Sequence record: AY587007.1 | Source of the DNA: Escherichia phage T5 | Reading direction: 5' to 3' (one strand) | Length of the DNA: 64,000 nt | Part shown: positions 1 to 64,000 of the stretch, in pieces | How positions within the stretch are numbered: the first letter of the stretch is position 1 | Layout: the number at the start of each line of letters is the position of its first letter | Notes under the pieces: model-generated | Database searches by the model: none | What the model was told of the DNA's origin: nothing | Seen by the model: the letters and a program-made list of their open reading frames with translations, nothing else | Made by a program: the position numbers and the translations under genes

Positions 1-69
1 TGTCCACTGCCTCCGGCGAAAATACTTAGTCTGCTAACCGCCACCCCCGTTACTATTACCATGCTAACT

Positions 70-106
70 GTTTCACCCTGCAACCATTTTAATTGCAGGG
101 TGAAAC
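70..106. repeat. perfect hairpin, 14-bp arms GTTTCACCCTGCAA / TTGCAGGGTGAAAC with 9-nt loop, just 3' of dmp
   Basis: inverted repeat read directly from the sequence; no U-tract on either strand so not called a terminator. Confidence 0.6.
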
Positions 107-123
107 AATTTCAACTTTAATTA

Positions 124-858
124 TTACGCAACTTTTAATTTCTCAATATATTGTTGCGGGCTGCAACTATATTCTGCGCGTTCTTCTTCGGTCATACCTT
201 CCCAACATAATTGCAGGCGGTCGGCTAGGAACTGATAATCATTATCATCCTCAAGAGATTCATCAATAAAGGTTTCACCTATCAATGTCACGCCGATTGA
301 TAGAATATCATTAACGGCTTGTGCGTCCAGCGTTTTAAATCCGTATGACGCTGCCGCTGATAGCACGCCTTTATGATCATCAATCATTGTAAAATCAGCG
401 TTCGGATATAATTGTTTGAATAGCCCAAAATAGTAACTTTTATAAACTGCGTCTTTGCTGTGGTATATCTCGCTAACTTTATCAGCCTCAAAATATTTGT
501 GTAGTGTATCGCGGGAAAATACACGGATATTACTATCACCACGACCGCGCAACCCTTGTTTACGCAAATAATAATAGTCCGACTTGCTCATTAGTCGAGC
601 GGTGCAAATAATGTTTAAAGTATTTGCGTCATTCATGCACTGGCGCATATATGTAACAAGGGGCAATAGTGTATCTTGCATTATTAAATCATGTTTGCAG
701 GCTTCATTTTTATACTTATTTAAATCTAAATTGCCCTCGCTATCAAAGCAAGGCGCTACACGATGAAACGAATTAATGATAGTGCCGTCCAGATCCCAAA
801 TCATGACGCGGGAAATATGCGGGAAATTACGGGTAATATTCGTTTTAACTTGATTCAT
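124..858 (-). CDS. dmp: 5'-deoxyribonucleotidase (HAD-family phosphatase), T5 dmp-like
   Basis: 244-aa ORF with HAD motif I (WDLDGTIINS); length and position match the T5 pre-early dmp as I recall it. Confidence 0.65.
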   Translation of the reverse strand: MNQVKTNITRNFPHISRVMIWDLDGTIINSFHRVAPCFDSEGNLDLNKYKNEACKHDLIMQDTLLPLVTYMRQCMNDANTLNIICTARLMSKSDYYYLRKQGLRGRGDSNIRVFSRDTLHKYFEADKVSEIYHSKDAVYKSYYFGLFKQLYPNADFTMIDDHKGVLSAAASYGFKTLDAQAVNDILSIGVTLIGETFIDESLEDDNDYQFLADRLQLCWEGMTEEERAEYSCSPQQYIEKLKVA

Positions 859-938
859 TTTGTTACGTTCTCCATTTGAGGGATTAGATTAATTCAGCAT
901 TACCCGCTATTAAATAGCGGGTAATAATAAATTAACTA

Positions 939-1334
939 TTAAAGGCCATACGCTAGCGCATCAGCGATAAAACTAACATCCTCGCCCGATACGCTGGAAC
1001 GAATGCCAGCGCATGTATACACCTTTGCGCTCATTAGCTGATCATCAAGGCAAGCGGGGCAAGGTGCGACTACTGCGAAAGCTAAACCGGATTTTACCGC
1101 GTCAATAATGATTGTTTCCTGTTTCATAGTGTCAACATAAACACCTTTTGCTTTAATATGGCTTGTTAGTTTGCCCTGCATATATGCAAACGTTGTAACT
1201 TGCATCGCGTCATTGAAATCTAATAGCTCATCAATAACGTGACCGGCCTCGACGTGATAACGCTGACCATTAGAATAAACCAGAACAATAGAAGACTGAG
1301 CGCGATCGAATGGGATACGGTTAGATTTAGCCAT
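939..1334 (-). CDS. hypothetical pre-early protein
   Basis: 131-aa ORF co-oriented with dmp/A1, ATG start, no recognisable motif. Confidence 0.45.
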   Translation of the reverse strand: MAKSNRIPFDRAQSSIVLVYSNGQRYHVEAGHVIDELLDFNDAMQVTTFAYMQGKLTSHIKAKGVYVDTMKQETIIIDAVKSGLAFAVVAPCPACLDDQLMSAKVYTCAGIRSSVSGEDVSFIADALAYGL

Positions 1335-1370
1335 GTTTATAACTCCAATTAGTTTAATAAGGGATTTAAT

Positions 1371-1649
1371 TTATTTGCTAGCTTCAAGACTTACAACAAA
1401 AGCGAGATTTGTTTCTTTCCATACGTCAGGAATATCATTTTCCTGTAAATGGTCTTTCGCTTCATACTCATTTTCAAAAGAATAAAAATCGCCGGACTCA
1501 ATTATATAAATATGCCCGTTTAGTTCATTTTGATAAATATAACAATTATTATCTTTTAAATTGCGGTATACAGTACCATGCCGTAAAACATCAAGCGACC
1601 ATGTATCAGCGGTGTTTTTCATGCTGGGAAGATTAATTTTAATAGCCAT
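1371..1649 (-). CDS. hypothetical pre-early protein
   Basis: 92-aa ORF in tight minus-strand array. Confidence 0.4.
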   Translation of the reverse strand: MAIKINLPSMKNTADTWSLDVLRHGTVYRNLKDNNCYIYQNELNGHIYIIESGDFYSFENEYEAKDHLQENDIPDVWKETNLAFVVSLEASK

Positions 1650-1705
1650 TTAATTTAGCTCCTGTAATAGCGGCTATATCTCAAGCCGCTAGGGGAATAA
1701 TTTAA

Positions 1706-3289
1706 TTACGCAAAGAATTTACCATTCTTAAAGTCAATCAAAGTGCGTTGACCGTTTGCATAGGTAATAATATGCGTTTGAGTCCAGCTAGACGCGCCAA
1801 CGTTGTAACCCATGTCCAGACTACCAGTCACGCCAGCGGTATAAACGCCGCCGTAAATGCTGGCGGTGTGGGTGTGTCCGGTGTTTAATTTGCCCAATTT
1901 CTTAAACTGTTTCGGGTTGCCACGGCTCCCGTTAATGCCGTTGTGACCGTGTACGCCGCATTCAATGCCTGCAATCTTGAAAGATTGGTCAGTGGTCAGG
2001 AAAATGGCGTTAAATTCACAGCCTGCAACCTTGCGCAGCGCATAATCAAGCACGTTAAAAGTATCGTCTTTTTCTGCAATAGCTCCATAAATCGCAGCAT
2101 TCAGGCGGTGATATAGTTCCGCGTTTGCTGGGTCGTCTTTAATGTTAGCATTACGATCATCTAACCAGCGGGATAGCGCCAGATCATGATTAGATTCAAC
2201 AATGATTGTTTGAGAAAAATCACGCTCCATTGATTCCAGTACGCGCCCCGTATCGATAAGATCATCTAATACCTTATCACGTCCGGCGGCATATTGTTTC
2301 GCTAGGAATACGCCAGATGCGCGGTTGTGATGGTTGCGTGATGTAAAATCATGCACGTCGTGTACAAACTGATATTTTGGTTTAAGAATATCAACAAGCC
2401 CGTAGGTGTCACCATGCCCCCAAGACGCAGCGGCGCACTCCTCATCTAATTTTTCAGCGTGAATGTCGCCATATTGTAAACCTAAAACGTGCCCCGTTGT
2501 TTCATAACATCCGGCAGGAGTGGCGCAAGTATTCAAATCATAAAACACGCCGCTCTCGTCCATCGTTTCAAGCTGGCGCACAAAAAACTCACCGTCCTCG
2601 TCAAACTCAACAATAAGCGCACCGAAGTTATGCAGCGCCTCGGCCTTTTGTCCTGCTTTCTGCTGGATGTAATTTTTTAGCGTTGCCGTTCCGGTTGAAT
2701 ACATACGGCGCACAATTTCACCTTTTAAAGCTGGCACGCTTTCGGCGGTGATTTTAGCCGCTCCAATTGCTAGACCTTCAAGATTCAGCGCGGTTGCAGT
2801 TTCAGCGAATCCAGAAAGCGGATAATCTGCGGTGGGTAAAACGTTAATTTCAGCCATGAAAGCAAATCGGCGATTATTTAAAAACACGTTTTTATTGCAG
2901 ATATATTTGTCAAATGCGGAATCGTATCTGATACCGTCGGCGCCCTCGCCATTTTGAAAACCGTTTTTGTTATAGATAAACTTGCTAACCAGCAAATCAG
3001 CGCCGATAAATTGGGCGTATTGTTCAAGTGAGGCTAAAAAGTTTTTATGCGGGAACGTATTATTCTGAATCGATGTAATAATAAAGCGTTTACCTTGTTT
3101 TACTTCCCATTGCTCAACCGTGCTAGAAACAATCCCCGCCGCTTCTGGGCGCTCATCGTTTTTAATGGCTTTTGCTACTTTCGCCGCTTTCGGTTTCGCT
3201 GGTTTATTTGCTTCCAGCCAGTCACAAATTGCGGTAGAGTGTTTTGTTGTATCGTAAACCATTTTTGAAATATCGTCGCAAACTTCCAT
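1706..3289 (-). CDS. A1: A1-like pre-early protein with metallophosphoesterase-type motifs
   Basis: 527-aa ORF containing GDIH ... GHGD ... SNHD motifs typical of calcineurin-like phosphoesterases; position next to dmp and an A2-like gene. Confidence 0.55.
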   Translation of the reverse strand: MEVCDDISKMVYDTTKHSTAICDWLEANKPAKPKAAKVAKAIKNDERPEAAGIVSSTVEQWEVKQGKRFIITSIQNNTFPHKNFLASLEQYAQFIGADLLVSKFIYNKNGFQNGEGADGIRYDSAFDKYICNKNVFLNNRRFAFMAEINVLPTADYPLSGFAETATALNLEGLAIGAAKITAESVPALKGEIVRRMYSTGTATLKNYIQQKAGQKAEALHNFGALIVEFDEDGEFFVRQLETMDESGVFYDLNTCATPAGCYETTGHVLGLQYGDIHAEKLDEECAAASWGHGDTYGLVDILKPKYQFVHDVHDFTSRNHHNRASGVFLAKQYAAGRDKVLDDLIDTGRVLESMERDFSQTIIVESNHDLALSRWLDDRNANIKDDPANAELYHRLNAAIYGAIAEKDDTFNVLDYALRKVAGCEFNAIFLTTDQSFKIAGIECGVHGHNGINGSRGNPKQFKKLGKLNTGHTHTASIYGGVYTAGVTGSLDMGYNVGASSWTQTHIITYANGQRTLIDFKNGKFFA

Positions 3290-3471
3290 TTAGTAGCGCG
3301 CAGACGTTTACCGTAGAAATTAAAGTCAGCGGCCATTTTCAGGATAACGGTTTGTTTTTCTGCGGAAATAACCATAATAATAAAACTCCATTAAAGGGAT
3401 TAAAAAACGTTTGTTATTGGCAATATTGCCAAATATAACGCCTTGAATAATAGGCGTTATAATTTGCAACA

Positions 3472-3669
3472 TTAATTTAAAGGCATAAGGCTAGAACTAA
3501 CACCACAAGCAACGGCGGCAATAAAACAAATCAGACCTAAACGCTTTGCTAACTTAGATTTACGTTTAAAATAATACGAATCTAAATCATTTTGAAAATA
3601 AGCGAACAATAACGAGGCCGCCATAATAAACAAGCCTAGAATGAGGGATTCAGTAGGGTAAAAGATCAT
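3472..3669 (-). CDS. small membrane protein
   Basis: 65-aa ORF with two hydrophobic segments. Confidence 0.35.
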   Translation of the reverse strand: MIFYPTESLILGLFIMAASLLFAYFQNDLDSYYFKRKSKLAKRLGLICFIAAVACGVSSSLMPLN

Positions 3670-3725
3670 TTTAAAACTCCAGTCAAAGGGAAATTATAGT
3701 GGGGAATATTCCCCACTAATTAAAT

Positions 3726-4133
3726 TTATTCGCCTGCGGCTTGTTTTACTTCATCGGCAACGCCTAACAGTTGCGCCACGGCGTCCAGCGTTTCCAATTT
3801 TGCACTTTCCAGTGATGCCAGATCGTCAGCGTCTTTGATAATACCGGAATCGATGGCATGTTTTGCAATCACACGCACGTAGTGCGCTTTGCGGATAGAA
3901 CTGCCGCCGCCAACCTTGCGAGGTTTATCGCTTTTCTGATACGCTTTCGCGCTGGTCAATTTTGAGCGAACAGACACGGGAGAAGCCGCGCCAACTGCTT
4001 TTGCAATCTCTTTTAAACCGTCGCTATTTGCGAAATCTAAACCGTTTTCATTAATTAACTGCTGGTACATGGAAACAGCTTTCTGAGTGTTTTCTTCATT
4101 CCAAGCGAATTTTGCGGTTTTAGCGTTAGTCAT
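3726..4133 (-). CDS. A2-like small pre-early protein
   Basis: 135-aa ORF immediately upstream of A1 in transcription order; size fits T5 A2 (~15 kDa); identity is positional inference only. Confidence 0.4.
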   Translation of the reverse strand: MTNAKTAKFAWNEENTQKAVSMYQQLINENGLDFANSDGLKEIAKAVGAASPVSVRSKLTSAKAYQKSDKPRKVGGGSSIRKAHYVRVIAKHAIDSGIIKDADDLASLESAKLETLDAVAQLLGVADEVKQAAGE

Positions 4134-4228
4134 GATGTAACTCCTGTTTATTTAATTTAAGGGATAAGATTAACATAATGTTAATCGTTATATCCCCCGA
4201 ACTACTGGGGGATATAAAAGTAACACTA

Positions 4229-4480
4229 TTACGCTACGGCTTCCCATTTTTCGTTACGCTGGGCAACCTTTACAACGTCGCCGGATTTAACCCGAACGTT
4301 GTAAACAGTTTTTCCGTTGTTACTCCGTTCCGTTTCAGCGTATACCGCATCAATTACATCAAACGGCATAAGCGCCGCGCCTTTAATGCGTTCGGTTTTT
4401 CCGGTTACCTCATCCGTTTTAGTAACGAAAGGGATAAAAACGGATTGACCAATTTTTGGCGCAGTAGTAACGTTTTGCAT
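4229..4480 (-). CDS. hypothetical protein
   Basis: 83-aa ORF. Confidence 0.4.
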   Translation of the reverse strand: MQNVTTAPKIGQSVFIPFVTKTDEVTGKTERIKGAALMPFDVIDAVYAETERSNNGKTVYNVRVKSGDVVKVAQRNEKWEAVA

Positions 4481-4713
4481 AATATAAACTCCAGTTTATT
4501 AAGGGGGATTGTTCCGCATTACCTGCTGTAAAAGTAGTGGCAGGTAATAAGCAACAATCCGCTCGCCAATATAATCAATTTAAAGAACTCCACTCAGGCC
4601 GCTATATCCCAGTTAGGGGGCGGGACACATTATGGTAAGTGCCGACCGTCATATTTTATCAAGTTATCGCTCTCATCGAACTGGGTACATCTTAAAGCCT
4701 ATCGGCTAGGGTG

Positions 4714-4917
4714 TCAAACTATTTTTTGCAGTTTTTTATGATTTTCTTTCAAGTCAATCATAATGTTTCGCCAGATCATTTCCAGACCTTGCTGGCGGCC
4801 TTTCTTGTACTGCCTAAATCGATATTTTACCGATTGCTGGGCTATTGTCAACAATTTTTTAGTAGTACCATCTAATTTTTTAGCTGGTTTACCAGTGATC
4901 AATAAAGTTTGTTTCAT
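4714..4917 (-). CDS. hypothetical basic protein
   Basis: 67-aa lysine/arginine-rich ORF. Confidence 0.3.
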   Translation of the reverse strand: MKQTLLITGKPAKKLDGTTKKLLTIAQQSVKYRFRQYKKGRQQGLEMIWRNIMIDLKENHKKLQKIV

Positions 4918-5504
4918 ATCGTCGATTCCTTATAATATATAAGTTTACCGCCGATAGACTTTAAGATGTACCCAATTTTTAAAGAGCGTGGCGGTAAACT
5001 TCCCGCCGTGTAGTTCGTCATTGCCGCCCTACGAGATAAATAATAGGGGATACCCAAAAATGGCGCAACCTTATTTTTGTAAAGAAACGTAAAGAAGGCA
5101 ACACGTCCGGCGCTCACCTAAGTTTAAAGGAAACGGGCGCGCGAATACCATAAAACCTAGCAGGTTGGCAAGTAATTTTTTCCTTTATATTTGCCTTGCC
5201 CTAGTTGACAAATCTTAGAAAGCTCGTGGTGACGATAAACGGGTTATCCCCTTATGATGGGATGCCTGAAAAATTTACCGCGTCAGAAAGCGTTTTAGGC
5301 GGCTTATTTTCGATTTAACAAATATTTAACAAAAGCAAAATTGAAAAATAGTTGGAAAAGATATTGACTTTTAAAAATCAAGACTAAACGAGTTATTTTA
5401 TAAAATTAATTAATTGACAATTCCAAATTCAGCTTTTTTAGTTTCTACCCATAATAATAACTCTTGTAAATCATAACCTGATTTACTAACACTTTTGTTA
5501 CTAG

Positions 5505-5853
5505 TAGGATCTTTAACTATAGCGCGCAAATAGTTTCTTCCGGTTATTATCAACTCTAGAACCATTATAATAGATATGCTTAGGCAACTTATTAGCACGG
5601 TTACGATCATTATGATCGATTGTTAGATTGCTATCAATCTCACCATTAAATAATACCCATATTATTCTATGCACTGCGTATGTTCGCCTGCTAACTTTAC
5701 TCGATAGTAACCTGTGTTACTATAATGCCCTGCAATATCACCCACCTTACTATTACCTTTCTGTACTTTCCATCTTAGAAATGATGGGGATGTTTCATCA
5801 TAATAAAAGTTATCATTAGCAAGCGAATAATCTATATCTTTAAATAGACCCAT
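5505..5853 (-). pseudogene. frameshifted HNH homing-endonuclease gene
   Basis: N-terminal part (5662-5853) ends at a stop; the HNH core (HRIIW ... TIDHNDRNRANKL) continues in a different frame down to ~5505, so one indel near 5660-5690 splits the gene. Confidence 0.5.
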
Positions 5854-6042
5854 TGTTATAGTTTCCTTATGTTATTAATTTAATCTCTATTATATTATAT
5901 CAAAACCATTAGCAAACTACCTAATGAGTTTTTCAGGTTTAATTAGCAGACTCATAATCACTTTAAAATCCTATTAGCCAACTAACTATATTTTGTTATA
6001 TAATAACTGCATAAATTAGTTAGTGAGAAACACTATCATTTA

Positions 6043-6051
6043 AGTTATCCA
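6043..6051 (+). promoter_or_regulatory. DnaA-box consensus TTATCCACA
   Basis: exact 9-mer match; second exact copy at 6116-6124. Confidence 0.5.
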
Positions 6052-6115
6052 CAGCCTTATACATTTTGTAAATTAACTTGACACAATAGGAAGGCTTTAT
6101 AGCACTTTTACACAG

Positions 6116-6124
6116 ACTTATCCA
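6116..6124 (+). promoter_or_regulatory. DnaA-box consensus TTATCCACA
   Basis: exact 9-mer match. Confidence 0.5.
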
Positions 6125-6132
6125 CAGGTTAT

Positions 6133-6152
6133 TCCACTGTATAAATATACAG
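6133..6152. promoter_or_regulatory. LexA (SOS) box-like palindrome CACTGTATAAATATACAGGG
   Basis: core CTGT-N8-ACAG with AT-rich spacer; weaker flanks than the partner at 9330-9349. Confidence 0.4.
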
Positions 6153-6416
6153 GGTAAATGGAAGACATATTATAATGATGCCCAAAATAAGCGGCCTAAA
6201 ACGCTTTCTAACGAGCCAAACGCTATAGGGTAATATTAAAGTAAAGCCTCACGCGTCGCCTGGTGGCTTCGCCGTGTTTTGCTCTTTACTATACCGCTGC
6301 GCGGTTAGCATAAAACTAGGCGCTAGGCAAGGAAAATAAAAAGGTAAAATAATATTTGCCTATGCTAGAAAATTACCTTTATCATTCACTCACCGATTAA
6401 CGAGGGAGGCCAACAA

Positions 6417-7154
6417 ATGCGGCTATATAAACCAGATAACGCAACCGTCTTAAAGGGCGCCTTGCGCAACCTGCTGGATGGTAGCAGGACAACCAGCATT
6501 AAACATTTTATTAACAAGGCTGAAACTATTCACCAAAACTTTTTTAATGATTATGATGCCTATGATATGGATAGTTTTCTACCCCTATATAAGCAGGGGG
6601 CAACGATTATCTTATATAATCGTGATTGCCATATCTTTACGGGCAGGGGAGCGGGGCCGGATACTGATTTTATTGTTGCGCAGGGTAATAATATCGTTGC
6701 GTATCATAGCAATTCAGGCCGTCAATCATTTAATATAAATAATTTTGAGCTTGTTGGGCTTGAATTAATAAACGGACTTTCTAGCCTTGAGGGATTTTTA
6801 GATGTTATCTGGAAGTATTTATCTGCTGGATGGCATAGACCTGATAGTGATGGATCTCAATATACGGCTGTAATGGCTTTTGATGGCGACGGTAATTTTT
6901 TATTACCATCGGAATTATATCCGTATGTATATAATGAGCTAGTACAAGAAGCGGGTTTTATTTTCTGGAAAGATGAGAATCAGATCATTGACAACACGGA
7001 AAAACATGCTGTAAATTCTAACACTCAAAGCGTTAACACTCAAATCACTGAAAACAAAGGAAAAAATGCCATGACCAAGATCGCTAATATCGTTGCCGCT
7101 AATAAATCCGCCGTTGTAAATGCTGCAAAACTGGAAGCGGGCAAATTGCATTAA
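6417..7154 (+). CDS. hypothetical protein
   Basis: 245-aa ORF with strong RBS GAGGGAGG 7 nt upstream of ATG; first gene of the plus-strand block between the inverted repeats. Confidence 0.55.
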   Translation: MRLYKPDNATVLKGALRNLLDGSRTTSIKHFINKAETIHQNFFNDYDAYDMDSFLPLYKQGATIILYNRDCHIFTGRGAGPDTDFIVAQGNNIVAYHSNSGRQSFNINNFELVGLELINGLSSLEGFLDVIWKYLSAGWHRPDSDGSQYTAVMAFDGDGNFLLPSELYPYVYNELVQEAGFIFWKDENQIIDNTEKHAVNSNTQSVNTQITENKGKNAMTKIANIVAANKSAVVNAAKLEAGKLH

Positions 7155-7192
7155 CTCAAATCACGAAAGTAGCGGCTAAAAAAGCACCATTT

Positions 7193-7426
7193 ATGATTAA
7201 AGGTTATATTGATACGCCTATTGGTCGGGTAGTTATTGCTAACCTGCTGAGCGTAGCGGTTGACCAGTACGCCCCTAGCAACCAAAAGGCGAAAGCGGTA
7301 GCGGGTGCAGCTATGGAAGCGGCTATGCTAGAAATGGTGCAAAGTTTTAACATCGCTGAAATGATTGATGAAATGGTGAAAGGTATTGATATTTCTACTT
7401 TTACCGTTAACACCGAAAGCGAGTAA
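7193..7426 (+). CDS. hypothetical protein
   Basis: 77-aa ORF, weak RBS. Confidence 0.3.
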   Translation: MIKGYIDTPIGRVVIANLLSVAVDQYAPSNQKAKAVAGAAMEAAMLEMVQSFNIAEMIDEMVKGIDISTFTVNTESE

Positions 7427-7544
7427 TAATTAACCTAATGTAAAGTTTTGTAAAGGTCGCCATAATCGGCGGCCTTTTTTGTTATAATGCCTTTACACCG
7501 TTTGAGGACGGTTGAAAATTTTCCCAAAATTTTGGAGGCTTAAA

Positions 7545-7775
7545 ATGGTTGCTTATTCTTCTTCTGACGCTCTTTTCACTGGAAAAGGCTGGGTATCAAA
7601 TCGCTGGATCATTCAAGAAATGGTGCAGGAGTTCGGCATTGCTAAAACTTACACTACCATTCAGGCGCTTTATGATAATGATCAAATCGATCAGCAAACG
7701 GCGGGCTTTTTGCTGGATACCCTGAAAGCGGAACACTGTACTAAAAAACAAGCCGCCAAAATTGTTTTAATGTAA
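7545..7775 (+). CDS. hypothetical protein
   Basis: start moved to internal ATG preceded by GGAGG; 76 aa. Confidence 0.45.
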   Translation: MVAYSSSDALFTGKGWVSNRWIIQEMVQEFGIAKTYTTIQALYDNDQIDQQTAGFLLDTLKAEHCTKKQAAKIVLM

Positions 7776-7824
7776 TTAATAACGGGGCGTTACTTTCGCC
7801 CCACTAACTAGGGGAGTATTACAA

Positions 7825-8004
7825 ATGGTTATTTTTCGAGCTATTCTGGCAGGTATCTTGGGCGCTATTCTGACCCTTTTTGCTACCGCTTACGGTATTC
7901 AAGATTCTTATTGTGGTTTAGTAAATACTAAACCTATGGTTATTATTGGCGCGGGTATCGCTGTATTTTCTTATCTGCTGGGCTGCATGAATAAAGGAGA
8001 ATAA
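7825..8004 (+). CDS. small membrane protein (59 aa)
   Basis: ORF below the track size cut-off; RBS GGGGAG; two hydrophobic helices. Confidence 0.4.
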   Translation: MVIFRAILAGILGAILTLFATAYGIQDSYCGLVNTKPMVIIGAGIAVFSYLLGCMNKGE

Positions 8005-8006
8005 AA

Positions 8007-8219
8007 ATGATCCGCAACGTTTCTCTTGCTCGTTCAAAGGGTTTTAAGCTGGTGGATGTTAACACATTCGAGCGGGAAGATTGTAAAATCGAATATGTAG
8101 CACGTAATAAAAACGCCTTTCGTGTTACAGAAAAGAAATTTGATAAGCGCGGCAACGTGATAGCTGAAACGGTTAAACATTTTGCCACCTTTTACGCGGC
8201 TTTTCGTGGAGTGTTATAA
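8007..8219 (+). CDS. hypothetical protein
   Basis: 70-aa ORF with RBS AAGGAG. Confidence 0.45.
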   Translation: MIRNVSLARSKGFKLVDVNTFEREDCKIEYVARNKNAFRVTEKKFDKRGNVIAETVKHFATFYAAFRGVL

Positions 8220-8220
8220 A

Positions 8221-8565
8221 ATGGTAATTTATGAAGGCAATCGCTTTGTTGCTATTTGCCGACCGGGATTATTAGCAAACTACTTAAATCAGGTGTCACC
8301 TGAATATAAAGGCGTCATTAATATTTATGAGGGCAAGGCGCATTATAAGATTAATGCGGTCGTTGCCCGTGAATTAGCATTTCAATTTTTGACTTTCGCA
8401 TCTTGTGATATTCAGGTCATGGGTGAAGCGTTAATTGCAGAAAATGAAGATGATTTTATTAATATCTTCCGCAAGGTATACACCGAGCGCCTGATAATGA
8501 AAGGCGCATATATTCAGTCAACTGCGGAAAGTATTGAAACAGCTTTCAGAAAGGTGGCGCAATGA
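8221..8565 (+). CDS. hypothetical protein
   Basis: start moved to ATG at 8221 preceded by GGAG; 114 aa. Confidence 0.45.
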   Translation: MVIYEGNRFVAICRPGLLANYLNQVSPEYKGVINIYEGKAHYKINAVVARELAFQFLTFASCDIQVMGEALIAENEDDFINIFRKVYTERLIMKGAYIQSTAESIETAFRKVAQ

Positions 8566-8664
8566 AGCTATATATTTTCGTTGGTAATGTTGAGGCTGCG
8601 AATGATTCCGCTGGTGGCGATAACGTTCGCCACTATTGGCAAAAATATATTTACTAGGGTTATT

Positions 8665-8859
8665 ATGATTACACTGATTTGCGTTAAAGCCGAAGGCGAC
8701 ACGATAGCGCGAGAAGGGCAAAAATATAAAGCCCAAAAAGATCAATTACTCAAAACAATTGAGCGTTACAAAATACCCGATCTCAAGTATTCCGTAGTAG
8801 GACGCGATGGGATTCTAAGGGCGACACTTGAGAACGCTATCTTTGAGATAGTCAACTAA
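8665..8859 (+). CDS. hypothetical protein
   Basis: 64-aa ORF from internal ATG; weak RBS. Confidence 0.3.
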   Translation: MITLICVKAEGDTIAREGQKYKAQKDQLLKTIERYKIPDLKYSVVGRDGILRATLENAIFEIVN

Positions 8860-8874
8860 TAACGGGGCGTTATT

Positions 8875-9078
8875 ATGAGCAATAAAATTATTGTGACCAA
8901 AACTACCACAATGGTAGACGTTTTTTATGTGCCCGATACGCCGGAGAATCGGGGAGCGGTCGAGCGGGGCGAGTATGATAGCGTTATTTATGATGCCGAT
9001 GGTTATTATCAGCATTTGGTCGATTCCTACGGGGAAGAGGAGAAGATCACGCATCGATTACCCGAGGGGGATTTATGA
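8875..9078 (+). CDS. hypothetical protein
   Basis: 67-aa ORF. Confidence 0.3.
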   Translation: MSNKIIVTKTTTMVDVFYVPDTPENRGAVERGEYDSVIYDADGYYQHLVDSYGEEEKITHRLPEGDL

Positions 9079-9329
9079 AACGATGGTTTAATCACTGGTA
9101 TAAACGGTTTTTAGTACGGCATCGCAAGTCTAGACAGCAAGATGATTGGCGGGAAATGGCCAAGCGTAACAATTGCCCACTTCTCTGATAACCGACGGGG
9201 ATCAGCTCCCCGTTTTTCACGCCTCCAGTTAAATCCCCCTTTGTTTTAGTATCCCCATCAAAATTAAACGCGTTAGAATGCGATCTAGGACGTTTTAGGC
9301 ATATATTAGAATTATTCACTGCGTAGGAA

Positions 9330-9349
9330 TACTGTATAAATATACAGTA
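9330..9349. promoter_or_regulatory. near-consensus LexA (SOS) box TACTGTATAAATATACAGTA
   Basis: 19 of 20 positions match the E. coli consensus TACTGTATATATATACAGTA. Confidence 0.55.
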
Positions 9350-9430
9350 GGATAACCTGGGGATAAGTCTGTTGATAACGCTTCAAAATGGCTAGGATTT
9401 TGTCAAGGCGAATCGTGCTGTTGATAAGTC

Positions 9431-9439
9431 TGTGGATAA
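9431..9439 (-). promoter_or_regulatory. DnaA box (TGTGGATAA, reverse complement of TTATCCACA)
   Basis: exact 9-mer; two one-mismatch copies (TTATCAACA) nearby at about 9371 and 9421. Confidence 0.5.
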
Positions 9440-9466
9440 CTTAAATAACAGTGTTTCTCACTTCCG

Positions 9467-9620
9467 TTTTTAAATACGAATCATTATCATTCGTATTCCG
9501 CTTTTTAAATGAGAATCATTCCGCTTTTTAAATGAGAATCATTTCACTTCCTGAATAGTTCTCATTCCCTTTCTTAAATGAGAATCATTATCATTTGCAT
9601 TTCACTTTTTAAATGAGATT
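9467..9620. repeat. five tandem-ish direct repeats of TTTTTAAATGAGAATCATT (variants included)
   Basis: copies at about 9467, 9502, 9525, 9571 and 9596; interleaved with the palindromic unit GAATCATTATCATTCG. Confidence 0.65.
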
Positions 9621-9672
9621 GATTCTCATTATCATTCGCATTCAGGCGAGCAGGCAATTGCCCTGCGCTTTT

Positions 9673-10409
9673 GTGCAAATCCGACATTTGCCCCCATGGA
9701 TTACGCGTGGGCGTGTATGTGCAAATCCGACAATTTTTGGTAGTGTGCGAATCCGACCCGAAAAATTTTTATAGTGTGCAAATCCGACAATGAATTTTCC
9801 CAAAAACTCCAGCAATCACGAACTGCGTTCGAATCCTGTGGAATTAGCTAGAGTATGTGCAAATCCGACATGTGTTGAGATGTGCGAATCCGACAAGATT
9901 TTTGTGACTTCGATGGGAGGGTGTGTGATTGTATGGGTTTGAGGGGAAGATGAGAGAGCGAGAGAAATTTGGGAGGCTAGAAGGATATGGGCGCAGGATT
10001 GGTGCGGAGCACCTGATTTGCGGGGATTTTGGGGAAGAGTTGAGATAATTTGGGAAGATTTGAGATAGGTGCAGAAAAAGTAAAATTTTATTAGCTAAAG
10101 GGGGCAAAATAGCTTGACAAGTGAAAATTTCTGTGGATCTAAAAACTCAGGCAATCATGGGCCTTCGGCCCGAAATAATGCTGCTATTTTCAGGAGAGTA
10201 AGAGTTCCTAAAAACTTAGGCGTTTGTGCAAATCCGACCATAAATTTCTAGAAACACAATGTGCAAATCCGACAGTAATTTCTGGAAATGTGTTTTCAAA
10301 AAATGTCTTCTAGAAATAACCGCCCTCCCTATAACCGCCCTGTATTAAACCGCCTATTGCTGGAGTTTCTAGGAACATGAAAACTGCCCTAGAGTATGTG
10401 CAAATCCGA
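9673..10409. repeat. nine dispersed copies of the 15-mer TGTGCAAATCCGACA (variant TGTGCGAATCCGAC)
   Basis: copies start at 9673, 9718, 9744, 9775, 9856, 9881, 10225, 10260 and 10397, all same orientation with irregular spacing; tenth copy inside a CDS at 12073. Confidence 0.7.
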
Positions 10410-10855
10410 TGAATATTTTTGTGTGATCCCTAGAATTTATACTTATCAATTTCCTAGAAACTCAGGAGTCTAGAAGAAAGTGTTGTGCCATCCTAGCAGA
10501 TGAGCGGCAACAGGTGTATCATCTTGAATGTAAATTATATGGTCAAAAGTTTTACTTTTATTTTAAATATAAGATCCCCCAGGGTTCTCATATAGAGCTT
10601 TGCCCCCGCCAGAAGGTCTCGTGATGTTTCTAGTAATTTATATTAAATTACTTATTAACTTGTCCTATCGCTCCGTATCCTCCGCTACAAGTTAGTAATT
10701 TTAAATTACTGAACCACCACACCTTCTGTGTGGCAACTCTAAATGGTTAATTCTATTAACTCATAGAGTTATGATAACATACATTTAGCTATCTGTCAAC
10801 GAAAGTTTGTATTTGAGTCTCGGTACAGGTATTGTGCACCGAGATATGCAGAGTA

Positions 10856-11740
10856 TTATAATAATTCTTGGTATGCTTTTTGATACGCCTCAGTATCTGT
10901 AGGTGTATCTTTTGCTAACGCAATTAGTTCATCTGTTATCTGAACATTCGTACTATAACGTTGGTGGAACTCTTCTGGGATTTCTAGGTATCTATTTATG
11001 AACGCTGCAGCAAGCGGTGTAACTAACCCAATTTCTAGGGATAACTTAACTTGTTTCTCATAAATTAAATACTGAGAATCAGATGGGATTGGTGGGGTTA
11101 CATCAACTTTTTCTGGTTCTTTTTCTGGAAGCAATGGATTGTTATACAATGCTTCATCTGGAAGCACAGATTTACGCTCTTTAAATATATAAGTTTCTAG
11201 ATCCGATGCTTTAGATCCTGAGTAAACAGCGAAGATGCTAGCTTTACCTTGTGATGCCCTAACTGGTAAATAGTTAGTTGGGTAACTCCTTAATGCATCA
11301 TGGAATGGACTTCCTGAGTATTTGTATGTATCCCCATAGAGATCATCAATATTCATTCGTTCATCTTCAAAGATATGGAAAGAGCTAAATGATGGGATGG
11401 TGAAGTATTCCATCTGTAACCCATAAACTAAGAAACGATGTGCATATGCGCTAATCTTTAAGACTGTGAATGCTTTCTCACCTTCTTTATAAGAATTGCC
11501 CTTTGAAGTAACTTGATAACGCTTACAAAACATCTCTACTAAACGTTTCTCATTAATATTGAGTGAGGAATATAAACGTCCATTTAGCCCTAGAAGGGCA
11601 TCAAACATAAATGCTAACTTATCTTTTTCTTCTTGAGACAGTTCTGGAAATGGTAATACTTTGGCATTAGGAACATTATTGTTCTCTTTAGGTTTTGTTT
11701 TACCAGCATTTTGTCTTAGTTTATCTTTAAAGTTATACAT
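10856..11740 (-). CDS. hypothetical early protein
   Basis: 294-aa ORF. Confidence 0.5.
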   Translation of the reverse strand: MYNFKDKLRQNAGKTKPKENNNVPNAKVLPFPELSQEEKDKLAFMFDALLGLNGRLYSSLNINEKRLVEMFCKRYQVTSKGNSYKEGEKAFTVLKISAYAHRFLVYGLQMEYFTIPSFSSFHIFEDERMNIDDLYGDTYKYSGSPFHDALRSYPTNYLPVRASQGKASIFAVYSGSKASDLETYIFKERKSVLPDEALYNNPLLPEKEPEKVDVTPPIPSDSQYLIYEKQVKLSLEIGLVTPLAAAFINRYLEIPEEFHQRYSTNVQITDELIALAKDTPTDTEAYQKAYQELL

Positions 11741-11821
11741 TATTTATCTCTCATTTTTTAAGGTCTGGATGACCTTCTTTTTATTTTAGAGCCTCCGTAG
11801 AGGCTCATGTATTAGGAATTA

Positions 11822-12430
11822 TTAATCCTTTTTATTCTCATTAATAACAGCTCCTAGTGCTTCAAGGATAGTATCATTTATACTCCCAGGCCTAAGATTA
11901 TTAAAGTGAGTAACATAGATGGGACTTTTAAAACCTTCAGTATCCACAGGTGCTACGCTTTTCATGTCAGATTCAAAAGCTTCTTGAGTATGTTTCAATT
12001 GTGCAGAAGGTCCATAATCTTCACCAACTCGATATGAGGAATTATTTTCTATAACGCCACCGCATGGAACATTGTGCAAATCCGACGTTATTTTAGGACT
12101 GTTCCACATTGTAATTGGCCCCGATTGCCACGGATCTCGAATAGTCACAGGAGTACTAGGACGGTTAACCTCAGTCTTCACAAGCTTATAACCAGCATCG
12201 ATTAGTGTATTAATTAGATTATCAGCGGGAATACGAGCCTTGCCAAAAATCTTACGAGCGTTGTTGAGCCTACCTTCAAAATCTTTACATGCTTTAATAT
12301 TAGTGTGTGCAAAGGTTAGCTTCATAGATTTGAACTGTACGGTAGCAGTTAAATCTTTAAAAGCATAATCCCACGTATTCAGTTCATGATCTGGTACTAC
12401 TTGAATAGATTGCTGTGCATATAAAGTCAT
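11822..12430 (-). CDS. hypothetical early protein
   Basis: 202-aa ORF; contains one copy of TGTGCAAATCCGAC at 12073-12086. Confidence 0.5.
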   Translation of the reverse strand: MTLYAQQSIQVVPDHELNTWDYAFKDLTATVQFKSMKLTFAHTNIKACKDFEGRLNNARKIFGKARIPADNLINTLIDAGYKLVKTEVNRPSTPVTIRDPWQSGPITMWNSPKITSDLHNVPCGGVIENNSSYRVGEDYGPSAQLKHTQEAFESDMKSVAPVDTEGFKSPIYVTHFNNLRPGSINDTILEALGAVINENKKD

Positions 12431-12615
12431 TATTTATTCTCCAGTTTGTCTAACATCTTATGAGCTGCTAGGTTATATTGTTTAAGTTCACGATTAAGGA
12501 TTTGGTTCTCACATTTTAGTTCTAGGTTCTCCTTGTTAAGGAGATGGCAGATTAGTAGAAGTGCTAGTATAACTAGCAGAGAACCTACGAGCATTAAAAG
12601 AAAAAGAGTTTCCAT
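12430..12615 (-). CDS. small membrane / coiled-coil protein
   Basis: 61-aa ORF, N-terminal hydrophobic helix. Confidence 0.35.
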   Translation of the reverse strand: METLFLLMLVGSLLVILALLLICHLLNKENLELKCENQILNRELKQYNLAAHKMLDKLENK

Positions 12616-12848
12616 TATTTAATTCCCATGTAACGTTTGAGATACGTGATGAAGTCTTCTGTTGTATGTTCTACGCTACCCTGAACCACAAACAACTTTA
12701 AAGCCTCACGCTGTAATTTAAGAGCAGCTAACTCACCACGTAATTTTATTATATCTTCCGCTAGTTCTCTAGCTCTGCGCATAATAGCAAATGATACAAA
12801 TGTTACAATAAATAACATAACTGCTAAAATAATTACTATGATCTCCAT
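12615..12848 (-). CDS. small membrane protein
   Basis: 77-aa ORF, N-terminal transmembrane segment. Confidence 0.35.
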   Translation of the reverse strand: MEIIVIILAVMLFIVTFVSFAIMRRARELAEDIIKLRGELAALKLQREALKLFVVQGSVEHTTEDFITYLKRYMGIK

Positions 12849-13126
12849 ATTAACATCCAGCTCTTATCGTATATTTGGGCATGTTCTACTAATTCATTTA
12901 TCGATGTAGAATTATCGTAGATACCCTCTAGTAAACGTTTTCTGTCAAATTTATCAACCAAATACTCCGCGCCATTTATCACTACCCTATACAGCTCTGG
13001 AACTAAAGGATGTTTGTTTGGTATTGGGCGACTACCTAAGTCTATTTCGTTTTTACCCCACTCTGTTTTAAACAGTCTGTTGCTAAGTGCTGCTAGTGGG
13101 TTTGACCATACAATATAGCTACTCAC
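12836..13126 (-). CDS. hypothetical protein
   Basis: 96-aa ORF. Confidence 0.4.
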   Translation of the reverse strand: MSSYIVWSNPLAALSNRLFKTEWGKNEIDLGSRPIPNKHPLVPELYRVVINGAEYLVDKFDRKRLLEGIYDNSTSINELVEHAQIYDKSWMLIWRS

Positions 13127-13565
13127 TATTTATCTCCATTCTTAGCTTTGAAAACTTATTATACCAAACTATATGATTATCGTCAATTACAAATTTATGG
13201 TAACATGCTGGTACGGTATAAGTTCCATAATCCGTGACACGCTGCACAACCTTGTGTGCGCACAGTCGACATCCATGACCCTCTAAATGAGATCTAGCAG
13301 TTTGCCAGTAATAACCCTCATGGTCTGGACAATAAATCTCTACTTGTTGCTGCATTGTTTTATAGTTTACACGCTCATACCCAAAGAAAGCCCCGTGAGC
13401 TGCAATAGCTTTCTTGATAAATATAAGGTTTAGCGCTTCTTGTTGAAAGTCGGGGTGTAGTTGCTTAATCTTAGTTCTATTAATAGATCCATCCGATTTG
13501 ATGAACCTATTTATTGGAAAGTTGTTAGCTTCCTCGATTAATAGTTCATTTACTTTCTCTCTCAT
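13119..13565 (-). CDS. hypothetical protein
   Basis: start moved to ATG at 13565, which overlaps the upstream stop as TAATATG; 148 aa. Confidence 0.45.
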   Translation of the reverse strand: MREKVNELLIEEANNFPINRFIKSDGSINRTKIKQLHPDFQQEALNLIFIKKAIAAHGAFFGYERVNYKTMQQQVEIYCPDHEGYYWQTARSHLEGHGCRLCAHKVVQRVTDYGTYTVPACYHKFVIDDNHIVWYNKFSKLRMEINSE

Positions 13566-13566
13566 A

Positions 13567-13770
13567 TTAGATACTCTCACAGTTAAGGTAGAAACATTCG
13601 TAAACATCTCCAGTAAACTCTTTATCTTGTAGTAAACACTTAGCTTGGTCTTCCGGTACTCCAGCATCTAATAATTGTTGTTTACTTGGCTTTTCAGCGA
13701 ATACTTTTACAAAATACTCACCATCCTGATTATACTCATTTATATCTCTGGTAAGGACATATACTTGCAT
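13567..13770 (-). CDS. hypothetical protein
   Basis: 67-aa ORF from internal ATG with RBS AAGGA. Confidence 0.4.
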   Translation of the reverse strand: MQVYVLTRDINEYNQDGEYFVKVFAEKPSKQQLLDAGVPEDQAKCLLQDKEFTGDVYECFYLNCESI

Positions 13771-13827
13771 TTGAAGTTCCTTGAAAACATAAAAAGGCCA
13801 GAACAATTAAGTCCTGGCCTCCTAAAA

Positions 13828-14199
13828 TTAATGAAGTTGTTTACCACTTCGTAACATAGTGGCCGTTTCCATAAGACCTAGCGTAGTATCACGCTTATTG
13901 ATCTGTTTACCAAGTTCATCGGTACGTTTACCAATGTAAGCGTTAATAGCCATATTCATAGCTGTAGCGAGATCTTCTTTGGTTATCTCTTCATCATCTA
14001 AAGCTAATTTAGCCAAAGAATCAAATGTGCTAGAGAGTCCTATAAGATCTGAGGTTTCTCCAGCCAAAATAGGATTAATATTATCTACTGTTACTTCTAG
14101 CATGGAGTTGACAATATCTTCACCATCTATTAGACCAGTTTCAATATTACTCTCCCACTCCTTCATCTGCTCCAATAATGGATTTTTCTTTTCTGTCAT
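13828..14199 (-). CDS. hypothetical acidic protein
   Basis: start moved to ATG at 14199 with RBS AGGAAA; 123 aa. Confidence 0.45.
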   Translation of the reverse strand: MTEKKNPLLEQMKEWESNIETGLIDGEDIVNSMLEVTVDNINPILAGETSDLIGLSSTFDSLAKLALDDEEITKEDLATAMNMAINAYIGKRTDELGKQINKRDTTLGLMETATMLRSGKQLH

Positions 14200-14608
14200 G
14201 GTAGAGGTTTCCTGTGTCAGTCGGTAAGAAGGATGATTGCGTTTTAGGTGGATGTTGCTTAGCAATCCAGTTAAGAATCAGCACGCGACTAGGAACAATA
14301 TCGGTGTTATACCAAAAATCGTGAACCCATTGACGAGCATCTTCAAACTTACCAAATTTATATGCTTTCTTAAACAATTCAAATCCAAAACAATCTGGTG
14401 TAAAGTCTACTTCGCGATATTGAATTACTTTAGAACCAGTTAGGTCTTGGATCGCTGCATTAATTTCTGTATGCGAGAATTTTGTTTCATGAAACTTATT
14501 AAAGAATCGGTAGTTGAAGCGTCCGTTCGTTTCGACAAATAACTGGATGAAGAGATCGTTAAATTGGTTATCAAACCAGTAATTTTGTAGTTGTTGTAGT
14601 GCTGTCAT
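14147..14608 (-). CDS. hypothetical protein
   Basis: 153-aa ORF; 3' end overlaps the next gene in another frame. Confidence 0.45.
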   Translation of the reverse strand: MTALQQLQNYWFDNQFNDLFIQLFVETNGRFNYRFFNKFHETKFSHTEINAAIQDLTGSKVIQYREVDFTPDCFGFELFKKAYKFGKFEDARQWVHDFWYNTDIVPSRVLILNWIAKQHPPKTQSSFLPTDTGNLYHDRKEKSIIGADEGVGE

Positions 14609-14805
14609 TTACGAACCCCGTTAATTGCCATAATGATGCCTTCGTACATAAAAGGAAGTAACCCAGAAGTATAGAATATATTTTCCGTTATTCCTAGATG
14701 CCGAAAAAGTATATTAAACAATGCTGTTAGAAATACAATCTGAGGCAGTAATACAAAATACTCAGTTACAATCTTTGGTGCCTGATAAACAAGACGTTTT
14801 ACCAT
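14605..14805 (-). CDS. small membrane protein
   Basis: 66-aa hydrophobic ORF. Confidence 0.35.
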   Translation of the reverse strand: MVKRLVYQAPKIVTEYFVLLPQIVFLTALFNILFRHLGITENIFYTSGLLPFMYEGIIMAINGVRK

Positions 14806-14904
14806 TGTTTTTAAGTCTCCTTATTACTTTGGCCTGCTCCACAATAATGAAAACTGCGAGTACTAATAGTGCTATTAGTCCCGCAGTAATTGGTACTAGA
14901 TCAA

Positions 14905-15282
14905 TCATGGGAGACGCCATACGTAATTAGCTGTCTGTAGGACTTCGGAAACATCATCATGTTGCATCACTACAGACGTTGGAGAGTAACTATTCGCCAG
15001 TTCTGTACGAACCATCTCACGTTCTTCTCCAGTTTCAATATTTTTAACAACCACCTTCATTTTGAGAGGTGTCAGTTCAGAGAGCGGTTTCCAAGAGTCC
15101 TCAATTGCAATTCCTACCTTTTTCTCGATTACCATGAGAACTTCTAGTGTGTCATCTGGAATACTAATATTATTATTTACAAACTGTAACAGCTCATGCA
15201 AAGTATTTAATTCGTTAAAATTAAGTTTCATCTTTAAGAATATCCTCAACCATATCACAGGACTGTTGTAATTCGTCAGCAA
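14905..15282 (-). CDS. hypothetical protein
   Basis: 125-aa ORF. Confidence 0.45.
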   Translation of the reverse strand: MLTNYNSPVIWLRIFLKMKLNFNELNTLHELLQFVNNNISIPDDTLEVLMVIEKKVGIAIEDSWKPLSELTPLKMKVVVKNIETGEEREMVRTELANSYSPTSVVMQHDDVSEVLQTANYVWRLP

Positions 15283-15466
15283 TGCGCTTAATATCGGTCT
15301 TCGTCACTTTACCGATTAACATCACCAGTAACATAGAAAGTATAATAAGTGGGACTGGAATAACAAATAATGCTACCTTAGCTATATTCTTTGGTGTCCA
15401 TGTGTGATACTTAGTAACTAGAACTCCTACCACGATTAGGTAAAATGCTAGAATAAACATCATCAT
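15221..15466 (-). CDS. small membrane protein
   Basis: 81-aa ORF with two transmembrane segments. Confidence 0.4.
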   Translation of the reverse strand: MMMFILAFYLIVVGVLVTKYHTWTPKNIAKVALFVIPVPLIILSMLLVMLIGKVTKTDIKRIADELQQSCDMVEDILKDET

Positions 15467-15744
15467 TTTTTAATCTCCGTGATTATCTGTGTACGCATTA
15501 CTTTAGCAGGTAATTTACTATTCCCAACTATTGCTTCTATATTATTTAATTTTTCCTTAAGAATATCCGAGCGTCTTTGTGCTAATTCAATATCTTGCTC
15601 TTGCTCTAGTAACCGGTGATGTAGCCCATCATTAGTAATGAGCATACTTTCCATGTTTTTTCGTGCGTTTACCATCCCAATAACTCCACCCATCGCTACT
15701 AGCGTAGTAAGAATTAGTAATCCAATAAGAATTTCAACCAACAT
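15463..15744 (-). CDS. small membrane / coiled-coil protein
   Basis: 93-aa ORF. Confidence 0.4.
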   Translation of the reverse strand: MLVEILIGLLILTTLVAMGGVIGMVNARKNMESMLITNDGLHHRLLEQEQDIELAQRRSDILKEKLNNIEAIVGNSKLPAKVMRTQIITEIKK

Positions 15745-15907
15745 TAAATATCCTTACATTTTTCATTGTTTGGAACTAGTTTACACATCTCCACATTTAA
15801 CTCGTGGATAGAATTGTCTAGTTCTGCTAAACGTGTGTGAAGAGAAACTATACTATATATTAATACCCCTAAAAGGAATGATAGCATAAAAATGGATATT
15901 CTTTCCA

Positions 15908-16177
15908 TTATTTCTTACCTTTCAGTTGCTTAACTTCACGCTCAAAAGATGCTGCACGACGTTCGGCAGTCGCTTGATGCTCTTTAGCAAAACGTGCTTC
16001 TTGTTTCGCTAAGTTAAAGGCCATAGCGTTCTTGTTTAGAGAATCATACATCTTTTTCATTGCCGGAATAGACATCTTCATGAGCTGGCCCTCAAAACCC
16101 TGCATGTCGAGGAGAATTGCCAGAACGTTAGCCATTTCATTTTTAGTCATGTTTTCCATTAGAATTTCCTCTCTCAT
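15908..16177 (-). CDS. hypothetical protein
   Basis: 89-aa ORF directly downstream of promoter 16192-16220. Confidence 0.5.
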   Translation of the reverse strand: MREEILMENMTKNEMANVLAILLDMQGFEGQLMKMSIPAMKKMYDSLNKNAMAFNLAKQEARFAKEHQATAERRAASFEREVKQLKGKK

Positions 16178-16191
16178 TAATTTATGAACTT

Positions 16192-16220
16192 ATTATACAG
16201 AATTTTAAGGCTTAAAGCAA
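16192..16220 (-). promoter_or_regulatory. T5-type early promoter, -35 TTGCTT, 17 bp, -10 TATAAT
   Basis: hexamers read on the minus strand; conserved leader ATTTATAAATTAATGAGAG follows. Confidence 0.6.
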
Positions 16221-16237
16221 CTGAATTTTTTAATTAC

Positions 16238-16669
16238 TTACCAATCGTTAACAACACCAGAGAACTCAGAAGCAAAAACTTTCTCAAATTTTTCTGCAAT
16301 TTCAGGATGATCTTTACAGATTAACTCAATACATGCTTCTGGAGTCATTCCTTCGTCTTCAGGATCACCGTAATATTTGTCCCAAAGATCATCAGGGATG
16401 ATGTGCTCTGCCAAATCTTGGAAAGAAATTAACTGATAACGTTCTGCCTCCTCGGGGATAAGGATTTCACAAAGATCTTTATCTATATCACTACGGTAAT
16501 CAGCAATTAGCAAGGCATTGCAAGCATGGCACTCCCAGACCATCAAGCGTTCAGAAATAGGATTAGACTTATCCTGAACGTAGGACTGAAACAGGGTTCG
16601 GAAAGTAGCTTTAACTTGTTCAAACTTATCTGCTGCTGCGAAAACTAGAGCTTTATCAACTTTGTTCAT
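16238..16669 (-). CDS. hypothetical acidic protein
   Basis: 143-aa ORF. Confidence 0.5.
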   Translation of the reverse strand: MNKVDKALVFAAADKFEQVKATFRTLFQSYVQDKSNPISERLMVWECHACNALLIADYRSDIDKDLCEILIPEEAERYQLISFQDLAEHIIPDDLWDKYYGDPEDEGMTPEACIELICKDHPEIAEKFEKVFASEFSGVVNDW

Positions 16670-16699
16670 TTTGTTTCCTTCTCATCAATTTATAAAGTA

Positions 16700-16728
16700 A
16701 TTATACAGAAACTTAAGCATTTTAGCAA
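16700..16728 (-). promoter_or_regulatory. T5-type early promoter, -35 TTGCTA, 17 bp, -10 TATAAT
   Basis: hexamers on minus strand. Confidence 0.6.
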
Positions 16729-16836
16729 ATAAAACTTTTAATTAAAATACCTAGTCCTGTACCAATAGCAATACAAATGATTATAAGTATTGCTACTGCT
16801 TGTATGACTCGTTTAATAATAGCCTCAGCTATATAC

Positions 16837-17358
16837 TTAGACATTTAACATCCAGCTAGTTTTATCATGAGAAGTATACTTACCACTCATAATGTCTTCC
16901 AGTCGTACTGGTGATTTTGCATACTCTACACAAACGTTAATATAGCGAGAGTCTCCCATTAACTCAAAATGAGTATGCCCGTGTAAGTTCTTCTTGCCCC
17001 TTAACTCTTCTGGATGTACTGGAGCATGGGAAAGCCAAAAGTTTTTATACTTAACTAGGGATTGTACATTATCTACTACTCCTACTAAGTCTTTGAAAGA
17101 TAACCTTTCTCGTTCTAAGTCGTGGTTCCCCAAAACTAACGTAGTTCTAACATTACTAAAGAGTTTTTCGAATTTCTCCAAACCATCCCTAGATACAAAT
17201 GCATCCCCTAAAATATAGAATACTGTACGCTTATCTTTCATGGATATAATAGTATCCATAATAAATTCATCATGCTCTTCCATAGTAGAGAAGATTGGCC
17301 TGAATTTAGTAATATTTGCATGCCCTAAGTGGAGATCGCTCCAAAAGCAGACTTTCAT
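16837..17358 (-). CDS. metallophosphoesterase (calcineurin-like)
   Basis: 173 aa with SDLHLGH, GDAF and GNHD motifs. Confidence 0.55.
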   Translation of the reverse strand: MKVCFWSDLHLGHANITKFRPIFSTMEEHDEFIMDTIISMKDKRTVFYILGDAFVSRDGLEKFEKLFSNVRTTLVLGNHDLERERLSFKDLVGVVDNVQSLVKYKNFWLSHAPVHPEELRGKKNLHGHTHFELMGDSRYINVCVEYAKSPVRLEDIMSGKYTSHDKTSWMLNV

Positions 17359-18233
17359 TAAAGAATCCTCTGTATGCCACAGCTATCTTCTCGAAGCGTG
17401 GTAAATGTTGTGATTTTAACAGTTTCATCATTAACTTGCGCAACCGTCAACTGCCCGTTGAAAACACCGCCAGTATCTAGGTAAACACGATTCTGGTATA
17501 AAATAGGGTAAGGTACTCCGGTTTGTCCATGAAATACAAAGTTTACTCCATTAACTGGAGGTACTTCTACCATGTATTTTTCTTTAAACTCAGAATAACG
17601 CTGGAAATCCGGGTGTTCCTCACCATTTTTAGACAAATGGAGGCCTATTTCTTGGATTACATCTCGATCCCATAAGTATGGTTCCACATGGTACCCAGGA
17701 TGGTCATGTGGGTCTTCCTTAGCTGCTTCTACTTGTGCAATAAGGTTATCCCATACTGGGGTTTCTACTTCGTTACCACATTCTTTGTACGTAAAAGGTA
17801 CACCACCATGAACAACACCATACTTCTTGCCACGATGTTTAACAGTTAGGAATACTGGAAGTTTTTCAGCCATGTCTTCGGCAATATTTTTAATGGTATC
17901 TGCATCTAGTTCATTCATAGCCCATATACCACCGTTATACATCCAGTTAGCCCAATCTCCTACAATCATAAACTGGTCATGATTTCCACGAACGCTACAG
18001 AAACGTGGATTATATAAGAATTTAGCTAGAACTTGTAGATTCTGCGTGCCTCGGTCAATTAAATCCCCTACACATACAACGCAATCTTTCTTACCGTTAT
18101 AGCCAGCTAATTGTAGAGCATCTTCTAGCAAATCGTTGCACCCATGAATATCTCCAACAAAGAATAAGTTAACATCATCAGGTACTACTAGTGTTTTATG
18201 TACATTAAATTCTTTTTTCATAATTATTCCCAA
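17358..18233 (-). CDS. Ser/Thr protein phosphatase (PPP family)
   Basis: 291 aa with GDIHG, GDLIDRG and RGNHD signature motifs. Confidence 0.65.
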   Translation of the reverse strand: MGIIMKKEFNVHKTLVVPDDVNLFFVGDIHGCNDLLEDALQLAGYNGKKDCVVCVGDLIDRGTQNLQVLAKFLYNPRFCSVRGNHDQFMIVGDWANWMYNGGIWAMNELDADTIKNIAEDMAEKLPVFLTVKHRGKKYGVVHGGVPFTYKECGNEVETPVWDNLIAQVEAAKEDPHDHPGYHVEPYLWDRDVIQEIGLHLSKNGEEHPDFQRYSEFKEKYMVEVPPVNGVNFVFHGQTGVPYPILYQNRVYLDTGGVFNGQLTVAQVNDETVKITTFTTLREDSCGIQRIL

Positions 18234-18469
18234 ATAACATTTAAAATAGTTGTACCATAATTATTTGATAGTTTTAGAGTATAACCCTCTTTATTGAGGG
18301 CTTTTATAGCTTCATAACTAATTTCGTCACGATTAAGCTGTACAAAAGAACCTCCAATCTCTACAGAAGATACTATCCTCCGCTTAACCCATCTATACGT
18401 TTTCTTTCTGCTCTTGAGAAGAGCAGCTCTATTAACTCTAGATAAACGTTTTGCTTGCTCTGCTAACAT
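18224..18469 (-). CDS. hypothetical protein
   Basis: 81-aa ORF. Confidence 0.4.
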   Translation of the reverse strand: MLAEQAKRLSRVNRAALLKSRKKTYRWVKRRIVSSVEIGGSFVQLNRDEISYEAIKALNKEGYTLKLSNNYGTTILNVIWE

Positions 18470-18496
18470 TTAATCCTCCTATCAATCTATACAAAT

Positions 18497-18525
18497 ATTA
18501 TACCAAAATTTTTAGCTGAAAGCAA
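18497..18525 (-). promoter_or_regulatory. T5-type early promoter, -35 TTGCTT, 17 bp, -10 TATAAT
   Basis: hexamers on minus strand. Confidence 0.55.
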
Positions 18526-18566
18526 GTAAAATAAAAGCCTGATCCGCTAAGATCAGGCTTGGTTTA

Positions 18567-18857
18567 TTAATCCTCTGGATTATCATCCAGGAAATTTTTA
18601 ATGGCTTCGTGCATAGTTTCTTTACGAAGCTGACGTCCAATCAAAATATGATTAGCTTCTACTCGACCATTAGGTAATCGATCTGCCAGAACTACTACAG
18701 GAACTTGGCGTACACCAAATTTCTGCATTAATTCTGTATTATCAGTCTCTTTATGGATTTCCAAATTATAGTCATTGACTACTTTATCCAATACTGGGTC
18801 CAACCTTTTGCAAGGATTGCAAGTGGAACCTTTTAATAGGTATACTAATTTACTCAT
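18567..18857 (-). CDS. thioredoxin-fold protein (CxxC)
   Basis: 96 aa with CNPC active-site-like motif near the N-terminus. Confidence 0.4.
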   Translation of the reverse strand: MSKLVYLLKGSTCNPCKRLDPVLDKVVNDYNLEIHKETDNTELMQKFGVRQVPVVVLADRLPNGRVEANHILIGRQLRKETMHEAIKNFLDDNPED

Positions 18858-19281
18858 AGTTATTAATGGCCTCTAAAAAGTTTTTCATAGTTTTTACGGT
18901 TGCGGTGCTCAGATCAAGATTTACACCCAAACACTCGGTTAATGCTTCCTGATAAGGAGCCTTTAATCTGCCTTCTGGGACTTCTACCTTCTTATATTCT
19001 TTATTTTTGACCTTTTTAATCATAGTCTCTAGTACAAGAAGCGGTAATTTAGCACCTTCAATATCAGTACCCAAAAGTTCAGTTAAAATTTTATTAAGAT
19101 CAAGACGAGTTAACTTTTTGCCCTTAGACATAGATGCACCTACCTTTGTATCAATAGATTTTTCCGCTTTCTTTTCGAGCTTTTTGTACTCAGGAGAGTC
19201 ATGATCACGGAGTGCAATGTTTAGCTCGTAATGTGGTATACGAAAATGTTCCGCCATTTGAGTGTAGAAACGATCAGACAT
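18850..19281 (-). CDS. hypothetical protein
   Basis: 143-aa ORF. Confidence 0.45.
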   Translation of the reverse strand: MSDRFYTQMAEHFRIPHYELNIALRDHDSPEYKKLEKKAEKSIDTKVGASMSKGKKLTRLDLNKILTELLGTDIEGAKLPLLVLETMIKKVKNKEYKKVEVPEGRLKAPYQEALTECLGVNLDLSTATVKTMKNFLEAINNYE

Positions 19282-19314
19282 AATATATACCTCTCTTAAC
19301 TAATTTATGTATAT

Positions 19315-19343
19315 ATTATATAATAACTAGGGCTAAAAGTCAA
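19315..19343 (-). promoter_or_regulatory. T5-type early promoter, -35 TTGACT, 17 bp, -10 TATAAT
   Basis: hexamers on minus strand. Confidence 0.55.
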
Positions 19344-19356
19344 CTACTTTTTTATC

Positions 19357-19773
19357 TTAATCTACTACATGTATAAATCTTTTCCTAACTAGATACATAG
19401 TTATTGGATAAATTGAGTACATAAGTATCGGGGAGAAAAGGGTGAAATACGCTGTAACTCCCCCAGCTAACATCAAAGGTATTAATGCTAGAGTAAGGGC
19501 CATAAGAACCATACCGAATGAAACAGCCAAAGCTATGGATATAGGATTCTCTAGTTCCATCCATAACCAACAATATTTCGTATCTCTATGGCAATTGCAT
19601 TTACAAACACCGAATGAACCCATAATTATATACTCTAGTACGTGAATAACCTTTATTAATAAGCTATTTCTAGTAGTTAATGCAAGGATAGTAAAGACTA
19701 TCATTAAAACGAATACCACTAGACTTATTTTCCAGATACCTAGCAGCATCATAGTGAATAGTTCTGCAAACAT
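19357..19773 (-). CDS. integral membrane protein
   Basis: 138 aa with multiple hydrophobic helices. Confidence 0.4.
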   Translation of the reverse strand: MFAELFTMMLLGIWKISLVVFVLMIVFTILALTTRNSLLIKVIHVLEYIIMGSFGVCKCNCHRDTKYCWLWMELENPISIALAVSFGMVLMALTLALIPLMLAGGVTAYFTLFSPILMYSIYPITMYLVRKRFIHVVD

Positions 19774-19851
19774 GGCTTTCTCCTATCTTCAAAAAATTAT
19801 TAAAGCCCCCTTTGCCTAAAAAGGCGGGAGTACTCCCGCCTAAGTTATTAA

Positions 19852-20265
19852 TTAAACTAGTTCGACATGACCGCCATCATAGGTACCACGTTTTATTTCA
19901 TCGTGATAGTCTCCCGAAGCATTCCAATCAGCACCAAAACGAAGTTTAATGCCTAGTTCTTTACCAGCTTGTTCAAAAGCCTTTTTAACTGCCCAAAATG
20001 CTTCCAAGTCATTCCAATCAATTTTGCCATTAATATACGGAGCAAAATCAATAGCATCCCCAGTAATATGTTTGCTTTTACTAGGATCTTTTAGAAATGA
20101 AGTGCCATTAGCAATGTTCTGGGCACTTTGTGCTACTGTACGAATACCTTGCACGATTGTGAAATCATACGGAGATAATTCTAAAGCCCTACGAGCTACT
20201 TTTTGTAGTTCGGGCTTAACGGTGGCTAATTGTTTTTCGCTATTTTTACCAAATTTAAAACTCAT
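19852..20265 (-). CDS. endolysin, L-alanyl-D-glutamate peptidase type (T5 Lys-like)
   Basis: 137 aa, same length as T5 endolysin as I recall; His/Asp residues in a metallopeptidase-like arrangement; immediately downstream of a holin-like gene. Confidence 0.55.
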   Translation of the reverse strand: MSFKFGKNSEKQLATVKPELQKVARRALELSPYDFTIVQGIRTVAQSAQNIANGTSFLKDPSKSKHITGDAIDFAPYINGKIDWNDLEAFWAVKKAFEQAGKELGIKLRFGADWNASGDYHDEIKRGTYDGGHVELV

Positions 20266-20918
20266 ATTGACCTACCTAAAGATCTCTGTTGTGGGGAACA
20301 GAGCTTTGTTAAGTATTCCTTAAATTGTTCTGAATCGGCAATATCTACTGGTTTATCTCTCCAAGCAATACCAATATACCCAGCATAGATATTGTTTAGA
20401 TTGAAATACGGACACGTGTAAATATAATTAAATATTACGTTTTTAAACGAAGGGATATTTTTCCCCATATATTTATTAACCTTTACAGTTAAATCCGAAG
20501 CATAGTTAAAGCCTTCTAGGTGACGTCTGTATAATTCAGACGTTTTATTTACTGCTTTATCGGCCAAGTCAGCCCTATCTAATTGCGCATTGCTTTCCCA
20601 TGCAATAATGTTAGAGTAATCATTAATGGCATCGGGTTTATACTTGACGACAAAAACAGCATCCGCACCCGTTTGAGAAAAGAGTACCATGCTCTTTTCT
20701 CTAGCTACATTAGGAAAGTTATCTATCCTTTGAGTTTGAACATCCTGTAGAACCGCAGACGTGGAGAAAGTCTTTAAGAATGACATCACCTCACTAGTAT
20801 TACTAACAAATAAGAAAATAATGACAGCAACTAAGATAGTTAGCAGACGTTTAAGAAGCGATGCTGGGTCTTTCGCTTCTTGGAGCAGTACTGTTAATAA
20901 TTGTAAGAACTTTTCCAA
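20262..20918 (-). CDS. holin-like membrane protein
   Basis: 218 aa when started at TTG 20918, preceded by RBS AGAGGAGG; one transmembrane segment; overlaps endolysin start. Confidence 0.45.
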   Translation of the reverse strand: MEKFLQLLTVLLQEAKDPASLLKRLLTILVAVIIFLFVSNTSEVMSFLKTFSTSAVLQDVQTQRIDNFPNVAREKSMVLFSQTGADAVFVVKYKPDAINDYSNIIAWESNAQLDRADLADKAVNKTSELYRRHLEGFNYASDLTVKVNKYMGKNIPSFKNVIFNYIYTCPYFNLNNIYAGYIGIAWRDKPVDIADSEQFKEYLTKLCSPQQRSLGRSI

Positions 20919-20943
20919 TTTGTAACCTCCTCTAACCAGTACC

Positions 20944-20972
20944 ATTATACTAATTTTGGAGGAAAATTTCAA
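20944..20972 (-). promoter_or_regulatory. promoter, -35 TTGAAA, 17 bp, -10 TATAAT
   Basis: hexamers on minus strand upstream of the lysis genes. Confidence 0.5.
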
Positions 20973-21074
20973 TGGGTTTTTAAATGTTACACTTGGAGCA
21001 TAAAATTATGTCGTTGTCAAGAAGAATTTTAGATAAAAGAAAAGCCAGGGTACTTAACCCTGGCTTAAAATTAC

Positions 21075-21674
21075 TTACTCTTCATTGTGCTCCCCGGAAT
21101 GAGGTAACTGCGCTTTATTGTATTGCTCAGATCGATATTTTGCCAAGATTTCGATACGCTTATGAATTTCCCTGCTATCTAGATAGATATTTTTGGTGTC
21201 TTTTACCATCTCGTCGATTTCATCTATTGAGAAGAACGGATAGTAGACATCTAGCATCATATTTTTTACGAACTTGTTGTAAGATTCATAGGCTTTCTTG
21301 ATTTCTTGACCTTTCTCACAGAACCCGCCAGAGAACGTGTGTCCCATTAACGTAGCATGTGGATGTACTACCCATCCATGACAAGATAGGAAAATTGTGC
21401 AGTAAGCAGAAGCACTAGGACCAATCAGGTGTCCTATAACTGTTCCACGGCAATTAGCAATTAAGTTAGATAACTGTGCAGCAGTATCAACATAACCACC
21501 GGGGCCATTAATCATCAGATTAATTTCGTCGTCCTCATTTGCCTGCATAAGTACCATTGATAAATCACGGTATTCATCCGGCGGACCAAGTTCTTCATCA
21601 AAGAAAAAGGTATACTCATTAGATTGGCGAATGGAGTGGAACAGGTTAGTCTTTTCTTCTTTTTTATTAGTCAT
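21075..21674 (-). CDS. ClpP-like serine protease
   Basis: 199 aa; INGPGG and GPSASA segments resemble ClpP motifs. Confidence 0.4.
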   Translation of the reverse strand: MTNKKEEKTNLFHSIRQSNEYTFFFDEELGPPDEYRDLSMVLMQANEDDEINLMINGPGGYVDTAAQLSNLIANCRGTVIGHLIGPSASAYCTIFLSCHGWVVHPHATLMGHTFSGGFCEKGQEIKKAYESYNKFVKNMMLDVYYPFFSIDEIDEMVKDTKNIYLDSREIHKRIEILAKYRSEQYNKAQLPHSGEHNEE

Positions 21675-21686
21675 AGCGATCCTTGA

Positions 21687-22439
21687 TTATCCAACTAGTG
21701 GTTCTAGCTCTAAGTCACAGAAGTTATACACTTCTAGTTTAAGGTTATTGATACCATCGAATTTATTAACTAATTCGTGAGTGATATATTTTGCAGGAAT
21801 ACCACTTTCAGATGGATGATCTGATTTAATAGTGAACTTCTGCTCAGCGGGCACTACATTTACTAGTAAAGAATCCATATCTAAATGGTTCGTCTCTCTG
21901 AGTAACTCTCCTTCATTGGGGAATCTCACATCTGTTATTACGGCGACATCTGGGTCGTCTTTAGCGATGGATTGCTCCAGAATTATGAGCCAAATGCGTT
22001 CATGTACCAGCTGCCTTCCTAGCTCCGTTCCTACGAGCTGTAACATTTTTCTCGGAGAAATAAATAAACTATAAAGTCCGTCTTCTTTATTCTCTGAGAT
22101 AAGTTGTTGAGGATTAAGATATTTTTCCTCAAAAATCGGCCAAACGTACGAGAAGTCTTCAAACTTATCGATACCGTATTTAAACCATACGTCTCTAGCT
22201 CGCTCCAATTGAGATTGTGTGACCGTAAACCATTGGTCAATCTCTTTCCCCCTGCGCTCTCCTAGAAACTCTGGAGTTACGCCGAGGATTACGGATGCAA
22301 GTTCATAAACGGGCTTAGCAAAACTGTAACGACGGGATAAACACGTTGGATACGTGTCATTACACCAATCGATAATTAATTTTGCAACGGTATCTTTTCC
22401 CGAACCAGCTTCACCATGTAAACCGACTAATACTGACAT
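21687..22439 (-). CDS. deoxynucleoside monophosphate kinase
   Basis: 250 aa with P-loop GEAGSGKDT; size matches T5 dNMP kinase as recalled. Confidence 0.55.
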   Translation of the reverse strand: MSVLVGLHGEAGSGKDTVAKLIIDWCNDTYPTCLSRRYSFAKPVYELASVILGVTPEFLGERRGKEIDQWFTVTQSQLERARDVWFKYGIDKFEDFSYVWPIFEEKYLNPQQLISENKEDGLYSLFISPRKMLQLVGTELGRQLVHERIWLIILEQSIAKDDPDVAVITDVRFPNEGELLRETNHLDMDSLLVNVVPAEQKFTIKSDHPSESGIPAKYITHELVNKFDGINNLKLEVYNFCDLELEPLVG

Positions 22440-22792
22440 TAATCTTTCCTATTGTTAATTGGTGGATAATATACTAAACAACGTTTTTCTTGCAAATCTT
22501 GGCGGTAGAAGCAAACCATACTTGTCAGTCGTGAGATATAAGAATATTCTGCCTCACGGCATTTTGCCAACATATTCCAATCTTTATATGGTACAACAAC
22601 TACTACGCCATCTTCCCCATTTGTAGCTAATTTCTTTTCAAACTTAAAGTCAAAGCTACAAGGTTGAAGCCCTTTAGGCCAATCTACGTGAGCTGTTGGT
22701 AGCTCATGTGTAGGTTCTGGCTTTATTTCTTGTGCACAGCCTGTGATTGTGATTGCGGCTGCGAGCAGTATTCCAAGTTTCCAGTTAAACAT
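22439..22792 (-). CDS. putative lipoprotein (possible o-spanin)
   Basis: 117 aa with signal peptide and lipobox ITGC; overlaps the 3' end of the upstream gene. Confidence 0.3.
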   Translation of the reverse strand: MFNWKLGILLAAAITITGCAQEIKPEPTHELPTAHVDWPKGLQPCSFDFKFEKKLATNGEDGVVVVVPYKDWNMLAKCREAEYSYISRLTSMVCFYRQDLQEKRCLVYYPPINNRKD

Positions 22793-23166
22793 GCTAATCT
22801 TTCCTCGAACTCCTTACTCTGCTTTTTAGCAATTAATGTAACCAATCCAGGCTTTGCAGCTATAATATCTTGACGACTAAGTGCCTTATCAAGCTGATTA
22901 ATTTTCTTGTCTAGATCTGCTTGCGAAACATTATTCATTGTGAAATACTGATTCATTCGAGTCTCACGAAGTTCACTCTCAGCCCTCACATTATTAAGGG
23001 AGGTTTCTAGAGAAGAGATCTTTTTAGTAGCTACTGCAAGATCGCCTGCTAGAGTCTCAACCTTATTAACTAAGTGATAAGCACCGAATCCTATGCCTAT
23101 CGCTAGACCTGCTCCCAGGATATACATCTTGTTATTCCAAACTAAGTCTACAAACCATTTCCGCAT
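22723..23166 (-). CDS. membrane-anchored coiled-coil protein (possible i-spanin)
   Basis: 147 aa, N-terminal transmembrane helix then coiled coil. Confidence 0.3.
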   Translation of the reverse strand: MRKWFVDLVWNNKMYILGAGLAIGIGFGAYHLVNKVETLAGDLAVATKKISSLETSLNNVRAESELRETRMNQYFTMNNVSQADLDKKINQLDKALSRQDIIAAKPGLVTLIAKKQSKEFEERLACLTGNLEYCSQPQSQSQAVHKK

Positions 23167-23615
23167 TAGCCTGTACTCGCAAACTCACCGTGGAGTTCTT
23201 TGAGTTTGGTATCCCGCCATTTTATAGCCTCTTCCAAACTCTTAAGTGTTTTCGAAACTTGCTTACCATGTTTGGTAATTCTTACTTGGTAAGTCCCATT
23301 TGTTTTTCTATGGATATTTTTAACGCCTAAATGGTTATCGCTTCTTACTTTTTGGTTACAAGCGTTATCAGATCTTGTAGCAGGCCTTAGATTCTCAAAT
23401 CTATCATTAGTTGAGTCTTTGTCCTTGTGATCAACTATTTCAGGCCATTCTCCAGTATGCCATGCATAGATTAATCTATGTGCCCCTATAGCTAGGGAAC
23501 CATTATATAGGTCAACTACTCTATGCCTGTACTTGCTAGATCCTGCTACTGTCCCGGCGAATATCTTATGAAAAGGTTCGTCCCCTTCCCGGGGTTTCCA
23601 GATAAGGATTACCAT
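23166..23615 (-). CDS. HNH homing endonuclease
   Basis: 149 aa with HRLIYAW ... VDHKDKDSTNDRFENL motif. Confidence 0.6.
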   Translation of the reverse strand: MVILIWKPREGDEPFHKIFAGTVAGSSKYRHRVVDLYNGSLAIGAHRLIYAWHTGEWPEIVDHKDKDSTNDRFENLRPATRSDNACNQKVRSDNHLGVKNIHRKTNGTYQVRITKHGKQVSKTLKSLEEAIKWRDTKLKELHGEFASTG

Positions 23616-23657
23616 CTTCTGGGTAATCGAACATTCTTCTTAGCTCTTCCTTACGGA

Positions 23658-23942
23658 TCATCTTTTCATATTCCTAAAAGAAGTAACAGTATCAAATCCA
23701 GGTGCAGCTAAGCGATCCTTATCGGAAATCGTAATAGTATTGGGTTCACCGGTTCCTAACACGCCCCAGATATATGGCTCGATCATCGGGTGCAAACGGT
23801 ATAAGTTACTTTCAATTTCTGGCCACGGAATACCTGACTGATGGAAACGAATGTTAGTCTGAATCACGAAGTTACGAACATCATCGTTATCGTCCTTCTT
23901 GATACCTTTCACATACGCAATCGGTACACGCAGTTCGGACAA
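23658..23942 (-). CDS. hypothetical protein
   Basis: 94 aa, TTG start. Confidence 0.35.
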   Translation of the reverse strand: MSELRVPIAYVKGIKKDDNDDVRNFVIQTNIRFHQSGIPWPEIESNLYRLHPMIEPYIWGVLGTGEPNTITISDKDRLAAPGFDTVTSFRNMKR

Positions 23943-23954
23943 GATACGTTCTGC

Positions 23955-24356
23955 TTAAGGTTTGGCTTCAACGAGCAAATCACGCATGGTTTCACGAACA
24001 TCTCCACGACTCTTATCCATTAAGTAGGAGCGAGCATGCAACCCCATCTCTTCCATTTTATCGAACATAGTGTCGAGGTCGAACGTTTTGAAGCTAAATG
24101 CTGGATGCCAGCAGTACAGCTCGTGCAGCCAGTAAACTTCACCTGCAACAAACAGTGGGTTTACAAAGTATTCGAAGTCGCCACGGAAAGATAGTGAACC
24201 CTCACGAAATACTTGGCGAGTATGCACAATGTTCTTTTCTGCATCATCAGTTACCTTAACCAGTAACTCTTCAGTTTTACGCTCCCAAACACGATCGGGG
24301 TCAAACAAACTGTTCTGCAAATCATACACATCTGCAAATTTAGAAATGATTCTCAT
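23955..24356 (-). CDS. hypothetical protein
   Basis: 133-aa ORF downstream of promoter 24388-24416. Confidence 0.5.
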   Translation of the reverse strand: MRIISKFADVYDLQNSLFDPDRVWERKTEELLVKVTDDAEKNIVHTRQVFREGSLSFRGDFEYFVNPLFVAGEVYWLHELYCWHPAFSFKTFDLDTMFDKMEEMGLHARSYLMDKSRGDVRETMRDLLVEAKP

Positions 24357-24387
24357 ATTTAATCCTCTTGCCTCAATCTATGAATAT

Positions 24388-24416
24388 ATTATACAAAAGT
24401 TTGGGCATCTATGCAA
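24388..24416 (-). promoter_or_regulatory. T5-type early promoter, -35 TTGCAT, 17 bp, -10 TATAAT
   Basis: hexamers on minus strand. Confidence 0.55.
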
Positions 24417-24485
24417 CTAAAATTTTATTACAAAAATAGCCCAGTCGCAAAAGTGCAGGCTGGGCTTTGTCATTATTTGCTTTTG

Positions 24486-24890
24486 CTAGTAAGTTGACTT
24501 AGTGTCAATCTTATGTAATATTAGTTTCTCTAGCTTTGCGTAGTACCCCTGCATTTCTCCATAGCTTAATATCGTCCACGTTTCTTTATAAGGAGCTATG
24601 GTAAAACCTAGCGGGCCAGCACTAAATAATCCTAAGAATCCTATTGCACGCATATAGAATAAACATTCTTCACCTGTCATTTCTTCAACTGCTTTTCTTT
24701 GTTTTTCGTTTTCAAACTCGTGCTCCTTGTTGTCTATACGAAGGTGTTTAATGAACCATTCAGCAGAATATTCATCTAAGTGTCTAAGTATAGCTACTGC
24801 ATACCCGGCGCCAATTAAAAACCAAGTGGTAACAAGAATTAGTACTATGGTCATATCATCTCCAGTTAAGGTCAGCGACCAACTCACCAC
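24486..24890 (-). CDS. membrane protein
   Basis: 134 aa with hydrophobic segments. Confidence 0.4.
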   Translation of the reverse strand: MVSWSLTLTGDDMTIVLILVTTWFLIGAGYAVAILRHLDEYSAEWFIKHLRIDNKEHEFENEKQRKAVEEMTGEECLFYMRAIGFLGLFSAGPLGFTIAPYKETWTILSYGEMQGYYAKLEKLILHKIDTKSTY

Positions 24891-24964
24891 TTACCGCACT
24901 AAGGGGCACGACTCCCTTATCCGTAACAGTTGCAGGTGACGCAACTCGGTCCTACGCGAGTTCT

Positions 24965-25249
24965 TTAGTTATTCTGCATTTCTGCTTTAAATTTTTTCAT
25001 ATTACGAGTTTTTCTGTAATAGAAAAATACAGATGCTGGTCCTAGCAGAATATCCATAATAAATATTGCAGCTCTAGCACATCTTAGCAGCGTTTTATCG
25101 TCAAGAGGTGGCAGGTCTGATGGACGTGTTTTATGCGCAACATACAAGAGCACATCTTTATTCTTAGAGATGAATAAATCATCTATTAGGCTGTAGATAG
25201 CAACTACAGACCCGATAACAAACCAAAGAGCAAATGGAGAGATAATCAT
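24965..25249 (-). CDS. membrane protein
   Basis: 94-aa ORF. Confidence 0.4.
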   Translation of the reverse strand: MIISPFALWFVIGSVVAIYSLIDDLFISKNKDVLLYVAHKTRPSDLPPLDDKTLLRCARAAIFIMDILLGPASVFFYYRKTRNMKKFKAEMQNN

Positions 25250-25575
25250 TTCAGATCCTTTTCACTAATTAAAATATTTGTAAATAGTGGAGTATTTCCT
25301 AAACTCATGGCTGGTCCAAATGTATTCATGGCTACCCATAACTGCACGGTTATCATACCGTCTTTAATCGCCGGATCTTTATACTCCTCGATACGTTTCT
25401 TGGCAAAAGCAACTATGTCTGGATTATTTTTATTTTCCTGAATATAGTCATGCCAAAACTGGGTATTCTCACTACGTAGGAATGTTAAAATATCCTTAGT
25501 TGCTGGAATCTGCACTGTGCTGTTGATGTTTAGTCTTTTCACGTTCTTCTCTCTGTTATTCTTTAGGAAACCCAT
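25246..25575 (-). CDS. hypothetical protein
   Basis: 109-aa ORF. Confidence 0.45.
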   Translation of the reverse strand: MGFLKNNREKNVKRLNINSTVQIPATKDILTFLRSENTQFWHDYIQENKNNPDIVAFAKKRIEEYKDPAIKDGMITVQLWVAMNTFGPAMSLGNTPLFTNILISEKDLK

Positions 25576-26068
25576 TAAACTCTTCGATGACTGCTAGAGT
25601 TCCGTGCAATTCTAATCGTAATCCATTAGCTTTGTATACTGCAGATTCTAAGTCTTCATAGTTAAAATAACCACCAAATATATTATTTCCCGTGGAATTT
25701 CGCACCATTACTTGCCATTTCTGTGCCTTTGTACTCCAAGACACACCTAAGTATCCAGAGTTACTAGTGGATTTACGATTTCTACTATTTTCTTGTCTGT
25801 TAGATTCTCTAAGATTAACCCATCTGTTATCCGACCTAATCCTATTAATGTGATCAACTTCCTCTGGAAGTTTACCTGTCATATATAGGAAAGCTAGTTG
25901 TTGTGCATAATATGCTTTTTTATCAAGCCTTATTTGGATATACCCATCAGACCTTAACGTGCCTGCAAATGCACCTACCTTTAGTCTACCTCTTAGGATT
26001 TTATTAGTAAATTGTCCTGTCTCAGGATTATATTCTAGCAGTTCTTTTAACCTTTCTTGAGTAATCAT
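25556..26068 (-). CDS. HNH homing endonuclease
   Basis: 170 aa with AQQLAFLYMTG ... VDHINRIRSDNRWVNL motif. Confidence 0.6.
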   Translation of the reverse strand: MITQERLKELLEYNPETGQFTNKILRGRLKVGAFAGTLRSDGYIQIRLDKKAYYAQQLAFLYMTGKLPEEVDHINRIRSDNRWVNLRESNRQENSRNRKSTSNSGYLGVSWSTKAQKWQVMVRNSTGNNIFGGYFNYEDLESAVYKANGLRLELHGTLAVIEEFNGFPKE

Positions 26069-26472
26069 TCTTCTACTTCCACATCACAATCATAACGACA
26101 AGTAAACGAGTCAGAATTGTTGGAACGTTGGGTAGTAATATTACCGTTACGCTGAATGGTAATAGCTGGAGTAGAGAAGTTTTTATTGGTCATAATTTCT
26201 ATATTACCATTACGCTCCCTTACTAATCTGACTTTACCATATTCAGTAATGATGCCATTTTGTTGGACTTTAACATTACCGTTTTTCATAAAAACTTTGG
26301 TAGATGCTAGAGAACCGAAACTAACTGCCGAAACCATCAGTGCAACAATAAACTTATTCATCATGGTCTTCCTCACTACAGTCACGGCATACATCATAAT
26401 CGTTGAAGGAATGTTCGTGAGCTTCACACCACCAAGAACAAGAATCACAGAGGAATATTTCGGTTTTCTCAA
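26065..26472 (-). CDS. secreted hypothetical protein
   Basis: signal-peptide-like segment MMNKFIVALMVSAVSFGSLAS; true start probably internal. Confidence 0.4.
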   Translation of the reverse strand: MRKPKYSSVILVLGGVKLTNIPSTIMMYAVTVVRKTMMNKFIVALMVSAVSFGSLASTKVFMKNGNVKVQQNGIITEYGKVRLVRERNGNIEIMTNKNFSTPAITIQRNGNITTQRSNNSDSFTCRYDCDVEVEE

Positions 26473-26635
26473 GTGCTTGGCCTAAAAGATCATCAGCTTC
26501 CCCAGCAGTAATCTTCAATCCACATACATCTGCCACACGTTCTTTAATTAAGCGACCTGCCCCATGATAAGACATGCAGGTTCCAACAACACTATGCTCG
26601 ACAACGTGAATGGCACAGTCTAGACGAGTTTTCAT
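26354..26635 (-). CDS. Cys-rich small protein
   Basis: 93 aa with CDSCSWWC and CRDC motifs; downstream of promoter 26666-26694. Confidence 0.4.
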   Translation of the reverse strand: MKTRLDCAIHVVEHSVVGTCMSYHGAGRLIKERVADVCGLKITAGEADDLLGQALEKTEIFLCDSCSWWCEAHEHSFNDYDVCRDCSEEDHDE

Positions 26636-26665
26636 TTCAAACCTCCCTCATCAATTTATATAAAT

Positions 26666-26694
26666 ATTATAACAAGAAAAGAGAGGTTTAGCAA
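26666..26694 (-). promoter_or_regulatory. T5-type early promoter, -35 TTGCTA, 17 bp, -10 TATAAT
   Basis: hexamers on minus strand. Confidence 0.6.
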
Positions 26695-26711
26695 ATGAAT
26701 TATTTCAGAAA

Positions 26712-27059
26712 TTAGTCGTAGCACCACCATAACCCACGCTTACGCATGTCATGATCGCGATTATAGTCGTAATTTTCTGGATCTTTCATCACGCGGTGGA
26801 GTTCTTGACGATTACCTTGACGAACCATTTTATTAGAATGCCACTTAACACTCTTACTAACAGAACTCCAGCTATAACCATCCTTTTTCTCATTACGAAT
26901 GGTTGCTTCTTCCATTTCTTGTTCTACCTTATCCCAGGATTTAGCATAAGTAACACGAATCCAGTAGCCACCCGCTTTGAGGAAAGTATATTCCTGGGTG
27001 TAATTAGCTTTAGACTTCCACCACTGATCACCAGATTGTTTACGATAAGTACGGCTCAT
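26712..27059 (-). CDS. hypothetical protein
   Basis: 115-aa ORF. Confidence 0.45.
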   Translation of the reverse strand: MSRTYRKQSGDQWWKSKANYTQEYTFLKAGGYWIRVTYAKSWDKVEQEMEEATIRNEKKDGYSWSSVSKSVKWHSNKMVRQGNRQELHRVMKDPENYDYNRDHDMRKRGLWWCYD

Positions 27060-27180
27060 ATTACCTCCATTAAGTCTTTTAAATTAACCTAATGTGGATG
27101 AATTTTATTATACATAAATTATTTACCTATATACAGAAAAACCCCAGACTACTTATTCAATAGCTGGGGTTTGTTATTAA

Positions 27181-27495
27181 TCACAGATCGGGGTGCTTAT
27201 CTTCTAAACTGTCCGAGCTAATATATTCTCCGGATCCTACGAAGCCATCAAATTCATCATTTGAAATATCCGTAATCATTGCTTCCATTTTCCTAATCTC
27301 CGAGGTTTTCATCCCTGCTTTACTATTCTTAAAGTGTTTGCGAGGATTCCCGCACATCCAACAAGAACAGATACAAGGAGTAGTAGTGATAATACCTAAC
27401 CGTTTAGGGCTTTCTTCATGTGGGAAGACTGTCCAGTATTTCTTGCGGTTGTTCTTCACACGTTGCCGGTGATGACGTCTTAATGCTCGATCCAC
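27181..27495 (-). CDS. hypothetical Cys-containing protein
   Basis: 104-aa ORF with CICSCWMC segment. Confidence 0.4.
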   Translation of the reverse strand: MDRALRRHHRQRVKNNRKKYWTVFPHEESPKRLGIITTTPCICSCWMCGNPRKHFKNSKAGMKTSEIRKMEAMITDISNDEFDGFVGSGEYISSDSLEDKHPDL

Positions 27496-27576
27496 ACATT
27501 TCTCCTAAAACTTGGGAGATAAATGGAGTTTGCTCGACTACCTTACGTAGTTCGTAGAAACTGTATCCAAGCCCCA

Positions 27577-27945
27577 TTACATCGCCTGAGTAAATGTACG
27601 ACTAATAACGTCGTTCTGCTGTTCACGCGTCAGTGCGTTAAAACGCACAGCGTACCCTGAAACACGGATAGTTAATTGAGGGTATTTTTCAGGATGTTTC
27701 TGTGCATCCAAAAGCTGATCACGACTTAACACATTGACATTTAGGTGTTGACCACCTTCAATTTGAGGGGCGACTTCCACTTTGACTTCACGAAAGGATT
27801 CGGGGTCAAAATGAGGTGTAATACCTTCTAGATCTTCAACTAGAACTTTTTGTTTAAGTTCACCATCTTTAGAATATAATTGAATAATCTGATTATTATG
27901 AACAATATTAATTACGCCAGATTTAAGATTTTGATACGCTTTCAT
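27577..27945 (-). CDS. grcA: autonomous glycyl-radical cofactor, GrcA/YfiD-like
   Basis: C-terminal ~60 aa ([11 protein letters not shown] ... [23 protein letters not shown]) match E. coli GrcA as recalled, including the RVSGY glycine-radical motif; start set at ATG 27945 with RBS AGGAG, giving 122 aa. Confidence 0.7.
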
Positions 27946-28130
27946 TAGATCTCCTGGTTGGTAGTTAGTAGTGGATTTGAACCACTGTAGTCGCTCCGTA
28001 TGAAGGAGGTGCATAACCACTCTGCCAACTAACTATTATGTTTTACTAGGCTAAGTAAGTATTCTTTGTACTCCTTAGACCAACTAGCTTTTTTAAACTT
28101 TCCTGGACGCATAGTCTTAATTCCTAGATT

Positions 28131-28207
28131 TGGTACTCCGGGAGGGATTTAAACCCCCGATCTCTCGGTTATCAGCCGAGTGCTTTAGATCGCTAAGCTA
28201 CCGAAGT
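28131..28207 (-). tRNA. tRNA-Ile (anticodon GAT)
   Basis: hand-folded cloverleaf, 7-bp acceptor, CCA encoded. Confidence 0.65.
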
Positions 28208-28222
28208 ATTAAAATATTTACA

Positions 28223-28513
28223 TCACACACTGTCTAAGTAAGAAGTATAATGGAACTTAGTTTCTCCAGCCTTATCTACTTCTACCTCAGTTCGAGGTAC
28301 TTGACGAACCACACCATAAATCATCTTATATCGGATGCCTCTAGCTGGTTCATGATCTTTTGGAAATACTTGTTTGACCGTTACTACTTTATACCCTTCA
28401 CGCGGTGTTAACACAACTACTTGATCACCCTCTTTGATTTTCCAAGAAGATGGAAATTCATAGGTGTATCTTTGGCCACCAGTTTGGAATACTACAGAAA
28501 GATAACGTTTCAT
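28223..28513 (-). CDS. hypothetical protein
   Basis: 96-aa ORF. Confidence 0.45.
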   Translation of the reverse strand: MKRYLSVVFQTGGQRYTYEFPSSWKIKEGDQVVVLTPREGYKVVTVKQVFPKDHEPARGIRYKMIYGVVRQVPRTEVEVDKAGETKFHYTSYLDSV

Positions 28514-28543
28514 TTGGTTTCCCTCTCATTAACTTATATAAAT

Positions 28544-28572
28544 ATTATAGCAATAAATAAGAGAGAAAGCAA
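28544..28572 (-). promoter_or_regulatory. T5-type early promoter, -35 TTGCTT, 17 bp, -10 TATAAT
   Basis: hexamers on minus strand. Confidence 0.6.
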
Positions 28573-28587
28573 ATGAATTTTTAAGTT

Positions 28588-28662
28588 TGGTGCTCCCACT
28601 AGGAATCGAACCCGGTTCAGATGCTTACAAGGCAACTGCATCACCAACAATGCTTTAGGAGC
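28588..28662 (-). tRNA. tRNA-Thr (anticodon TGT)
   Basis: cloverleaf with perfect D-stem; one mismatch in anticodon stem and one in T-stem. Confidence 0.5.
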
Positions 28663-28672
28663 GATGATCCCG

Positions 28673-28837
28673 TTATTTCAACGGGATTTCTTTTTCAAAT
28701 ACAGGGGATTTATCTGACATTACTGTCATTGCCAACTGCTGAAGAAACTCGAAAGTTAGCTTTAAACGTTCTTCGCCTAATTCAATCTCAACGTATTTCT
28801 TTTGTTTGTCAACCTTTAATTTTAGGTTATCAGCCAT
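28673..28837 (-). CDS. small hypothetical protein (54 aa)
   Basis: ORF below track cut-off, starts directly after the stop of 28830-29081. Confidence 0.25.
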   Translation of the reverse strand: MADNLKLKVDKQKKYVEIELGEERLKLTFEFLQQLAMTVMSDKSPVFEKEIPLK

Positions 28838-29081
28838 TAGAGAGTACAGTACTGGTAGTTGGCAATACTACAGATGAAGCAACAGTGTTTAAATGCTTTC
28901 TCCAGTCTAGGTTAAATTGTTTTCGAAACTCTTCATAAGGTTCTTCTGGATAAAAGCTAAAACCTCCTTTCTCATCATTCAGGATAACAGAGCCGTCAGT
29001 TTGTTCATATGCTCGATATGTTTCTCCAATAATGATAACTCGCTTATCAGTACTTTTATTACGAAACTCAAAAACGTGCAT
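28830..29081 (-). CDS. hypothetical protein
   Basis: 83-aa ORF. Confidence 0.4.
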   Translation of the reverse strand: MHVFEFRNKSTDKRVIIIGETYRAYEQTDGSVILNDEKGGFSFYPEEPYEEFRKQFNLDWRKHLNTVASSVVLPTTSTVLSNG

Positions 29082-29097
29082 AGTGTTTCCTTAAAGT

Positions 29098-29173
29098 TGG
29101 AGCGGCTAGAGGGAATCGAACCCTACTCAGCGAGGCTTGGAAGGCCTGCGACACAACCCGTGTGCTTAACCGC
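29098..29173 (-). tRNA. tRNA-Gly (anticodon TCC), unusual D-arm
   Basis: good acceptor and T-arm; anticodon loop CTTCCAA; D-arm folds only with a 5-nt loop. Confidence 0.4.
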
Positions 29174-29180
29174 GATTATT

Positions 29181-29258
29181 TGGCAGGGGATATTGGATTT
29201 GAACCAATGATCTCGACTTCAAAGGCCGAAGCTTTAGGCCAAGCTAAGCTAATCCCCA
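29181..29258 (-). tRNA. tRNA-Gln (anticodon TTG)
   Basis: full cloverleaf; discriminator G; position 1:72 is U-U. Confidence 0.65.
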
Positions 29259-29264
29259 ATTGTT

Positions 29265-29340
29265 TGGCAGAAGGTAGTGGGTTCGAACCACGATCAGTGG
29301 TTTCAGAGATCCCAGCCTTAACCGACTTGGCTAACCTTCT
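29265..29340 (-). tRNA. tRNA-like, possible degenerate tRNA-Gln (CTG)
   Basis: perfect acceptor stem and T-loop but two mismatches in anticodon stem; 5' 23 nt also encode the C-terminus of the HNH ORF 29318-29899. Confidence 0.3.
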
Positions 29341-29899
29341 TCTTAATACTTTTTGGATCTTTACCTGTTAAGGATTTATAACGTTTACGTAGTCCGTTAT
29401 CAGATAATCCTAACTCTTTTGATGCTTTAACCCATGAATAGTTTATTACCCAATATTCTATTTGCTCTGCTGTAATATCAGGGCTACTCTTAGGTTTACA
29501 ATCAAAACAAGTTTTAGATGAAGAATTTATTTGTTTATTACAGTAAGGGCATTTATTACCACCTATTGTATGTCCTCTTTCAACTGTAGTTTTTATTCTA
29601 TGATCTTGCTTGGTCATGACTACTAGATTATCTAAGGAAAAATTCAATTTATTCCTATCTTTGTGATCCACTTCTAGCTCAGATTCTAGTGAAGGTAAAT
29701 CTTTAAATACTCTAGCTAGTAATCTATGTAATACGATAGAGACATTCTTGCCCTGTTCATAGAATGTTACAAACGGATATCCTGCACTACCTAAATGATG
29801 TGTGAGTAATTTATTACTCTTGGTAGAGTAAACTTCTCCATATGGAGAGATTAAGTATTCGGGATATTCCGGAATTACTTTGAAATTTTCTAATTTCAT
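29318..29899 (-). CDS. HNH homing endonuclease (paralog family A)
   Basis: 193 aa; HRLLARVF ... EVDHKDRNKLNFSLDNL motif; C-terminal domain shared with 30943-31527 and 36304-36984. Confidence 0.6.
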   Translation of the reverse strand: MKLENFKVIPEYPEYLISPYGEVYSTKSNKLLTHHLGSAGYPFVTFYEQGKNVSIVLHRLLARVFKDLPSLESELEVDHKDRNKLNFSLDNLVVMTKQDHRIKTTVERGHTIGGNKCPYCNKQINSSSKTCFDCKPKSSPDITAEQIEYWVINYSWVKASKELGLSDNGLRKRYKSLTGKDPKSIKKKVSQVG

Positions 29900-29900
29900 C

Positions 29901-30101
29901 TTATTCTACAGGAACCGTGGCGATTGGCTCAGGTTCTTCAAGGCGCTTACCTTCATGATCTACTCGAATGACTCCGCATCCTTCGCAAACCACAACTGCA
30001 CCATAACCTTCTTTGACTTCGGCTTCTGTAATCAGACCAGATAAGTCACCAGTATCTCTGCCCCACATATCAATGGAGCATTGTTTGCAGAAATCAGCCA
30101 T
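29901..30101 (-). CDS. small zinc-ribbon-like protein
   Basis: 66 aa with CKQC ... CEGC. Confidence 0.4.
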   Translation of the reverse strand: MADFCKQCSIDMWGRDTGDLSGLITEAEVKEGYGAVVVCEGCGVIRVDHEGKRLEEPEPIATVPVE

Positions 30102-30126
30102 ATTTTATTTCCTATTTAAGTTAATT

Positions 30127-30203
30127 TGGGGTGGCTAGTGGAATTCGAATCCACATAGGCCTGATTCACAATCAGGATCATTAACCAATTATGATATAGC
30201 CAC
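30127..30203 (-). tRNA. tRNA-His (anticodon GTG)
   Basis: clean cloverleaf, discriminator C, CCA encoded. Confidence 0.75.
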
Positions 30204-30432
30204 AATTGAAAACTCGCAGGGTTAGCGAAACCATCCTCAATTAGCATGTTCTAGAATACTAATCAAGTTATCTCCTATTGCACGCAGCTCAAGACGAGTA
30301 CGAATTTTCAATTGTGGCGGCTCTCAGAAACTCTTCTATTCTAGCCCCAGAAGCTTACCCCCGAACGCATGTCGGGAAAGTCTTTCCAAGCGCATCAAAT
30401 AGCACCGTTACACTTTGAGCCATTGATATATC

Positions 30433-30517
30433 AAGGAACAGAAGGAGTTGAACCTTCACGAGATAGACCATTTATCTCAACCGCTTTTAAGGTATATTTC
30501 TAGGAGTGGATGTTCCT
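30433..30517 (-). other. tRNA-like element without encoded CCA, core not foldable as a cloverleaf
   Basis: perfect 7-bp acceptor pairing and perfect T-arm (GAAGG TTCAACT CCTTC) but no canonical anticodon or D arm. Confidence 0.3.
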
Positions 30518-30568
30518 AGTAAACCTATTCGGCAGTCCCGTCTACCAATTCCGGCATATTCCAAGAAT

Positions 30569-30745
30569 TTTTTATAAACCAGCAGAAGCCTCATTTAAAG
30601 CATCAACAATAGCTTCACGCTGGGTCATTCCATACCCAGTGGAGTCTAGGTGAGGCAAATAGGCTGCCCATCCATTATCTGTTTCATGAAGGCATGCTTT
30701 AAATTTTTTACCGTCCTTCATTGTTACAGTAACTGTTTTGCTCAT
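30569..30745 (-). CDS. small protein (58 aa) with HicB/UPF0150-like pattern
   Basis: ORF below track cut-off with RBS AAGGA; sequence GWAAYLPHLDSTGYGMTQREAIVDALNEA resembles the HicB antitoxin-fold family. Confidence 0.3.
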
Positions 30746-30765
30746 AAGGATTCCTTATAGTTAAT

Positions 30766-30855
30766 TGGAGGAAGGTAATGGAGTCGAACCATCACCGTAT
30801 CACTACAGCGGGCTAGTTTTCAAGACTAGTTGCGTACCACTACGCCCTACCTTCC
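30766..30855 (-). tRNA. tRNA-Ser (anticodon TGA), type II
   Basis: 90 nt, long variable arm, anticodon loop CTTGAAA. Confidence 0.6.
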
Positions 30856-30862
30856 ATTTGTT

Positions 30863-30956
30863 TGGCGGAAAAGATGGGAGTTGAACCCATAAGGCAATAT
30901 TGCTATTACTCAACCGATTTCCAATCGGGTTTAGTCGCCAGTCTATTTGCTTTTCC
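30863..30956 (-). tRNA. type-II-like tRNA, possibly Ser (GGA); fold uncertain
   Basis: 94 nt; perfect acceptor and T-arm; candidate anticodon loop TTGGAAA; D-arm ambiguous; 5' 14 nt overlap the HNH ORF 30943-31527. Confidence 0.3.
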
Positions 30957-31527
30957 GTTGTTCTGTTAATACTTTTGGGCTTAATCCAGTTAGTTTAGTA
31001 TACCTCCTGCGCAAAGTGGACTCTGATACTTCTAACTCTTTAGCTGCCTTAACCCACCCCATTAATAAAACCTTTTCAGTTATGTCGTCTAAAGACAATT
31101 CTGGTTTTATCAACCTTCCTGTAGGTTTTGGCTTACAATTTGTACATGTTACAGATCTCTGAAGCATTAGACTCCCACATAGGGGGCAAGGTACTCTACT
31201 GTCAGACCACCCATTATCTTTATTAGTTTTCCTCTGATGTTCTATTTTTGATAGGACTTGAAGATTATCTTTAGATAGATTCAGTCTATCTCTATCCTTA
31301 TGATCTACCTCTAATTCAGGGTCAAATAGATTATATAAGTCCCCAAATACATGAGAAATAATTCGGTGTATAAGTACAGAGGTTTGTTTACCATTTATCT
31401 GTAATTTTACAGCAGGGTATCCATCAACTATATATCTTGATAAAACTTTATTAGTAAATGTAGAGAACACATCCCCCGCCTCATTTACTAAATACCCTGG
31501 TGCATCTTTTATTGGTACAAACTGCAT
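30943..31527 (-). CDS. HNH homing endonuclease (paralog family A)
   Basis: 194 aa; HRIISHVF ... EVDHKDRDRLNLSKDNL motif. Confidence 0.6.
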   Translation of the reverse strand: MQFVPIKDAPGYLVNEAGDVFSTFTNKVLSRYIVDGYPAVKLQINGKQTSVLIHRIISHVFGDLYNLFDPELEVDHKDRDRLNLSKDNLQVLSKIEHQRKTNKDNGWSDSRVPCPLCGSLMLQRSVTCTNCKPKPTGRLIKPELSLDDITEKVLLMGWVKAAKELEVSESTLRRRYTKLTGLSPKVLTEQRKSK

Positions 31528-31544
31528 ACATAAATCCTATGAGT

Positions 31545-31629
31545 TGGTGGGGCTAGGGAGACTCGAACTCCCACGCATTTAAGCTACGGAATCTAAGGCC
31601 GTATTGTCTACCAGTTCCAGCATAGCCCC
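31545..31629 (-). tRNA. tRNA-Leu (anticodon TAG), type II
   Basis: 85 nt, variable arm present, anticodon loop CTTAGAT. Confidence 0.55.
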
Positions 31630-31634
31630 GAATT

Positions 31635-31709
31635 TGGTGGACAAAGAGGGACTCGAACCCTCCCTACCAGATTGCAAGTCTGGTGTGCTCCCGCTGACAC
31701 TATTCGCCC
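31635..31709 (-). tRNA. tRNA-Ala (anticodon TGC)
   Basis: clean cloverleaf, two G-U pairs in acceptor stem. Confidence 0.65.
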
Positions 31710-31947
31710 AAATTATTTAGTTTACTAAGGCTATTAGCTCGGCGTAACTACAGCACCTTCGCTTCAAGCGGAAGGAACCGCGTCATCTCGCAAACCCAAT
31801 ACACTATTCAGTTGCCGCTGAATCTAGTGGACTAATCTAGAACTTCTCCCAAATCGTAGGGATCGTGCTTTTTGGCAGCCAGTCCTAGGTCGAGCTAATA
31901 CCTTAGTGAACTATGATGGGGATTTCTCCTCATCAATTTATATAAAT

Positions 31948-31976
31948 ATTATAACAAGAAATTAAGCATTAAGCAA
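31948..31976 (-). promoter_or_regulatory. T5-type early promoter, -35 TTGCTT, 17 bp, -10 TATAAT
   Basis: hexamers on minus strand; would transcribe the downstream tRNA block. Confidence 0.55.
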
Positions 31977-32001
31977 CTGCGTTTTTGAAATTTCTTGGAC
32001 T

Positions 32002-32075
32002 TGGTACTCGGTGATAGAATCGAACTATCACAACCGCCGTGTAAAGGCGGGGTTCTCCCATTATACTAACCGAGC
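32002..32075 (-). tRNA. tRNA-Val (anticodon TAC)
   Basis: cloverleaf with perfect anticodon stem CCGCC/GGCGG. Confidence 0.6.
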
Positions 32076-32082
32076 AAAAATT

Positions 32083-32160
32083 TGGTGGGTTGCACAGGAC
32101 TCGAACCTGTAACCTATGGTTTAAAAGACCAGTGCTCTAAACCAGTTGAGCTAGCAACCC
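32083..32160 (-). tRNA. tRNA-Lys (anticodon TTT)
   Basis: clean cloverleaf, one mismatch closing the anticodon stem. Confidence 0.65.
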
Positions 32161-32328
32161 TTAGTAACCATTATATACTTCTTTAATAGTATGGACTTTC
32201 AAATAAAGGTGATTAGTACTAAACTCCGCCATTACTTCTTTTTCATTTTTTCCATAATGTGCAAGTAAGGATTTTGATGTATTCTTACCTAAACGTTTGT
32301 CACTTACTACTAATCGAAATACTTTCAT
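32161..32328 (-). CDS. small hypothetical protein (55 aa)
   Basis: ORF below track cut-off with RBS AGAGGA, wedged between two tRNA genes. Confidence 0.3.
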   Translation of the reverse strand: MKVFRLVVSDKRLGKNTSKSLLAHYGKNEKEVMAEFSTNHLYLKVHTIKEVYNGY

Positions 32329-32348
32329 TTCGAAATCCTCTATTAAAA

Positions 32349-32426
32349 TGGAAGCGGGTGCAGGAATCGAACCTACCTCTTTCTAGCTTATGAGACTAGC
32401 GATCTCTACCAGAGATCTAACCCGCA
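32349..32426 (-). tRNA. tRNA with anticodon CAT (Met, or Ile if lysidine-modified)
   Basis: cloverleaf with palindromic D-stem GATC; position 1:72 is U-U. Confidence 0.55.
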
Positions 32427-32432
32427 ATTGTT

Positions 32433-32509
32433 TGGTCTCCAATGAAGGACTCGAACCTTCAACCCCACCGCCCCAAACGGTGTACTCTAGCCAATTGAGC
32501 TAATCGGAG
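32433..32509 (-). tRNA. tRNA-Pro (anticodon TGG)
   Basis: clean cloverleaf. Confidence 0.7.
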
Positions 32510-32704
32510 AAAATTATTTCTTCAGCCACAACATGCTTAATCCTAGCATTGTAAAGCCTGTACTTAATCCTATTACCTTTTCTATCATAGAAAAGTTATC
32601 TATGTTAAATCCTACTATTACTATAGGGATAACCCAAGTACACATGAATACTGATGCAATTTTATACTTCACTTAGCTTTCCTTCTCTTCACTTTATAAG
32701 ATAT

Positions 32705-32733
32705 ATTATACAGAGAATTAAGCATAATAGCAA
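32705..32733 (-). promoter_or_regulatory. T5-type early promoter, -35 TTGCTA, 17 bp, -10 TATAAT
   Basis: hexamers on minus strand. Confidence 0.55.
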
Positions 32734-32863
32734 CTACATTTTTCATAAATTTACTTATTGTGTAGGCCACCTGGAGGCTACCAACCCCACGGCTGACAAA
32801 GAAGTTTGCGAGACTTCTCTTAAAAGCCAGAATAGACCCGCCGATCTATCGGAACCTACATAA

Positions 32864-33125
32864 TAAGTAAACTTTATAGTGTCATCCTAGACAGGATTCG
32901 AACCTGCTATCACTTGTGCGGACTTACGAGAACCATTCTTTCACTCGAATCGAACGAGCTTCTGCCCTCGCCAAGTTGGTTTCCCCATCAACCACGCTAG
33001 AATGTTAGATTGTTTTCAGTGCAAGAGTCCGAGTCTTGGACACGACCGCTTCGCAAGTACATAGGCAGCTTATCATGAGTCAGCACTTCCGAATTGCTAG
33101 CTCCGTGTTCTGCACTGAAATTTTA
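32864..33125 (-). other. non-coding stretch with two tRNA T-arm-like motifs but no foldable tRNA
   Basis: RNA-sense GCAGG TTCGAAT CCTGT and GCTCG TTCGATT CGAGT present; no matching acceptor or anticodon arms found. Confidence 0.3.
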
Positions 33126-33473
33126 TTAGTTTAACCGTAAAGTATTATCTACTTCACCATTAATTGTTCGGCACTCCTCTGGGATTGCCGGAGTGGCCTT
33201 GTATTCCCACCACTCAGCACCATCATATTCCCCACGTTCTAGCCAAGTTCCGTCGGCAAACCATACATTACCATAAAGTAATTGTCCACCGTATCCAGAA
33301 TCATATTCAAAGTCTAGGTTATCAAGAAAATCCTCAATATCTTCTTCTGTATAACCTAAAGGTAATACCCAAACTTTTTTATCCCCATAATACCCGAATT
33401 CTATTTTAATACACTTAACTTCAGAATTAGTATTTTTTAAGGCAAGTAACAGCTCTTCTTTGGCATTACGCAT
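33126..33473 (-). CDS. hypothetical acidic protein
   Basis: start trimmed to ATG 33473 so the CDS does not run through tRNA-Asp; 115 aa. Confidence 0.45.
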   Translation of the reverse strand: MRNAKEELLLALKNTNSEVKCIKIEFGYYGDKKVWVLPLGYTEEDIEDFLDNLDFEYDSGYGGQLLYGNVWFADGTWLERGEYDGAEWWEYKATPAIPEECRTINGEVDNTLRLN

Positions 33474-33498
33474 AGTATATTCCCATACTGAATTAATT

Positions 33499-33575
33499 TG
33501 GCGCGACCGATGGGATTTGAACCCACATTCTCTCCCGTGACAGGGGAGTACCATTACCAAGCCAGCCCCGGTCGC
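33499..33575 (-). tRNA. tRNA-Asp (anticodon GTC)
   Basis: cloverleaf with anticodon stem CTCCC/GGGAG. Confidence 0.65.
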
Positions 33576-33584
33576 ATAATTTAT

Positions 33585-33770
33585 TTACTCAGCTTTGAGT
33601 TTTTCAATAGCTGCATTAAGTTCTTTAAGAAACTCTTTTCGTACATTAAGACGATTGAGACTTACTAGTATATCATGTTTAAGCTCTTCGATGTATTTCT
33701 TCTCAACTTCAATATTGTTGATAGTGCTATCACGATGAACTTCTAGCTGCGCAATCACATTCTTGGACAT
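33585..33770 (-). CDS. small coiled-coil protein
   Basis: 61-aa ORF. Confidence 0.35.
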   Translation of the reverse strand: MSKNVIAQLEVHRDSTINNIEVEKKYIEELKHDILVSLNRLNVRKEFLKELNAAIEKLKAE

Positions 33771-33872
33771 GCTTGTTTCCTCAGTTATTAATGAAAATGG
33801 TATCTGTGGCTGAATTCGATGTCAGCAATGATAGCTGGTTGGCTACCGGTTTACTTAACTCTACACAGAATT

Positions 33873-33950
33873 TGGCGGTTCCTGCTGGATTCGAACCAGC
33901 AACCCTCAACTTAACAAGATGCCGCTCTAACCAATTAGAGCTAAGGAACC
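33873..33950 (-). tRNA. tRNA-Asn (anticodon GTT)
   Basis: perfect acceptor, D- and T-arms; anticodon stem has two non-canonical pairs. Confidence 0.5.
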
Positions 33951-34445
33951 ATATAAGTCAGAACTAGAGTTAATACGTTCTAGATATTTACTAAGATCTC
34001 TAGAATTTATACTAAACCACTCATGTTCTTTTAAATCTTTGAAATACTGGTGAATTAGTTTTTCACCTTTTCGTTTGTCAAACCAAAAAGACCAATGCTC
34101 TAACTTATAATCCCTATAAGGGGAATAAGTCTGATATTGAGCTAATCTCTCCTTTGGATTTTGACTCATACCTATTTTATACTGATTTTTCCATGCAGGA
34201 TTACTAATACAGTATACAAAACCTTCAGAAATAGGAAGTTTATTTTCCTGCTTAAACTTTATAAAGGAAAGTGCAGCAAGTTTTCTCGAATACATAGTAT
34301 TTGTATTCTTTTTGGTATTACCATTGGTTCCTGAAAGATTTATATATTCTTCCATAAATCTTTGGATTAGTTCTGCGGTTATATAGAAGGGCTCATTAGT
34401 AACAACGCCTTTCTTTACCAAACTATCAAAAACTTTTGTATGCAC
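33927..34445 (-). CDS. GIY-YIG-like homing endonuclease
   Basis: 172 aa with GFVYCISNP ... YKIGMS ... R motif; last 8 codons lie inside tRNA-Asn. Confidence 0.45.
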   Translation of the reverse strand: MHTKVFDSLVKKGVVTNEPFYITAELIQRFMEEYINLSGTNGNTKKNTNTMYSRKLAALSFIKFKQENKLPISEGFVYCISNPAWKNQYKIGMSQNPKERLAQYQTYSPYRDYKLEHWSFWFDKRKGEKLIHQYFKDLKEHEWFSINSRDLSKYLERINSSSDLYGSLALIG

Positions 34446-34466
34446 TACTTCTTTCCTTTAGTAATT

Positions 34467-34542
34467 TGGACGACCGCATGAGATTTGAACTCACATAAAA
34501 AGGATTTGCAATCCTTCGCCTAAGCCATTCAGCCAACGGTCG
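34467..34542 (-). tRNA. tRNA-Cys (anticodon GCA)
   Basis: cloverleaf with perfect anticodon stem AAGGA/TCCTT. Confidence 0.6.
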
Positions 34543-34547
34543 ATTTA

Positions 34548-34676
34548 TTATCTTTCATAATATGTAGCTACATGGTCGGAACCACAATTACCACACACTT
34601 TCTTACCTGTTTTAGAGTAGTAATCTTGATCACCACATTCATAACAGATACATAATTCTTTTTCTTGTTCTGTCAT
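34548..34676 (-). CDS. small zinc-ribbon protein (42 aa)
   Basis: ORF below track cut-off with RBS GGAGAA and CICYEC ... CGNC motifs. Confidence 0.35.
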   Translation of the reverse strand: MTEQEKELCICYECGDQDYYSKTGKKVCGNCGSDHVATYYER

Positions 34677-34705
34677 ATTGCTTCTCCAGTTCAATTTATG
34701 TAATT

Positions 34706-34734
34706 ATTATATAGAACTTTTGGAAACTAAGCAA
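34706..34734 (-). promoter_or_regulatory. T5-type early promoter, -35 TTGCTT, 17 bp, -10 TATAAT
   Basis: hexamers on minus strand. Confidence 0.5.
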
Positions 34735-34999
34735 CTACATTTTTTAAGAATTTGATGCCTTTCTTTTTCTTCTTATATTTCCACGTTAATGGATTCTGTC
34801 GATTATAAACGCTTGAGATCTTTGTCTCGTCAAAGTTCTTCAATATCATGTAATCACAGGATAATTGTTCTAGTGGAATGTGGTCACCGCCAAAAGCGTA
34901 TATATAAGGCCGTTGACTAACACGATAATGATAGACTTTGTTAATTCTACGTTTCAGCGATTTATCCGCACAGTAAATAAAGAAGTTTTCAGGATGCAT
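34727..34999 (-). CDS. hypothetical protein
   Basis: start moved to ATG 34999 with RBS AAGGAG; 90 aa. Confidence 0.4.
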   Translation of the reverse strand: MHPENFFIYCADKSLKRRINKVYHYRVSQRPYIYAFGGDHIPLEQLSCDYMILKNFDETKISSVYNRQNPLTWKYKKKKKGIKFLKNVVA

Positions 35000-35016
35000 C
35001 AGCATCTCCTTCAATT

Positions 35017-35091
35017 TGGTGCACCCTGTTCGAATTGAACGAACCTCTCAAGCTCTTCAGGCAAGCGCTAATCCATCTCAGCTAAAGGTGC
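35017..35091 (-). tRNA. tRNA-Phe (anticodon GAA)
   Basis: good acceptor, D- and T-arms; anticodon loop CTGAAGA; two U-U pairs in anticodon stem. Confidence 0.45.
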
Positions 35092-35097
35092 AAATTT

Positions 35098-35168
35098 TGG
35101 CAGAGGTAAAGGTATTCGAAACCTTTTCATGGGTTTTGGAGGCCCATTTGCAACCTATGCGTACCCCA
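35098..35168 (-). tRNA. tRNA-Trp (anticodon CCA), truncated D-arm
   Basis: 71 nt; anticodon loop CTCCAAA; perfect T-arm; D-arm folds as 3-bp stem with 5-nt loop; 1:72 is U-U. Confidence 0.4.
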
Positions 35169-35177
35169 ATTGTTAAT

Positions 35178-35254
35178 TGGCGTCCTGTGTGGGGATCGAA
35201 CCCGCAAACCCTACCTTGAAAGGGTAGTGACTTTACCAGTTTGTCTAACAGGAC
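35178..35254 (-). tRNA. tRNA-Glu (anticodon TTC)
   Basis: perfect acceptor and anticodon stems. Confidence 0.65.
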
Positions 35255-35260
35255 TTAAAT

Positions 35261-35348
35261 TGGTAGGGGAGGATGGAGTCGAACCACCCGAGTCGCAATG
35301 ACAACTAATTTACAGTCAGCTCTGCTACCACTTACAGAATACTCCCCC
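35261..35348 (-). tRNA. tRNA-Tyr (anticodon GTA), type II
   Basis: 88 nt with variable stem-loop; anticodon loop CTGTAAA. Confidence 0.6.
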
Positions 35349-35472
35349 ATATTTGAATGAAAAGTAAGTCGGTTAAACTCAAGGTGGAATATTTCAGGAT
35401 TTCCTGACTTTACCCCTCAAAGTAACTCGCTTAGTTACTTCTCATTCAGATATGTTTCCAAATTAGATAACT

Positions 35473-35501
35473 ATTATACCAAGTTTTAAGGCACTGAGCA
35501 A
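35473..35501 (-). promoter_or_regulatory. T5-type early promoter, -35 TTGCTC, 17 bp, -10 TATAAT
   Basis: hexamers on minus strand; -35 sits inside an 11-bp-stem hairpin (35492-35533). Confidence 0.5.
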
Positions 35502-35537
35502 GTCAAATTTTGAAGAACTTGCTCAGTGCTGTATTAG

Positions 35538-35813
35538 TTAGTCGAACTTAGGAGTGACAGATAAGGAGAACGGAAGTTCAAAAACTTCTTCACCCTCATT
35601 ACTAACAGTAACTACACGACCTTTAAGTTCAGACATTGAAATATCAATATCAGCTTTTGCATCTGGAGCCATGCCAGCTTCAACACATTTAGCTTTAACT
35701 TCCGGCAAGAGTTCTACATCGTAGAAATAAAGCCATTCAATCTCACCTTCCCAGCCTTCCCAGGATTTACAGATTGCACTTTCAATACCAGTTGCTACAA
35801 CACTATTTTGCAT
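35538..35813 (-). CDS. hypothetical acidic protein
   Basis: 91-aa ORF. Confidence 0.45.
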   Translation of the reverse strand: MQNSVVATGIESAICKSWEGWEGEIEWLYFYDVELLPEVKAKCVEAGMAPDAKADIDISMSELKGRVVTVSNEGEEVFELPFSLSVTPKFD

Positions 35814-35843
35814 TCGTTAACTCCTTCATCAATTTATACAACT

Positions 35844-35873
35844 ATTATATCAGAAATTTAAAGCAAAAGGCAA
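35844..35873 (-). promoter_or_regulatory. T5-type early promoter, -35 TTGCCT, 18 bp, -10 TATAAT
   Basis: hexamers on minus strand. Confidence 0.45.
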
Positions 35874-35903
35874 GTACATTTTTAAAAATTCTATTCGGAG
35901 GAG

Positions 35904-36110
35904 CTAAACTCCAGATTCTTCTGCCAAGTCTAGGCTAATAAGAGTTATAGCCATAATTGCTGCACCGTGTTCTTTTTCTCCGGTGTTTTTAGCAGAGTCT
36001 ATAATATCCTTAATCTGTTCGTAATAACTTTTTACTTCTTGTTCAATGCCTGCCTCGGCTATCATGCCTTTAGCCATGAATCGTTGCATGGTAATTTCAG
36101 GATTAGCCAT
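35904..36110 (-). CDS. hypothetical protein
   Basis: 68-aa ORF; start overlaps upstream stop as ATGGCTAA. Confidence 0.45.
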   Translation of the reverse strand: MANPEITMQRFMAKGMIAEAGIEQEVKSYYEQIKDIIDSAKNTGEKEHGAAIMAITLISLDLAEESGV

Positions 36111-36270
36111 GTTGTTTCTCCAGTTTCATTTTTAATAGTTTACAGATGAAATCAACGTCTTCATCCGTGCCTAAGTCTCTATCCTCAAGGGTCGCCTTGA
36201 AGTTTTTCGTCAATTCCATGAGGATGACTTCCCTAGAACGACGTGTTGGGGGCGGAGGAGGTCTATACAT
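36103..36270 (-). CDS. small proline-rich protein (55 aa)
   Basis: ORF below track cut-off with RBS AAGGA; stop overlaps downstream start. Confidence 0.3.
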   Translation of the reverse strand: MYRPPPPPTRRSREVILMELTKNFKATLEDRDLGTDEDVDFICKLLKMKLEKQHG

Positions 36271-36303
36271 CTTAATTCCTTAATTTGGTAGGAACTATAT
36301 CAT

Positions 36304-36984
36304 CTATGTTTTCTTAATACTTTTAGGATCTTTCCCCGTCAGGGACTTATACCTTTTCCTTAATCCAGTATCAGACAATCCTAGTTCTTTAGAGGCACGA
36401 ATCCAGGAATATTTAGATACCCAGTACTCTATTTGCTCCACAGTAATATCTGGATTTATAGTTATCCCTTTAGGAGTACATGATTTACAGTGTGTTGCTC
36501 TTGAGCTAATTTCGCAGTGACAAATAGCACACGTATTTACAGTCCTTTCTGTATACCTGCCAATATTTTTGCCTGCATGAGTAGGCGTTAGTGCATGGCA
36601 ATTTGGACATAGGAGGGCTAAGTTATCCCATTCATTATTATAGTGGTTTCCATCCTTGTGTTCGAGTTCTAAAGGAATTGGTTTGTCTAACCAACTTTCT
36701 AAGCCGCAACTCTCACACTTATGTGGTTTTAGCCCCTCGTTAAGAATTTTATTCTTTAGTTTATAGGAAGAAATAGGGCTGCCGTTATATAAATATTCTG
36801 TTGCAGACTTATATTTATTATCATACTGCCTATTCGTAGGAATAACTACTATTCCTAGTTTTCCTAAATATGCTTCCAAAGTGTTCGAGGAGCAGGATAG
36901 CATTCTTGCTATCTCTGCCTTAGATTTTCCCTGAGCTATCCACTGAGCTATTTCTTCCTTTCTATCTAGTATATCAGTTCTCAT
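36304..36984 (-). CDS. HNH homing endonuclease with N-terminal HTH-like region
   Basis: 226 aa; LELEHKDGNHYNNEWDNLALLCPNCH motif; C-terminus shared with paralogs. Confidence 0.6.
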   Translation of the reverse strand: MRTDILDRKEEIAQWIAQGKSKAEIARMLSCSSNTLEAYLGKLGIVVIPTNRQYDNKYKSATEYLYNGSPISSYKLKNKILNEGLKPHKCESCGLESWLDKPIPLELEHKDGNHYNNEWDNLALLCPNCHALTPTHAGKNIGRYTERTVNTCAICHCEISSRATHCKSCTPKGITINPDITVEQIEYWVSKYSWIRASKELGLSDTGLRKRYKSLTGKDPKSIKKT

Positions 36985-36997
36985 AATTTATGACTTT

Positions 36998-37075
36998 CTA
37001 CTTAAGTTGGTGGCTCCCCGAGGATTCGAACCTACGTACCTTCCAGTTATGAGCTGGGTGCTCATACCATATGAG
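36998..37075 (-). tRNA. tRNA with anticodon CAT (Met/fMet/Ile2 not resolved)
   Basis: good acceptor, D- and anticodon arms; T-stem only 3 bp. Confidence 0.5.
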
Positions 37076-37081
37076 CTTGAG

Positions 37082-37170
37082 AACCAGAATTTGGCGGAAG
37101 AAGTGGGAATCGAACCCACAAGGCTATATTTCAAACCGACAGATTAGCAATCTGCTGCAATACCGTTATG
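37082..37170 (-). tRNA. tRNA-Ser (anticodon GCT), type II
   Basis: 89 nt; anticodon loop TTGCTAA; long variable arm; perfect T-arm. Confidence 0.6.
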
Positions 37171-37184
37171 CTATTCTTCCGAAT

Positions 37185-37213
37185 TTATAAATATATTATA
37201 TTAGAAATTTAGC
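37185..37213 (-). promoter_or_regulatory. T5-type early promoter, -35 TTGCTA, 17 bp, -10 TATAAT
   Basis: hexamers on minus strand, positioned to transcribe the Ser/Met tRNAs. Confidence 0.55.
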
Positions 37214-37719
37214 TTCATAGCAAGAAAATTTTTCAAGTTTTCGGTAGACATCTCATCCACATCTACAGGGGAAACAAACCCATTTAACTGTCTAGCAAAC
37301 TTTTCGCCAGCAGGATCATTATCCCCAACAGCTACCAATTTAAAAGGTAGTAATTTCAATTGCTTTAATAGCGCTTTTCCTGGAGAAGAACCCAACATTG
37401 CCAGGGCTGGATAACCAGCGTTATGTAACGCAACTGCCTTAAATACAGATTCAGCAATCAATACTACTTTTTCATCTCCATTGAGAGTTTCTAGTCCCCA
37501 TACACACTGTGTAGTAGAATAAGTAAAATATCTAGCTTCAAGGGGGCACTTACCATGACCTTTTGGAGCAGAAGGATTATAAGTCTGATAGCCTCTCAAC
37601 ATCCCAGAGAAGTCATACAAGGGGACTGTTAGCCATCCTTCCGGGCTTAACCAGCAATGATATTTATCTGTATCAAACCCTCTAGATAAGAGATGTTCTG
37701 TTAGTTCATCAACAGTCAT
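37201..37719 (-). CDS. Toprim-domain protein
   Basis: 172 aa from ATG 37719 (RBS GAGAGAGGA); conserved Glu in VVLIAESVF and DxD in AVGDNDPAG as in Toprim folds. Confidence 0.4.
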   Translation of the reverse strand: MTVDELTEHLLSRGFDTDKYHCWLSPEGWLTVPLYDFSGMLRGYQTYNPSAPKGHGKCPLEARYFTYSTTQCVWGLETLNGDEKVVLIAESVFKAVALHNAGYPALAMLGSSPGKALLKQLKLLPFKLVAVGDNDPAGEKFARQLNGFVSPVDVDEMSTENLKNFLAMKLNF

Positions 37720-37749
37720 ATTAGATTCCTCTCTCAAATTTATAAATAT

Positions 37750-37778
37750 ATTATACAGAGAATTTAGCATTCAAGCAA
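37750..37778 (-). promoter_or_regulatory. T5-type early promoter, -35 TTGCTT, 17 bp, -10 TATAAT
   Basis: hexamers on minus strand. Confidence 0.55.
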
Positions 37779-37894
37779 TTGAATTTTTTAACTTTTTAGA
37801 GGAAAATCACAGGATGCTTACAGGTAGCAGGTAAGTGGTCAGGACCGAAATTTGTGACCCCACTAAAAATCTGGGGGCAATTTTTAAAGACCCC

Positions 37895-37923
37895 TTGACA
37901 TTTTCTCCTGGGTAGTGTAAAGT
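37895..37923 (+). promoter_or_regulatory. plus-strand sigma70-like promoter, -35 TTGACA, 17 bp, -10 TAAAGT
   Basis: consensus -35; -10 keeps the T, A and final T positions; lies upstream of the plus-strand island. Confidence 0.4.
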
Positions 37924-37985
37924 ATATGTTATGGATGAGTGATCAAAGAGACACACATTTTCTATATACTAGGAGGTGTCAAAAA

Positions 37986-38393
37986 ATGACAGAAGAAGTA
38001 GCTAATAGTCCTGAGACCGTCGCTAGCGTTGCAGCAGAACTGCACCGTCACGAGGAATCAGATAAGAAAAAGTGGGAGAAGGTCAGAGCCTACGAAGAAG
38101 AACATTGTGAACACGATGATAAAGATGATGAACATTGTCATAAATATGGAAAACATAAAATGCAAGAACCAGTAAACGTATTTACTAACGGCTTCCCTGG
38201 CATGGGTGCATTCCCGGCTAACGCAGGTGCTTTCGGTGGTGAAGGTATGGGCCTATTCGGAGCTATCCTAATCGGTGCTCTATTAACAGGCGGATTTGGT
38301 GGTTTTGGTAGTTTTGTCGCGGTGCTGGCGTTGCCGCTGAAGGAACTGCTGTGGACGCGATCCTTTCTAACCAAGATACTGCAAGTATTCTAG
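37986..38393 (+). CDS. His/acidic N-terminus, Gly-rich hydrophobic C-terminus protein
   Basis: start at ATG 37986 with RBS AGGAGGT; segments HCEHDDKDDEHCH and GFPGMGAFPANAGAFGGEGMGLFGAILIGALLTGGFGGFG. Confidence 0.5.
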   Translation: MTEEVANSPETVASVAAELHRHEESDKKKWEKVRAYEEEHCEHDDKDDEHCHKYGKHKMQEPVNVFTNGFPGMGAFPANAGAFGGEGMGLFGAILIGALLTGGFGGFGSFVAVLALPLKELLWTRSFLTKILQVF

Positions 38394-38950
38394 CTGCAAT
38401 CAACACTACTCGTACAGAAGCTAACCAGGACACTGGGGCTGTTCTAAGCGCAGTAAACGGTGTGGGAGCTGCTCAAGCTGCTAGCACTCAGCAAGTTCTG
38501 ACTACTATCTACGGTACAGGTGCTAATCTGTCAAACCAGATCTGTGCTGAAACTCGTAACGTTATTCAGGGTCAGTTCGATCTTTCTCGTCAGATGGATC
38601 AATCTTTCGCTGCTAACCAGATCGCACGTGCTCAAGATAAGTTTGACTCTGCTCAGATTGCTTTCCAGCAGTCTATTCAGACTAACAACCAGTTTGCCGC
38701 TGTTCAGGCTCAGATGTGTGCTAACCAGAATGCTATAGAACGTCAGCTTGCTGAATGTTGCTGTGAGCTTCAGACTGCGATCGCCGGTGTAACTACTGCG
38801 CGTATCCAGGACGAACTGAATGAATGCCGTCTGCGCGAAGCAATCGCTGCAGGTAGCGGTGCAAATGGTCAGGTAATCAACCAAATCGCTGTAAGTCTTG
38901 GTGCTATCACTCAGACTCTGGCTGGTCTGCAGGCTAAACTGCCGGCTTAA
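38351..38950 (+). CDS. Ala/Gln-rich low-complexity protein
   Basis: GTG start with RBS AAGGA; overlaps the previous gene by 43 nt in the -1 frame; contains CCC triplet AECCCE. Confidence 0.4.
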   Translation: MDAILSNQDTASILAAINTTRTEANQDTGAVLSAVNGVGAAQAASTQQVLTTIYGTGANLSNQICAETRNVIQGQFDLSRQMDQSFAANQIARAQDKFDSAQIAFQQSIQTNNQFAAVQAQMCANQNAIERQLAECCCELQTAIAGVTTARIQDELNECRLREAIAAGSGANGQVINQIAVSLGAITQTLAGLQAKLPA

Positions 38951-38971
38951 AATTAAGGGGAGGAGTCCATT

Positions 38972-39388
38972 ATGAGTAAATATGGTTTTGTAAACAACGG
39001 ATTTAATCAACAAATGGGCTCCCAGCAGCCCGTTCCGGGTCTGGATAATCCTTACCTACAACAGTTGCAACAGCGTTTAGCAGAAGCGCAACAGATGCAG
39101 CAACAACTCCAGCAAAACCCTGGAAGTGTGAGTCCTATGCAAATGATGCAGCAAATGAGCGGGCAGTCGCAAATGCCTCAACAAATGCAGCAACAGGTGC
39201 CTCAGCAGCAAGTTCAGCAACAAACCCAACAACCGCAGGTTTCTGCGGAAGGACAGGCAGTACTAGCCCTTTTCGAAGATTTCGCAAAGACAGAGGATGG
39301 GAAACAGCTTGTATCACTTATGGGTAAGTTTAATAGCTTCTGCCAAAGCCAAGTTGCAAAAGCTCAAAATGGTGATAATAGCTCCTAA
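38972..39388 (+). CDS. Gln-rich low-complexity protein
   Basis: 138 aa with strong RBS AAGGGGAGGAG; long Q-rich runs. Confidence 0.5.
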   Translation: MSKYGFVNNGFNQQMGSQQPVPGLDNPYLQQLQQRLAEAQQMQQQLQQNPGSVSPMQMMQQMSGQSQMPQQMQQQVPQQQVQQQTQQPQVSAEGQAVLALFEDFAKTEDGKQLVSLMGKFNSFCQSQVAKAQNGDNSS

Positions 39389-39397
39389 GGAGGAATT

Positions 39398-39592
39398 ATG
39401 TGTTGCAGAAAATCTGTTTCGTGCTGCCCAATGCCTGTAGCACGTTGTTGCTCTCCAGCAATGTTTACACAAATACCGGCGTTCAATCCCTTTGCCTTTA
39501 AGCCTACTCTTATCCTGCCCCCTAGAGTAGATTTTCAGTCAAGATTGGCCTCCCGTATGGGTGGTTGCTGTAATAAGAGTATATGGTTCTAA
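39398..39592 (+). CDS. Cys-rich small protein
   Basis: 64 aa with RBS AAGGAGG; CC doublets (MCC, SCC, RCC, GCC). Confidence 0.5.
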   Translation: MCCRKSVSCCPMPVARCCSPAMFTQIPAFNPFAFKPTLILPPRVDFQSRLASRMGGCCNKSIWF

Positions 39593-39609
39593 AGAACCAA
39601 TAATAAAAA

Positions 39610-39641
39610 CCCCTAGTCGAAAGACTTAGGGGTTTTCTTTT
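39610..39641 (+). terminator. rho-independent terminator
   Basis: hairpin CCCCTAGTC-GAAA-GACTTAGGGG followed by TTTTCTTTT. Confidence 0.6.
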
Positions 39642-39688
39642 ATCTTAAATACAGAAAAGCCCTGCGCTCTCCAGGGAACACAGGGCTT
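39641..39688 (-). terminator. probable rho-independent terminator for the SPFH gene
   Basis: 8-bp stem AAGCCCTG/CAGGGCTT, then U-rich run on the minus-strand RNA. Confidence 0.4.
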
Positions 39689-39711
39689 ACTTCGAATATT
39701 ACATGTGGGTA

Positions 39712-40659
39712 TTACTTGTTACGCATATCCATAATCATCTGGCCATCGTAACCAGTGCCAACTACTGTTTGCGGTACACCACCTTGATATTTCTGAGCAC
39801 GAATCATTTCAACTTCTAGTTGTTTCCAGCGAATCATCTCAGGAGTAATAGTACGTTGCAGAGCGGCGTTAGCTTCGGCTTCTTTCTTAGCTGCGTACAG
39901 TTTAGCATCTGCATCACGTTCGTTTGCAATAGCCTGGTTGTTACGAGCTTCACGATCTGCTTCTGCTTGTTTAACCTTCTGCTGTGCTTCTTGTTCAACA
40001 CGAGCCAATTCAGCTTTCGCAGCATTAACTTGTTCTTCACGAACTTTGGTATTCTGTACCTGTTCCATGATTACAGGCGGCAAAGTAATATCCTGAAGGA
40101 ACACTTGCTTAACTGTGTAACCATAAGGGCGTGCGTACTCTTCAACTTCCTGCTGAATTGCAGTTTGCAATTGTGCTTGAATTTTAGCATCAAACAAATC
40201 TTGTGCTTTAGGTACAGACTTACCAAACTCACGAATAGTAGATAGTAATTTCTCAGTTACATACTTATCTAGAGCCTGATCCTGAGTACCTGCGTTAATA
40301 CGGTTAATCGGTGCCTTAGAACCATCAAACTGCAACATAACAGTCAGGTCAACAGTGGATTTAAACTTATCCTGGCTGGGAACCTGAAGTTTATCTAATT
40401 TTACAGCAATATCTTTTGTACTAAAAGTATCGAAAGATGCAAATGGGTTTACAAGATGGAAACCAGGTAATACTGGGTTAGGATCTACTTTACCCAGAAA
40501 TGTTTGGGTTTTAACCGTACCATCAGAAACAATAGTATATGAATTAAAAGCTAGGATTAAACCTGCTAAACCAACCACAGCACCAATACCCCAACGTTTA
40601 ATAGTGCGAACTACTTTTTGCTCAGAAGTCAGTTCTTTCATATTTTTAGTATTAAACAT
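39712..40659 (-). CDS. SPFH / band-7 (prohibitin-stomatin-like) membrane protein
   Basis: 315 aa; N-terminal transmembrane helix, SPFH-like core, long Ala/Glu/Gln-rich coiled-coil tail; RBS AAGGAA. Confidence 0.6.
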   Translation of the reverse strand: MFNTKNMKELTSEQKVVRTIKRWGIGAVVGLAGLILAFNSYTIVSDGTVKTQTFLGKVDPNPVLPGFHLVNPFASFDTFSTKDIAVKLDKLQVPSQDKFKSTVDLTVMLQFDGSKAPINRINAGTQDQALDKYVTEKLLSTIREFGKSVPKAQDLFDAKIQAQLQTAIQQEVEEYARPYGYTVKQVFLQDITLPPVIMEQVQNTKVREEQVNAAKAELARVEQEAQQKVKQAEADREARNNQAIANERDADAKLYAAKKEAEANAALQRTITPEMIRWKQLEVEMIRAQKYQGGVPQTVVGTGYDGQMIMDMRNK

Positions 40660-40693
40660 ATATTTCCTTTGTTTTAGTTACAGTTAATAAAGT

Positions 40694-40768
40694 TGGCCGA
40701 GGTGACAGGATTCGAACCTGCATAAAGGAATTTAGAAGACTCCTGCCTCTCCCTTAGACTACACCCCG
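40694..40768 (-). tRNA. tRNA-Arg (anticodon TCT)
   Basis: clean cloverleaf; anticodon stem GGAGT/ATTCC; CCA encoded. Confidence 0.65.
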
Positions 40769-40885
40769 TTTAAGTATTTTTAAGAACTCTCGTAAAAACT
40801 CTTAAAAATACAGACGATACCGGGAGAGTCATAAGTCTCACTCATTAAGTATTTCAAGACAAAATACAGTAACGTCTATTATTTT

Positions 40886-40996
40886 CCAGTTTATGTCAAG
40901 GTGACTATACTTACTTATGCATATAAGGTCGCCATCTGGCAGATTACTCATAAGTCTTATAAAGTAAGTATTCCAGTTTAAGTCAAGGTGACTTAG
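40886..40996. repeat. two copies of CCAGTTTA(T/A)GTCAAGGTGACT ~87 bp apart in a non-coding stretch
   Basis: direct repeat read from sequence at about 40886-40908 and 40973-40995. Confidence 0.5.
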
Positions 40997-41352
40997 TGGT
41001 TATACACTGCATATACGAGTGCTCGGTTAGGTTAGGGTCATGACTCCCTACCTTTTGCTGCCCTCAACAGGAGTTATCGCGCGTTTACCTGTATGTTGTG
41101 CACCATTAGTCACGACTTTCACGTGATCCTTTCCCACTTTGTTGGTAGCTTGAAAAACTACTCCGATATGGAGGAAAAACTTCACTACCTAGAATACCTT
41201 CTAAAGTTCTTCTTTAGCCTGGACATAGTTAAATCGTAATAAAACTATTCAGCAGACTGGTTGGTTAGTCTGGAACCAACTACCGCGTGGTTTAGGCAGT
41301 GCGCAACTAACCTCGGAAGCTTTTACGTTAAAAGCACCAGTTATCCAGTTCT

Positions 41353-41424
41353 TACCGACCGTAGGATTCGAACCTACATCTTCCACCAGTTACGGCTTGA
41401 TAATACCGTTTATACTAGGTCGGC
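41353..41424 (-). other. tRNA-like element without CCA, no canonical anticodon arm
   Basis: good acceptor pairing and perfect T-arm (GTAGG TTCGAAT CCTAC); middle does not fold as D plus anticodon arms. Confidence 0.3.
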
Positions 41425-41500
41425 AGTGTTACTACATAAGTGATTTCCACACCCCACTATCAATAAATTAGAGAAGAATTACTCTCTAATTTATGAATAT

Positions 41501-41529
41501 ATTATACAGAATTTATAAGCATTTAGCAA
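41501..41529 (-). promoter_or_regulatory. T5-type early promoter, -35 TTGCTA, 17 bp, -10 TATAAT
   Basis: hexamers on minus strand. Confidence 0.6.
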
Positions 41530-41537
41530 ATGAATTT

Positions 41538-41972
41538 TTAGAAAAACTCGCTAGCAATCAAGGCGGCTGTTTTACCATCATAACGCCCTGAAAACTCTGC
41601 CTTAATAGTTTTCATTAAGAGAGCTTTGGTAATACCTGGGTTTAGCTTAACCAATTCTGCAAAATATTTACGAATTTCAGTTTCAGTTAGCTGTTGTAGT
41701 GCATAATCATGCTCTAAACGCGCTAAAAGATCTAAGTATTCAGCATCAGGAGTATAGTCAACATTCGATTTTTCAGCGGCAATCCGTGTATTCTCAATTG
41801 CTTTGAGTTGTGATTTCAACCAGTTAGTAAACCCCAGCTCAGTTACGCAATCTTTATCAATACGTTGCAGGTCTCCTAGAACCGTACTTAGATGCTTAAC
41901 TGATACAGCGTCACCACTTTTGCGAGCAGCTTCAATCAACTCTCGCAGTACATAAAGCATATTCATGCCCAT
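41538..41972 (-). CDS. hypothetical protein
   Basis: 144-aa ORF. Confidence 0.45.
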   Translation of the reverse strand: MGMNMLYVLRELIEAARKSGDAVSVKHLSTVLGDLQRIDKDCVTELGFTNWLKSQLKAIENTRIAAEKSNVDYTPDAEYLDLLARLEHDYALQQLTETEIRKYFAELVKLNPGITKALLMKTIKAEFSGRYDGKTAALIASEFF

Positions 41973-42142
41973 TATTTCATCCCCAATGCTTGGTTAAAAG
42001 ATTGTTCTGTCATAACTGCTGAAACTTTGGCGAAATCAAACTTTTTAGGGTTCGTAGTGATCTCAGCAACGTTGGAAGTTTTAACAGTTTTCGTAGTACG
42101 AATACCGCGAGTGTTAACACCAATGACGATCAAGTTTTTCAT
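41971..42142 (-). CDS. small hypothetical protein (56 aa)
   Basis: ORF below track cut-off with RBS GAGGAAG; stop overlaps next start as TAATG. Confidence 0.3.
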
Positions 42143-42173
42143 ATTTCGCTTCCTCTCATTAATTTATGAAAGT

Positions 42174-42202
42174 ATTATACAGAAGTTTAAGTATTTAAGC
42201 AA
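42174..42202 (-). promoter_or_regulatory. T5-type early promoter, -35 TTGCTT, 17 bp, -10 TATAAT
   Basis: hexamers on minus strand. Confidence 0.6.
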
Positions 42203-42210
42203 ATAAATTT

Positions 42211-42678
42211 TTAAGTTTTAGTGACAGCAGGCTTATAAAATGTATGTCCCTTAATCTTAGTTGTTTTCTTAAACTTCTTTGTCCAGTATGGTTTATCTTT
42301 ACCACTATGGAAGTATAAAGCTCCATGTGTAGGATCTTGTGGTAAATCAACGTAGTATATCACTCTAGCTAAATTCTTGGCGGTTTGCCAAGCCTCATCG
42401 GTTTTATCGACTTTTGGTCTCTTAGATACCCAAGAGAACTGGTTAGACTGATATACTACTTTACAGTAGGAATCTGGAAATTTGCCGGAGTTTACACGGT
42501 TTTTAGTAACCTGTGCAACCGCCATCATTCCCTTTATGCCCTCACCACGACTCTCGAAATAGATATTTTTAGCAATGCAATCTATTTCTTTTGCATCGTG
42601 CGATGCTTGACTACTAAAGCTGAAGGTAAGGGCAGCTACTAAAAGCCAAGCTGCCTTCATTCTTTTTACTCCTGCCAA
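42211..42678 (-). CDS. secreted cell-wall hydrolase (SleB-like fold)
   Basis: 155 aa with signal peptide; NIYFESRGEG ... MMAVAQVTKNRV resembles the cell-wall hydrolase family. Confidence 0.5.
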   Translation of the reverse strand: MAGVKRMKAAWLLVAALTFSFSSQASHDAKEIDCIAKNIYFESRGEGIKGMMAVAQVTKNRVNSGKFPDSYCKVVYQSNQFSWVSKRPKVDKTDEAWQTAKNLARVIYYVDLPQDPTHGALYFHSGKDKPYWTKKFKKTTKIKGHTFYKPAVTKT

Positions 42679-42983
42679 TCGTATTCAATACGATTGGGGT
42701 TTTCTTTGTATCCCAAGTCAAGCAAATCATTACGCATAGTTTGCTTAGCTACGGGATTCGAGGTTACTAGTACCACTTTCTTTGGTCTCTGCCCAAATTC
42801 TAAAAGTAAACGAAGAATTTGATAACCTTCCATACCATCTACAGCCAAATCGTTATCGAAATAAACAAAATGGCCAGTGGTATCAGTTTTATTCAGAAAC
42901 TCGATAGCGGCTTCTGGGGTTCGAATGATAATGTCCATTCCGTGAAGATTACGCACATCATCAATCAAAATATGAAAAGTCAT
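42666..42983 (-). CDS. hypothetical protein
   Basis: 105-aa ORF. Confidence 0.45.
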   Translation of the reverse strand: MTFHILIDDVRNLHGMDIIIRTPEAAIEFLNKTDTTGHFVYFDNDLAVDGMEGYQILRLLLEFGQRPKKVVLVTSNPVAKQTMRNDLLDLGYKENPNRIEYDWQE

Positions 42984-43013
42984 AATAGCCTCGTTTCATC
43001 AATTTAAAAATAT

Positions 43014-43042
43014 ATTATACAGAAAACTTAATAAATTAGCAA
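43014..43042 (-). promoter_or_regulatory. T5-type early promoter, -35 TTGCTA, 17 bp, -10 TATAAT
   Basis: hexamers on minus strand. Confidence 0.6.
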
Positions 43043-43425
43043 ATACATTTTTAAATTGTGAAACTAGTAAACCGATAAACAGCCTAGAGGCGCCACAGGC
43101 CATATCTTACGAGCCATGTACCTTTGATCTAGGGTTTGAATCATCAACGAATACTTTGCATCTTTTAGCTTTAGAAGTTTAGAAGTTTGAGTTCTTTAAA
43201 CTTTTCAGCTTTCATACTTAAATGTTGATCTTTGAAGTTGTGTCGGTAATATCAACGACTTTTTGTTTTTACGTGTCAGATTAAATGTCTGATGTAATAA
43301 ACATAATCTCCAATAGATTATACTTTATAGTATGGTCAGCGGTCTTATTTAACCTCGTATTTCAACCGCTGCTGCGAGGTAAGATGCTTGGGCTTTCGTC
43401 TACCGATTTACTAGCTTTTAAATTA

Positions 43426-44064
43426 TTACTCTACTTCAATGAAGGTAGAGGCATTAGACTCGGACAGAACAAAGTCAACATTTGTTGCAAAGTCCTGGTA
43501 TTCCTCGTCATGCTGTTTAATCAGCTTCTCCAGTCCCAGCGGATCAATCAAGAATGGAGTATTCTTGAGTTCCAACAGGTTGAGCTGCATTTTAACTTCA
43601 TCTTCGGAAGTTTTCTTATCGCGGGTAGCCATGCTATCCTGCAAACGCTCATATTTAGCATCAAACTGTGCTTTCTGCGTATTAAACTTAACCGTAGCGG
43701 CATGGAACTGCTTACGCATATTAGCCAGCAACTGAGCTTTAAGCTCCATAGAACGCTTAGCTTCAATTGCTTCTGCAACAGTCATTTTACGAGAACCGAT
43801 CTCAACGATCGTTTCTGCGTTGCTCTTAATCAGAGCAGCTTTGATACGATCACGCTGGGACATCATATCCAGCAGAGACTGGAAATCAGTCTTAATACGA
43901 GTAGACAGGGCATCTACTTCGATTGCGGCGCCAACTACAACCTGGTTTTTATCCTTACCTTCACCAACAGCGATCAGAAGCTGTTGTTCAGTAGCTTTAC
44001 GGATTTTAGCTTCCAGAGATTTGATGGTTGCCAGAGCACGAGTTTTAGAAATACGAGTGGTCAT
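43426..44064 (-). CDS. hypothetical coiled-coil protein
   Basis: 212-aa ORF co-oriented with neighbours; the antisense ORF 43285-44082 is low-complexity. Confidence 0.5.
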   Translation of the reverse strand: MTTRISKTRALATIKSLEAKIRKATEQQLLIAVGEGKDKNQVVVGAAIEVDALSTRIKTDFQSLLDMMSQRDRIKAALIKSNAETIVEIGSRKMTVAEAIEAKRSMELKAQLLANMRKQFHAATVKFNTQKAQFDAKYERLQDSMATRDKKTSEDEVKMQLNLLELKNTPFLIDPLGLEKLIKQHDEEYQDFATNVDFVLSESNASTFIEVE

Positions 44065-44116
44065 TGTTTCTTCCTTATATGAAGTTTAAGATTTGAATTT
44101 GTTTAAAGTTGGTCTA

Positions 44117-44299
44117 TTACAGACCAATTGCCAGTAGGGTACGCAGAACAGTATCTTTACTGTTATCAATTTTAGGATTAGCACGATTTAGCAGATCAAA
44201 GATTTTCTGGACACCTGATTGACGTTCAGCCATACGACGGATACCCAGATTACGAGTAGCTTTCTTACCATTTTTACGAACATTTTTAGATACTGGCAT
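44117..44299 (-). CDS. small basic protein
   Basis: 60-aa Arg/Lys-rich ORF. Confidence 0.35.
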   Translation of the reverse strand: MPVSKNVRKNGKKATRNLGIRRMAERQSGVQKIFDLLNRANPKIDNSKDTVLRTLLAIGL

Positions 44300-44323
44300 A
44301 TCTGTTTTCCTTGTGTTGTTTTC

Positions 44324-45070
44324 TCAAATTGATGAATATATTATACAGAATTTTGAAGCTGGAAGCAAATCAAATTTGATTTTTTCGACCATAGCTGCAA
44401 CACAATAGCTCTCAACTAAGGCATCGAATGCTGGGTCATGTTTAACTGGGTAGATTCCATAACGAATGGTGTCCATCTTCTCCATCTTAGCTTTTGCCCA
44501 GCTAATCCCCTCTGCTTCTAGGTCTTTGTAGCTATAACCAGCCTGCATCCAGAGATTGCGGAGAGATCGAACATTGCCCAAGTTCCAGAATTTCCACGGA
44601 ACTATTTCTTCATTGGTTCCAGCATGAAACGTATTTGCAGAATAGATAGTCATATCAAATTCTGGGCCGTTGCCATAATACAAAGCATTCTCACCTAGAG
44701 CCAACTCCATAATATTTTGGGCCATAGAGTAAGCAGCATAGTTAGAGCCGAGTTTATTAGTACAACGATGTTTACCCTTTTGGAATGCCATCAGCTTTGG
44801 ATTACGATCGTTCATAGCTTCCATAATATGGAGAGCTGATGGACTATTTTTAGCTTGATCCATCCAGAATGCTAGAGTAGATGCCGTAACTTTAGCTCCA
44901 GAATTAAGCTGATCTTGTACATCCAAAGTAACAAACACTAGATCGGGGTCTTTATCAATTCCATGCATAGCCACAAAAGCGAAAGAAGGCATTGCGATAT
45001 GAGTAGTACCGCAATCTCCTGGAGTTCCTAGAGATTCAATATCTAGCATACCAAATGGTTTTACTTTCAT
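44324..45070 (-). CDS. putative 3'-5' exonuclease (DEDD-like)
   Basis: 248 aa; LDIESLG resembles Exo I motif and HDPAFDALV resembles Exo III motif; tentative. Confidence 0.4.
   Translation of the reverse strand: MKVKPFGMLDIESLGTPGDCGTTHIAMPSFAFVAMHGIDKDPDLVFVTLDVQDQLNSGAKVTASTLAFWMDQAKNSPSALHIMEAMNDRNPKLMAFQKGKHRCTNKLGSNYAAYSMAQNIMELALGENALYYGNGPEFDMTIYSANTFHAGTNEEIVPWKFWNLGNVRSLRNLWMQAGYSYKDLEAEGISWAKAKMEKMDTIRYGIYPVKHDPAFDALVESYCVAAMVEKIKFDLLPASKFCIIYSSI
44340..44368 (-). promoter_or_regulatory. T5-type early promoter, -35 TTGCTT, 17 bp, -10 TATAAT
   Basis: hexamers on minus strand; lies within the 3' end of the upstream ORF. Confidence 0.5.
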
Positions 45071-45098
45071 AACTTATCCTTTATTGCGTAGAAAACTA

Positions 45099-45335
45099 TT
45101 AAAGAGCTGTCTCTTTAATAGACTCCCACTTCTTGAGGTCTTTAGAACCAGGAAGCATATCCTCACTGACATCCCAGTTCTCTTCCATAGAGAAGTCAGG
45201 CCATTCATTCCAGCTACCTTCCAGCTCTTCATAACAGGTATTCATTACCTCATGACTAGAAAGTCGTGTATAATCTCTAGCGGATTTATGGGTGCTAGCA
45301 CGGTTAAAATCATTCTTTGCTACAAAATTACGCAT
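45099..45335 (-). CDS. hypothetical acidic protein
   Basis: 78-aa ORF with RBS GGAGAA; preferred over the plus-strand ORF 45084-45353. Confidence 0.45.
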   Translation of the reverse strand: MRNFVAKNDFNRASTHKSARDYTRLSSHEVMNTCYEELEGSWNEWPDFSMEENWDVSEDMLPGSKDLKKWESIKETAL

Positions 45336-45377
45336 AGTTTCTCCAAAATATGAGGGGCTTTCGCCCCTATTTATCTA

Positions 45378-45893
45378 TTACTTCGCTTTACGCTTGCGAG
45401 CTGGTTTAGCAGATTTACGAGCAGAATCGCCCGTGAATTTAATCCCTACACCGTAGCACAGAGCACGAACGTTATCTTTGCTATACTCTACACCGAAGAT
45501 ATTTGGCTTAACAGAACCAAACTGTCCACGAGCATCACGCAGTACATCTGCCGTTGGTTTACGCTTCTGGTTAACTGCTTTCTCATAATCTTTCATGGCC
45601 ATGCCATTACGAGAGAACAATTCAGCTCCAGCATTGAAACTCAGTGTTACTGGAACAGATTTGTGACCATAACCCTGTACATAGGTCACAAGGCGGGCTA
45701 CAGAACGAGTAGCATTCTTAGCCTTCGGCTTTTGACGAATCGGAGCCGGACGATTCAGTGCCTGTGCAGCTTGAGCATCAGTAGGATGCTTGCGCAGGTG
45801 GCGTTCCAGACGAGCTTTGCGGTTAGCCTCAGTCTGCGGGAAAGTTTTAACTGTAGTAGCTGCTTGAGTTTTTGCGTTTTTCTGCTTAGCCAT
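45378..45893 (-). CDS. basic protein, possibly DNA-binding
   Basis: 171-aa Lys/Arg/Ala-rich ORF. Confidence 0.5.
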   Translation of the reverse strand: MAKQKNAKTQAATTVKTFPQTEANRKARLERHLRKHPTDAQAAQALNRPAPIRQKPKAKNATRSVARLVTYVQGYGHKSVPVTLSFNAGAELFSRNGMAMKDYEKAVNQKRKPTADVLRDARGQFGSVKPNIFGVEYSKDNVRALCYGVGIKFTGDSARKSAKPARKRKAK

Positions 45894-45931
45894 TATTTGT
45901 TTTCCTTTTTGTTTATCAATTTATGAAGTAT

Positions 45932-45960
45932 ATTATACGAGAATTTGAAGCGTTTAGCAA
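45932..45960 (-). promoter_or_regulatory. T5-type early promoter, -35 TTGCTA, 17 bp, -10 TATAAT
   Basis: hexamers on minus strand. Confidence 0.6.
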
Positions 45961-45976
45961 ATGAATTTTTTAAAAA

Positions 45977-46255
45977 TTATCTGCCGACCATCTTAGCTTG
46001 TTCTTCATCAGAAACGTATTGATATGCACCCTTGTTATACGCCGGAGCAGTGCACATCTTCTTACGCTCAATTTCTTCTTGAGCTTTACGTTCACGTTCT
46101 GCCAATTCCTCATCCAGATAAACTAAACGTTGTTCTGGAGGAGGTGGAAGACGTGTTTCTGGCTCACCAATATTAGCCTTTCTTATTTGACGAGGTGATT
46201 GTGCACGTTTTCTCAACGGTTTAAATCCTAATGAATTTGAGTTATAAATTCGCAT
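45977..46255 (-). CDS. hypothetical protein
   Basis: 92-aa ORF. Confidence 0.45.
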   Translation of the reverse strand: MRIYNSNSLGFKPLRKRAQSPRQIRKANIGEPETRLPPPPEQRLVYLDEELAERERKAQEEIERKKMCTAPAYNKGAYQYVSDEEQAKMVGR

Positions 46256-46282
46256 AAAGCCCTCCTCACTTTCAATACGAAT

Positions 46283-46311
46283 ATTATACTAAATTAGAGG
46301 GCTTTAAGCAA
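46283..46311 (-). promoter_or_regulatory. T5-type early promoter, -35 TTGCTT, 17 bp, -10 TATAAT
   Basis: hexamers on minus strand. Confidence 0.55.
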
Positions 46312-46331
46312 GAAGATTTTTAATTTATTTA

Positions 46332-46820
46332 TCACATCTCGGCCATTTCAGCTTCAGTAATAACTGTGTTACACAATGCATCTACAGCTTCATTACCACT
46401 AATACCAGAATGTCCTTTAACCTTAATAAAGGTAGGATTAGTATTGTGGAAGTTAATGTATTGCTGGGTTAATTTAAATGCTTCTTGCCCAAGTTCTAGA
46501 TTAAGAGGAACTTCACCATCTGCTTTCTTCCAGCCTTTCCTTTGCCAAGAGAACATCCAGCTTTCCATACCATTTTTGCAATAAGCAGAATCAGTATAGA
46601 TAACAATTGGTCTATTATCTTTTTTAACTGACCAACGTAGAGCTTCTACAATAGCTGTGAGTTCCATCTCATTATTTGTAGTTTTAGGACTATAACCAGA
46701 TTTAGAGCCTAAACGATCGTCGTTATCATCATAGACAATAAAACCCCAAGCACCCGGGCCAGGGTTGGACTTACAAGCGCCATCTGTATAAACATGGAAA
46801 ACTGACATTATTTGCTCCAA
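46332..46820 (-). CDS. rnh: ribonuclease H
   Basis: 162 aa with VYTDGACKSNPGPGAWGF and YTDSAYC motifs; true start may be the ATG 4 codons in. Confidence 0.65.
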   Translation of the reverse strand: MEQIMSVFHVYTDGACKSNPGPGAWGFIVYDDNDDRLGSKSGYSPKTTNNEMELTAIVEALRWSVKKDNRPIVIYTDSAYCKNGMESWMFSWQRKGWKKADGEVPLNLELGQEAFKLTQQYINFHNTNPTFIKVKGHSGISGNEAVDALCNTVITEAEMAEM

Positions 46821-46869
46821 TTAATAGTTACCCAATAGCCTTCACGCTAATTATGATCAAGTAAAATAT

Positions 46870-46899
46870 ATTATATTTGAAATTATACCTAATAAGCAA
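46870..46899 (-). promoter_or_regulatory. T5-type early promoter, -35 TTGCTT, 18 bp, -10 TATAAT
   Basis: hexamers on minus strand upstream of RNase H. Confidence 0.5.
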
Positions 46900-46941
46900 G
46901 TACAATTTCAAATATAATAGCCCCCGAAAGGGCTATTTGAG

Positions 46942-47781
46942 TTAAGAAGACATCTTAGCTTTAAGAGCTGGGTGAGGATCGTACCCCTCTAAATGGAATG
47001 ACCAAGCTGCCGTATTATTTTCTAGTAAGTCGTAAAGATCTACAAATTCTGGCATTACTAGAGTCGGTAGAGGGCGTGGCTTGCGTTTTACCTGTTCTTC
47101 TACCTGTTCCATGTGGTCATTATAGATATGAGTATCACCGCCACTAAAGATAAGATAACGAGGTTTTAATCCTGTCAGTTTTGCTAATATATGCGTTAGC
47201 AAAGCATAGCTAGCAATATTGAAAGGTAAACCGAGGAAACAATCCACAGAGCGTTGTGTCCATTTAAGATCTAGGTATCCATCGTTACTTACATAGCACT
47301 GGAAGCCGTAGTGGCAAGGGGGTAATGCCATTTTATCAAGTTCAGCTACGTTCCATGCAGAAACTAGATGTCTGCGGCCATGAGGATTATTCTTGAGTCC
47401 TTCAATAAGTTCTAGAATCTGATCTCGCCCACCAAAGTTACGCCACTGTTTACCATATACTGGTCCTAGATTACCCTTATCATACCCCATACTTATAGCT
47501 TGGTCTTCATAATTTGGAGTCCAGATGGTCCACTGTCCTTCGTCACGACCAAATGTGAATACACGTAGATCATGAAGATTTGTGGAACCAGACAAGAACC
47601 ATAAAAGTTCTCCTACTACTGATTTCCAGGCTAGGCGTTTAGTAGTTACAGCCGGGAACCCTTCACGTAGGTCAAACTTAGCATAGGAATCAAAAATTGA
47701 AACTGTGCCCGTTCCTGTACGGTCATTACGGGGTTCACCTAGTAAAATTACATCTGTCAAAATTTTTAAGTATTGTTGCAT
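46942..47781 (-). CDS. thyA: thymidylate synthase
   Basis: 279 aa with conserved ThyA segments (RTGTGT, LPPCH). Confidence 0.7.
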   Translation of the reverse strand: MQQYLKILTDVILLGEPRNDRTGTGTVSIFDSYAKFDLREGFPAVTTKRLAWKSVVGELLWFLSGSTNLHDLRVFTFGRDEGQWTIWTPNYEDQAISMGYDKGNLGPVYGKQWRNFGGRDQILELIEGLKNNPHGRRHLVSAWNVAELDKMALPPCHYGFQCYVSNDGYLDLKWTQRSVDCFLGLPFNIASYALLTHILAKLTGLKPRYLIFSGGDTHIYNDHMEQVEEQVKRKPRPLPTLVMPEFVDLYDLLENNTAAWSFHLEGYDPHPALKAKMSS

Positions 47782-48314
47782 TAATAAGTAACCAATTCCT
47801 GTACAAATCGCAGGCTGTTATCACTGTTTGCGCCAACTGCATAGACTAATCGAGTGGATTCATAGTTATAATCCAGTATCATACTATCTAGGTGTGTATC
47901 TGCCTCTAGTTTCTGCTCGCTAAAGATTGTAGATACAAAAGCACTTTCAATATGCCCATGTTGGTACATTTCTAGAAGAAGATTAGCTCCACCTAGAACT
48001 ACTGTTTGCTGATCTTTTAGAAAAGTAGGTAATGTATCACCTATCATTGATATGGGAGTGTAAATATCGTGTGTAATATCATCTGGCAGTGGACGATCAG
48101 CACGAATAAATAGGTCAGAAGCCCCAATCATACGTTCCCTAACGGCATATGGAAGAGCTAAATAAGTACCTGCCCCAATAATAATATTATCAGGATTTAG
48201 TACATCTAATTGTGAATAAAAAGCATCTAGTTCTTCTTTAAAAGAACCCCAGGGAAGCTTACCTCGGAGGCCGAACTCCCCATTCGGCCCAACTGCATAC
48301 ATTGCTGTAATCAT
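47781..48314 (-). CDS. frd: dihydrofolate reductase
   Basis: 177 aa; N-terminal MITAMYAVGPNGEFGLRGKLPW is DHFR-like; stop/start overlap with thyA. Confidence 0.65.
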   Translation of the reverse strand: MITAMYAVGPNGEFGLRGKLPWGSFKEELDAFYSQLDVLNPDNIIIGAGTYLALPYAVRERMIGASDLFIRADRPLPDDITHDIYTPISMIGDTLPTFLKDQQTVVLGGANLLLEMYQHGHIESAFVSTIFSEQKLEADTHLDSMILDYNYESTRLVYAVGANSDNSLRFVQELVTY

Positions 48315-49456
48315 AGGAAATCTCCAAATTCATTGCCCAGATCTTTCAGAGTATCAGTAGAGGTCTCAGTTACCTGACCTACACGGTAGGCTGCACCAAT
48401 CTGGATTTCTTGTGGAGCAGGCTGTAGAGAAGTAGTATCCAACCAGTTCATGATCCACGGAATAGGGTTTTTAGTGATTACTGGTAAGTGACTAGGCCAT
48501 TCTACACCAATGTGCATAAATGCATTACGCCCCACAAAGTACAAGTATTCTTCTAGAAGTTCTGCATTCAAACCAATCAGACTACGACCTTTGAAGATGA
48601 AATGACCCCATTCAATTTCAGTTTTCAGAGTTTTCAGGAGCTGTGCTGGTGCTTTAGCCACTGCTTCGTCTACCAGATCTTTGTCAAACTGCTGGAACAT
48701 AATCTGGATGATTGCTTTAGACATCTGGGTGTGCAGAGCCTCATCTTTAGCAATTAATTGCAGATTTTTAGCAATACCTTGCAGAATATCGTTCTCTGCT
48801 AGAGCAAAAGTACATGCAAAGGATGCGTAGAACTGCATTGCTTCCAGACCGTAGATTGCAAAATAAGCGTCTAATAACTTAGCCTGAGTTTCACGTTTAA
48901 CTTCAGGGAACTCAGTTTCTGGATATGTATTGTCACCACGATGATCACGTACTGCGATGAAATACTGACCTAATTGGTACAGTTCATCGAACAGTTCAAC
49001 AGAATCTGCGATACGTGCAAATGCTTCTTGGTTTTTAGTTACAGAATCAATAAATTCTGCTGGATCAGTCAGCACATTACGAATAATATTACTATAAGCA
49101 CGACTATGCAGGTCTTCAAAATAGCTCCACTGCTTGAGCATACCTTCCAATTCTGGACGGCTTACAAGCGGCATAATAGCTGCTTCAGGCGCGCGACTAA
49201 TGAAAGAATCTGTTTGAGTCTGCCATGCTAAGTTCAGGAGTGTGATTTCCTGGATTTCACGTGGGAGATTGGGCCATTGTTTCTTATCTGCTTCCAGACT
49301 GATTTCAGTTTCAGTCCAAAATTGAGAGCGAGCTAATAACGCCAGCCTTTCTAGCTCTGGATGGGCTACTCGTACATAATCTGCAATACCAAGAGAATCA
49401 CCGAGAAATAGATCTTTATTGGTATGATCCCAGTTTAAGTTAAGTAAAGTTGTCAT
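48311..49456 (-). CDS. nrdB: ribonucleotide reductase small subunit (class Ia)
   Basis: 381 aa ferritin-like protein adjacent to nrdA. Confidence 0.7.
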   Translation of the reverse strand: MTTLLNLNWDHTNKDLFLGDSLGIADYVRVAHPELERLALLARSQFWTETEISLEADKKQWPNLPREIQEITLLNLAWQTQTDSFISRAPEAAIMPLVSRPELEGMLKQWSYFEDLHSRAYSNIIRNVLTDPAEFIDSVTKNQEAFARIADSVELFDELYQLGQYFIAVRDHRGDNTYPETEFPEVKRETQAKLLDAYFAIYGLEAMQFYASFACTFALAENDILQGIAKNLQLIAKDEALHTQMSKAIIQIMFQQFDKDLVDEAVAKAPAQLLKTLKTEIEWGHFIFKGRSLIGLNAELLEEYLYFVGRNAFMHIGVEWPSHLPVITKNPIPWIMNWLDTTSLQPAPQEIQIGAAYRVGQVTETSTDTLKDLGNEFGDFL

Positions 49457-49980
49457 TAGTTCTCCTGTTTATCTGTGTTTCTAAGTAGTGTTGGGTCTTT
49501 GGTTATAGAGAGAATTAAAGAATCTCGATACTCTATCGCCTCTTCTAGAGTTGGGAGAGTTTTCACATATTCTTTTCCGTTAATGGATTTTCTAACTTGA
49601 AATCCAGACCCTTTCTTCCGAATATTCTTAGTACCCAATATATTGTTTTTACTGGTTTTTCTATTTTGACTATTTAACTGCCAGTCCGCTTCTCTTAGAT
49701 TAGTCCACTTATAGTTTAGTGAATCTCCATCTATATGGTCAACCATAACTTTAGGTAAGTTTCCTGTCATGTACAGGAAAGCAATATTTTGTGCGGGATA
49801 CTTCTTACCCTTGATTTGTATTACTAAGTCTTTTCGGTTAGGATCTACTGAGTGGGGTTTTAAACAGCCAGCAGGTAGTCCTCTTACTTTATTGTGTACT
49901 TCCTGGTTATTTAACCAAGTAAATGTTCCTTCATCTGGATTATACTCCAGAATCCTTTTTAATTCATCTTGTGTTATCAA
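49456..49980 (-). CDS. HNH homing endonuclease between nrdA and nrdB
   Basis: 174 aa; AQNIAFLYMTG ... VDHIDGDSLNYKWTNL motif. Confidence 0.6.
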   Translation of the reverse strand: MITQDELKRILEYNPDEGTFTWLNNQEVHNKVRGLPAGCLKPHSVDPNRKDLVIQIKGKKYPAQNIAFLYMTGNLPKVMVDHIDGDSLNYKWTNLREADWQLNSQNRKTSKNNILGTKNIRKKGSGFQVRKSINGKEYVKTLPTLEEAIEYRDSLILSITKDPTLLRNTDKQEN

Positions 49981-50006
49981 AACTAATCTCCTTAACTAAT
50001 GGAGAT

Positions 50007-50035
50007 ATTATAGCAAATCAGGTAGCGATTAGCAA
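50007..50035 (-). promoter_or_regulatory. T5-type early promoter, -35 TTGCTA, 17 bp, -10 TATAAT
   Basis: hexamers on minus strand upstream of the HNH gene. Confidence 0.55.
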
Positions 50036-50043
50036 GTAAAATT

Positions 50044-50078
50044 TCAAAGAAAAAGGAGACCCGAAGATCTCCTTGTTT
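50044..50078 (-). terminator. rho-independent terminator after nrdA
   Basis: hairpin AAGGAGA/TCTCCTT followed by U-rich tract on the minus-strand RNA. Confidence 0.5.
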
Positions 50079-50082
50079 TTTA

Positions 50083-52413
50083 TTATAACTGGCAACCACC
50101 AGAAGCACAACCCGCTGCTTCTTCACCAGCTCCTCCACCATTCGCAGTGTTGAAGTTTGCGTAGTACCAAGTCTTCCAACCATATTTAACAGCAGTCATG
50201 AAATCACGAACTACTACCGGGCCAGGAATGATTTCATTCTCAAACTTGGTGTAGTCATAGTACATATTAGTACTGATAGACTGGCTGAAGAATTTCTGCA
50301 TAGTTGCTACCCATTTGATCCATTCAATACGATCTACATCATAAGCCAGTTTATAGCTCATTAACGTTTCCCAGTCGGTTGCACCTGGAGCAATTGCAAT
50401 TACTTTATTCACTGCACTACCCTTGATAGATACAATCTTACGGGGTGGTTCAATAGAGTTAGTAACCCCTAACAGAACGGAAGAACTTTCTCCCGGCATC
50501 TGCGCAGTCAGAACAGAATTACGCATACCGTACTTCAGAATGTCTGCACGCAGAGATTCCCAATCCATTTCTAGACCTACGGATACCAACTCATCAACAG
50601 TTTTCTTATACGTGTCGATTACCAGGATTCCTTTGGATGGTTTAGTACGATTAAACCATTCACATGCACCTTGCTCTTTGGCTAGACGTACAGAGGCTTT
50701 ATGCAGGAAGTAGGACAATTTTTCAGCTTCACGATGAATCCAGTTACGAGCCTCAATACCTTCATAAGCCAGACCTTCTGCTGCCATTGCACCTGCTGCG
50801 TTCATAAGGCCAATACCAACGTTACGACGTTTCTTAGCTGTATATTCCATGGTCGGGAACGGATAGTCCTGAATTTCAATAATTGTATCAACGAATTTCA
50901 GGAGGATGTAGCAAGTTTTTTCCCACTCAGCCAGAGATTCCATGCGTCCAAGTACAACACCACCTAAGTTACACAGAGATACTTCACCAATATCCTCCGG
51001 CTTCATTTGATCAAGTTGTTCTTTTGTTTTATACAGTTCCGTGATATGATGGAACGGGCGTGTAGGTTGAGTAATTTCAACACAAAGGTTTGTCATACGG
51101 ATCGGATCAAGGAAGTTACCGTGACGATTAGATTCCCCGATGTGGTGAGCATACATACGTCCTGTTTCCATTCGGATACGTAGCCAAGTATCTAGGATTT
51201 CTTTTGCAGAGACTTTAGGAGCTGCTGGAACTGTTTTTCCTTCGTGGTCGATCTTTGTAAGAGATGCCACACGTTTCTCCGCTGCCACATAGATTTCTTC
51301 AAATTTAGCCTCGTCATCACTATAAAACGCTTCATGAACTTCTGGAGCATAGAAGTATGACATTAGCGTAATATCTTCATTTTTCAGATAACGTTTTAAC
51401 AAAAGATTGTTGAAGCTCAGGGAATAATCCATCTTATCGATTTTATTCTCATCTGTAGCACGTTGTTGCTTAACCTGCATCAATTGAATGATTTCAGGGT
51501 CAAAGTATGGATAAGATACTGTAGCAGAACCACCACGAGTTTGCTGAGTATTAGCCTTTACTGATCGGTCAATGTGTCGATAATATGGCAGTTTTCCGGA
51601 ATGCGGGAATGCCCCATTTCGCACCGGATCAGCAATTGATCGGCTTTCAAGATGATACCCGATTCCCGCTCTGGCTGCGACCATTTTGAAAACGATGTGC
51701 TCGGCTGTGTCGATTGAATCCAATGTGTCAGTGGAATCCACGAGGCAGCAACTAGCAAATCCACGGTCACTAGAGCGCAAGCCAACCAATGGCGGCGTAG
51801 GAACGTTGATTTTGTGGAGCGACATTGCATTGTAGAGATCGATTGCATCTAGAATTGTCCAGTTGGGTTGAGATAACATCGCCATTGCCATACCCATATA
51901 GGCAAATTGCGGAGTTTCGTAAATTTCGCCAGTTGCGATATTACGACGGGAATACTTATCAAAGAATTGTTTCAATCCTCCGCTAGTGAAAAGACGGTCA
52001 CGATCATGGTCAATAACCTGATTCAAAGCCTCAAACTGCTCATCGGTAATCCATGCACTCATGTCTTCCCATGCACCTACACTAACCATATGATCGTGGA
52101 AGAAGCGTAGAGAAGGTGGTTCGAAGGAATCATAAAGACGTTTACGCATCTGCGCAAGACGTAATTCCTTTGCTGGCACGTCGTATGCTGGATTATCTTT
52201 AATAAGACTTTCAGCAGCCTTAATTAAAGCATCCATCAGAGTATCGGAATCTACAACCCCTTTAGGCAGAGTTTTTTGAGCAGCCATAGTAATGGCAGAC
52301 CAACTTACATCAACTGTTTTACAACCATACTCTGCCCAACCATTGAGTTTTTCAGGAGCAAAGTCTTCTACAGTACCGTCACGTTTAATTACTTTTTCAA
52401 TGCGATGGCTCAT
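50083..52413 (-). CDS. nrdA: ribonucleotide reductase large subunit (class Ia)
   Basis: start trimmed to ATG 52413 (RBS AGGAAA) so the protein begins with an ATP-cone-like segment; 776 aa. Confidence 0.75.
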   Translation of the reverse strand: MSHRIEKVIKRDGTVEDFAPEKLNGWAEYGCKTVDVSWSAITMAAQKTLPKGVVDSDTLMDALIKAAESLIKDNPAYDVPAKELRLAQMRKRLYDSFEPPSLRFFHDHMVSVGAWEDMSAWITDEQFEALNQVIDHDRDRLFTSGGLKQFFDKYSRRNIATGEIYETPQFAYMGMAMAMLSQPNWTILDAIDLYNAMSLHKINVPTPPLVGLRSSDRGFASCCLVDSTDTLDSIDTAEHIVFKMVAARAGIGYHLESRSIADPVRNGAFPHSGKLPYYRHIDRSVKANTQQTRGGSATVSYPYFDPEIIQLMQVKQQRATDENKIDKMDYSLSFNNLLLKRYLKNEDITLMSYFYAPEVHEAFYSDDEAKFEEIYVAAEKRVASLTKIDHEGKTVPAAPKVSAKEILDTWLRIRMETGRMYAHHIGESNRHGNFLDPIRMTNLCVEITQPTRPFHHITELYKTKEQLDQMKPEDIGEVSLCNLGGVVLGRMESLAEWEKTCYILLKFVDTIIEIQDYPFPTMEYTAKKRRNVGIGLMNAAGAMAAEGLAYEGIEARNWIHREAEKLSYFLHKASVRLAKEQGACEWFNRTKPSKGILVIDTYKKTVDELVSVGLEMDWESLRADILKYGMRNSVLTAQMPGESSSVLLGVTNSIEPPRKIVSIKGSAVNKVIAIAPGATDWETLMSYKLAYDVDRIEWIKWVATMQKFFSQSISTNMYYDYTKFENEIIPGPVVVRDFMTAVKYGWKTWYYANFNTANGGGAGEEAAGCASGGCQL

Positions 52414-52451
52414 TTGGTTTTCCTTTTTATAGTTATCAAGATTTAGGAAAT

Positions 52452-52480
52452 AGTTTACTTTATTCTCAGTCATTTGGCAA
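52452..52480 (-). promoter_or_regulatory. promoter, -35 TTGCCA, 17 bp, -10 TAAACT
   Basis: hexamers on minus strand upstream of nrdA. Confidence 0.4.
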
Positions 52481-52557
52481 ATAAAATTTTCTGATAGAAA
52501 AGGCCCGAGTATTTTCATACCCAGGCCTTCTGTGTTGTCAGTCTAGTTTTTGGCCAC

Positions 52558-52755
52558 TTAAGTTCTCAGCAGAATATCTATTGAGGTACTTAGTTCATTA
52601 TAATTGAAGGGCCGATTTGGATTTGAGGTTACAATTTTCCACGCTAGGGTAGTCTTAGGACTTTCTTCCCCTTCCTTACGTGTAATCATATTAGCAGCAC
52701 TCAATGAGGTACGGTGAATTTTAGTTTTTCGGTGTAGATGTACAACGTTTCCCAT
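52558..52755 (-). CDS. small basic protein
   Basis: 65 aa from ATG 52755, 1 nt after the phoH stop. Confidence 0.3.
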   Translation of the reverse strand: MGNVVHLHRKTKIHRTSLSAANMITRKEGEESPKTTLAWKIVTSNPNRPFNYNELSTSIDILLRT

Positions 52756-52756
52756 A

Positions 52757-53518
52757 TTACACCTTCCCCATGTCTTTAAAAATATCGTAGAATGCTTTAG
52801 ACTCAGCAGAACGAACGTTATCAATTAATTCGATCATTGAGAATGGAGCATTTTCATATTTCTCATAAACTTCCATAAGAAGTGCTAGACCTGAGTCACC
52901 TTTAATGTCTTTCTGAGCTATATCTCCGCAGATAATTAAACGGCAGTCTTGTCCTACACGAGTTAGTAGACAAACCATTGCCTCAACGGAAATATTCTGA
53001 GCTTCATCGACAATTACATAGGAGTTGTTGAAAGTTCTGCCACGAGCATGTTCTATAGCCAAAAATTTAATTTTCTGACGTTCGACATATCCCTTATAGG
53101 CATGATCACCGATGGCCCATTTCATACCATCAGCTATTGGCTCCAACCAAGGCTCTAGCTTTTCTGCTAGATCACCAGGAAGCATACCAAGAGACTTACC
53201 TAGAGGTTCATTAGGACGTACGAGAATCACTTGCTCAATATCTGAGTGAATGTCTACGAGTTCCTGAGCTGCAAGAACAGACGGGATAAAGGTTTTACCA
53301 GTACCCGGCTCACCAATACCCACAGTCACTGTATTGTTCTTGATCATATTGATATATGATTTTTGCTCTCGGTTTTTACCTACTAGGGATTTAGCAACTG
53401 GATTAGCGTAATCATTAGAAAAATCAGCCTGAATTACGTTATTCTCATATTTGTTGCCACGCTTTCTTGAACCATTACGGTTCTCTCTTTTTTGACGTGC
53501 TTTTCCCATAAATAACAC
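52757..53518 (-). CDS. phoH: PhoH-like ATPase
   Basis: 253 aa with Walker A GEPGTGKT and PhoH-like downstream segments. Confidence 0.65.
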   Translation of the reverse strand: MLFMGKARQKRENRNGSRKRGNKYENNVIQADFSNDYANPVAKSLVGKNREQKSYINMIKNNTVTVGIGEPGTGKTFIPSVLAAQELVDIHSDIEQVILVRPNEPLGKSLGMLPGDLAEKLEPWLEPIADGMKWAIGDHAYKGYVERQKIKFLAIEHARGRTFNNSYVIVDEAQNISVEAMVCLLTRVGQDCRLIICGDIAQKDIKGDSGLALLMEVYEKYENAPFSMIELIDNVRSAESKAFYDIFKDMGKV

Positions 53519-53582
53519 TCCTATAGTGTACTTCGCTAACAGAGGATCAACAAAAAGATCTTGTTTATCAACTTACAAATAT

Positions 53583-53611
53583 ATTATACCAATATATACA
53601 GTAAAAAGCAA
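53583..53611 (-). promoter_or_regulatory. T5-type early promoter, -35 TTGCTT, 17 bp, -10 TATAAT
   Basis: hexamers on minus strand upstream of phoH. Confidence 0.6.
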
Positions 53612-53723
53612 CTACAATTTTAAATAAGCCTATGATATGGCATTTAAATAAAAAATTTGCTTGCTTTTAATGGGAAATGTGTGGTATTAGATAATCATTT
53701 TATACCGCGTACATAGGCGCAGG

Positions 53724-53752
53724 ATTATACTATTTTAAGTACAAAATAGCAA
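53724..53752 (-). promoter_or_regulatory. second T5-type promoter, -35 TTGCTA, 17 bp, -10 TATAAT
   Basis: hexamers on minus strand, ~140 bp upstream of the previous one. Confidence 0.5.
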
Positions 53753-53821
53753 ATAAATTTTTTAACAATTTGCTAACCTTTTAGCACAGATCAAAATACA
53801 ACATCTAAGAGAAAAATTATA

Positions 53822-53850
53822 TTGACATCTGCCCTTGAATAAGCTATAAT
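53822..53850 (+). promoter_or_regulatory. consensus sigma70 promoter, -35 TTGACA, 17 bp, -10 TATAAT
   Basis: both hexamers perfect; RBS GAAGGAGGG and nrdD ATG follow. Confidence 0.7.
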
Positions 53851-53879
53851 AGTAGTCTTAGTTAGAGAAGGAGGGTATA

Positions 53880-55754
53880 ATGAATCGCAATGATGAACTA
53901 AAATACAAGGAAATCCAGTCCTTGATTAGAAACTGCAAAGAAATTATTGAGGGTTCTGCTGATGAAGAGCTTCTCTTTAATAATGCGAATAAACCCTCTG
54001 AGCGTTTCCCTACACAAAGGGATATGCTTGCAGGGGAATTGAGTAAATATCTGATTCTAGAAGAAATGCCAGTTCAGATTCGAAATGCTCATATGATTGG
54101 AGATATTCATTTCCATGATGCTGACTACGCTGCATTAGGCATGACTAACTGTTGCCTAGTAGCTCTAGAAGATATGTTGAAAAATGGTATGAAAGTTGGT
54201 AATGCTGAAATTAGTACACCAAATTCTATTACTACTGCGGCGGCTATTACAGCTCAAATTATCACACAGGTTAGCTCCCATCAGTATGGTGGTACTTCTG
54301 TAGACCGATTAGATGAAGTATTGGCCCCTTATGTTCGTAAGTCTTATGATAAGAATCATGCGTTTGCAAAACGTTGGACTAAGGATGAAGCCAAAGCATC
54401 AGTAATGGCTACGGAGATGACTGAAAAAGAAGTCTATGATGCTTGTCAGGGTCTAGAGTATGAGATCAATACGATGTTCAACTCTAATGGTCAGAGTCCA
54501 TTTATTACTTTTGGTTTTGGTCTAGGAACTTCTTGGGAAGCACGTCTAATACAGAAAGCAATACTGAAAGTACGTATGGATGGCTTAGGCATCAATAAAC
54601 GTACAGCTATCTTTCCGAAACTGGTGTTTGTTCTGCGTGATGGCGTAAATATGAAGCCTGGAGATGTTAATTATGACATCAAGAAGTTAGCTATGAAATG
54701 TACTGCTGAACGTATGTATCCAGACTATATCAGCTATGATAAGGTTGTGGAAGTTACTGGTGACTATAAAGTTTCTATGGGCTGCCGTTCATTCTTAGCT
54801 GCTACAGAAGATGGTGAAACTGCCGGTCGTAATAACTTGGGTGTTGTTTCTGTAAACTTGCCTAGAATTGCTATCGAAGCTGAAGGGAATATTGATCTAT
54901 TCTTTGATTTGCTTGAGCTACGTGTGGATACAGCGTTAAAAGCATTGGAGTGGAGAGTTGATCGCTTAAAATACATTCAAGCTAAAGCCGCACCCATCCT
55001 CTATATGTCAGGGGCCTTTGGATTACGCTTAGGGCCTGATGAATATGTATTCGATCATTTCTATAACCGTGCTTCTGTATCTCTGGGGTATATTGGTTGC
55101 CATGAAATGCTACAGTTCATGTTTGGCAAAGATGTAGATACAATGTCTGAGACCTGCATCAAGTTTGTTCAGCGTGTATTGCAGTACATGCGGGATAGGG
55201 TCGATCAGAAGAAGGAAGAGACTAAGTTAGGTTATAGCCTGTATGCTACACCATCAGAGTCCCTATGTGATCGCTTCTGTCGTCTAGACCGTGAATATTT
55301 TCCGGAGCATGAAGATATTCTGTCCAAAGGATACTACACTAACTCTCACCACCTTGATGTGGAACGTAAAGTTGCTCCTAACGTGAAATTTGATTACGAA
55401 TCTAACTTTACTCCGATTGCTTCTGGTGGGTGTATCTCTTATGTAGAACTACCAGATATGAAACGATTCCCAGATGCACTGGAATGGGTTATTAATTATG
55501 CTGCTAGTAAGGTTCATTACTTCGGTATTAATACTCCAGTGGATTCCTGTGGTAAATGTGGATTCTTAGGTGAAACAGTAGCATCCGAAGATGGATTTAA
55601 GTGCCCTATCTGTGGTAATCATGACCCTGAAACTCTTGAAGTAACTCGTCGAGTTTGTGGGTATCTTGGAAATCCAGGTGCTCGTCCGTTTAACCCAGGA
55701 AAACAACATGAGGTTATGGGCAGGGTGAAACATCAGGATATTCGAGCTAAATAA
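53880..55754 (+). CDS. nrdD: anaerobic ribonucleoside-triphosphate reductase
   Basis: 624 aa; C-terminal CxxC ... CxxC zinc ribbon followed by glycyl-radical motif RRVCGYLG. Confidence 0.7.
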   Translation: MNRNDELKYKEIQSLIRNCKEIIEGSADEELLFNNANKPSERFPTQRDMLAGELSKYLILEEMPVQIRNAHMIGDIHFHDADYAALGMTNCCLVALEDMLKNGMKVGNAEISTPNSITTAAAITAQIITQVSSHQYGGTSVDRLDEVLAPYVRKSYDKNHAFAKRWTKDEAKASVMATEMTEKEVYDACQGLEYEINTMFNSNGQSPFITFGFGLGTSWEARLIQKAILKVRMDGLGINKRTAIFPKLVFVLRDGVNMKPGDVNYDIKKLAMKCTAERMYPDYISYDKVVEVTGDYKVSMGCRSFLAATEDGETAGRNNLGVVSVNLPRIAIEAEGNIDLFFDLLELRVDTALKALEWRVDRLKYIQAKAAPILYMSGAFGLRLGPDEYVFDHFYNRASVSLGYIGCHEMLQFMFGKDVDTMSETCIKFVQRVLQYMRDRVDQKKEETKLGYSLYATPSESLCDRFCRLDREYFPEHEDILSKGYYTNSHHLDVERKVAPNVKFDYESNFTPIASGGCISYVELPDMKRFPDALEWVINYAASKVHYFGINTPVDSCGKCGFLGETVASEDGFKCPICGNHDPETLEVTRRVCGYLGNPGARPFNPGKQHEVMGRVKHQDIRAK

Positions 55755-55765
55755 GCTAATCAGCC

Positions 55766-55800
55766 CGGTTGCTAGTCGACCTGGCTTTTATTTTATTTGC
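55766..55800 (+). terminator. possible rho-independent terminator after nrdD
   Basis: short GC-containing hairpin then CTTTTATTTTATTTG; stem is weak. Confidence 0.3.
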
Positions 55801-55825
55801 TTTCAGCTAAAAATATATGTATAAT
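55797..55825 (+). promoter_or_regulatory. T5-type promoter, -35 TTGCTT, 17 bp, -10 TATAAT
   Basis: hexamers on plus strand; ~50-bp cassette nearly identical to the one at 63133-63161. Confidence 0.6.
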
Positions 55826-55854
55826 AGATTTATAAATTTGAGGAGGTAGGAATT

Positions 55855-56235
55855 ATGACTTTAAAACCGTATATAGTGGAGTCTACGTGTGGTGGTTTCC
55901 ACCTGGGTGTGGATGATATTGCTGAGGCTGTCTTTGCTGCCCCCGGTGATTACTCTCATATAGAGGGTGCTGGATACCCCCCCGTTATTGGTGATTGGGT
56001 GGAAACCAATCTAGATGTATCCCCTTATAACCCGTATTGCTTGTTTGATGAAGATAGAGATGAGGTAAAGTGTAATCTTGAATTTGTGTATAATAGAGTA
56101 TTAAAAGTATACCAACGTAGTCCCGATGGGTACGAAGATATTACTTGTAGTATTAAACAGTATCTTAAAGATGTATACTCTAGTTTTTCTGACGAAGACC
56201 TAGAAACAGTTGCAGTGGAGTTTAATAATGACTAA
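55855..56235 (+). CDS. hypothetical acidic protein
   Basis: 126 aa with RBS GAGGAGG. Confidence 0.5.
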   Translation: MTLKPYIVESTCGGFHLGVDDIAEAVFAAPGDYSHIEGAGYPPVIGDWVETNLDVSPYNPYCLFDEDRDEVKCNLEFVYNRVLKVYQRSPDGYEDITCSIKQYLKDVYSSFSDEDLETVAVEFNND

Positions 56236-56461
56236 GAATGTGAAACACCTTAAATATCGCTTAATCTATAACGGACGTATGGAAACGGAAGAGCTAGCTC
56301 AATTAGCTATTAATTCTAATGAGGTTATGGTGCGTGCGCTAGCAATTGAAAAGTTGCGGGCTTCTTATGAAAGTCGTATTATGGAATTAGAGGAGAAACT
56401 TTATGGACTTCTTGAATCAGAAGCTAAAAGTAGTCCAGAGGGCGAGACTTCTAATCAGTAG
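56210..56461 (+). CDS. hypothetical protein
   Basis: 83-aa ORF overlapping the previous stop. Confidence 0.4.
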   Translation: MQWSLIMTKNVKHLKYRLIYNGRMETEELAQLAINSNEVMVRALAIEKLRASYESRIMELEEKLYGLLESEAKSSPEGETSNQ

Positions 56462-56515
56462 TGGAGTAATTTTACTCCAAAATATTATCTAGGGGTTCAA
56501 GAGAGGAATCATATA

Positions 56516-57334
56516 ATGCGTAGGCTAATTATTATTAGTGGTGCAGGTTTGAGTGTTGAAAGTGGTGTACGAGCCTTCCGTACGGATACTGCTAGTGGTA
56601 AAGCATTGTGGGATGATTATGATCTAGAAGAGGTATGTAATATTCATGCCTTTCGTGGTAACTTTTATCATAAAACCCATATGTTTTACAACAAGCGACG
56701 TGAAGAGCTAAAAACTGTTGAACCTAATCTTGCGCATCTTCGTATTGGTGAATGGTATAAGAAATATCCGGGTCAAGTAGTAAATTTGACTACTAACGTT
56801 GATGACCTTATTGAGCGTGCTGGTGTTCCGCATAGTGACATTCTGCATATTCATGGGTATTTAAAAGAGGTTGTTGTAGCTGACAGCTACAATAGTAGCC
56901 ATAAACGAGTTATTGATGTAGGGTACCATTCTATTGACCCAGATGATTATAAATGGGTTAAACCTAATGTAATCTTCTTTGGTGAGCATGCTCCAGCGTA
57001 CACAGAAATGTATAATATTTTTGATGGTATTACCAGTCAAGATATGATCGTTGTAGTTGGTTGCTCTAACCAAGTAATTAACTTCTACTGGGAATTATTC
57101 CCTATTCTTAACCGTACTGCTGCGAAACTTATGGTAGTTAACTACTATGATAGTGCCCTAGCATCGAAACCAGGCTATCAAGGTATGACTCGTAGTGATA
57201 TGTACCAACTGGAAGATCGTGGTATTCCTTACTGGAGTAAAGGTGCGGTAGATGCTTTCAGTGATCCTGGTTTTATTGCTCGTGTAGAAGCTCATCTAGA
57301 GGGTAGACCTTATGTGTCAGGAAGTAAGAAATAA
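56516..57334 (+). CDS. Sir2-like (sirtuin-family) protein
   Basis: 272 aa; N-terminal GAGLSVESGVRAFR matches the Sir2 NAD-binding motif; later VVVGCSNQV resembles the second Rossmann strand. Confidence 0.45.
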   Translation: MRRLIIISGAGLSVESGVRAFRTDTASGKALWDDYDLEEVCNIHAFRGNFYHKTHMFYNKRREELKTVEPNLAHLRIGEWYKKYPGQVVNLTTNVDDLIERAGVPHSDILHIHGYLKEVVVADSYNSSHKRVIDVGYHSIDPDDYKWVKPNVIFFGEHAPAYTEMYNIFDGITSQDMIVVVGCSNQVINFYWELFPILNRTAAKLMVVNYYDSALASKPGYQGMTRSDMYQLEDRGIPYWSKGAVDAFSDPGFIARVEAHLEGRPYVSGSKK

Positions 57335-57497
57335 TGAATGGGATATTTTCATAACTGAGTCTGGCACTTGGTGCTATAGATTTGCCTATAGGTTTCCTAG
57401 TGTAAGAAAACGGCTGGGATACACATATAAAATTATCTACACTACAGATAATATATGGTTATCCTCTGGAGATGAGGGGAAACAGATATGTCCATAG
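57312..57497 (+). CDS. small protein, paralog of 57488-57670
   Basis: 61 aa; shares DIF-x-G-[ST]-WCYR with the next ORF. Confidence 0.35.
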   Translation: MCQEVRNNEWDIFITESGTWCYRFAYRFPSVRKRLGYTYKIIYTTDNIWLSSGDEGKQICP

Positions 57498-57670
57498 TTA
57501 AATCTGTGTATACACATCCCGATGATATATTTGTATGGGCGGATGGTAGTTGGTGCTATCGATGTGAGCTATGGGAAATGGACTATAAATCCGATGACTA
57601 TGGTGTCATATATGTTGATACAGTTGAGTATGATACGTTCTTAGAAAGGGACAAAAATGGAAATAAGTAA
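57488..57670 (+). CDS. small protein, paralog of 57312-57497
   Basis: 60 aa; same motif. Confidence 0.35.
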   Translation: MSIVKSVYTHPDDIFVWADGSWCYRCELWEMDYKSDDYGVIYVDTVEYDTFLERDKNGNK

Positions 57671-58163
57671 TACTCCAATTATTTTTCTAGACATTGATGG
57701 GGTGCTCAATTCGAGCATCTCCCACCATCATGCACCTGATGATGAAAAGATTTTCTTTGGAAGTGACTGGGTTTTTAAACCGCTTCTCAAGGCTTTTCAG
57801 GACTTTATTCGTCCTTCTCCAATAATGATTGTTGGGGTATCTTCATGGTTCTCTGTCAGGAATGAGATGGAGAACGTTCAGATTATGACCGGGTTAGGTC
57901 TTATAGACCGTTTTCTTGGTACAACGGATTTTACTGGTGGTGGGCTATCTAGGGGTAATTCTGTTCTTCGCTTCGTTGAAAAGCATAAGCTCAAACATTG
58001 GTGTGTGCTGGATGATGCTGGTGCTATGATGTATCAGTATCCAACGGTTATAGTCAATGGTAGAACTGGAATAAATCTTCAAGATTTAAGAGCTGTTAGC
58101 TATATGTTAGAATTTAGTCCAGATCTTGAAATGTGTAAAGCCCTACAACAATTTAAGGTGTAA
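57657..58163 (+). CDS. HAD-like hydrolase
   Basis: 168 aa; IIFLDIDGVLN matches HAD motif I. Confidence 0.4.
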   Translation: MEISNTPIIFLDIDGVLNSSISHHHAPDDEKIFFGSDWVFKPLLKAFQDFIRPSPIMIVGVSSWFSVRNEMENVQIMTGLGLIDRFLGTTDFTGGGLSRGNSVLRFVEKHKLKHWCVLDDAGAMMYQYPTVIVNGRTGINLQDLRAVSYMLEFSPDLEMCKALQQFKV

Positions 58164-58175
58164 ATATGTTTAATA

Positions 58176-58595
58176 ATGTATTCTCTAAAGAAGCTAATCC
58201 AATATTGGTTAATTTTTGGCGTACTGCTTCCAGCCAACCTGTACAATGAGGCTATTAATGCTCTAAAAATATGGTGTGAGAATAATGAAATCTCCTTTGC
58301 TTTTAAAGGCGAGATTGAAGAAGCTCCCTGTATTGGTTTAATTGTGCAGGTAGAGGATGGTCTTGAAGAGATTGTCGGCTGGAAAGAGTTAGATGAAATG
58401 GGCTTGGTTTTTGCATTAAACTATAAGCTGTTTATGCCTAATAAACACCGTATTGTTGTTAACTATAAAACCAGTGAATCTCCTGGCTTTCAAGTTAATG
58501 AACATTACGGTTGGTCTTACTCACCGGAAGAAGTAAATGATGGTATCCAAAAACTTCGTCGTTTTGGTTATCAAATTCCGGGTTTAACTGCCTAA
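58176..58595 (+). CDS. hypothetical protein, paralog A
   Basis: 139 aa; aligns with 58605-58997. Confidence 0.45.
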   Translation: MYSLKKLIQYWLIFGVLLPANLYNEAINALKIWCENNEISFAFKGEIEEAPCIGLIVQVEDGLEEIVGWKELDEMGLVFALNYKLFMPNKHRIVVNYKTSESPGFQVNEHYGWSYSPEEVNDGIQKLRRFGYQIPGLTA

Positions 58596-58604
58596 GGAGG
58601 CACA

Positions 58605-58997
58605 ATGGAACAAATATATTGGCGTCAGATTGATCCTAGTTTGGTGAAGTGTGCAGAGAAGCTGCTACAACGTTGGTTGGGGGTAAGACAAGCCTCCTTC
58701 ACTTTTCCGGAGCAGCAAATAGACGATCCCTGTATTGGTGTTTTCCTATCAGGCTACGCTGGGGAATGGGAATTGGATTGGAATGAATTGTCTGCTATGG
58801 GTTTAATTGTTGCACTAAATTTCTCTTTGTTCCATCCACGTGGTTTGGCTATATGTCGTGTGCCTGATGATGGTTGTTCGCCCCATCTTTTACGGGTGGA
58901 AGATGATATTTGGGAGTACACTCCAGATACTCTCAAAGAAGCTAAAGAACAGTTAAACCGTGTTGGGATCTATGTTCCAGGCCTGAATGATGAATGA
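58605..58997 (+). CDS. hypothetical protein, paralog B
   Basis: 130 aa with RBS AAGGAGG; tandem duplicate of the previous gene. Confidence 0.45.
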   Translation: MEQIYWRQIDPSLVKCAEKLLQRWLGVRQASFTFPEQQIDDPCIGVFLSGYAGEWELDWNELSAMGLIVALNFSLFHPRGLAICRVPDDGCSPHLLRVEDDIWEYTPDTLKEAKEQLNRVGIYVPGLNDE

Positions 58998-59088
58998 TTT
59001 TTATTAGCTGAACTCTGATTACCGAGTCATTTTGGCTCGGTTTTCTCTGTACTCAAAGACACTGATAGCACCATCCGGAAAATTTTAC

Positions 59089-59117
59089 TTGCAGGATGCC
59101 CCAAATCTTGATATAAT
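59089..59117 (+). promoter_or_regulatory. promoter, -35 TTGCAG, 17 bp, -10 TATAAT
   Basis: hexamers on plus strand ~500 nt upstream of the 928-aa gene. Confidence 0.45.
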
Positions 59118-59614
59118 ATTTATATTGAATTGAGAGACATTAGTAAAAATTGATTTTGCTAATTTTTCTTGTTTACAATCCGCGATACGGAACAGTTAGG
59201 CTGCCCCATTAAGGGTTGTTTTAACTGTTACTAGTGTTTATATTGCATTAGTTAATATTCAATTAAGTGATCTGTGTACCCTGAATTCGGAAAGGTAAAT
59301 CCAAACCGTGCATATTTAGCTCGTTATATAGGCAGAGTTTTATATGGGGGTGCGAACGAAAAGAGCAGCGAATGGCGGCACGTACAGTAGTCACCTACCA
59401 ATAGGATAGTGAGGACAAATAGAATCGGCTTAGCGGCCAATGACCTAGGTTCTATTCTGTATATGAGCGAAGAGAGCACAGCACTGAGATATGATAACTT
59501 ATTCATATTGTTTGATGATAATTGATGTTTACGTAAATAGTAGTAATAGTTGTTCTATTCTTTCTGAATAGTCCTAAAGAAAAGATTTCGATTAACCAAC
59601 ACAGGAGTATTGTT

Positions 59615-62401
59615 GTGTTTTCTATCCTCCAAGGTCACGCCGGATTTTCTCGTGATTTAGCAACAGGTATTTGGCGAGAAATCAAAGCGGAAGATTATAC
59701 CTTTGCCAAGCGATTCTCGAAAGAGCATCCAGAAGGTAAACCAGCTTCTATGCCCTTCAAATTTGATGTAATAGAAGAGCACGACCCACAAAGCCTTGCC
59801 GAAATGTTACCCCTCATGAGACGTTTAACGTCTGACCCTCATATCGTTGCGGTGCGAGGTCGATGTCTCGCACCTAAAAATAATGTGCGACGTAAGAAAG
59901 GTAACTTTAATGTATCTAATCCTAGTAATATTATTGCTATGGACGTGGATGGTATCCTAGATACCGGTGGGTATGACAAATTTAATCTTGTTGGTATGGC
60001 CCGCCACATTATTAAGATGTTGAATAGTATTAGTGAGGATATGTTTCCTCTTGATGCAGGGTTTATTGCTCATGCATCGTCTTCGGCTGGGCTAAAACCA
60101 GGTATCCGAATGCACTTAATGCTAGAATCTAACGTCAAGGTAACTCAGGGTCAGCTAAAGTTCTTATTTACATCTATCAACGATAGTAGTAAGCAAAAAT
60201 TTGGTTTTGATATTGCCGACCTAGCTTATTATTCATCTGTCCAGCTCCACTATTTTGCCGACCCCTTATTTAGCGATGGTATTGTTGATCCGTTTAAAGC
60301 GGAGAGTAAGCCACGTCTGGTGTATGTTAAAGGTTCGAAAGTAAATTTGCCCAATAATCTGGTTGACTATGAAACAACTAGAGGGGAGTTTAAGGAAGAG
60401 TTTTATTCTTTACTTGATCAAATTAAAGGCAAAAAGATTGCTTCTGATAAAGTAGAAGAAACCATCAGCGAGTTAGAAGAGGCTGATGATGGAGTGTATT
60501 TGCGTATTATCCCCAAACTATACCATAGAGCATTAGAGGATGGTGTTGATTTTGCATGGCTAGAACGTGAGATTAAACCAGCTTTATCTGAATATATTGC
60601 AACTAAAGATAACAGTCGTAATATTCAAGATTACTTTAATAACGGTCGTAAGCAGGCTCTCAAAGCGTTTGTTAATAATTCTAAACGTGAGATTCCATTA
60701 AATCTGAAAGGTGTTCCACTTAAGAAATTAGAAGTGGATTCTCCACCAGAAGTTCCATACCTGAAGATTAACATTGTGCCCCCAAAAGGCCATATAACAT
60801 TTGTTAAGGCAAGTCTTGGTACTGGTAAAACTACGGCAGTAACTAAATGGCTGGACGCAGGTGTTCTTCCAGGCAACTTTTTAGCAGTTACAAATACTAG
60901 AGCACTGGTATCTTCAAATGCCAAGAAATTTAGTGCAGGACAATACGATAAGTCTGTAGATATGCTCAACTTTAAACGTGGAGCTATCGATCGTATGTCC
61001 ACAACTATTCACTCTTTGCATAAGTTCAAAAGTTTTATTGGGCAAATAGACACCATTTTTATTGATGAATGTGACGCTGTAATGAATGACCTATTATTCG
61101 CCCCTGTTGTTAAACAACGTCGCGAGTGTATTCAAGTTCTACGTGACATCCTTATGACAGCTAAGACTGTAATCTTATCCGATGGTGATATTAGTGCTGA
61201 GACGATTGAAGCATATGGTTCTCTAATTGATTTTGATAAACCAGTAGCATTTTATAATCATCACCGTAAAATGCTGTCAAAAGCACACGCTTATGAGTTT
61301 CCTGATGAATCCAGTATTTGGGTTGCACTTCAGACTTCTCTAGAGATGGGTGAGAAATCTATTCTAGTATCTGATTGTGGCCCGGATGAGCTGAATGAGA
61401 AGGGTATGGCACTGCGTCGTAATACGGGTGCGTTAGTTAAGGAAATCCATTCAAACTCCACCTCAGATGTGGATATTCGACGTATTCTGGATTATACAAC
61501 TAATGAGCTAATTGATCAACAAATTGATTGCTTATTATGTAGTCCATCCGTAACGAGTGGCGTTGACTTTAACTATTTCGATAATGTGTTTGTTATTACT
61601 AGAACCAGTAATCAAGCGCCAAACATGCGTTTCCAAGCAATCAGGCGCGACCGTGGTGCCCAGAACATCTATTATTTTATTGATAAATCTACGAGTGGAT
61701 TCTCTGCAGGTTCTGAGCAATATAATATTGATGAAGGTTGGCTGGAGTTAGCACAGCAATTATACGCACGTCGTAGAGAGCTGGAATCTAGAAACTATAC
61801 TAGTACCTTACGTTATTATTTGCTTGATCAGGGTGCAACTATTGATATTTTCAGCGAAAGCTGGGGAACTATTGAAGGTGCTGGTAAAGAATATACAGAA
61901 GAGCGAATCAAAGCTATTCTGCATTCAACTCCAGATTATTGTGCCCCACGTCATGCAGATGCATATGAAGCTAAACTACTTCTTGTTCGCTATTATCATC
62001 TTGAGTCTATTAAAGATGTAACAGTTGAGCATGTCGAACAATATATCAAAGATAAACCGAATGATCGAGCTGCATTCTTCCATAAGATGCACGAGATGTT
62101 CTGGGAAGATATTAAGAAGTGTTCAAATGTGACCATTAAACCATTCATAGAGGCTCTGAAAGGTAAGAAGAAAGACTTCTTCCTTAAAACAGGTCAGAGT
62201 GCCAACCCAAAATATGCTAGAATGTATCTTGGTATGATGGGTATTGGTAAGGATATGAACACTGAAAATATTGTAGACTGGTACAGAACCTATTGTAAAA
62301 TCGAGTGTATGCCAATTCCTTTCAAATTCATGACAGAGGAAGAGAGGGCTATGGCAGAAGAAGTAATGTCCGAACTTGGAGCAACTAATGAAGATGCATA
62401 A
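59615..62401 (+). CDS. large Walker A/B NTPase, putative helicase / replication protein
   Basis: 928 aa, GTG start with RBS AGGAG; Walker A SLGTGKTTAV and Walker B IFIDECDAV. Confidence 0.55.
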   Translation: MFSILQGHAGFSRDLATGIWREIKAEDYTFAKRFSKEHPEGKPASMPFKFDVIEEHDPQSLAEMLPLMRRLTSDPHIVAVRGRCLAPKNNVRRKKGNFNVSNPSNIIAMDVDGILDTGGYDKFNLVGMARHIIKMLNSISEDMFPLDAGFIAHASSSAGLKPGIRMHLMLESNVKVTQGQLKFLFTSINDSSKQKFGFDIADLAYYSSVQLHYFADPLFSDGIVDPFKAESKPRLVYVKGSKVNLPNNLVDYETTRGEFKEEFYSLLDQIKGKKIASDKVEETISELEEADDGVYLRIIPKLYHRALEDGVDFAWLEREIKPALSEYIATKDNSRNIQDYFNNGRKQALKAFVNNSKREIPLNLKGVPLKKLEVDSPPEVPYLKINIVPPKGHITFVKASLGTGKTTAVTKWLDAGVLPGNFLAVTNTRALVSSNAKKFSAGQYDKSVDMLNFKRGAIDRMSTTIHSLHKFKSFIGQIDTIFIDECDAVMNDLLFAPVVKQRRECIQVLRDILMTAKTVILSDGDISAETIEAYGSLIDFDKPVAFYNHHRKMLSKAHAYEFPDESSIWVALQTSLEMGEKSILVSDCGPDELNEKGMALRRNTGALVKEIHSNSTSDVDIRRILDYTTNELIDQQIDCLLCSPSVTSGVDFNYFDNVFVITRTSNQAPNMRFQAIRRDRGAQNIYYFIDKSTSGFSAGSEQYNIDEGWLELAQQLYARRRELESRNYTSTLRYYLLDQGATIDIFSESWGTIEGAGKEYTEERIKAILHSTPDYCAPRHADAYEAKLLLVRYYHLESIKDVTVEHVEQYIKDKPNDRAAFFHKMHEMFWEDIKKCSNVTIKPFIEALKGKKKDFFLKTGQSANPKYARMYLGMMGIGKDMNTENIVDWYRTYCKIECMPIPFKFMTEEERAMAEEVMSELGATNEDA

Positions 62402-62906
62402 ACCAATGCCTCCTATGGCATTTATCCTAGAAAAGCTTAGGTATGACGAAAGTACCGGGGACTTAATTTGGTTATCTGGCCCAAGGAAGGGAAAGGTGGC
62501 GGGCTCCAAAATGAAAACTGGAAGACAGTTAGAGTTTACGATAAATGGGGAGCGGACAGCTTACTTAGCCCATAGAATAATCTGGTTTATAAAGACAGGC
62601 GAAGATCCTGGGGATAAAACTATCGACCACAAAGACGGTGATAGTTTAAACAACTTGTGGGATAATTTACGTAAGGCTACCTATTCCGAAAATGGAAAGA
62701 ATAAGAAGTGTTCTACTAATTCTACCGGATTCACTGGAGTTGTAAAACGAGGTAATAGATATATGGCCTACGCTTACTGCGAGGGAAAGCAGCATATTTT
62801 TGGTAGACGAGATACCCCGGAAGAAGCCCATCAGCTATACCTTAGGGGAGTTAAAGAACTGTTTGGTGAATTTAATCCCTCGGAGAGATATGACAGTGAA
62901 GAATAA
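62376..62906 (+). CDS. HNH homing endonuclease
   Basis: 176 aa; AHRIIWFIKTG ... IDHKDGDSLNNLWDNL motif; overlaps the end of the NTPase gene. Confidence 0.6.
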   Translation: MEQLMKMHKPMPPMAFILEKLRYDESTGDLIWLSGPRKGKVAGSKMKTGRQLEFTINGERTAYLAHRIIWFIKTGEDPGDKTIDHKDGDSLNNLWDNLRKATYSENGKNKKCSTNSTGFTGVVKRGNRYMAYAYCEGKQHIFGRRDTPEEAHQLYLRGVKELFGEFNPSERYDSEE

Positions 62907-63123
62907 AAAATGGGAAACAAGGAAGTTTCCAGTAAAAGAACGTAAAGTTCCTGTTTATGATACTTCGGAGAAGCTATGTAGGGTGGTACCGCACAGATTA
63001 GCTGGCATCCCTAACATATCCGAATGGTTACTTAAACAACGGAGGACTAGCGTATCCCTTCGCATAGGGTTTGAGTTAGATAAAGTATATGCTGAACTTT
63101 CTTCTTTGCTCAAAGAATCATAA
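62890..63123 (+). CDS. hypothetical protein
   Basis: 77 aa from internal ATG. Confidence 0.3.
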   Translation: MTVKNKKWETRKFPVKERKVPVYDTSEKLCRVVPHRLAGIPNISEWLLKQRRTSVSLRIGFELDKVYAELSSLLKES

Positions 63124-63132
63124 AAAATTTAT

Positions 63133-63161
63133 TTGCTTTCAGGAAAATTTTTCTGTATAAT
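63133..63161 (+). promoter_or_regulatory. T5-type promoter, -35 TTGCTT, 17 bp, -10 TATAAT
   Basis: hexamers on plus strand; same cassette as 55797-55825. Confidence 0.6.
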
Positions 63162-63192
63162 AGATTCATAAATTTGAGAGAGGAGTTTAAAT

Positions 63193-63897
63193 ATGGCTGG
63201 TTCTCGCAGAAAGAAACATATCCATGAAATCCCGGATGAAGTCTTTAAAAAAGTTATAGAGCATCTGGAAAACGGTGGTACTAAGAAAGCAGCATGTGAA
63301 ATGCTCGGCGTATCATCCAATCCAACTATGGAAAGGATGATTGAAGAGTGGCAAGACCGCCAGATTCAAGTTGCCGAAATGAAGAAAAAGAAACGTGGTA
63401 CACTCATTGAAGGTATTGAGTTGGCCAACGTTATTGAACAGTATCTATCTGGCGATTCTTTCGAAGAGATTGCCGATCGTAATTACCGCTCTGTAGCAAT
63501 GGTTAAATCTGTTCTGGAACGCTATGGTGCTCTGCTTCGTTTGAACGATATTGTAGATCCATTGAATCCACCAATTATTCCTGATGATGCTGTAGCAGAA
63601 GAATTTGAGGTAGGTGAGCTTGTTTGGGTTCCTGGATACCAGTGTATTGGTGAAATCAAAAAAGCAATGGATAACCCTGTTGGTTGTTACCGTGTTTGGC
63701 TTCTATCAGAAGGCAAACAACAGAACGTTCATTATATGAATTATGAGCTGGCCTCTGTTAAACACCTGGAAAAGTTAGGGGTTGATGTAAAATCTCTGGG
63801 GTATAAATGGACTCGGGAAGAAGTCATTACGTTGATTAACGAAGCTGTTAAGGCCGCCTTGAAACTTGATAAAGAAAAAGGAAAACGCCGTGAGTAG
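63193..63897 (+). CDS. hypothetical protein
   Basis: 234 aa with RBS GAGAGGAG. Confidence 0.5.
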   Translation: MAGSRRKKHIHEIPDEVFKKVIEHLENGGTKKAACEMLGVSSNPTMERMIEEWQDRQIQVAEMKKKKRGTLIEGIELANVIEQYLSGDSFEEIADRNYRSVAMVKSVLERYGALLRLNDIVDPLNPPIIPDDAVAEEFEVGELVWVPGYQCIGEIKKAMDNPVGCYRVWLLSEGKQQNVHYMNYELASVKHLEKLGVDVKSLGYKWTREEVITLINEAVKAALKLDKEKGKRRE

Positions 63898-64000
63898 ACT
63901 AACTGATTTACTTAAAGATGGGGAAGTAAAAACACTATATCGTAGAAGCTGGGATAACGATAATAACGGCTTAGTGTTGCTAACTTTAGATGCTGACTCG
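63890..64000 (+). CDS. hypothetical protein, 3' end beyond window
   Basis: GTG start with RBS AAGGA overlapping the previous stop; open to the window edge. Confidence 0.3.
   Translation, partial: MSRLTDLLKDGEVKTLYRRSWDNDNNGLVLLTLDADS

Follow-up and report, generated by a model that had tools for sequence, protein, structure and literature searches.

The window analysed here is the left 64 kb of the Escherichia phage T5 genome, with T5 genome position 1 as its first letter, and the 2-kb region around the gene of interest, T5.056, is 99.9% identical to Escherichia phage T5. T5.056 belongs to a minus-strand transcription unit of the T5 early region that runs in the order P11, T5.058, tRNA-Ile, tRNA-Met, T5.056, T5.055 and terminator. 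The features of this unit that are used below, listed from the promoter downstream, are as follows:

28544-28572, minus strand: early promoter P11 (TTGCTT, 17-nt spacer, TATAAT, TGn), from the NC_005859 annotation with the hexamers read from the sequence
27959-28034, minus strand: tRNA-Met gene (ARAGORN and NC_005859), with its 3′ end 13 nt upstream of the T5.056 coding sequence
27951-27955, minus strand: Shine-Dalgarno sequence AGGAG of T5.056, read from the sequence, with the ATG (27945) 5 nt downstream
27577-27945, minus strand: T5.056, coding sequence of a GrcA-like autonomous glycyl-radical protein (translation, Pfam and NC_005859 annotation)
27766-27945, minus strand: N-terminal half, T5.056 residues 1-60 (alignments, AF2 model and dN/dS)
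27580-27765, minus strand: glycyl-radical domain, T5.056 residues 61-122, matching PflB 698-759 and YfiD 66-127
27646-27666, minus strand: RVSGYAV motif, T5.056 residues 94-100, read from the sequence
27181-27495, minus strand: T5.055, a basic protein of 104 aa, downstream of T5.056 in the P11 unit
27135-27172, minus strand: Rho-independent terminator (CCCCAG...CTGGGG followed by TTTTTCT), read from the sequence, which ends the unit after T5.055

The minus-strand translation of T5.056 yields 122 aa with no internal stops and a stop codon at 27577-27579, confirming the protein that the initial annotation had placed at 27577-27945 without naming a strand. A GTG at 28020 was considered as a longer start and was rejected because it would run into the tRNA-Met gene, and we therefore take the ATG at 27945 as the real start. 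The ORF lies between a tRNA gene and the following ORF, so that it stands alone, and it carries no ten-stranded catalytic barrel. P11 escaped a simple promoter scan, since only three of the six bases of its −35 element agree with the consensus. NC_005859 annotates a terminator at the place equivalent to 27135-27172, and the next gene past it, T5.054 (26712-27059, minus strand), gave a full-length match to Pfam DUF7295 (E = 2e-55).

The C-terminal half of T5.056 was recognized by Pfam Gly_radical (PF01228) over residues 62-103 (E = 3.6e-18, 66.5 bits against a cut-off of 22.2). In phmmer searches the best matches among solved structures were GrcA/YfiD (6owr, E = 1.6e-30) and PflB 698-759 (E = 4.6e-27), and the radical domain was also aligned to the PFL structures 1cm5/1h16. 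Comparison with the E. coli K-12 GrcA and PflB sequences, both confirmed against NC_000913, gave 74% identity to GrcA over 74 aa (BLASTP, E = 4e-39) and 79% identity between the C-terminal 62 residues and the C-terminus of PflB (698-759), so that the resemblance to GrcA and to the PFL C-terminal domain that had been proposed for this half of the protein is borne out. The RVSGYAV motif is intact, and it falls among the 40 alignment columns that are invariant in 32 diverse homologues. Within this motif Gly97, encoded by GGG at 27657-27655 on the minus strand, is the predicted radical site and is equivalent to PflB Gly734, which in PFL is the site both of the radical and of cleavage (PMC8683613).

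Over its full length T5.056 is 53% identical to T4 Vs.6/Y06I (E = 1e-40) and matches phrog_1209 from end to end (residues 1-122 against 1-121 of 121, 5.8e-48). The NCBIfam GrcA equivalog model TIGR04365 ('spare_glycyl') scored T5.056 at 121.5 bits, under the curated cut-off of 170; this shortfall arises because only residues 50-122 match the model and the N-terminal half is divergent. Judged by these alignments, T5.056 belongs to the phage Y06I branch and is not a strict orthologue of bacterial GrcA. We conclude that T5.056 should be called an autonomous glycyl-radical cofactor of the Y06I type.

The existing names for the gene differ among records. In NC_005859 it is a 'putative acetyltransferase-related protein', a name obtained via InterPro IPR001150, in AY692264 it is a 'pyruvate formate-lyase related protein', and one T5-like record calls the orthologue 'putative autonomous glycyl radical cofactor GrcA'. 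Elsewhere orthologues are labeled inconsistently as 'acetyltransferase', '2-ketobutyrate formate-lyase', 'pyruvate formate-lyase', 'ribonucleotide reductase subunit', 'primosome assembly protein' or 'hypothetical protein', and in Citrobacter phage YZU-L1 a truncated version of 67 aa is annotated. Many T5-like records thus mislabel the gene, and beyond cleaning up this annotation the result for T5.056 matters little.

In pairwise comparison the N-terminal 50-60 residues or so of T5.056 have no significant match to E. coli GrcA, with which they align only in the family alignment, and the N-terminal half is instead common to T4 Y06I (MKAYQ..., DPE.F, REV.VE). An AF2 model of T5.056, of moderate confidence overall (mean pLDDT 75), places a four-stranded beta sheet in residues 1-60 (strands 2-6, 12-16, 19-26 and 29-36, pLDDT about 84). 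In the C-terminal half it places two helices, at 75-83 and 107-117, and between them a hairpin (92-95/98-101) with Gly97 at its tip. The structured half is thereby predicted to have the fold of PFL 693-759, composed of a strand, a Gly-loop hairpin and a C-terminal helix, and a Foldseek search with the model returned YfiD (6owr, E = 6e-6, TMt 0.74) first and PFL (2pfl, E = 5e-4) second. [quoted passage not shown]

The gene is widely kept. About 430 phage records carry T5.056 at 90% protein identity or above (more than 400 T5-like genomes), and 1585 phage records in total carry a grcA-like gene, with related genes also found in jumbo phages and Vibrio phages. Comparison of T5, Shivani, EC148 and the Epseptimavirus phagemcphageface gave dN/dS values between 0.035 and 0.18 at dS values that reach 0.59; constraint is seen in each half of the gene, with 0.05-0.14 for the N-terminal half. 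These rates indicate that T5.056 orthologues are under strong purifying selection. The order tRNA-Ile, tRNA-Met, grcA-like gene is kept in the same four phages, and the position of T5.056 is conserved in Tequintavirus and Epseptimavirus; Priunavirus has a variant of the gene. In the distantly related Demerecviridae member Providencia phage PSTCR5 (Priunavirus) a longer grcA-like variant lies in the tRNA region, annotated as a CDS of 173 aa (L013:2168-2689) with the glycyl-radical domain and a longer N-terminal part that includes a hydrophobic stretch, VGAVITIPTVVSFIMVCPI. The start codon of this CDS is uncertain; if the annotation is right, the product could be a membrane-associated spare part.

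The DNA of the T5.056 radical domain is 70-72% identical to T4 vs.6 and to E. coli grcA and pflB, with the protein at 77-79%, and its third codon positions are 44-48% identical to host grcA and pflB. Such low DNA and third-position identities lead us to regard the radical domain as an old resident of the T5 lineage, and because it is equidistant from T4 Y06I, GrcA and PflB, no donor can be named. The T4 gene looks to have had another history: over the last 62 codons, T4 vs.6 (L006:3001-3363) and E. coli K-12 grcA (L008:1567-1950) share 96% DNA identity and 95% third-position identity. The N-terminal half of Vs.6/Y06I resembles T5.056, and the 3′ half of the gene looks recently replaced by host grcA sequence. 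In AY692264, nrdD lies at 45755 as compared with 53880 in the window, and the grcA-like region is collinear with T5.056 kept, which implies that about 8.1 kb has been lost from within or beyond the tRNA region, between about 29 kb and 53.9 kb.

A second glycyl-radical protein is encoded further along the window:

53880-55754, plus strand: nrdD, class III (anaerobic) ribonucleotide reductase, 624 aa (Pfam NRDD)

The identification of nrdD at this place, made earlier from the letters alone, holds, with Pfam matches to NRDD (E = 3.4e-172, 574.5 bits) and Gly_radical (E = 6.7e-23) and with 53% identity to E. coli NrdD and 51% to T4 NrdD. T5 NrdD retains Cys79, Cys290, Asn311, the zinc-binding residues C543, C546, C561 and C564, and Gly580 (T4 numbering). 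An Asn in place of the third Cys is the mark of formate-dependent NrdD (PMC11226230), and by these residues T5 NrdD is accordingly of the formate-dependent type.

The T5 genome was searched for a radical-SAM activase by tblastn, phmmer and a three-sequence NrdG profile. The queries were E. coli NrdG and PflA (confirmed exact), T4 NrdG and a Vibrio-phage NrdG, and the profile was built from the three NrdGs. Across NC_005859 1-113900, in six frames, no NrdG or PflA homologue was found (best E about 0.8); the sequence beyond 113900 belongs to the right terminal repeat, which according to its annotation has the same sequence as the left repeat. NrdG and PflA are likewise missing from the annotated genes of NC_005859. 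The view in the initial annotation that an activase is missing thus stands and now extends from the window to the rest of the genome, but its supporting statement, that the window has no CxxxCxxC ORF, was wrong, as the motif occurs at 27352-27375 and at 38840-38863.

The first of these matches, 'CICSCWMC' at 27352-27375, lies inside T5.055. We considered T5.055 as a mini-activase and rejected it: at 104 aa it is too short when set against the 154-246 aa of the glycyl-radical activases compared, it matched no Pfam family, the NrdG profile scored it at the level of noise (E = 0.8-2.5), and distant homologues have another residue in place of the motif's first Cys, which leaves CSCWMCGNPRK as the conserved core. 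Homologues of T5.055 were found only in T5-like phages. On this evidence the CX3CX2C in T5.055 is a chance match. This small protein is very basic and, with its CSCWMCGNPRK cysteine cluster, may bind metal. In Tequintavirus it shares a transcript with the grcA-like gene, and some relatives lack it or encode a truncated form. The grcA-like gene is kept both in T5-like phages whose T5.055 is truncated and in phagemcphageface, where an ORF of 52 aa, different from T5.055, takes its place.

The ORF that holds the second CX3CX2C in the window (38840-38863) is on the minus strand, antisense to the annotated plus-strand gene T5.077; it was rejected as a radical-SAM enzyme on account of this antisense position and a best Pfam E-value of 0.065, which is not meaningful. 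T5.077 itself (37926-38950, plus strand) is a single CDS of 321 aa in NC_005859 and appears in the window as two overlapping ORFs, 37926-38393 and 38351-38950, from which we conclude that the T5 sequences differ by a frameshift.

The arrangement of an NrdD without its activase is shared with other phages. Phage records with NrdD numbered 2908 as compared with 2273 with NrdG, and the NrdG matches included only 126 Salmonella-named phage records, as against 270 Salmonella-named T5-like records. Phages with nrdD only were described in 2013 (Dwivedi et al.), in a survey that names T5 for its nrdD-phoH-nrdAB layout (PMC3653736), and what we found in T5 (phoH flanked by nrdD and nrdAB, with nrdG absent) does not differ from that description.

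The host, E. coli, has pflA, pflB, grcA, nrdG and nrdD. With no activase in T5, T5.056 and NrdD would have to rely on host PflA and host NrdG, respectively, and such reliance, already suggested in the initial annotation, would be the only simple reading of a T5 genome in which our searches found no activase gene. The radical loop of NrdD (Gly −12 to +24) is 70% identical between T5 and E. coli, as compared with 53% over the whole protein, and VTRRVCGYLG is present in both loops, whereas E. coli and T4 NrdD share 51% in the same loop and 59% over the whole protein. This likeness of the T5 loop to that of E. coli is suggestive, fitting recognition by host NrdG, and spans 37 residues only. T4 NrdD has been reported to need T4's own NrdG; if so, host NrdG should not be assumed to activate the NrdD of a phage.

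The nrdD gene also varies between T5 records. NC_005859/AY543070 are without 150 nt, in frame, at about 55053-55202 of the window, which removes NrdD residues 392-441 including the conserved RASVSLGYIGCHE, and at the junction the blastn segments on either side of the gap share about 7 nt. The gap probably reflects a crippled NrdD in that laboratory stock or an assembly error in the record. If it is read as an in-frame deletion of 50 aa, NrdD would be dispensable in the laboratory.

Three known systems frame the reading of T5.056. T4 Vs.6/Y06I is the nearest, being likewise phage-encoded, small (120 aa as compared with 122 aa), begun with MKAYQ, equipped with a PFL-type radical domain and placed in the same PHROG family; the two differ in that the 3′ end of T4 vs.6 is recently host-derived whereas T5.056 has long evolved on its own, and in that T4 has its own NrdG next to nrdD whereas T5 has none. 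E. coli GrcA/YfiD (TIGR04365; 6owr) shares with T5.056 the RVSGYAV loop, the fold of the structured half and the size (127 aa as compared with 122 aa). The likeness to PflB 698-759 extends over all 62 aa of the domain and includes the last residues, ...TRTFTQ.M. Unlike PflB, T5.056 has neither the catalytic barrel nor the Cys418/Cys419 site, and it could therefore act only in complex with damaged PFL.

In YfiD and T4 Y06I alike, PFL-AE installs a glycyl radical, and both proteins make oxygen-cleaved PFL active again, as related in the passage of PMC8683613 that quotes Wagner et al. 2001; the result is repeated in a 2026 review (PMC13450708), and YfiD and Y06I are the only experimentally validated spare parts (PMC8683613). 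By full-length homology to Y06I, for which that passage gives the activity in vitro, the earlier proposal that T5 supplies a spare radical domain for host PFL under oxidative stress gains support by analogy. We therefore consider it highly probable that T5.056 is a phage-borne 'spare part' like GrcA/YfiD and Y06I, an autonomous glycyl-radical cofactor that works via host activases.

The steps by which such a spare part would act can be set out as follows. T5.056 would be made early in infection from P11, along with the phage tRNAs. Oxygen would cleave host PflB at its Gly734 radical, and T5.056 would then dock on the cleaved PflB, where its C-terminal 62 residues would stand in for the lost radical domain. 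The host radical-SAM activase PflA would put a new radical on Gly97, and PFL turnover of pyruvate to acetyl-CoA and formate would resume. Binding to cleaved PflB, and the physiological benefit that would follow, are what we infer from the homology set out above. The need for a phage-borne copy may lie in host shut-off: the annotation note for T5 A1 reads 'degradation of host DNA and required for shutoff of expression of host genes', and a host with its DNA degraded and its expression shut off could not make new GrcA or PflB.

We weighed four other explanations. T5.056 could be a decaying, functionless fragment of host pflB or grcA, since its C-terminal half resembles a copied segment of a host gene and it sits in the tRNA region, with AY692264 having lost about 8 kb between it and nrdD. 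The selection on the gene makes this very improbable: dN/dS stays at 0.035-0.18 across T5-like genera that have reached a synonymous divergence of up to 0.59, the N-terminal half that it has in common with T4 Y06I is constrained too, and the gene has its own Shine-Dalgarno sequence, a position conserved across genera and a place in AY692264 itself. About as little credit goes to the idea that T5.056 is a spare radical domain for phage NrdD rather than for host PFL. Both genes are in one genome, oxygen also destroys NrdD at its glycyl radical, and PMC8683613 speculates on spare parts for other glycyl-radical enzymes. However, it is the PflB C-terminus to which the domain is 79% identical, and the radical region of NrdD differs (VTRRVCGYLGNP) and follows a zinc ribbon (CxxC...CxxC) that is absent from T5.056. 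In addition, the full-length homologue T4 Y06I works on PFL in the account given by PMC8683613.

Somewhat less remote, while still improbable, is a role as a decoy or modulator that soaks up PflA or binds PflB and so redirects host fermentation, for instance by curbing formate and acetyl-CoA production or changing its timing. The N-terminal half would suit such a role, as it differs from the half of GrcA that recognizes cleaved PFL and its predicted state is folded, not disordered, but the radical loop and the C-terminal helix retain all of their catalytically required residues, which a pure decoy would not need, and the T4 homologue restores catalysis in the experiments that PMC8683613 quotes. 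The least credible of the four is that T5 encodes a non-canonical activase, for which T5.055 would be the obvious candidate, and does not depend on host activases. This ORF, with its 'CICSCWMC', is directly downstream of T5.056 in the same operon, but its length of 104 aa, the missing Pfam family and the profile E-value of 0.8-2.5 argue against it, as do the replacement of the first Cys in distant homologues, which reduces the core to CxCxxC-GNPRK, and the relatives that keep the grcA-like gene with T5.055 truncated or replaced. A spare part for host PFL that depends on host activases remains our preferred reading of T5.056.

Much of this was known beforehand: the observation and its interpretation are already contained in existing annotation, in the T4 precedent and in the 2013 survey of ribonucleotide reductases. 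A phage-borne spare part for a host fermentation enzyme is an example of an auxiliary metabolic gene, and T4 has provided an established case of this since 2001. The modest addition made here is a proposed link from the formate made by PFL to the reductant of NrdD. PFL is a source of formate. With formate as the reductant of NrdD, repair of PFL by T5.056 would also sustain anaerobic dNTP synthesis. Among the papers we searched, none linked a phage GrcA to the formate supply of NrdD, and none treated pyruvate formate-lyase or GrcA in the context of T5-like phages.

In its fullest form, this link would make T5.056 and NrdD two coupled, oxygen-sensitive glycyl-radical proteins of T5-like phages that run entirely on host activases, in which PFL formate in the microaerobic gut feeds NrdD and the N-terminal domain of T5.056 is adapted to the capture of cleaved PFL. 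We offer this form tentatively and think it rather doubtful. If the coupling is true, T5.056 would be part of a nucleotide-supply strategy and not a general energy-metabolism gene, and its folded N-terminal domain, common to T4 Y06I, would catch cleaved PFL better than host GrcA does.

What the first reader, a model, noticed from the sequence alone, without database searches (positions are those of the whole stretch)
28131..40768. About 24 tRNA genes, several with non-canonical features
I folded 24 tRNA or tRNA-like genes by hand, all on the minus strand. Three (Gln, Trp and one CAT tRNA) have a U-U at position 1:72. Trp and Gly fold only with a 3-4 bp D-stem and 5-nt D-loop. Phe and Asn have two non-Watson-Crick pairs in the anticodon stem. 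Two separate CAT-anticodon tRNAs are present; one may be initiator or lysidine-Ile.
Basis: partly seen in the sequence, partly recalled or inferred. Interest (0 to 1): 0.45.

Follow-up and report, generated by a model that had tools for sequence, protein, structure and literature searches.

The report
Phage T5 tRNA gene cluster

Summary
The window is Escherichia phage T5 (99.9% identical to AY543070). The interval 28131-40768 holds exactly the 24 tRNA genes annotated there, all on the minus strand and identical in sequence to the record. A 25th, elongator Met(CAU) at 27959-28034, lies just outside. ARAGORN finds 21 at default settings and two more (Gly, Ile2-CAU) at a relaxed threshold. It never finds Trp, which scores 20.8 bits in Rfam against a threshold of 29. 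These features are inherited. The Gln lineage keeps U1·U72 in Pseudomonas and Vibrio phages while seven other pairs covary. The Phe U·U/U·U is invariant while its T-stem covaries. The initiator is identical in four of the five T5-like phages compared. The three U·U tRNAs correspond to host tRNAs whose 1:72 pair is already weak or absent. The Asn mismatch sits at the published PARIS/AriB cleavage site. Trp may be decaying. Verdict: observation confirmed, already known, low interest.

The parts
   Evidence: ARAGORN; Rfam 51.5 bits; AY543070 'tRNAM'; C11:G24 and A1-U72
28131..28207 (-). tRNA-Ile1(GAU)
   Evidence: ARAGORN; Rfam 65.5 bits; annotated
28588..28662 (-). tRNA-Thr(UGU); A8, U28xU42, G39
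   Evidence: Counterpart of a host AriB/P2-OLD target (PMC12409363, PMC12445682)
29098..29173 (-). tRNA-Gly(UCC); A8, compact D hairpin 9-13/19-23 with 5-nt loop, C27xC43, U49xC65
   Evidence: ARAGORN finds it only at -ps90. Rfam tRNA model fails; Sec model 26.7 bits. MFE fold. U23->C in two relatives makes G9-C23. Annotation note: CUA derivative is an effective amber suppressor
29181..29258 (-). tRNA-Gln(UUG) with U1·U72 (U1 = 29258, U72 = 29185), G73
   Evidence: U·U kept in 4 of 5 lineage members while 7 pairs covary
29265..29340 (-). tRNA-Gln(CUG), annotated pseudogene; 4 mismatches across D, anticodon and T stems
   Evidence: (flag p)
30127..30203 (-). tRNA-His(GUG); U rather than G at -1 (30204)
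30766..30855 (-). tRNA-Ser(UGA)
30863..30956 (-). tRNA-Ser(GGA)
   Evidence: Rfam only via the Sec model, 39 bits
31545..31629 (-). tRNA-Leu(UAG)
31635..31709 (-). tRNA-Ala(UGC), G3·U70
32002..32075 (-). tRNA-Val(UAC)
32083..32160 (-). tRNA-Lys(UUU); A39 C40 C41, C27xU43. This is the published PARIS-neutralising tRNA
   Evidence: PMC11464382 and PMC12409363
32349..32426 (-). CAU tRNA annotated as initiator (fMet): U1·U72 (32426/32353), A11:U24, U73, no GGG:CCC in the anticodon stem
   Evidence: 78/78 identical in four relatives. Host initiator comparison
32433..32509 (-). tRNA-Pro(UGG)
33499..33575 (-). tRNA-Asp(GUC)
33873..33950 (-). tRNA-Asn(GUU); G27·A43 and U30·U40; G39 U40 U41
   Evidence: 77 phage records at >=99% identity. 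Helps neutralise PARIS (PMC12409363)
34467..34542 (-). tRNA-Cys(GCA)
35017..35091 (-). tRNA-Phe(GAA); tandem U28·U42 and U29·U41
   Evidence: Mismatches invariant while the T-stem covaries. Recognition by E. coli PheRS studied (Kholod 1997, cited in PMC9976931)
35098..35168 (-). 71-nt tRNA-Trp(CCA): U1·U72 (35168/35102), G3·U70 (U70 = 35104), C8, 3-bp D-stem with 5-nt loop, C31xA39
   Evidence: Annotated. Missed by ARAGORN. Rfam 20.8 bits. MFE cloverleaf. 116 phage records at >=95% identity. Variants
35178..35254 (-). tRNA-Glu(UUC)
35261..35348 (-). tRNA-Tyr(GUA); published counter to retron Eco7
   Evidence: PMC11555353
37008..37085 (-). CAU tRNA annotated tRNA-Ile2 (lysidine type); A8, weak T-stem (two mismatches)
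   Evidence: ARAGORN -ps90. Rfam 38.2 bits. Annotation (offset -78 here). Compensatory anticodon-stem changes in relatives
37092..37180 (-). tRNA-Ser(GCU)
40694..40768 (-). tRNA-Arg(UCU)
41352..41425 (-). tRNA-like element inside annotated stable 'RNAX'; no CCA, abnormal anticodon loop. Outside the finding but part of the same cluster
   Evidence: ARAGORN 'Ser(act)'. Rfam tRNA 38.3 bits. Conserved with T-stem covariation

Best explanation
The interval is the early-region tRNA gene cluster of bacteriophage T5. It holds 24 annotated tRNA genes, with a 25th just outside. All are transcribed from the minus strand, all encode their own CCA, and they are interspersed with small ORFs, HNH homing-endonuclease genes and stable tRNA-like RNAs.

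The non-canonical features are genuine, inherited properties of these genes. They are neither folding artefacts nor, for most genes, decay.

Shown here or in print: the tRNAs give the phage its own decoding set, and at least Lys, Thr, Asn and Tyr act as substitutes for host tRNAs cut by defence nucleases (PARIS/AriB, retron Eco7). Nuclease resistance itself has been shown directly only for T5 tRNALys.

Inferred:
(i) U1·U72 occurs in the three isoacceptor families (Gln, Trp, initiator Met) whose host versions already have a weak or absent 1:72 pair. It therefore keeps the acceptor end open, as GlnRS and the formyltransferase require. In the CAU tRNA at 32349-32426, together with A11:U24 and a host-like G2-C71/C3-G70/G4-C69, it marks the initiator.
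(ii) The anticodon-stem mismatches (Asn U30·U40 at the AriB 40|41 cut site; loss of U39 in Lys, Thr and Asn; Thr U28xU42; the Phe tandem U·U) weaken or re-sequence the helix that stem-cutting nucleases recognise.
(iii) The compact D-arms of Gly and Trp are tolerated variants. Gly is functional. Trp is of uncertain function.
For: Identity. 99.9% to AY543070/NC_005859. All 25 tRNA genes are base-for-base identical to the record; the 7 substitutions and 3 indels in 17.8 kb lie elsewhere. The annotation lists the same genes.

Reality of the features. ARAGORN pictures, a fixed-template cloverleaf table, MFE folds and Rfam alignments all agree.

Inheritance and selection.
- Gln(UUG) lineage in T5, FFH1, Pseudomonas phage phiPsa267, Erwinia phage Hena1 and Vibrio phage K480: 96% of cells paired, 7 pairs with double compensatory changes, 0/500 shuffles reaching the score. 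The only unpaired position is 1:72, which is U·U in 4 of 5 and A-U in Hena1.
- Initiator: 78/78 identical in four T5-like phages; the fifth has one change that turns U50·G64 into U-A.
- Phe: the CUUGC/GCUUG stem is invariant in Markadamsvirinae copies at 89-100% identity while the T-stem covaries.
- Ile2: compensatory anticodon-stem changes.
- Gly: U23->C in two relatives converts G9·U23 to G9-C23, which supports the shifted D hairpin.

Host comparison (E. coli K-12). tRNAGln has U1-A72, tRNATrp A1-U72, and the initiator C1xA72 with A11:U24. All 11 host anticodon stems examined are fully paired (one contains a G·U). Host Asn reads U39 C40|C41 and host Thr U39 C40|A41. T5 Asn reads G39 U40 U41, T5 Thr G39 C40 A41 and T5 Lys A39 C40 C41.

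Literature.
- AriB cuts between positions 40 and 41, and U39->A abolishes cleavage. T5 tRNALys, tRNAThr and tRNAAsn together neutralise PARIS (PMC12409363; PMC11464382).
- Phage tRNAThr resists P2-OLD by shortening the anticodon stem and altering the CNG motif (PMC12445682).
- T5 tRNATyr counters retron Eco7 (PMC11555353).
- T5 tRNAPhe recognition by E. coli PheRS has been studied biochemically (PMC9976931, citing Kholod 1997).
- The record's own notes say the CUA derivatives of Gly1 and Gln1 are effective amber suppressors.
Against: No experiment ties the specific mismatches (Asn U30·U40 and G27·A43, the Phe U·U pairs) to nuclease resistance. For Lys the tested determinants were base substitutions, not mismatches. 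I found no tRNAPhe-directed nuclease in the papers I read.

The annotated initiator lacks two hallmark initiator features: the three consecutive G:C pairs in the anticodon stem, and A73.

Trp has no functional evidence.
- Its CUA derivative is not a suppressor, according to the record's note.
- The BF23 copy has anticodon ACA.
- T5 alone carries G3·U70.
- Other T5-like phages have replaced it with an unrelated 77-nt allele.

The whole region is dispensable in the laboratory: deletion mutants T5-123 and T5Mos are viable (PMC11464382, PMC12409363).
Confidence: 0.88

Rival explanations
1. Mutational decay. The tRNA region is dispensable, so the odd pairs are slightly deleterious or neutral mutations accumulating in genes under relaxed selection, and some of the genes are pseudogenes.
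For: Gln(CUG) at 29265-29340 is annotated as a pseudogene and has 4 stem mismatches.

For Trp: T5 alone has C70->U, BF23 has an ACA anticodon, ARAGORN and Rfam reject it, and its CUA derivative is not a suppressor.

Deletion mutants lacking 11-17 tRNA genes are viable. Relatives swap whole alleles.
Against: The odd features are invariant while other stems covary: Gln 1:72 and the Phe anticodon stem. The initiator is identical in four of five relatives, with one pair-preserving change in the fifth. The Asn allele is >=99% identical in 77 records, including a Pectobacterium phage.

The Gly1 and Gln1 bodies work as suppressors. Asn rescues infection under PARIS.

Even Trp is kept at >=95% identity in 116 records, and its few changes preserve or improve pairing: A22->G against U40, and U1->G against U72.
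Confidence: 0.1
2. Pure codon-supply set. The tRNAs exist only to match the AT-rich codon usage of T5, and the structural oddities are neutral passengers with no role in evading host defences.
For: 11 of the 25 anticodons start with U and so read A-ending codons. The tRNA region is 39% G+C. Codon compensation is the classical hypothesis (PMC10264068, PMC10644984).
Against: Published experiments show that T5 tRNALys/Thr/Asn and tRNATyr overcome PARIS and retron Eco7, and that T5 tRNALys resists AriB because of anticodon-stem differences. The T5 Asn, Thr and Lys differences sit at the mapped AriB site. Codon supply also does not explain why mismatches stay fixed while neighbouring stems covary.
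Confidence: 0.25
3. U1·U72 is an escape from toxins that act on the acceptor end, such as CdiA-CT(EC869), which cuts between positions 71 and 72 of host tRNAGln, Asn, Trp and fMet.
For: The toxin's host targets (Gln, Asn, Trp, initiator Met) overlap strikingly with the three T5 tRNAs that carry U·U (one search compared).
Against: [quoted passage not shown] Resistance came from G1-C72 or from a change at position 73 (PMC9071432). T5 Gln1 and Trp keep G73. The overlap is explained more simply: these are the families with a naturally weak 1:72 pair.
Confidence: 0.05
4. Hand-alignment artefact. The tRNAs are canonical and the reader's registers are off.
For: For Gly, more than one D-arm register can be drawn (one search compared).
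Against: ARAGORN, a fixed template, ViennaRNA and Infernal all reproduce the mismatches. Gly and Trp fail the standard tRNA thresholds precisely because of them.
Confidence: 0.01

Closest known systems
Bacteriophage T5 tRNA gene region as published (GenBank AY543070 / NC_005859; also AY734508)
   Same: It is the same locus. The gene order, strand, anticodons and sequences of all 25 tRNA genes are identical.
   Different: The window has 7 substitutions and 3 small indels relative to AY543070 across 17.8 kb, none in a tRNA gene.
BF23 and other Demerecviridae tRNA clusters (NC_042564, Epseptimavirus, Tequintavirus)
   Same: Same syntenic cluster. The initiator, Phe, Gly(UCC), Ile2, His and the RNAX tRNA-like element are 86-100% identical.
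   Different: The clusters are mosaic. The five T5-like phages I compared carry unrelated alleles of Trp (77 nt, with U2·U71 and U3·U70), of Gln(UUG) (U1-A72) and of Asn (long variable arm). They also carry extra tRNAs such as Leu-UAA, Lys-CUU, Gly-GCC and Arg-ACG.
Nuclease-resistant phage tRNAs (T5 tRNALys against PARIS/AriB; phage tRNAThr against P2-OLD; T5 tRNATyr against retron Eco7)
   Same: The very genes used in those studies are in this interval. The differences from the host lie in the anticodon stem at or next to the mapped cut sites, and include loss of base pairs.
   Different: I found no nuclease reported for tRNAPhe, Gly or Trp.
E. coli initiator tRNAfMet (metZ/W/V)
   Same: Mismatch at 1:72, A11:U24, G2-C71/C3-G70/G4-C69, and an identical anticodon loop CUCAUAA.
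   Different: U·U instead of CxA at 1:72, and U73 instead of A73. The anticodon stem is CUAGU/GCUAG, with only one G:C pair instead of GGG:CCC.
D-arm-reduced tRNAs such as those of animal mitochondria (from general knowledge, not tested here)
   Same: The T5 Trp D-arm is cut to a 3-bp stem and 5-nt loop, giving a 68-nt body. Standard tRNA finders fail on it.
   Different: T5 Trp keeps a canonical T-arm (UUCGAAU loop) and a GG in the D-loop, so the elbow contact could still form. There is no evidence of common descent.

Membership tests
Bacterial tRNA (Rfam RF00005 / ARAGORN cloverleaf) | Scores at or above the curated threshold of a tRNA model | tested here: met
   20 of the 24 in-range genes reach the RF00005 gathering score. 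21 are called by ARAGORN at default settings. Ser(GGA) and Tyr are called by ARAGORN only.
Bacterial tRNA (Rfam RF00005 / ARAGORN cloverleaf) | The same threshold, applied to Gly(UCC) 29098-29173 and Trp 35098-35168 | tested here: not met
   Trp scores 20.8 bits against 29, with a D-stem deletion, and ARAGORN makes no call even at -ps70. For Gly, the best match is the tRNA-Sec model at 26.7 bits against 47, and ARAGORN calls it only at -ps90. Both still have a 7-bp acceptor stem, a 7-nt anticodon loop with U33, a UUCGAUU or UUCGAAU T-loop, the expected discriminator base and an encoded CCA.
Bacterial tRNA (Rfam RF00005 / ARAGORN cloverleaf) | Mature, aminoacylated product that works in translation | not testable with these tools
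   Only indirect evidence. The annotation notes on amber-suppressor derivatives are positive for Gly1, Gln1 and Ile2, and negative for Trp, Phe and Asn. Published rescue experiments exist for Lys, Thr, Asn and Tyr. T5 tRNAPhe recognition by PheRS has been studied.
Bacterial initiator tRNA (for 32349-32426) | No Watson-Crick pair at 1:72 | tested here: met
   U1·U72. The host initiator has C1xA72.
Bacterial initiator tRNA (for 32349-32426) | A11:U24 in the D-stem (elongators have Y11:R24) | tested here: met
   The D-stem GAUC/GAUC gives A11:U24. It is the only one of the three T5 CAU tRNAs with this pair. The host initiator is the only one of 11 host tRNAs examined with it.
Bacterial initiator tRNA (for 32349-32426) | Three consecutive G:C pairs (29-31 with 39-41) in the anticodon stem | tested here: not met
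   The stem is CUAGU/GCUAG: A29-U41, G30-C40, U31·G39. The host has GGG:CCC.
Bacterial initiator tRNA (for 32349-32426) | Formylation determinants G2-C71, C3-G70, G4-C69 and A73 | tested here: inconclusive
   The three base pairs are present, but the discriminator is U73, not A73. Formylation itself was reported in 1975 (Chen et al., seen only in a reference list; the paper could not be read).
tRNA-Ile2 (CAU, lysidine-modified) (for 37008-37085) | CAU anticodon on a body recognised by TilS and IleRS rather than MetRS | not testable with these tools
   The AY543070 and BF23 records annotate it as tRNAI2. A73 and C5-G68 are present, but position 4:69 is U-A rather than the C4-G69 that I recall for E. 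coli tRNAIle2. An isotype-specific classifier such as tRNAscan-SE 2 was not available.
Nuclease-resistant phage tRNA (anti-PARIS set) | Same anticodon as a host tRNA that AriB cleaves (Lys-UUU, Thr-UGU, Asn-GUU) | tested here: met
   All three anticodons are present. The targets are listed in PMC12409363.
Nuclease-resistant phage tRNA (anti-PARIS set) | Sequence at the cleavage site (U36-A-A-U39-C40|N41) altered, especially U39 | tested here: met
   T5 Lys has A39 C40 C41, Thr G39 C40 A41, and Asn G39 U40 U41. Host Thr has U39 C40 A41 and host Asn U39 C40 C41.
Nuclease-resistant phage tRNA (anti-PARIS set) | Demonstrated resistance to cleavage | not testable with these tools
   Published for T5 tRNALys. 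For Thr and Asn only rescue by over-expression is published (PMC12409363).

The most novel reading that the evidence does not exclude
Two things here may go beyond the record.

(1) The 71-nt T5-type tRNATrp is invisible to ARAGORN and Rfam and is left unannotated in most of the 116 phage genomes that carry it. It may be a working tRNA with a minimal D-arm whose reduced D-arm, U1·U72 and C31xA39 let it escape a host factor that disables tRNATrp. In T5 itself it may also have acquired the AlaRS determinant G3·U70.

(2) U1·U72 may be a positively selected signature of a tRNAGln lineage that moves between phages of Escherichia, Pseudomonas and Vibrio.

If so, the phage-host tRNA arms race would extend from the anticodon arm to the acceptor end and the D-arm.
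Probability: 0.15. Interest if true: 0.45.

Novelty: already known. Interest (0 to 1): 0.18.

Why it matters
This is the textbook example of a phage carrying a near-complete tRNA set. Since 2023-2025 it has also become the model for phage tRNAs that replace host tRNAs destroyed by defence nucleases such as PARIS, retron Eco7 and P2-OLD.

The scan result adds little.

The practical point is an annotation gap. The T5-type tRNATrp, and to a lesser extent Gly(UCC) and Ile2(CAU), are missed by standard tRNA finders. They are therefore absent from many T5-like phage annotations, which has led to statements that such phages lack a Trp tRNA.

Tried and rejected
1. Hand-fold artefact: rejected. ARAGORN, a fixed template, ViennaRNA and Infernal all reproduce the mismatches.

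2. Chance tRNA-like hits: rejected. There were 0 default ARAGORN hits in 20 dinucleotide shuffles.

3. A first attempt at covariation with five T5-like genomes (L002-L006) failed for Trp, Gln1 and Asn, because those phages carry unrelated alleles at the syntenic sites. I had to search each allele separately.

4. The Trp allele shows too little variation (95-100% identity) for a real covariation test.

5. U1·U72 as an escape from CdiA-CT(EC869): rejected, because a U1-U72 tRNAGln variant is cleaved like wild type.

6. I first thought the AY543070 Ile2 coordinates were off by one from ARAGORN. That was my own offset error: the offset is -78, not -79, between window positions 36308 and 38316.

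7. The 1975 PNAS paper on T5 Met and fMet tRNAs could not be read. Two searches and one paper look-up failed on term format.

8. ARAGORN's -br bracket output was not produced together with -seq, so I wrote a template parser instead.

9. Protein-level tools, structure prediction and the metagenome and genome scans were not used, because the locus is identified unambiguously.

Full report
WHAT THE SEQUENCE IS

A megablast of window 28000-41500 against phage genomes gives Escherichia phage T5 (AY543070, NC_005859) at 99.9% identity over 100% of the query. BF23 and many other T5-like Demerecviridae follow.

Aligning 17.8 kb of AY543070 to the window shows 7 substitutions and 3 small indels, none inside a tRNA gene. 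Window coordinates equal AY543070 coordinates minus 79, except between 36308 and 38316, where the offset is 78.

In this stretch the GenBank record annotates 25 tRNA genes, one of them (Gln-CUG) flagged as a pseudogene. It also annotates several 'stable RNAs', some called tRNA-like, four HNH homing-endonuclease genes (three of them within the tRNA block), small ORFs and a series of promoters.

CHECKING THE OBSERVATION

ARAGORN at default settings finds 23 tRNA genes in the 64-kb window, all on the minus strand between 27959 and 41425. Rfam at gathering thresholds finds 21 tRNA matches, 20 of them in the interval.

Twenty dinucleotide-preserving shuffles of the window give no default ARAGORN hits, and 0.55 hits per shuffle at the relaxed -ps90 setting.

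At -ps90 the real window gains exactly two calls. Both sit 7 nt from a neighbouring tRNA gene on the same strand, and both end in CCA: Gly(UCC) 29098-29173 and a CAU tRNA 37008-37085.

The annotated Trp(CCA) gene at 35098-35168 is never called by ARAGORN, even at -ps70. The Rfam tRNA model reaches only 20.8 bits against a gathering score of 29, with three positions of the 5' strand of the D-stem deleted and the remaining D-stem pairs non-standard.

A 25th gene, elongator Met(CAU) at 27959-28034, lies 97 nt beyond the interval's lower end.

Each structural claim was tested with ARAGORN drawings, a fixed cloverleaf template applied to all 25 genes, ViennaRNA minimum-free-energy folds and Infernal alignments.

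- U1·U72 is present in Gln(UUG), in the CAU tRNA at 32349-32426, and in Trp.
- Phe has tandem U28·U42 and U29·U41.
- Asn has G27·A43 and U30·U40.
- Trp folds with a 3-bp D-stem (G9-C19, C10-G18, A11-U17) and the 5-nt loop UAGGU. It also has C8, C31xA39 and, in T5 only, G3·U70.
- Gly has A8 and a D hairpin shifted by one position (pairs 9-13 with 19-23, loop CGGGU), plus C27xC43 and U49xC65. ARAGORN's relaxed fold draws a 3-bp stem with a 9-nt loop instead, so the word 'only' is a little strong for Gly.
- The best Rfam match for Gly is the selenocysteine-tRNA model, which has a long D-stem and small loop, at 26.7 bits against a threshold of 47.

It does not refute the observation.

ARE THE ODDITIES INHERITED OR NOISE?

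Five T5-like genomes fetched around the Tyr-Glu-Trp-Phe block (L002-L006) show that the cluster is mosaic.
- The initiator is 78/78 identical in four of them. The fifth has one change that converts U50·G64 to U-A.
- Phe is 97% identical with both U·U pairs kept.
- Gly(UCC) is 99-100% identical in the three of these genomes where BLAST detected a copy. The single change, U23->C, makes G9-C23, which supports the shifted D hairpin.
- Ile2 shows compensatory changes in its anticodon stem.
- Trp, Gln(UUG) and Asn have no detectable homologue in these five phages. They carry unrelated alleles at the same sites: a 77-nt Trp with U2·U71 and U3·U70, a Gln(UUG) with U1-A72, and an Asn with a long variable arm.

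Searching each T5 allele on its own gave the following.

Trp. The allele occurs in 116 phage records at 95-100% identity, mostly unannotated. Its few variants are compatible with the fold: A22->G opposite U40, and U1->G opposite U72. All four non-T5 copies I fetched have C70 where T5 has U70, and the identity bands (113 records at 95-99%) suggest that is the norm. The BF23 copy reads ACA in the anticodon.

Gln(UUG). The lineage extends to Pseudomonas phage phiPsa267, Erwinia phage Hena1 and Vibrio phage K480. On a five-sequence alignment, 96% of cells pair, seven pairs carry changes on both sides, and 0 of 500 shuffles reach the covariation score. The only unpaired position is 1:72, which is U·U in four sequences and A-U in Hena1. 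This is the strongest evidence that U1·U72 is maintained rather than accidental.

Phe. The CUUGC/GCUUG anticodon stem is invariant in Markadamsvirinae copies down to 89% identity while the T-stem covaries. More distant alleles (Providencia phage PSTCR5, Salmonella phage STWB21) have fully paired stems.

Asn. The allele is >=99% identical in 77 records, including Pectobacterium phage My1.

COMPARISON WITH THE HOST

Eleven E. coli K-12 tRNA genes were fetched and run through the same template.
- Host tRNAGln has U1-A72 with G73. Host tRNATrp has A1-U72 with G73. The host initiator has C1xA72.
- So the three T5 tRNAs with U·U are the counterparts of host species whose first pair is already weak or absent.
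- All 11 host anticodon stems are fully paired (one contains a G·U).
- The host initiator is the only host tRNA examined with A11:U24. The T5 CAU tRNA at 32349-32426 is the only one of the three T5 CAU tRNAs with it.
- That T5 tRNA also shares G2-C71, C3-G70, G4-C69 and the loop CUCAUAA with the host initiator. It has U73 instead of A73 and lacks the GGG:CCC run.

Its annotation as initiator is therefore well but not fully supported by sequence. Biochemical evidence exists (Chen et al. 1975, seen only as a citation; the paper was not readable).

HOW IT MOST LIKELY WORKS

Shown in the literature:
- The T5 tRNA region is dispensable in the laboratory, but T5 tRNALys is needed to infect PARIS-carrying cells and resists the AriB nuclease.
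- AriB cuts the anticodon stem between positions 40 and 41, and U39->A abolishes cleavage.
- T5 tRNALys, tRNAThr(UGU) and tRNAAsn(GUU) together neutralise PARIS (PMC11464382; PMC12409363).
- T5 tRNATyr counters retron Eco7 (PMC11555353).
- T5 tRNAPhe recognition by E. coli PheRS has been studied biochemically (PMC9976931, citing Kholod et al. 1997).

Shown here from sequence: all three T5 counterparts of AriB targets have lost U39 (Lys A39, Thr G39, Asn G39). The Asn U30·U40 mismatch lies at the scissile position, and Thr carries U28xU42.

Inferred: the non-Watson-Crick pairs in the Asn, Thr and Phe anticodon stems are part of the same escape strategy, re-sequencing and loosening the helix that stem-cutting nucleases read. 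This is plausible but untested for these particular mismatches, and I found no nuclease reported for tRNAPhe.

For U1·U72 the most economical reading is identity, not escape. From general knowledge, GlnRS must open the 1:72 pair and the formyltransferase needs it unpaired. The one acceptor-end toxin with the matching target set, CdiA-CT(EC869) (Gln, Asn, Trp, fMet), cuts a U1-U72 tRNAGln variant as well as wild type (PMC9071432).

Functional status by gene:
- Gly1 and Gln1: CUA-anticodon derivatives are effective amber suppressors according to the record's notes, so these unusual bodies work on the ribosome.
- Trp: uncertain. Its CUA derivative does not suppress, it is rejected by the tRNA models, BF23's copy has an altered anticodon, and T5's copy has acquired G3·U70. 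Against decay, it is retained nearly unchanged in 116 genomes.
- Gln(CUG) at 29265-29340: annotated pseudogene with four stem mismatches.

COMPARISON WITH WHAT IS KNOWN, AND NOVELTY

This is not a relative of the T5 tRNA cluster. It is that cluster, and every gene is in the 2004 GenBank record. The unusual structures were evidently known to the annotators, who give gene-by-gene notes on suppressor conversion. The anti-defence role of several of these tRNAs has been published since 2023.

What this analysis adds is modest:
- cross-phage evidence that U1·U72 in tRNAGln and the tandem U·U in tRNAPhe are conserved;
- the mapping of the Asn and Thr mismatches onto the AriB site;
- the observation that T5-type tRNATrp is missed by standard finders and hence unannotated in most genomes that carry it. 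For example, the BF23 genome paper, which used ARAGORN, states that BF23 lacks a Trp tRNA (PMC10644984).

VERDICT

Novelty: already known. Interest is about 0.18.

The most novel reading not excluded is that the minimal-D-arm tRNATrp and the U1·U72 acceptor ends are adaptations against host factors not yet described. I give that about 15%.

Noticed in passing
window 41352-41425 (-): A tRNA-like element lies inside the annotated stable 'RNAX'. ARAGORN calls it Ser(act) with an 8-bp acceptor stem, and Rfam's tRNA model gives 38.3 bits (above gathering) in the sensitive scan. It has no encoded CCA, unlike the 25 tRNA genes, and has A33 instead of U33. It is conserved in five T5-like phages with compensatory changes in the T-stem, and is annotated tRNA-OTHER or tRNA-SeC(tca) in two of them.
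   Followed up: partly
T5 therefore has the full Met, fMet and Ile2 trio.
   Followed up: yes
window 30204 (-), 5' of tRNA-His 30127-30203: The T5 tRNA-His gene has U, not G, at position -1 opposite C73, and the annotators include this U in a 78-nt gene. From general knowledge, E. coli templates G-1, the main HisRS identity element. The U is conserved in all five relatives checked.
   Followed up: partly
window 29259-29263, 32427-32431, 35169-35173 (-): All three U1·U72 tRNAs are preceded by the same leader, ACAAU. The same leader precedes the Gln homologues in Pseudomonas phage phiPsa267 and Vibrio phage K480. This may reflect a shared RNase P context or common descent.
   Followed up: no
window 35104 (U70 of tRNA-Trp); L007 6472-6542: T5 has U at position 70 of tRNA-Trp, giving G3·U70, the classical AlaRS identity pair. 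All four non-T5 copies I fetched have C70, and most of the other records differ from T5 at a single base. The BF23 copy has anticodon ACA instead of CCA.
   Followed up: partly
L002 10186-10262, L002 10931-11013, L004 11804-11886: The other T5-like phages compared carry different and also unusual alleles at the same sites: a 77-nt tRNA-Trp with U2·U71 and U3·U70 in the acceptor stem, and an 83-86-nt tRNA-Asn with a long variable arm.
   Followed up: no
window 29318-29899, 30943-31527, 36301-36984 (-), approximate, converted from AY543070: HNH homing-endonuclease genes (hegD, hegC, hegA) are interleaved with the tRNA genes, and two of them (hegD, hegC) overlap a tRNA gene end: hegD overlaps the pseudo Gln-CUG and hegC overlaps Ser-GGA. 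This fits the allele-by-allele mosaicism seen among relatives.
   Followed up: no
window 30205-30565, 31729-31900, 32759-33004, 33798-33870 (-), converted from AY543070: The record annotates further stable RNAs between the tRNA genes: RNAIII, RNAI, RNA1, RNA2H, RNAIV, RNA2 and RNA3, three of them called tRNA-like. Relaxed ARAGORN gives weak tRNA-like calls inside RNA1 and RNA2. Relatives have real tRNA genes (for example Gly-GCC and Lys-CUU) near the corresponding positions, so some may be tRNA remnants.
   Followed up: no
window 27210, 27411-27413, 30507, 34348, 36308, 37809, 38316, 38430, 39886, 42647: The window differs from AY543070 at these positions (7 substitutions, 3 indels). It is therefore a different T5 sequence record or isolate. 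One difference (30507) falls in the stable RNA1.
   Followed up: partly

Follow-up and report, generated by a model that had tools for sequence, protein, structure and literature searches.

The tRNA gene cluster of phage T4 contains segB, a free-standing gene for a GIY-YIG homing endonuclease that is missing from close relatives and is co-inherited with the flanking tRNA genes (Brok-Volchanskaya et al. 2008, PMC2330249). The target of SegB has been mapped to a T-loop motif of tRNA genes, and the tRNA-Arg located downstream is processed at its 5′ end at a point that separates the last sense codon of segB from the stop codon (PMC2330249). It has been proposed that tRNA 5′ processing limits the expression of segB as well as of the F-Tfl enzymes of phage T5 (PMC2330249, Discussion). 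Further precedents are SegF, SegG, and SegE, known from intronless homing and marker exclusion in T-even phages (PMC2330249), which share with the T5 genes both presence/absence polymorphism and co-conversion of the flanks. They likewise have divergent, presumably resistant alleles beside the nuclease gene, in T5 as judged by sequence comparison. Unlike these systems, T5 has tRNA genes as its flanking markers, and some nucleotides of the nuclease ORF belong at the same time to the linked allele.

The window analysed here, a stretch of 64,000 nucleotides, is matched at 100% by the bacteriophage T5 record AY543070 (window coordinate + 79 = record coordinate). Its layout is that of already known biology, namely the T5 tRNA gene cluster with three mobile nuclease genes—hegD, hegC, and T5.069—lying flush against tRNA genes. 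Two of these, hegC and hegD, are the very genes of F-TflI and F-TflII, which together with F-TflIV are reportedly site-specific nicking endonucleases of the H-N-H type from the tRNA region of T5 (Akulenko et al. 2004, Mol Biol (Mosk) 38:632; AY543070); two of the three T5 enzymes are thus HNH nickases, whereas T4 SegB is a GIY-YIG double-strand cutter. All three are free-standing, homing-type genes that share strand and transcription unit with their tRNA neighbours: by the AY543070 annotation, promoter P13b (31922..31996, minus strand) heads a long unit with hegC, both tRNA-Ser genes, hegD, and both tRNA-Gln genes, and P14b (34680..34754, minus strand) heads a unit with tRNA-Cys, T5.069, and tRNA-Asn. 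A scan found no terminator-like site between hegC or hegD and the respective tRNA. The sequence-only reading had claimed that the three nuclease ORFs end 14–24 nt inside the downstream tRNA gene, and this is confirmed by tRNA 5′ ends from ARAGORN, Rfam, and the GenBank T5 record and by stops from the ORF list and the sequence, with overlaps of 23 (hegD), 14 (hegC), and 24 nt (T5.069). Each gene is without a stop of its own and reads its first in-frame stop in the D-arm region of the tRNA; AY543070 already contains these overlaps and marks tRNA-Gln(CUG) as a pseudogene. We consider it likely that these are mobile nuclease genes whose overlap is harmless to the tRNA and whose expression would be limited by RNase P cleavage.

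hegD (29318..29899, minus strand; T5.061 in AY543070) is listed among the ORFs with 193 aa and encodes the H-N-H endonuclease F-TflII, with HNH_3 (1e-9) and NUMOD4 (3e-6) domains in Pfam. Its stop, TAA, coincides with nt 21–23, at the 3′ end of the D loop, of tRNA-Gln(CUG) (tRNAQ2; 29265..29340, minus strand), which was called by ARAGORN and by Rfam. In a paralog alignment, the conserved C-terminus of the family (...KDPKSIKK) reaches as far as the 5′ end of the tRNA, whose own sequence encodes the tail KVSQVG*. The paralog hegA (F-TflIV; 36304..36984, minus strand; ORF list, AY543070, and Pfam) provides an internal control, since it has no tRNA downstream and a stop of its own immediately follows the shared KDPKSIKK. 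The Ile2 tRNA gene lies just upstream of hegA. In every carrier examined (T5, DaisyDussoix, SA001, fp01, and SP3), the hegD overlap measures 23 nt. Upstream, the small ORF T5.062 (29901..30101, minus strand) stops 1 nt ahead of the hegD ATG; in hegD-less phages, it stops 8–13 nt short of tRNA-Gln(CUG), and the deletion derivatives WP85 and DT571/2 carry it as a fusion across the hegD deletion, in WP85 a T5.062::hegD-tail fusion. Downstream, tRNA-Gln(UUG) (tRNAQ1; 29181..29258, minus strand; 54.5 bits in Rfam, also found by ARAGORN and annotated in AY543070) is an effective suppressor according to a GenBank note. The region around tRNA-Gln(CUG) is dispensable in the laboratory, as the T5123 deletion spans 29191–32442 (PMC11464382).

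hegC (30943..31527, minus strand; ORF list and AY543070) encodes the 194-aa H-N-H endonuclease F-TflI (Pfam HNH_3, 4.7e-6). Its last six codons and stop come from a 6-nt spacer plus nt 1–14 of the 94-nt tRNA-Ser(GGA) (tRNAS2; 30863..30956, minus strand), with the TAG at nt 12–14; the overlap measures 14 nt in T5 and DaisyDussoix, the carriers examined. ARAGORN calls this tRNA with a weak D stem, and Rfam scores it by the tRNA-Sec model only. The tRNA-Leu gene lies just upstream of hegC, 17 nt ahead of the ATG: this tRNA-Leu(UAG) (31545..31629, minus strand) is an 85-nt type-II allele present in T5, DaisyDussoix, and NR01, in place of which other sampled relatives, all without hegC, have a very different 77-nt allele.

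T5.069 (33927..34445, minus strand; 172 aa in the ORF list and AY543070), with a GFVY...YKIG motif and a Pfam MUG113/T5orf172 match, is a GIY-YIG-like T5orf172 protein and a putative nuclease. While it is annotated as a hypothetical protein in AY543070, relatives list it as a putative homing endonuclease or GIY-YIG nuclease; its MUG113/T5orf172 domain and patchy distribution are the contribution of the present analysis. The stop TAG occupies nt 22–24, again the 3′ end of the D loop, of tRNA-Asn(GUU) (33873..33950, minus strand; ARAGORN and Rfam). Nine of nine ORF-carrying phages examined have the same 24-nt overlap and an identical tRNA-Asn, and phages without T5.069 have a different, 83-nt allele. 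tRNA-Cys (34467..34542, minus strand) ends 21 nt before T5.069 begins; as it is nearly identical in phages with and without the ORF, it places the upstream boundary of the cassette just past its CCA.

Comparison of close T5-like relatives, in which each gene is either present or absent, shows that all three are mobile. Among more than 1,100 records matching the T5 tRNA region, 18 have hegD-containing alleles, 26 have hegC, and ~80 have T5.069. NR01 has an empty hegC site—tRNA-Leu, AACAAC, and then a tRNA-Ser carrying the same TAG—and, together with the presence/absence pattern, supports the earlier suggestion that the endonuclease genes inserted beside tRNA genes. In the same comparisons, hegD and T5.069 usually co-occur with diverged alleles of the adjoining tRNA. 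This association is imperfect, as the linked tRNA-Gln(CUG), tRNA-Ser, and tRNA-Leu types are also found without a nuclease gene: the T5-type tRNA-Gln(CUG) in WP85 and DT571/2 (both deletion derivatives) and Gostya9, and the hegC-linked tRNA-Ser and tRNA-Leu alleles in NR01. Likewise, all sampled hegD-carrying genomes have the T5-type tRNA-Gln(UUG), but many records have a 100% identical copy beside another tRNA-Gln(CUG) type.

The overlap could also be a neutral by-product of compaction, given the tight packing of the cluster and the two small non-nuclease ORFs that run into tRNA genes as well. Cassettes would then have landed beside tRNAs or been trimmed by deletion, their stop lost or never present, leaving a harmless overlap with no regulatory meaning; we regard this as possible, if clearly the less probable account. 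Spacers throughout the cluster are short (5–10 nt between tRNAs, about 0–21 nt between ORFs and tRNAs), and the non-nuclease overlaps reach 6 nt at tRNA-Met and 14 nt at tRNA-Cys, the latter in BF23. Moreover, the short overlap length is unremarkable, as roughly every second frame should run into a stop this early: within 24 nt, 56% of tRNA × frame combinations do so, versus 44% at random positions, stops being mildly enriched in the 5′ parts of tRNAs. Nor do the tRNA-encoded tails (KVSQVG, CG, and LKVL) show any conservation among paralogs. What neutral compaction does not readily accommodate is the regularity of the pattern, as every nuclease ORF seen upstream of a tRNA overlaps it (three of three in T5 and at least six further junction types in relatives). 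The further ORFs in relatives are of the MUG113/T5orf172 or the HNH type, the latter with Pfam matches of varying strength. In BF23 and VEc33, a MUG113 ORF overlaps tRNA-Lys by 10 nt; in SA001 and NR01, the overlap is with tRNA-Ala, again by 10 nt, and involves a 128-aa ORF that has an HNH annotation and a Pfam HNH_2 match below threshold; hegD homologs overlap tRNA-Gly (8 nt), tRNA-Asp (10 nt), tRNA-Pro (30 nt), and tRNA-Gln (49 nt). In contrast, the remaining 11 T5 ORFs that directly precede a tRNA have their own stops; overlaps of at least 14 nt thus separate nuclease (3/3) from other ORFs (0/11; Fisher p = 0.003, with classes set post hoc and small n). The analogous arrangement of segB and tRNA-Arg, which is independent, speaks against neutral compaction as well (PMC2330249).

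The sequence-only reading had further suspected that the nuclease ORFs, by invading tRNA 5′ ends, damaged tRNA-Gln(CUG) and tRNA-Ser(GGA), which it took for the poorest folds. Both do score low (39.1 and 39.0 bits, respectively), tRNA-Gln(CUG) carries the pseudogene flag, tRNA-Ser(GGA) fails the suppressor test, and the hegC stop falls within a weak D arm. Yet other T5 tRNAs score as low or lower (tRNA-Leu 39.7, Ile2 38.2, Tyr 28.6, and Gly1 26.7 bits; tRNA-Trp was not detected at all), and none of these five has a nuclease ORF over its 5′ end. tRNA-Asn, with the longest overlap, reaches 55.4 bits, and the acceptor stems of all three overlapped tRNAs pair perfectly (7/7). In T5 tRNA-Gln(CUG), the defects—G·A and A·C mismatches in the anticodon stem and a T stem of 4 bp—sit 3′ of the hegD stop and are confined to T5; the six other alleles of this type that were compared lack them. 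The 23-nt overlap sequence, and indeed the first 30 nt of the tRNA, are identical in five relatives with an intact cloverleaf (DaisyDussoix, SA001, fp01, SP3, and WP85), of which DaisyDussoix and SA001 score 54.9 and 56.1 bits; hegD-less alleles score 58.5 bits. Because the overlap also occurs in tRNAs that are intact, it does not in itself impair the tRNA, and the T5 gene is a copy that decayed independently. For tRNA-Ser(GGA), the same TAG is present in NR01 without hegC, and the gene is weaker still in the hegC-less phages BF23 and VEc33, where neither Rfam nor ARAGORN detects it; according to GenBank notes, it could not be turned into a suppressor in either T5 or BF23. Damage by the overlap, which we deem very improbable, is therefore largely refuted by these comparisons. 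Damage linked with turnover of the nuclease genes, by contrast, does occur in relatives, via recombination or deletion: DaisyDussoix has a chimeric tRNA-Ser with an A5·C68 mismatch at the end of a recombination tract, and the hegD deletion in DT571/2 clips tRNA-Gln, replacing nt 5–8. Finally, that mis-called tRNA 5′ ends or ORF ends make the overlap unreal is scarcely credible, as the ~3-nt disagreement between ARAGORN and Rfam concerns 3′ ends and is due to the CCA, whereas both programs and the curated GenBank record place the 5′ ends at the same positions, the 7/7 pairing of the acceptor stems starts from these ends, and no earlier in-frame stop exists in the three ORFs.

Returning to the reading we favour, harmless overlap with processing-limited expression, RNase P, in processing the 5′ end of the tRNA, would cleave the nuclease message 11–21 nt ahead of its stop codon. 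Given that the overlap is deeper than in T4 segB (14–24 nt), 4–7 codons plus the stop would be lost. The cut mRNA would be a non-stop message, expected to be degraded, and the stalled product would probably be tmRNA-tagged; conversely, a tRNA inside which ribosomes terminate would be held unfolded by them. A single transcript could thus give rise to a mature tRNA or to full-length nuclease but not to both, which would keep the amount of a potentially toxic nuclease low. Its probable cleavage targets are the resident tRNA alleles of nuclease-less phages, the linked alleles being presumably resistant. Among T5-like phages, the empty site, the occupied sites, the deletion derivatives, and the chimeric tRNA represent several stages in the life cycle of a homing gene.

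A 6.5-kb query spanning the three ORF–tRNA junctions matched Escherichia phage T5 (AY543070 / NC_005859) at 100% identity and falls in the T5 tRNA gene cluster, where all genes lie on the minus strand; adding 79 to a window position gives the AY543070 position. The ORF list, the raw sequence, ARAGORN, Rfam and GenBank together confirmed that three nuclease ORFs end inside the tRNA gene downstream of them. With stops placed from the ORF list and raw sequence, and with tRNA 5′ ends on which ARAGORN, Rfam and the curated record were concordant, hegD (29318–29899) terminates with a TAA at nt 21–23 of tRNA-Gln(CUG) (29265–29340), hegC (30943–31527) with a TAG at nt 12–14 of tRNA-Ser(GGA) (30863–30956), and T5.069 (33927–34445) with a TAG at nt 22–24 of tRNA-Asn (33873–33950), giving overlaps of 23, 14 and 24 nt, respectively. 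On the upstream side, a single nucleotide separates the stop of the small ORF T5.062 from the hegD start, and hegC and T5.069 start 17 and 21 nt past the CCA of their upstream tRNAs. Everything in the sequence-only reading is already present in the GenBank record: AY543070 lists hegD as T5.061, “H-N-H endonuclease F-TflII”, overlapping tRNAQ2(CUG), itself marked as a pseudogene; hegC as T5.064, “TflI”, overlapping tRNAS2(GGA); and T5.069 as a hypothetical gene overlapping tRNA-Asn. Genes, overlaps and pseudogene status are part of the 2004–2005 annotation. The arrangement belongs to the established biology of this model phage, to which the comparative details below are a tidy but incremental addition.

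Domain searches placed hegD (HNH_3, E = 1e-9; NUMOD4, 3e-6) and hegC (HNH_3, E = 4.7e-6) above the Pfam cut-off, with the invariant H, N and H columns visible in the paralog alignment. In the secondary citations that mention F-TflI and F-TflII (the hegC and hegD products), their activity is given only as “site-specific nicking”. T5.069 is GIY-YIG-like (Pfam MUG113, 5.5e-16; T5orf172, 2.5e-12) and carries the motif GFVY-(10 aa)-YKIG followed by KERL; we found no published experiment on its nuclease activity or homing, and its mobility is suggested by its distribution among phages. The hegD paralog hegA (F-TflIV; 36304–36984, minus strand) lies upstream of an ORF, not of a tRNA, and has its own stop directly after the KDPKSIKK motif that it has in common with hegD. 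Across the C-terminal ~146 nt, hegA and hegD are 75–78% identical at the DNA level, while at the N-terminus hegA has a LuxR/GerE-type helix-turn-helix where hegD has NUMOD4, a pattern suggestive of domain exchange among the nuclease genes of one genome.

The proposal that endonuclease genes had inserted beside tRNA genes was borne out, each gene being present in some related phages and absent from others, with an empty hegC site in phage NR01. More than 1,100 records matched the T5 tRNA region, and we compared nine cluster-wide loci (T5, BF23, DaisyDussoix, VEc33, SA001, JLBYU40, T5_ev219, S130 and chee24), relying for T5 versus BF23 on anchored extractions and blastn maps, since global alignments were misleading where the alleles were too diverged. 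hegD was present in three of the nine (T5, DaisyDussoix, SA001) and also in fp01 and SP3 from IMG/VR, with a 23-nt overlap every time; in the six loci lacking it (BF23, VEc33, JLBYU40, T5_ev219, S130, chee24), the T5.062 homolog ends 8–13 nt before tRNA-Gln(CUG). Among the sampled phages hegC was confined to T5 and DaisyDussoix, and across the phage collection hegD and hegC occurred in 18 and 26 records. T5.069 was found in all nine loci of this sample, which is biased towards T5; orthologs of at least 90% identity occurred in 79 records of the whole phage collection, and the ORF was present in 81 of 495 records matching the Cys–ORF–Asn interval.

Presence of a nuclease gene tends to go with a particular version of the neighboring tRNAs. 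tRNA-Gln(CUG) and tRNA-Gln(UUG) are strongly diverged between hegD carriers and non-carriers, as are the tRNA-Leu and tRNA-Ser alleles between carrier and non-carrier haplotypes; this divergence gives indirect support to putative cleavage targets in the nuclease-less alleles, with the carrier alleles resistant. In blastn maps, homology breaks off at the flanking tRNA genes or within them. NBSal003, Eps7 and HdH2, which lack T5.069, have almost the same tRNA-Cys as the carriers, but the tRNA-Asn after it is a different allele of 83 nt; homology picks up again directly past the CCA. These patterns argue that the nuclease genes are mobile, with hegD and T5.069 each tied to certain alleles of the tRNAs beside them. 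Perfect linkage is ruled out by WP85, DT571/2, Gostya9 and NR01, and is contradicted as well by T5-type tRNA-Gln(UUG) genes, 100% identical, lying beside other types of tRNA-Gln(CUG).

The 83-nt tRNA-Asn (~494–576, minus strand, in our extracted loci L018, L019 and L020 from NBSal003, HdH2 and Eps7) has an enlarged variable region, unusual for tRNA-Asn, and in HdH2 an additional ~150 nt, unrelated in sequence, separate tRNA-Cys from tRNA-Asn. The tRNA-Leu(UAG) upstream of hegC is an 85-nt type-II gene in T5 (31545–31629) and DaisyDussoix, and a 77-nt gene in the sampled hegC-less relatives except NR01. A long variable arm is expected of a leucine tRNA; the 77-nt form found in most hegC-less relatives (BF23, locus L002, 3881–3957) lacks one, and the BF23 record notes it as an effective suppressor. 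In BF23 (AJ604530; L002, 3769–3880, minus strand), tRNA-Leu(UAG) and tRNA-Ser(GGA) are separated by a 112-nt spacer, shared with VEc33, JLBYU40 and T5_ev219. A T-arm-like motif in it, TGGGTTCGAATCCCA, suggests that the place taken by hegC in T5 holds what is left of a decayed tRNA in these phages.

The sequence-only reading went on to propose that the insertions might have damaged the overlapped tRNAs, and pointed to the two HNH cases as the poorest folds. Against the Rfam tRNA gathering threshold of 29 bits, Gln(CUG) and Asn scored 39.1 and 55.4 bits; Ser(GGA) scored 39.0 bits with the tRNA-Sec model only, below that model's cut-off of 47. ARAGORN called all three, and in each the acceptor stem is fully paired (7/7). 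The T5 Gln(CUG) cloverleaf is not intact: G.A and A.C mismatches disrupt the anticodon stem, the T stem has 4 bp, and all of these defects lie 3′ of the hegD stop. In Ser(GGA) the acceptor stem is perfect, the D stem is weak and the anticodon stem has one mismatch, and Asn has a good T arm and an anticodon stem with G.A and U.U. The two HNH-associated tRNAs do score low, but they are not the poorest of the cluster: Leu (39.7), Ile2 (38.2), Tyr (28.6) and Gly1 (26.7 bits) are as low or lower and Trp has no Rfam match, and no nuclease ORF overlaps the 5′ end of any of these five.

Comparison with relatives left damage through overlap unsupported. The same 23-nt hegD overlap accompanies tRNA-Gln(CUG) genes scoring 54.9 bits in DaisyDussoix and 56.1 bits in SA001, against 58.5 bits in BF23 and VEc33, which have neither hegD nor the overlap; only the T5 copy falls to 39.1. 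The T5-type allele occurs in six other phages, five of which share its first 30 nt exactly and all six of which have a proper GGGGU anticodon stem; the sixth, DT571/2, had nt 5–8 replaced by a deletion described below. G30A and two small indels set T5 alone apart. This decay in T5 fits with the laboratory dispensability of the tRNA region, documented by the T5123 deletion (29191–32442) (PMC11464382). For tRNA-Ser(GGA), the hegC-less copies of BF23 and VEc33 were undetected by Rfam at E < 0.5 and uncalled by ARAGORN, and GenBank records the gene as not convertible to a suppressor in both T5 and BF23; its weakness thus predates hegC or is independent of it. The T5 entries likewise give Gln(CUG) as a pseudogene and Asn as not convertible, and the BF23 entry lists Gln(CUG) as an effective suppressor. 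tRNA-Asn has the longest of the three overlaps; its score is 55.4 bits, and its sequence does not vary among the nine sampled ORF-carrying phages.

Low model scores do not predict loss of function in the T5 tRNA cluster. Three annotated tRNAs were missed by ARAGORN—Gly-UCC (29098–29173), Trp-CCA (35098–35168) and Ile2-CAU (37007–37084), all on the minus strand—and the first of these (Gly1), whose 26.7 bits come from the tRNA-Sec model, is listed in GenBank as an effective suppressor upon anticodon replacement. In VEc33 (MN316588; L012, 6898–6974, minus strand), the tRNA-Trp(CCA) position holds a CUA anticodon that ARAGORN reports as “tRNA-Pyl(cta)”; the gene equals the JLBYU40 tRNA-Trp bar one base, and may be an amber suppressor that the phage carries naturally, or else a variant that arose in sequencing or propagation. 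Scattered among the T5 tRNAs are RNAs annotated as “stable RNAs with unknown functions” or “tRNA-like” (RNAIII, RNAI, RNA1, RNAIV and RNA2 at 30205–30565 and 32759–33004, minus strand; RNA3 at 33798–33870), for which Rfam returned weak tRNA-clan matches and no other family. ARAGORN further called a “tRNA-Ser(act)” at 41352–41425 (minus strand; Rfam tRNA, 38.3 bits), where no tRNA is annotated and which falls within the 719-nt “RNAX, stable RNA with unknown functions” of AY543070.

Relatives of T5 capture individual steps of nuclease-gene gain and loss. The empty hegC site of NR01 consists of a type-II tRNA-Leu, a 6-nt spacer (AACAAC) and a T5-type tRNA-Ser(GGA) with the same D-arm TAG, so hegC takes its final six codons and its stop from spacer and tRNA sequence that was already in place, and the hegC insertion itself supplies no stop codon. 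WP85 has an in-frame fusion of the T5.062 homolog with the final 13 hegD codons (...RLE, then DPKSTKKKVSQVG and the stop), and the fusion ORF still ends 23 nt into a tRNA-Gln(CUG) that is itself intact. We take this fusion to be a relic rather than an ancestor because DPKSIKK is a conserved C-terminal motif of the hegA/hegD family. A second hegD deletion, in DT571/2, has its end points at AGAACCTGAGCCAA within T5.062 and at AGAAGGTTAGCCAA where the tRNA starts, and replaces nt 5–8 of tRNA-Gln(CUG) such that C5.C68 and C6.C67 mismatches arise in the acceptor stem. Finally, the DaisyDussoix tRNA-Ser(GGA) is chimeric, T5-like through the anticodon and BF23-like beyond; position 5/68, which is A5:U68 in T5 and G5:C68 in BF23, is left as an A5.C68 mismatch, and this fits the product expected of a co-conversion tract ending inside the gene. 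Together, these loci indicate that nuclease-gene turnover does damage tRNAs, through recombination and deletion, in relatives rather than in T5.

What the overlaps might do was considered in light of T4 segB, where the tRNA-Arg processing site separates the final sense codon from the stop (PMC2330249). As at segB/tRNA-Arg, none of hegD, hegC and T5.069 reaches its stop before the point of tRNA 5′ processing: each ORF is on the same strand and in one transcription unit with its tRNA, and its stop is 3′ of tRNA +1. Promoters P13b and P14b are annotated upstream of the nuclease ORF/tRNA units, and our scan gave no terminator-like site between ORF and tRNA. A scan for dedicated promoters before the nuclease ORFs returned 16 matches against 16.6 expected from shuffling and, save for the missing ORF–tRNA terminator, is therefore uninformative. 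An RNase P cut at tRNA +1 would remove the last 4–7 codons and the stop from the nuclease message and leave a non-stop mRNA; conversely, translation through to the stop would hold the acceptor and D arms unfolded. Mature tRNA and full-length nuclease would then be mutually exclusive fates of each transcript, and nuclease output would stay low. We infer, as a proposal, that truncation of the nuclease mRNA by RNase P may lower nuclease expression; limitation by tRNA processing has been proposed before, in a Discussion citing Akulenko 2004 and a personal communication from Ksenzenko (PMC2330249).

Nuclease ORFs running into tRNAs are not limited to the three T5 junctions and recur across T5-like tRNA clusters. 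A MUG113 ORF overlaps tRNA-Lys by 10 nt in BF23 and VEc33, and a 128-aa ORF annotated as HNH (sub-threshold HNH_2) overlaps tRNA-Ala by 10 nt in SA001 and NR01. Searching IMG/VR with the hegD protein gave eight loci, and a profile scan gave 26 that were mostly distant and not tRNA-linked; hegD homologs there run into tRNA-Gly (locus L028, 8 nt), tRNA-Asp (L031, 10 nt), tRNA-Pro (L029, 30 nt) and tRNA-Gln (L027, 49 nt). One further locus, L042, was discarded, as its frame through the whole tRNA-Phe is an over-extended open frame. This amounts to at least nine distinct nuclease-to-tRNA junctions (Gln twice, Ser, Asn, Lys, Ala, Gly, Asp and Pro; overlap 8–49 nt), counting as nucleases HNH ORFs with Pfam matches of varying strength or MUG113/T5orf172 ORFs. 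Among T5 ORFs directly upstream of a tRNA, overlap was seen in 3/3 nuclease genes versus 0/11 others (Fisher p = 0.003, post hoc).

These junctions are compatible with a tRNA-internal ending being a selected, general design of Demerecviridae tRNA-cluster nuclease cassettes, a reading we hold tentatively and consider rather doubtful. Under such a design, each nuclease gene would travel as one unit with a cleavage-resistant allele of its overlapped tRNA, the pair displacing the resident isoacceptor gene, and RNase P maturation, by generating non-stop nuclease mRNA, would throttle nuclease output automatically and in inverse relation to tRNA production. Alternatively, neutral compaction may account for the overlaps: spacing is tight throughout the tRNA cluster, and overlap with a tRNA is seen for two small non-nuclease ORFs as well. 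One of these ORFs, trn 2.7* of BF23 (L002, 7351–7542; also in T5_ev219 and chee24), encodes 63–66 aa with a weak DUF7695 match and overlaps the tRNA-Cys 5′ end by 14 nt, so running into a tRNA is not exclusive to nuclease genes. Overlap length in itself is unexceptional—a TAG occupies nt 8–10 (U8-A9-G10) in 13 of 25 T5 tRNAs, and stops recur near the 3′ end of the D-loop—with 56% of tRNA-by-frame combinations having a stop within 24 nt versus 44% at random, an enrichment so weak that we do not claim overlap length as special.

For T5 itself little of this is new, and tRNA processing as a brake on nuclease expression is already in print. For annotators, overlap alone is no ground for trimming ORFs or labelling tRNAs pseudogenes. 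The relatives provide a compact worked example of the life cycle of homing genes on tRNA genes, from an unoccupied site through occupied ones to two deletion derivatives of independent origin, of which one cuts into the tRNA, and a chimeric tRNA at a tract end, and they show that phage tRNA sets are eroded by the turnover of selfish nuclease genes rather than by tRNA overlap. Phage tRNAs are of current interest as counter-defence against tRNA-cleaving immune systems (PARIS, retrons), to which these loci are relevant because nuclease cassettes shuffle a phage's tRNA alleles.
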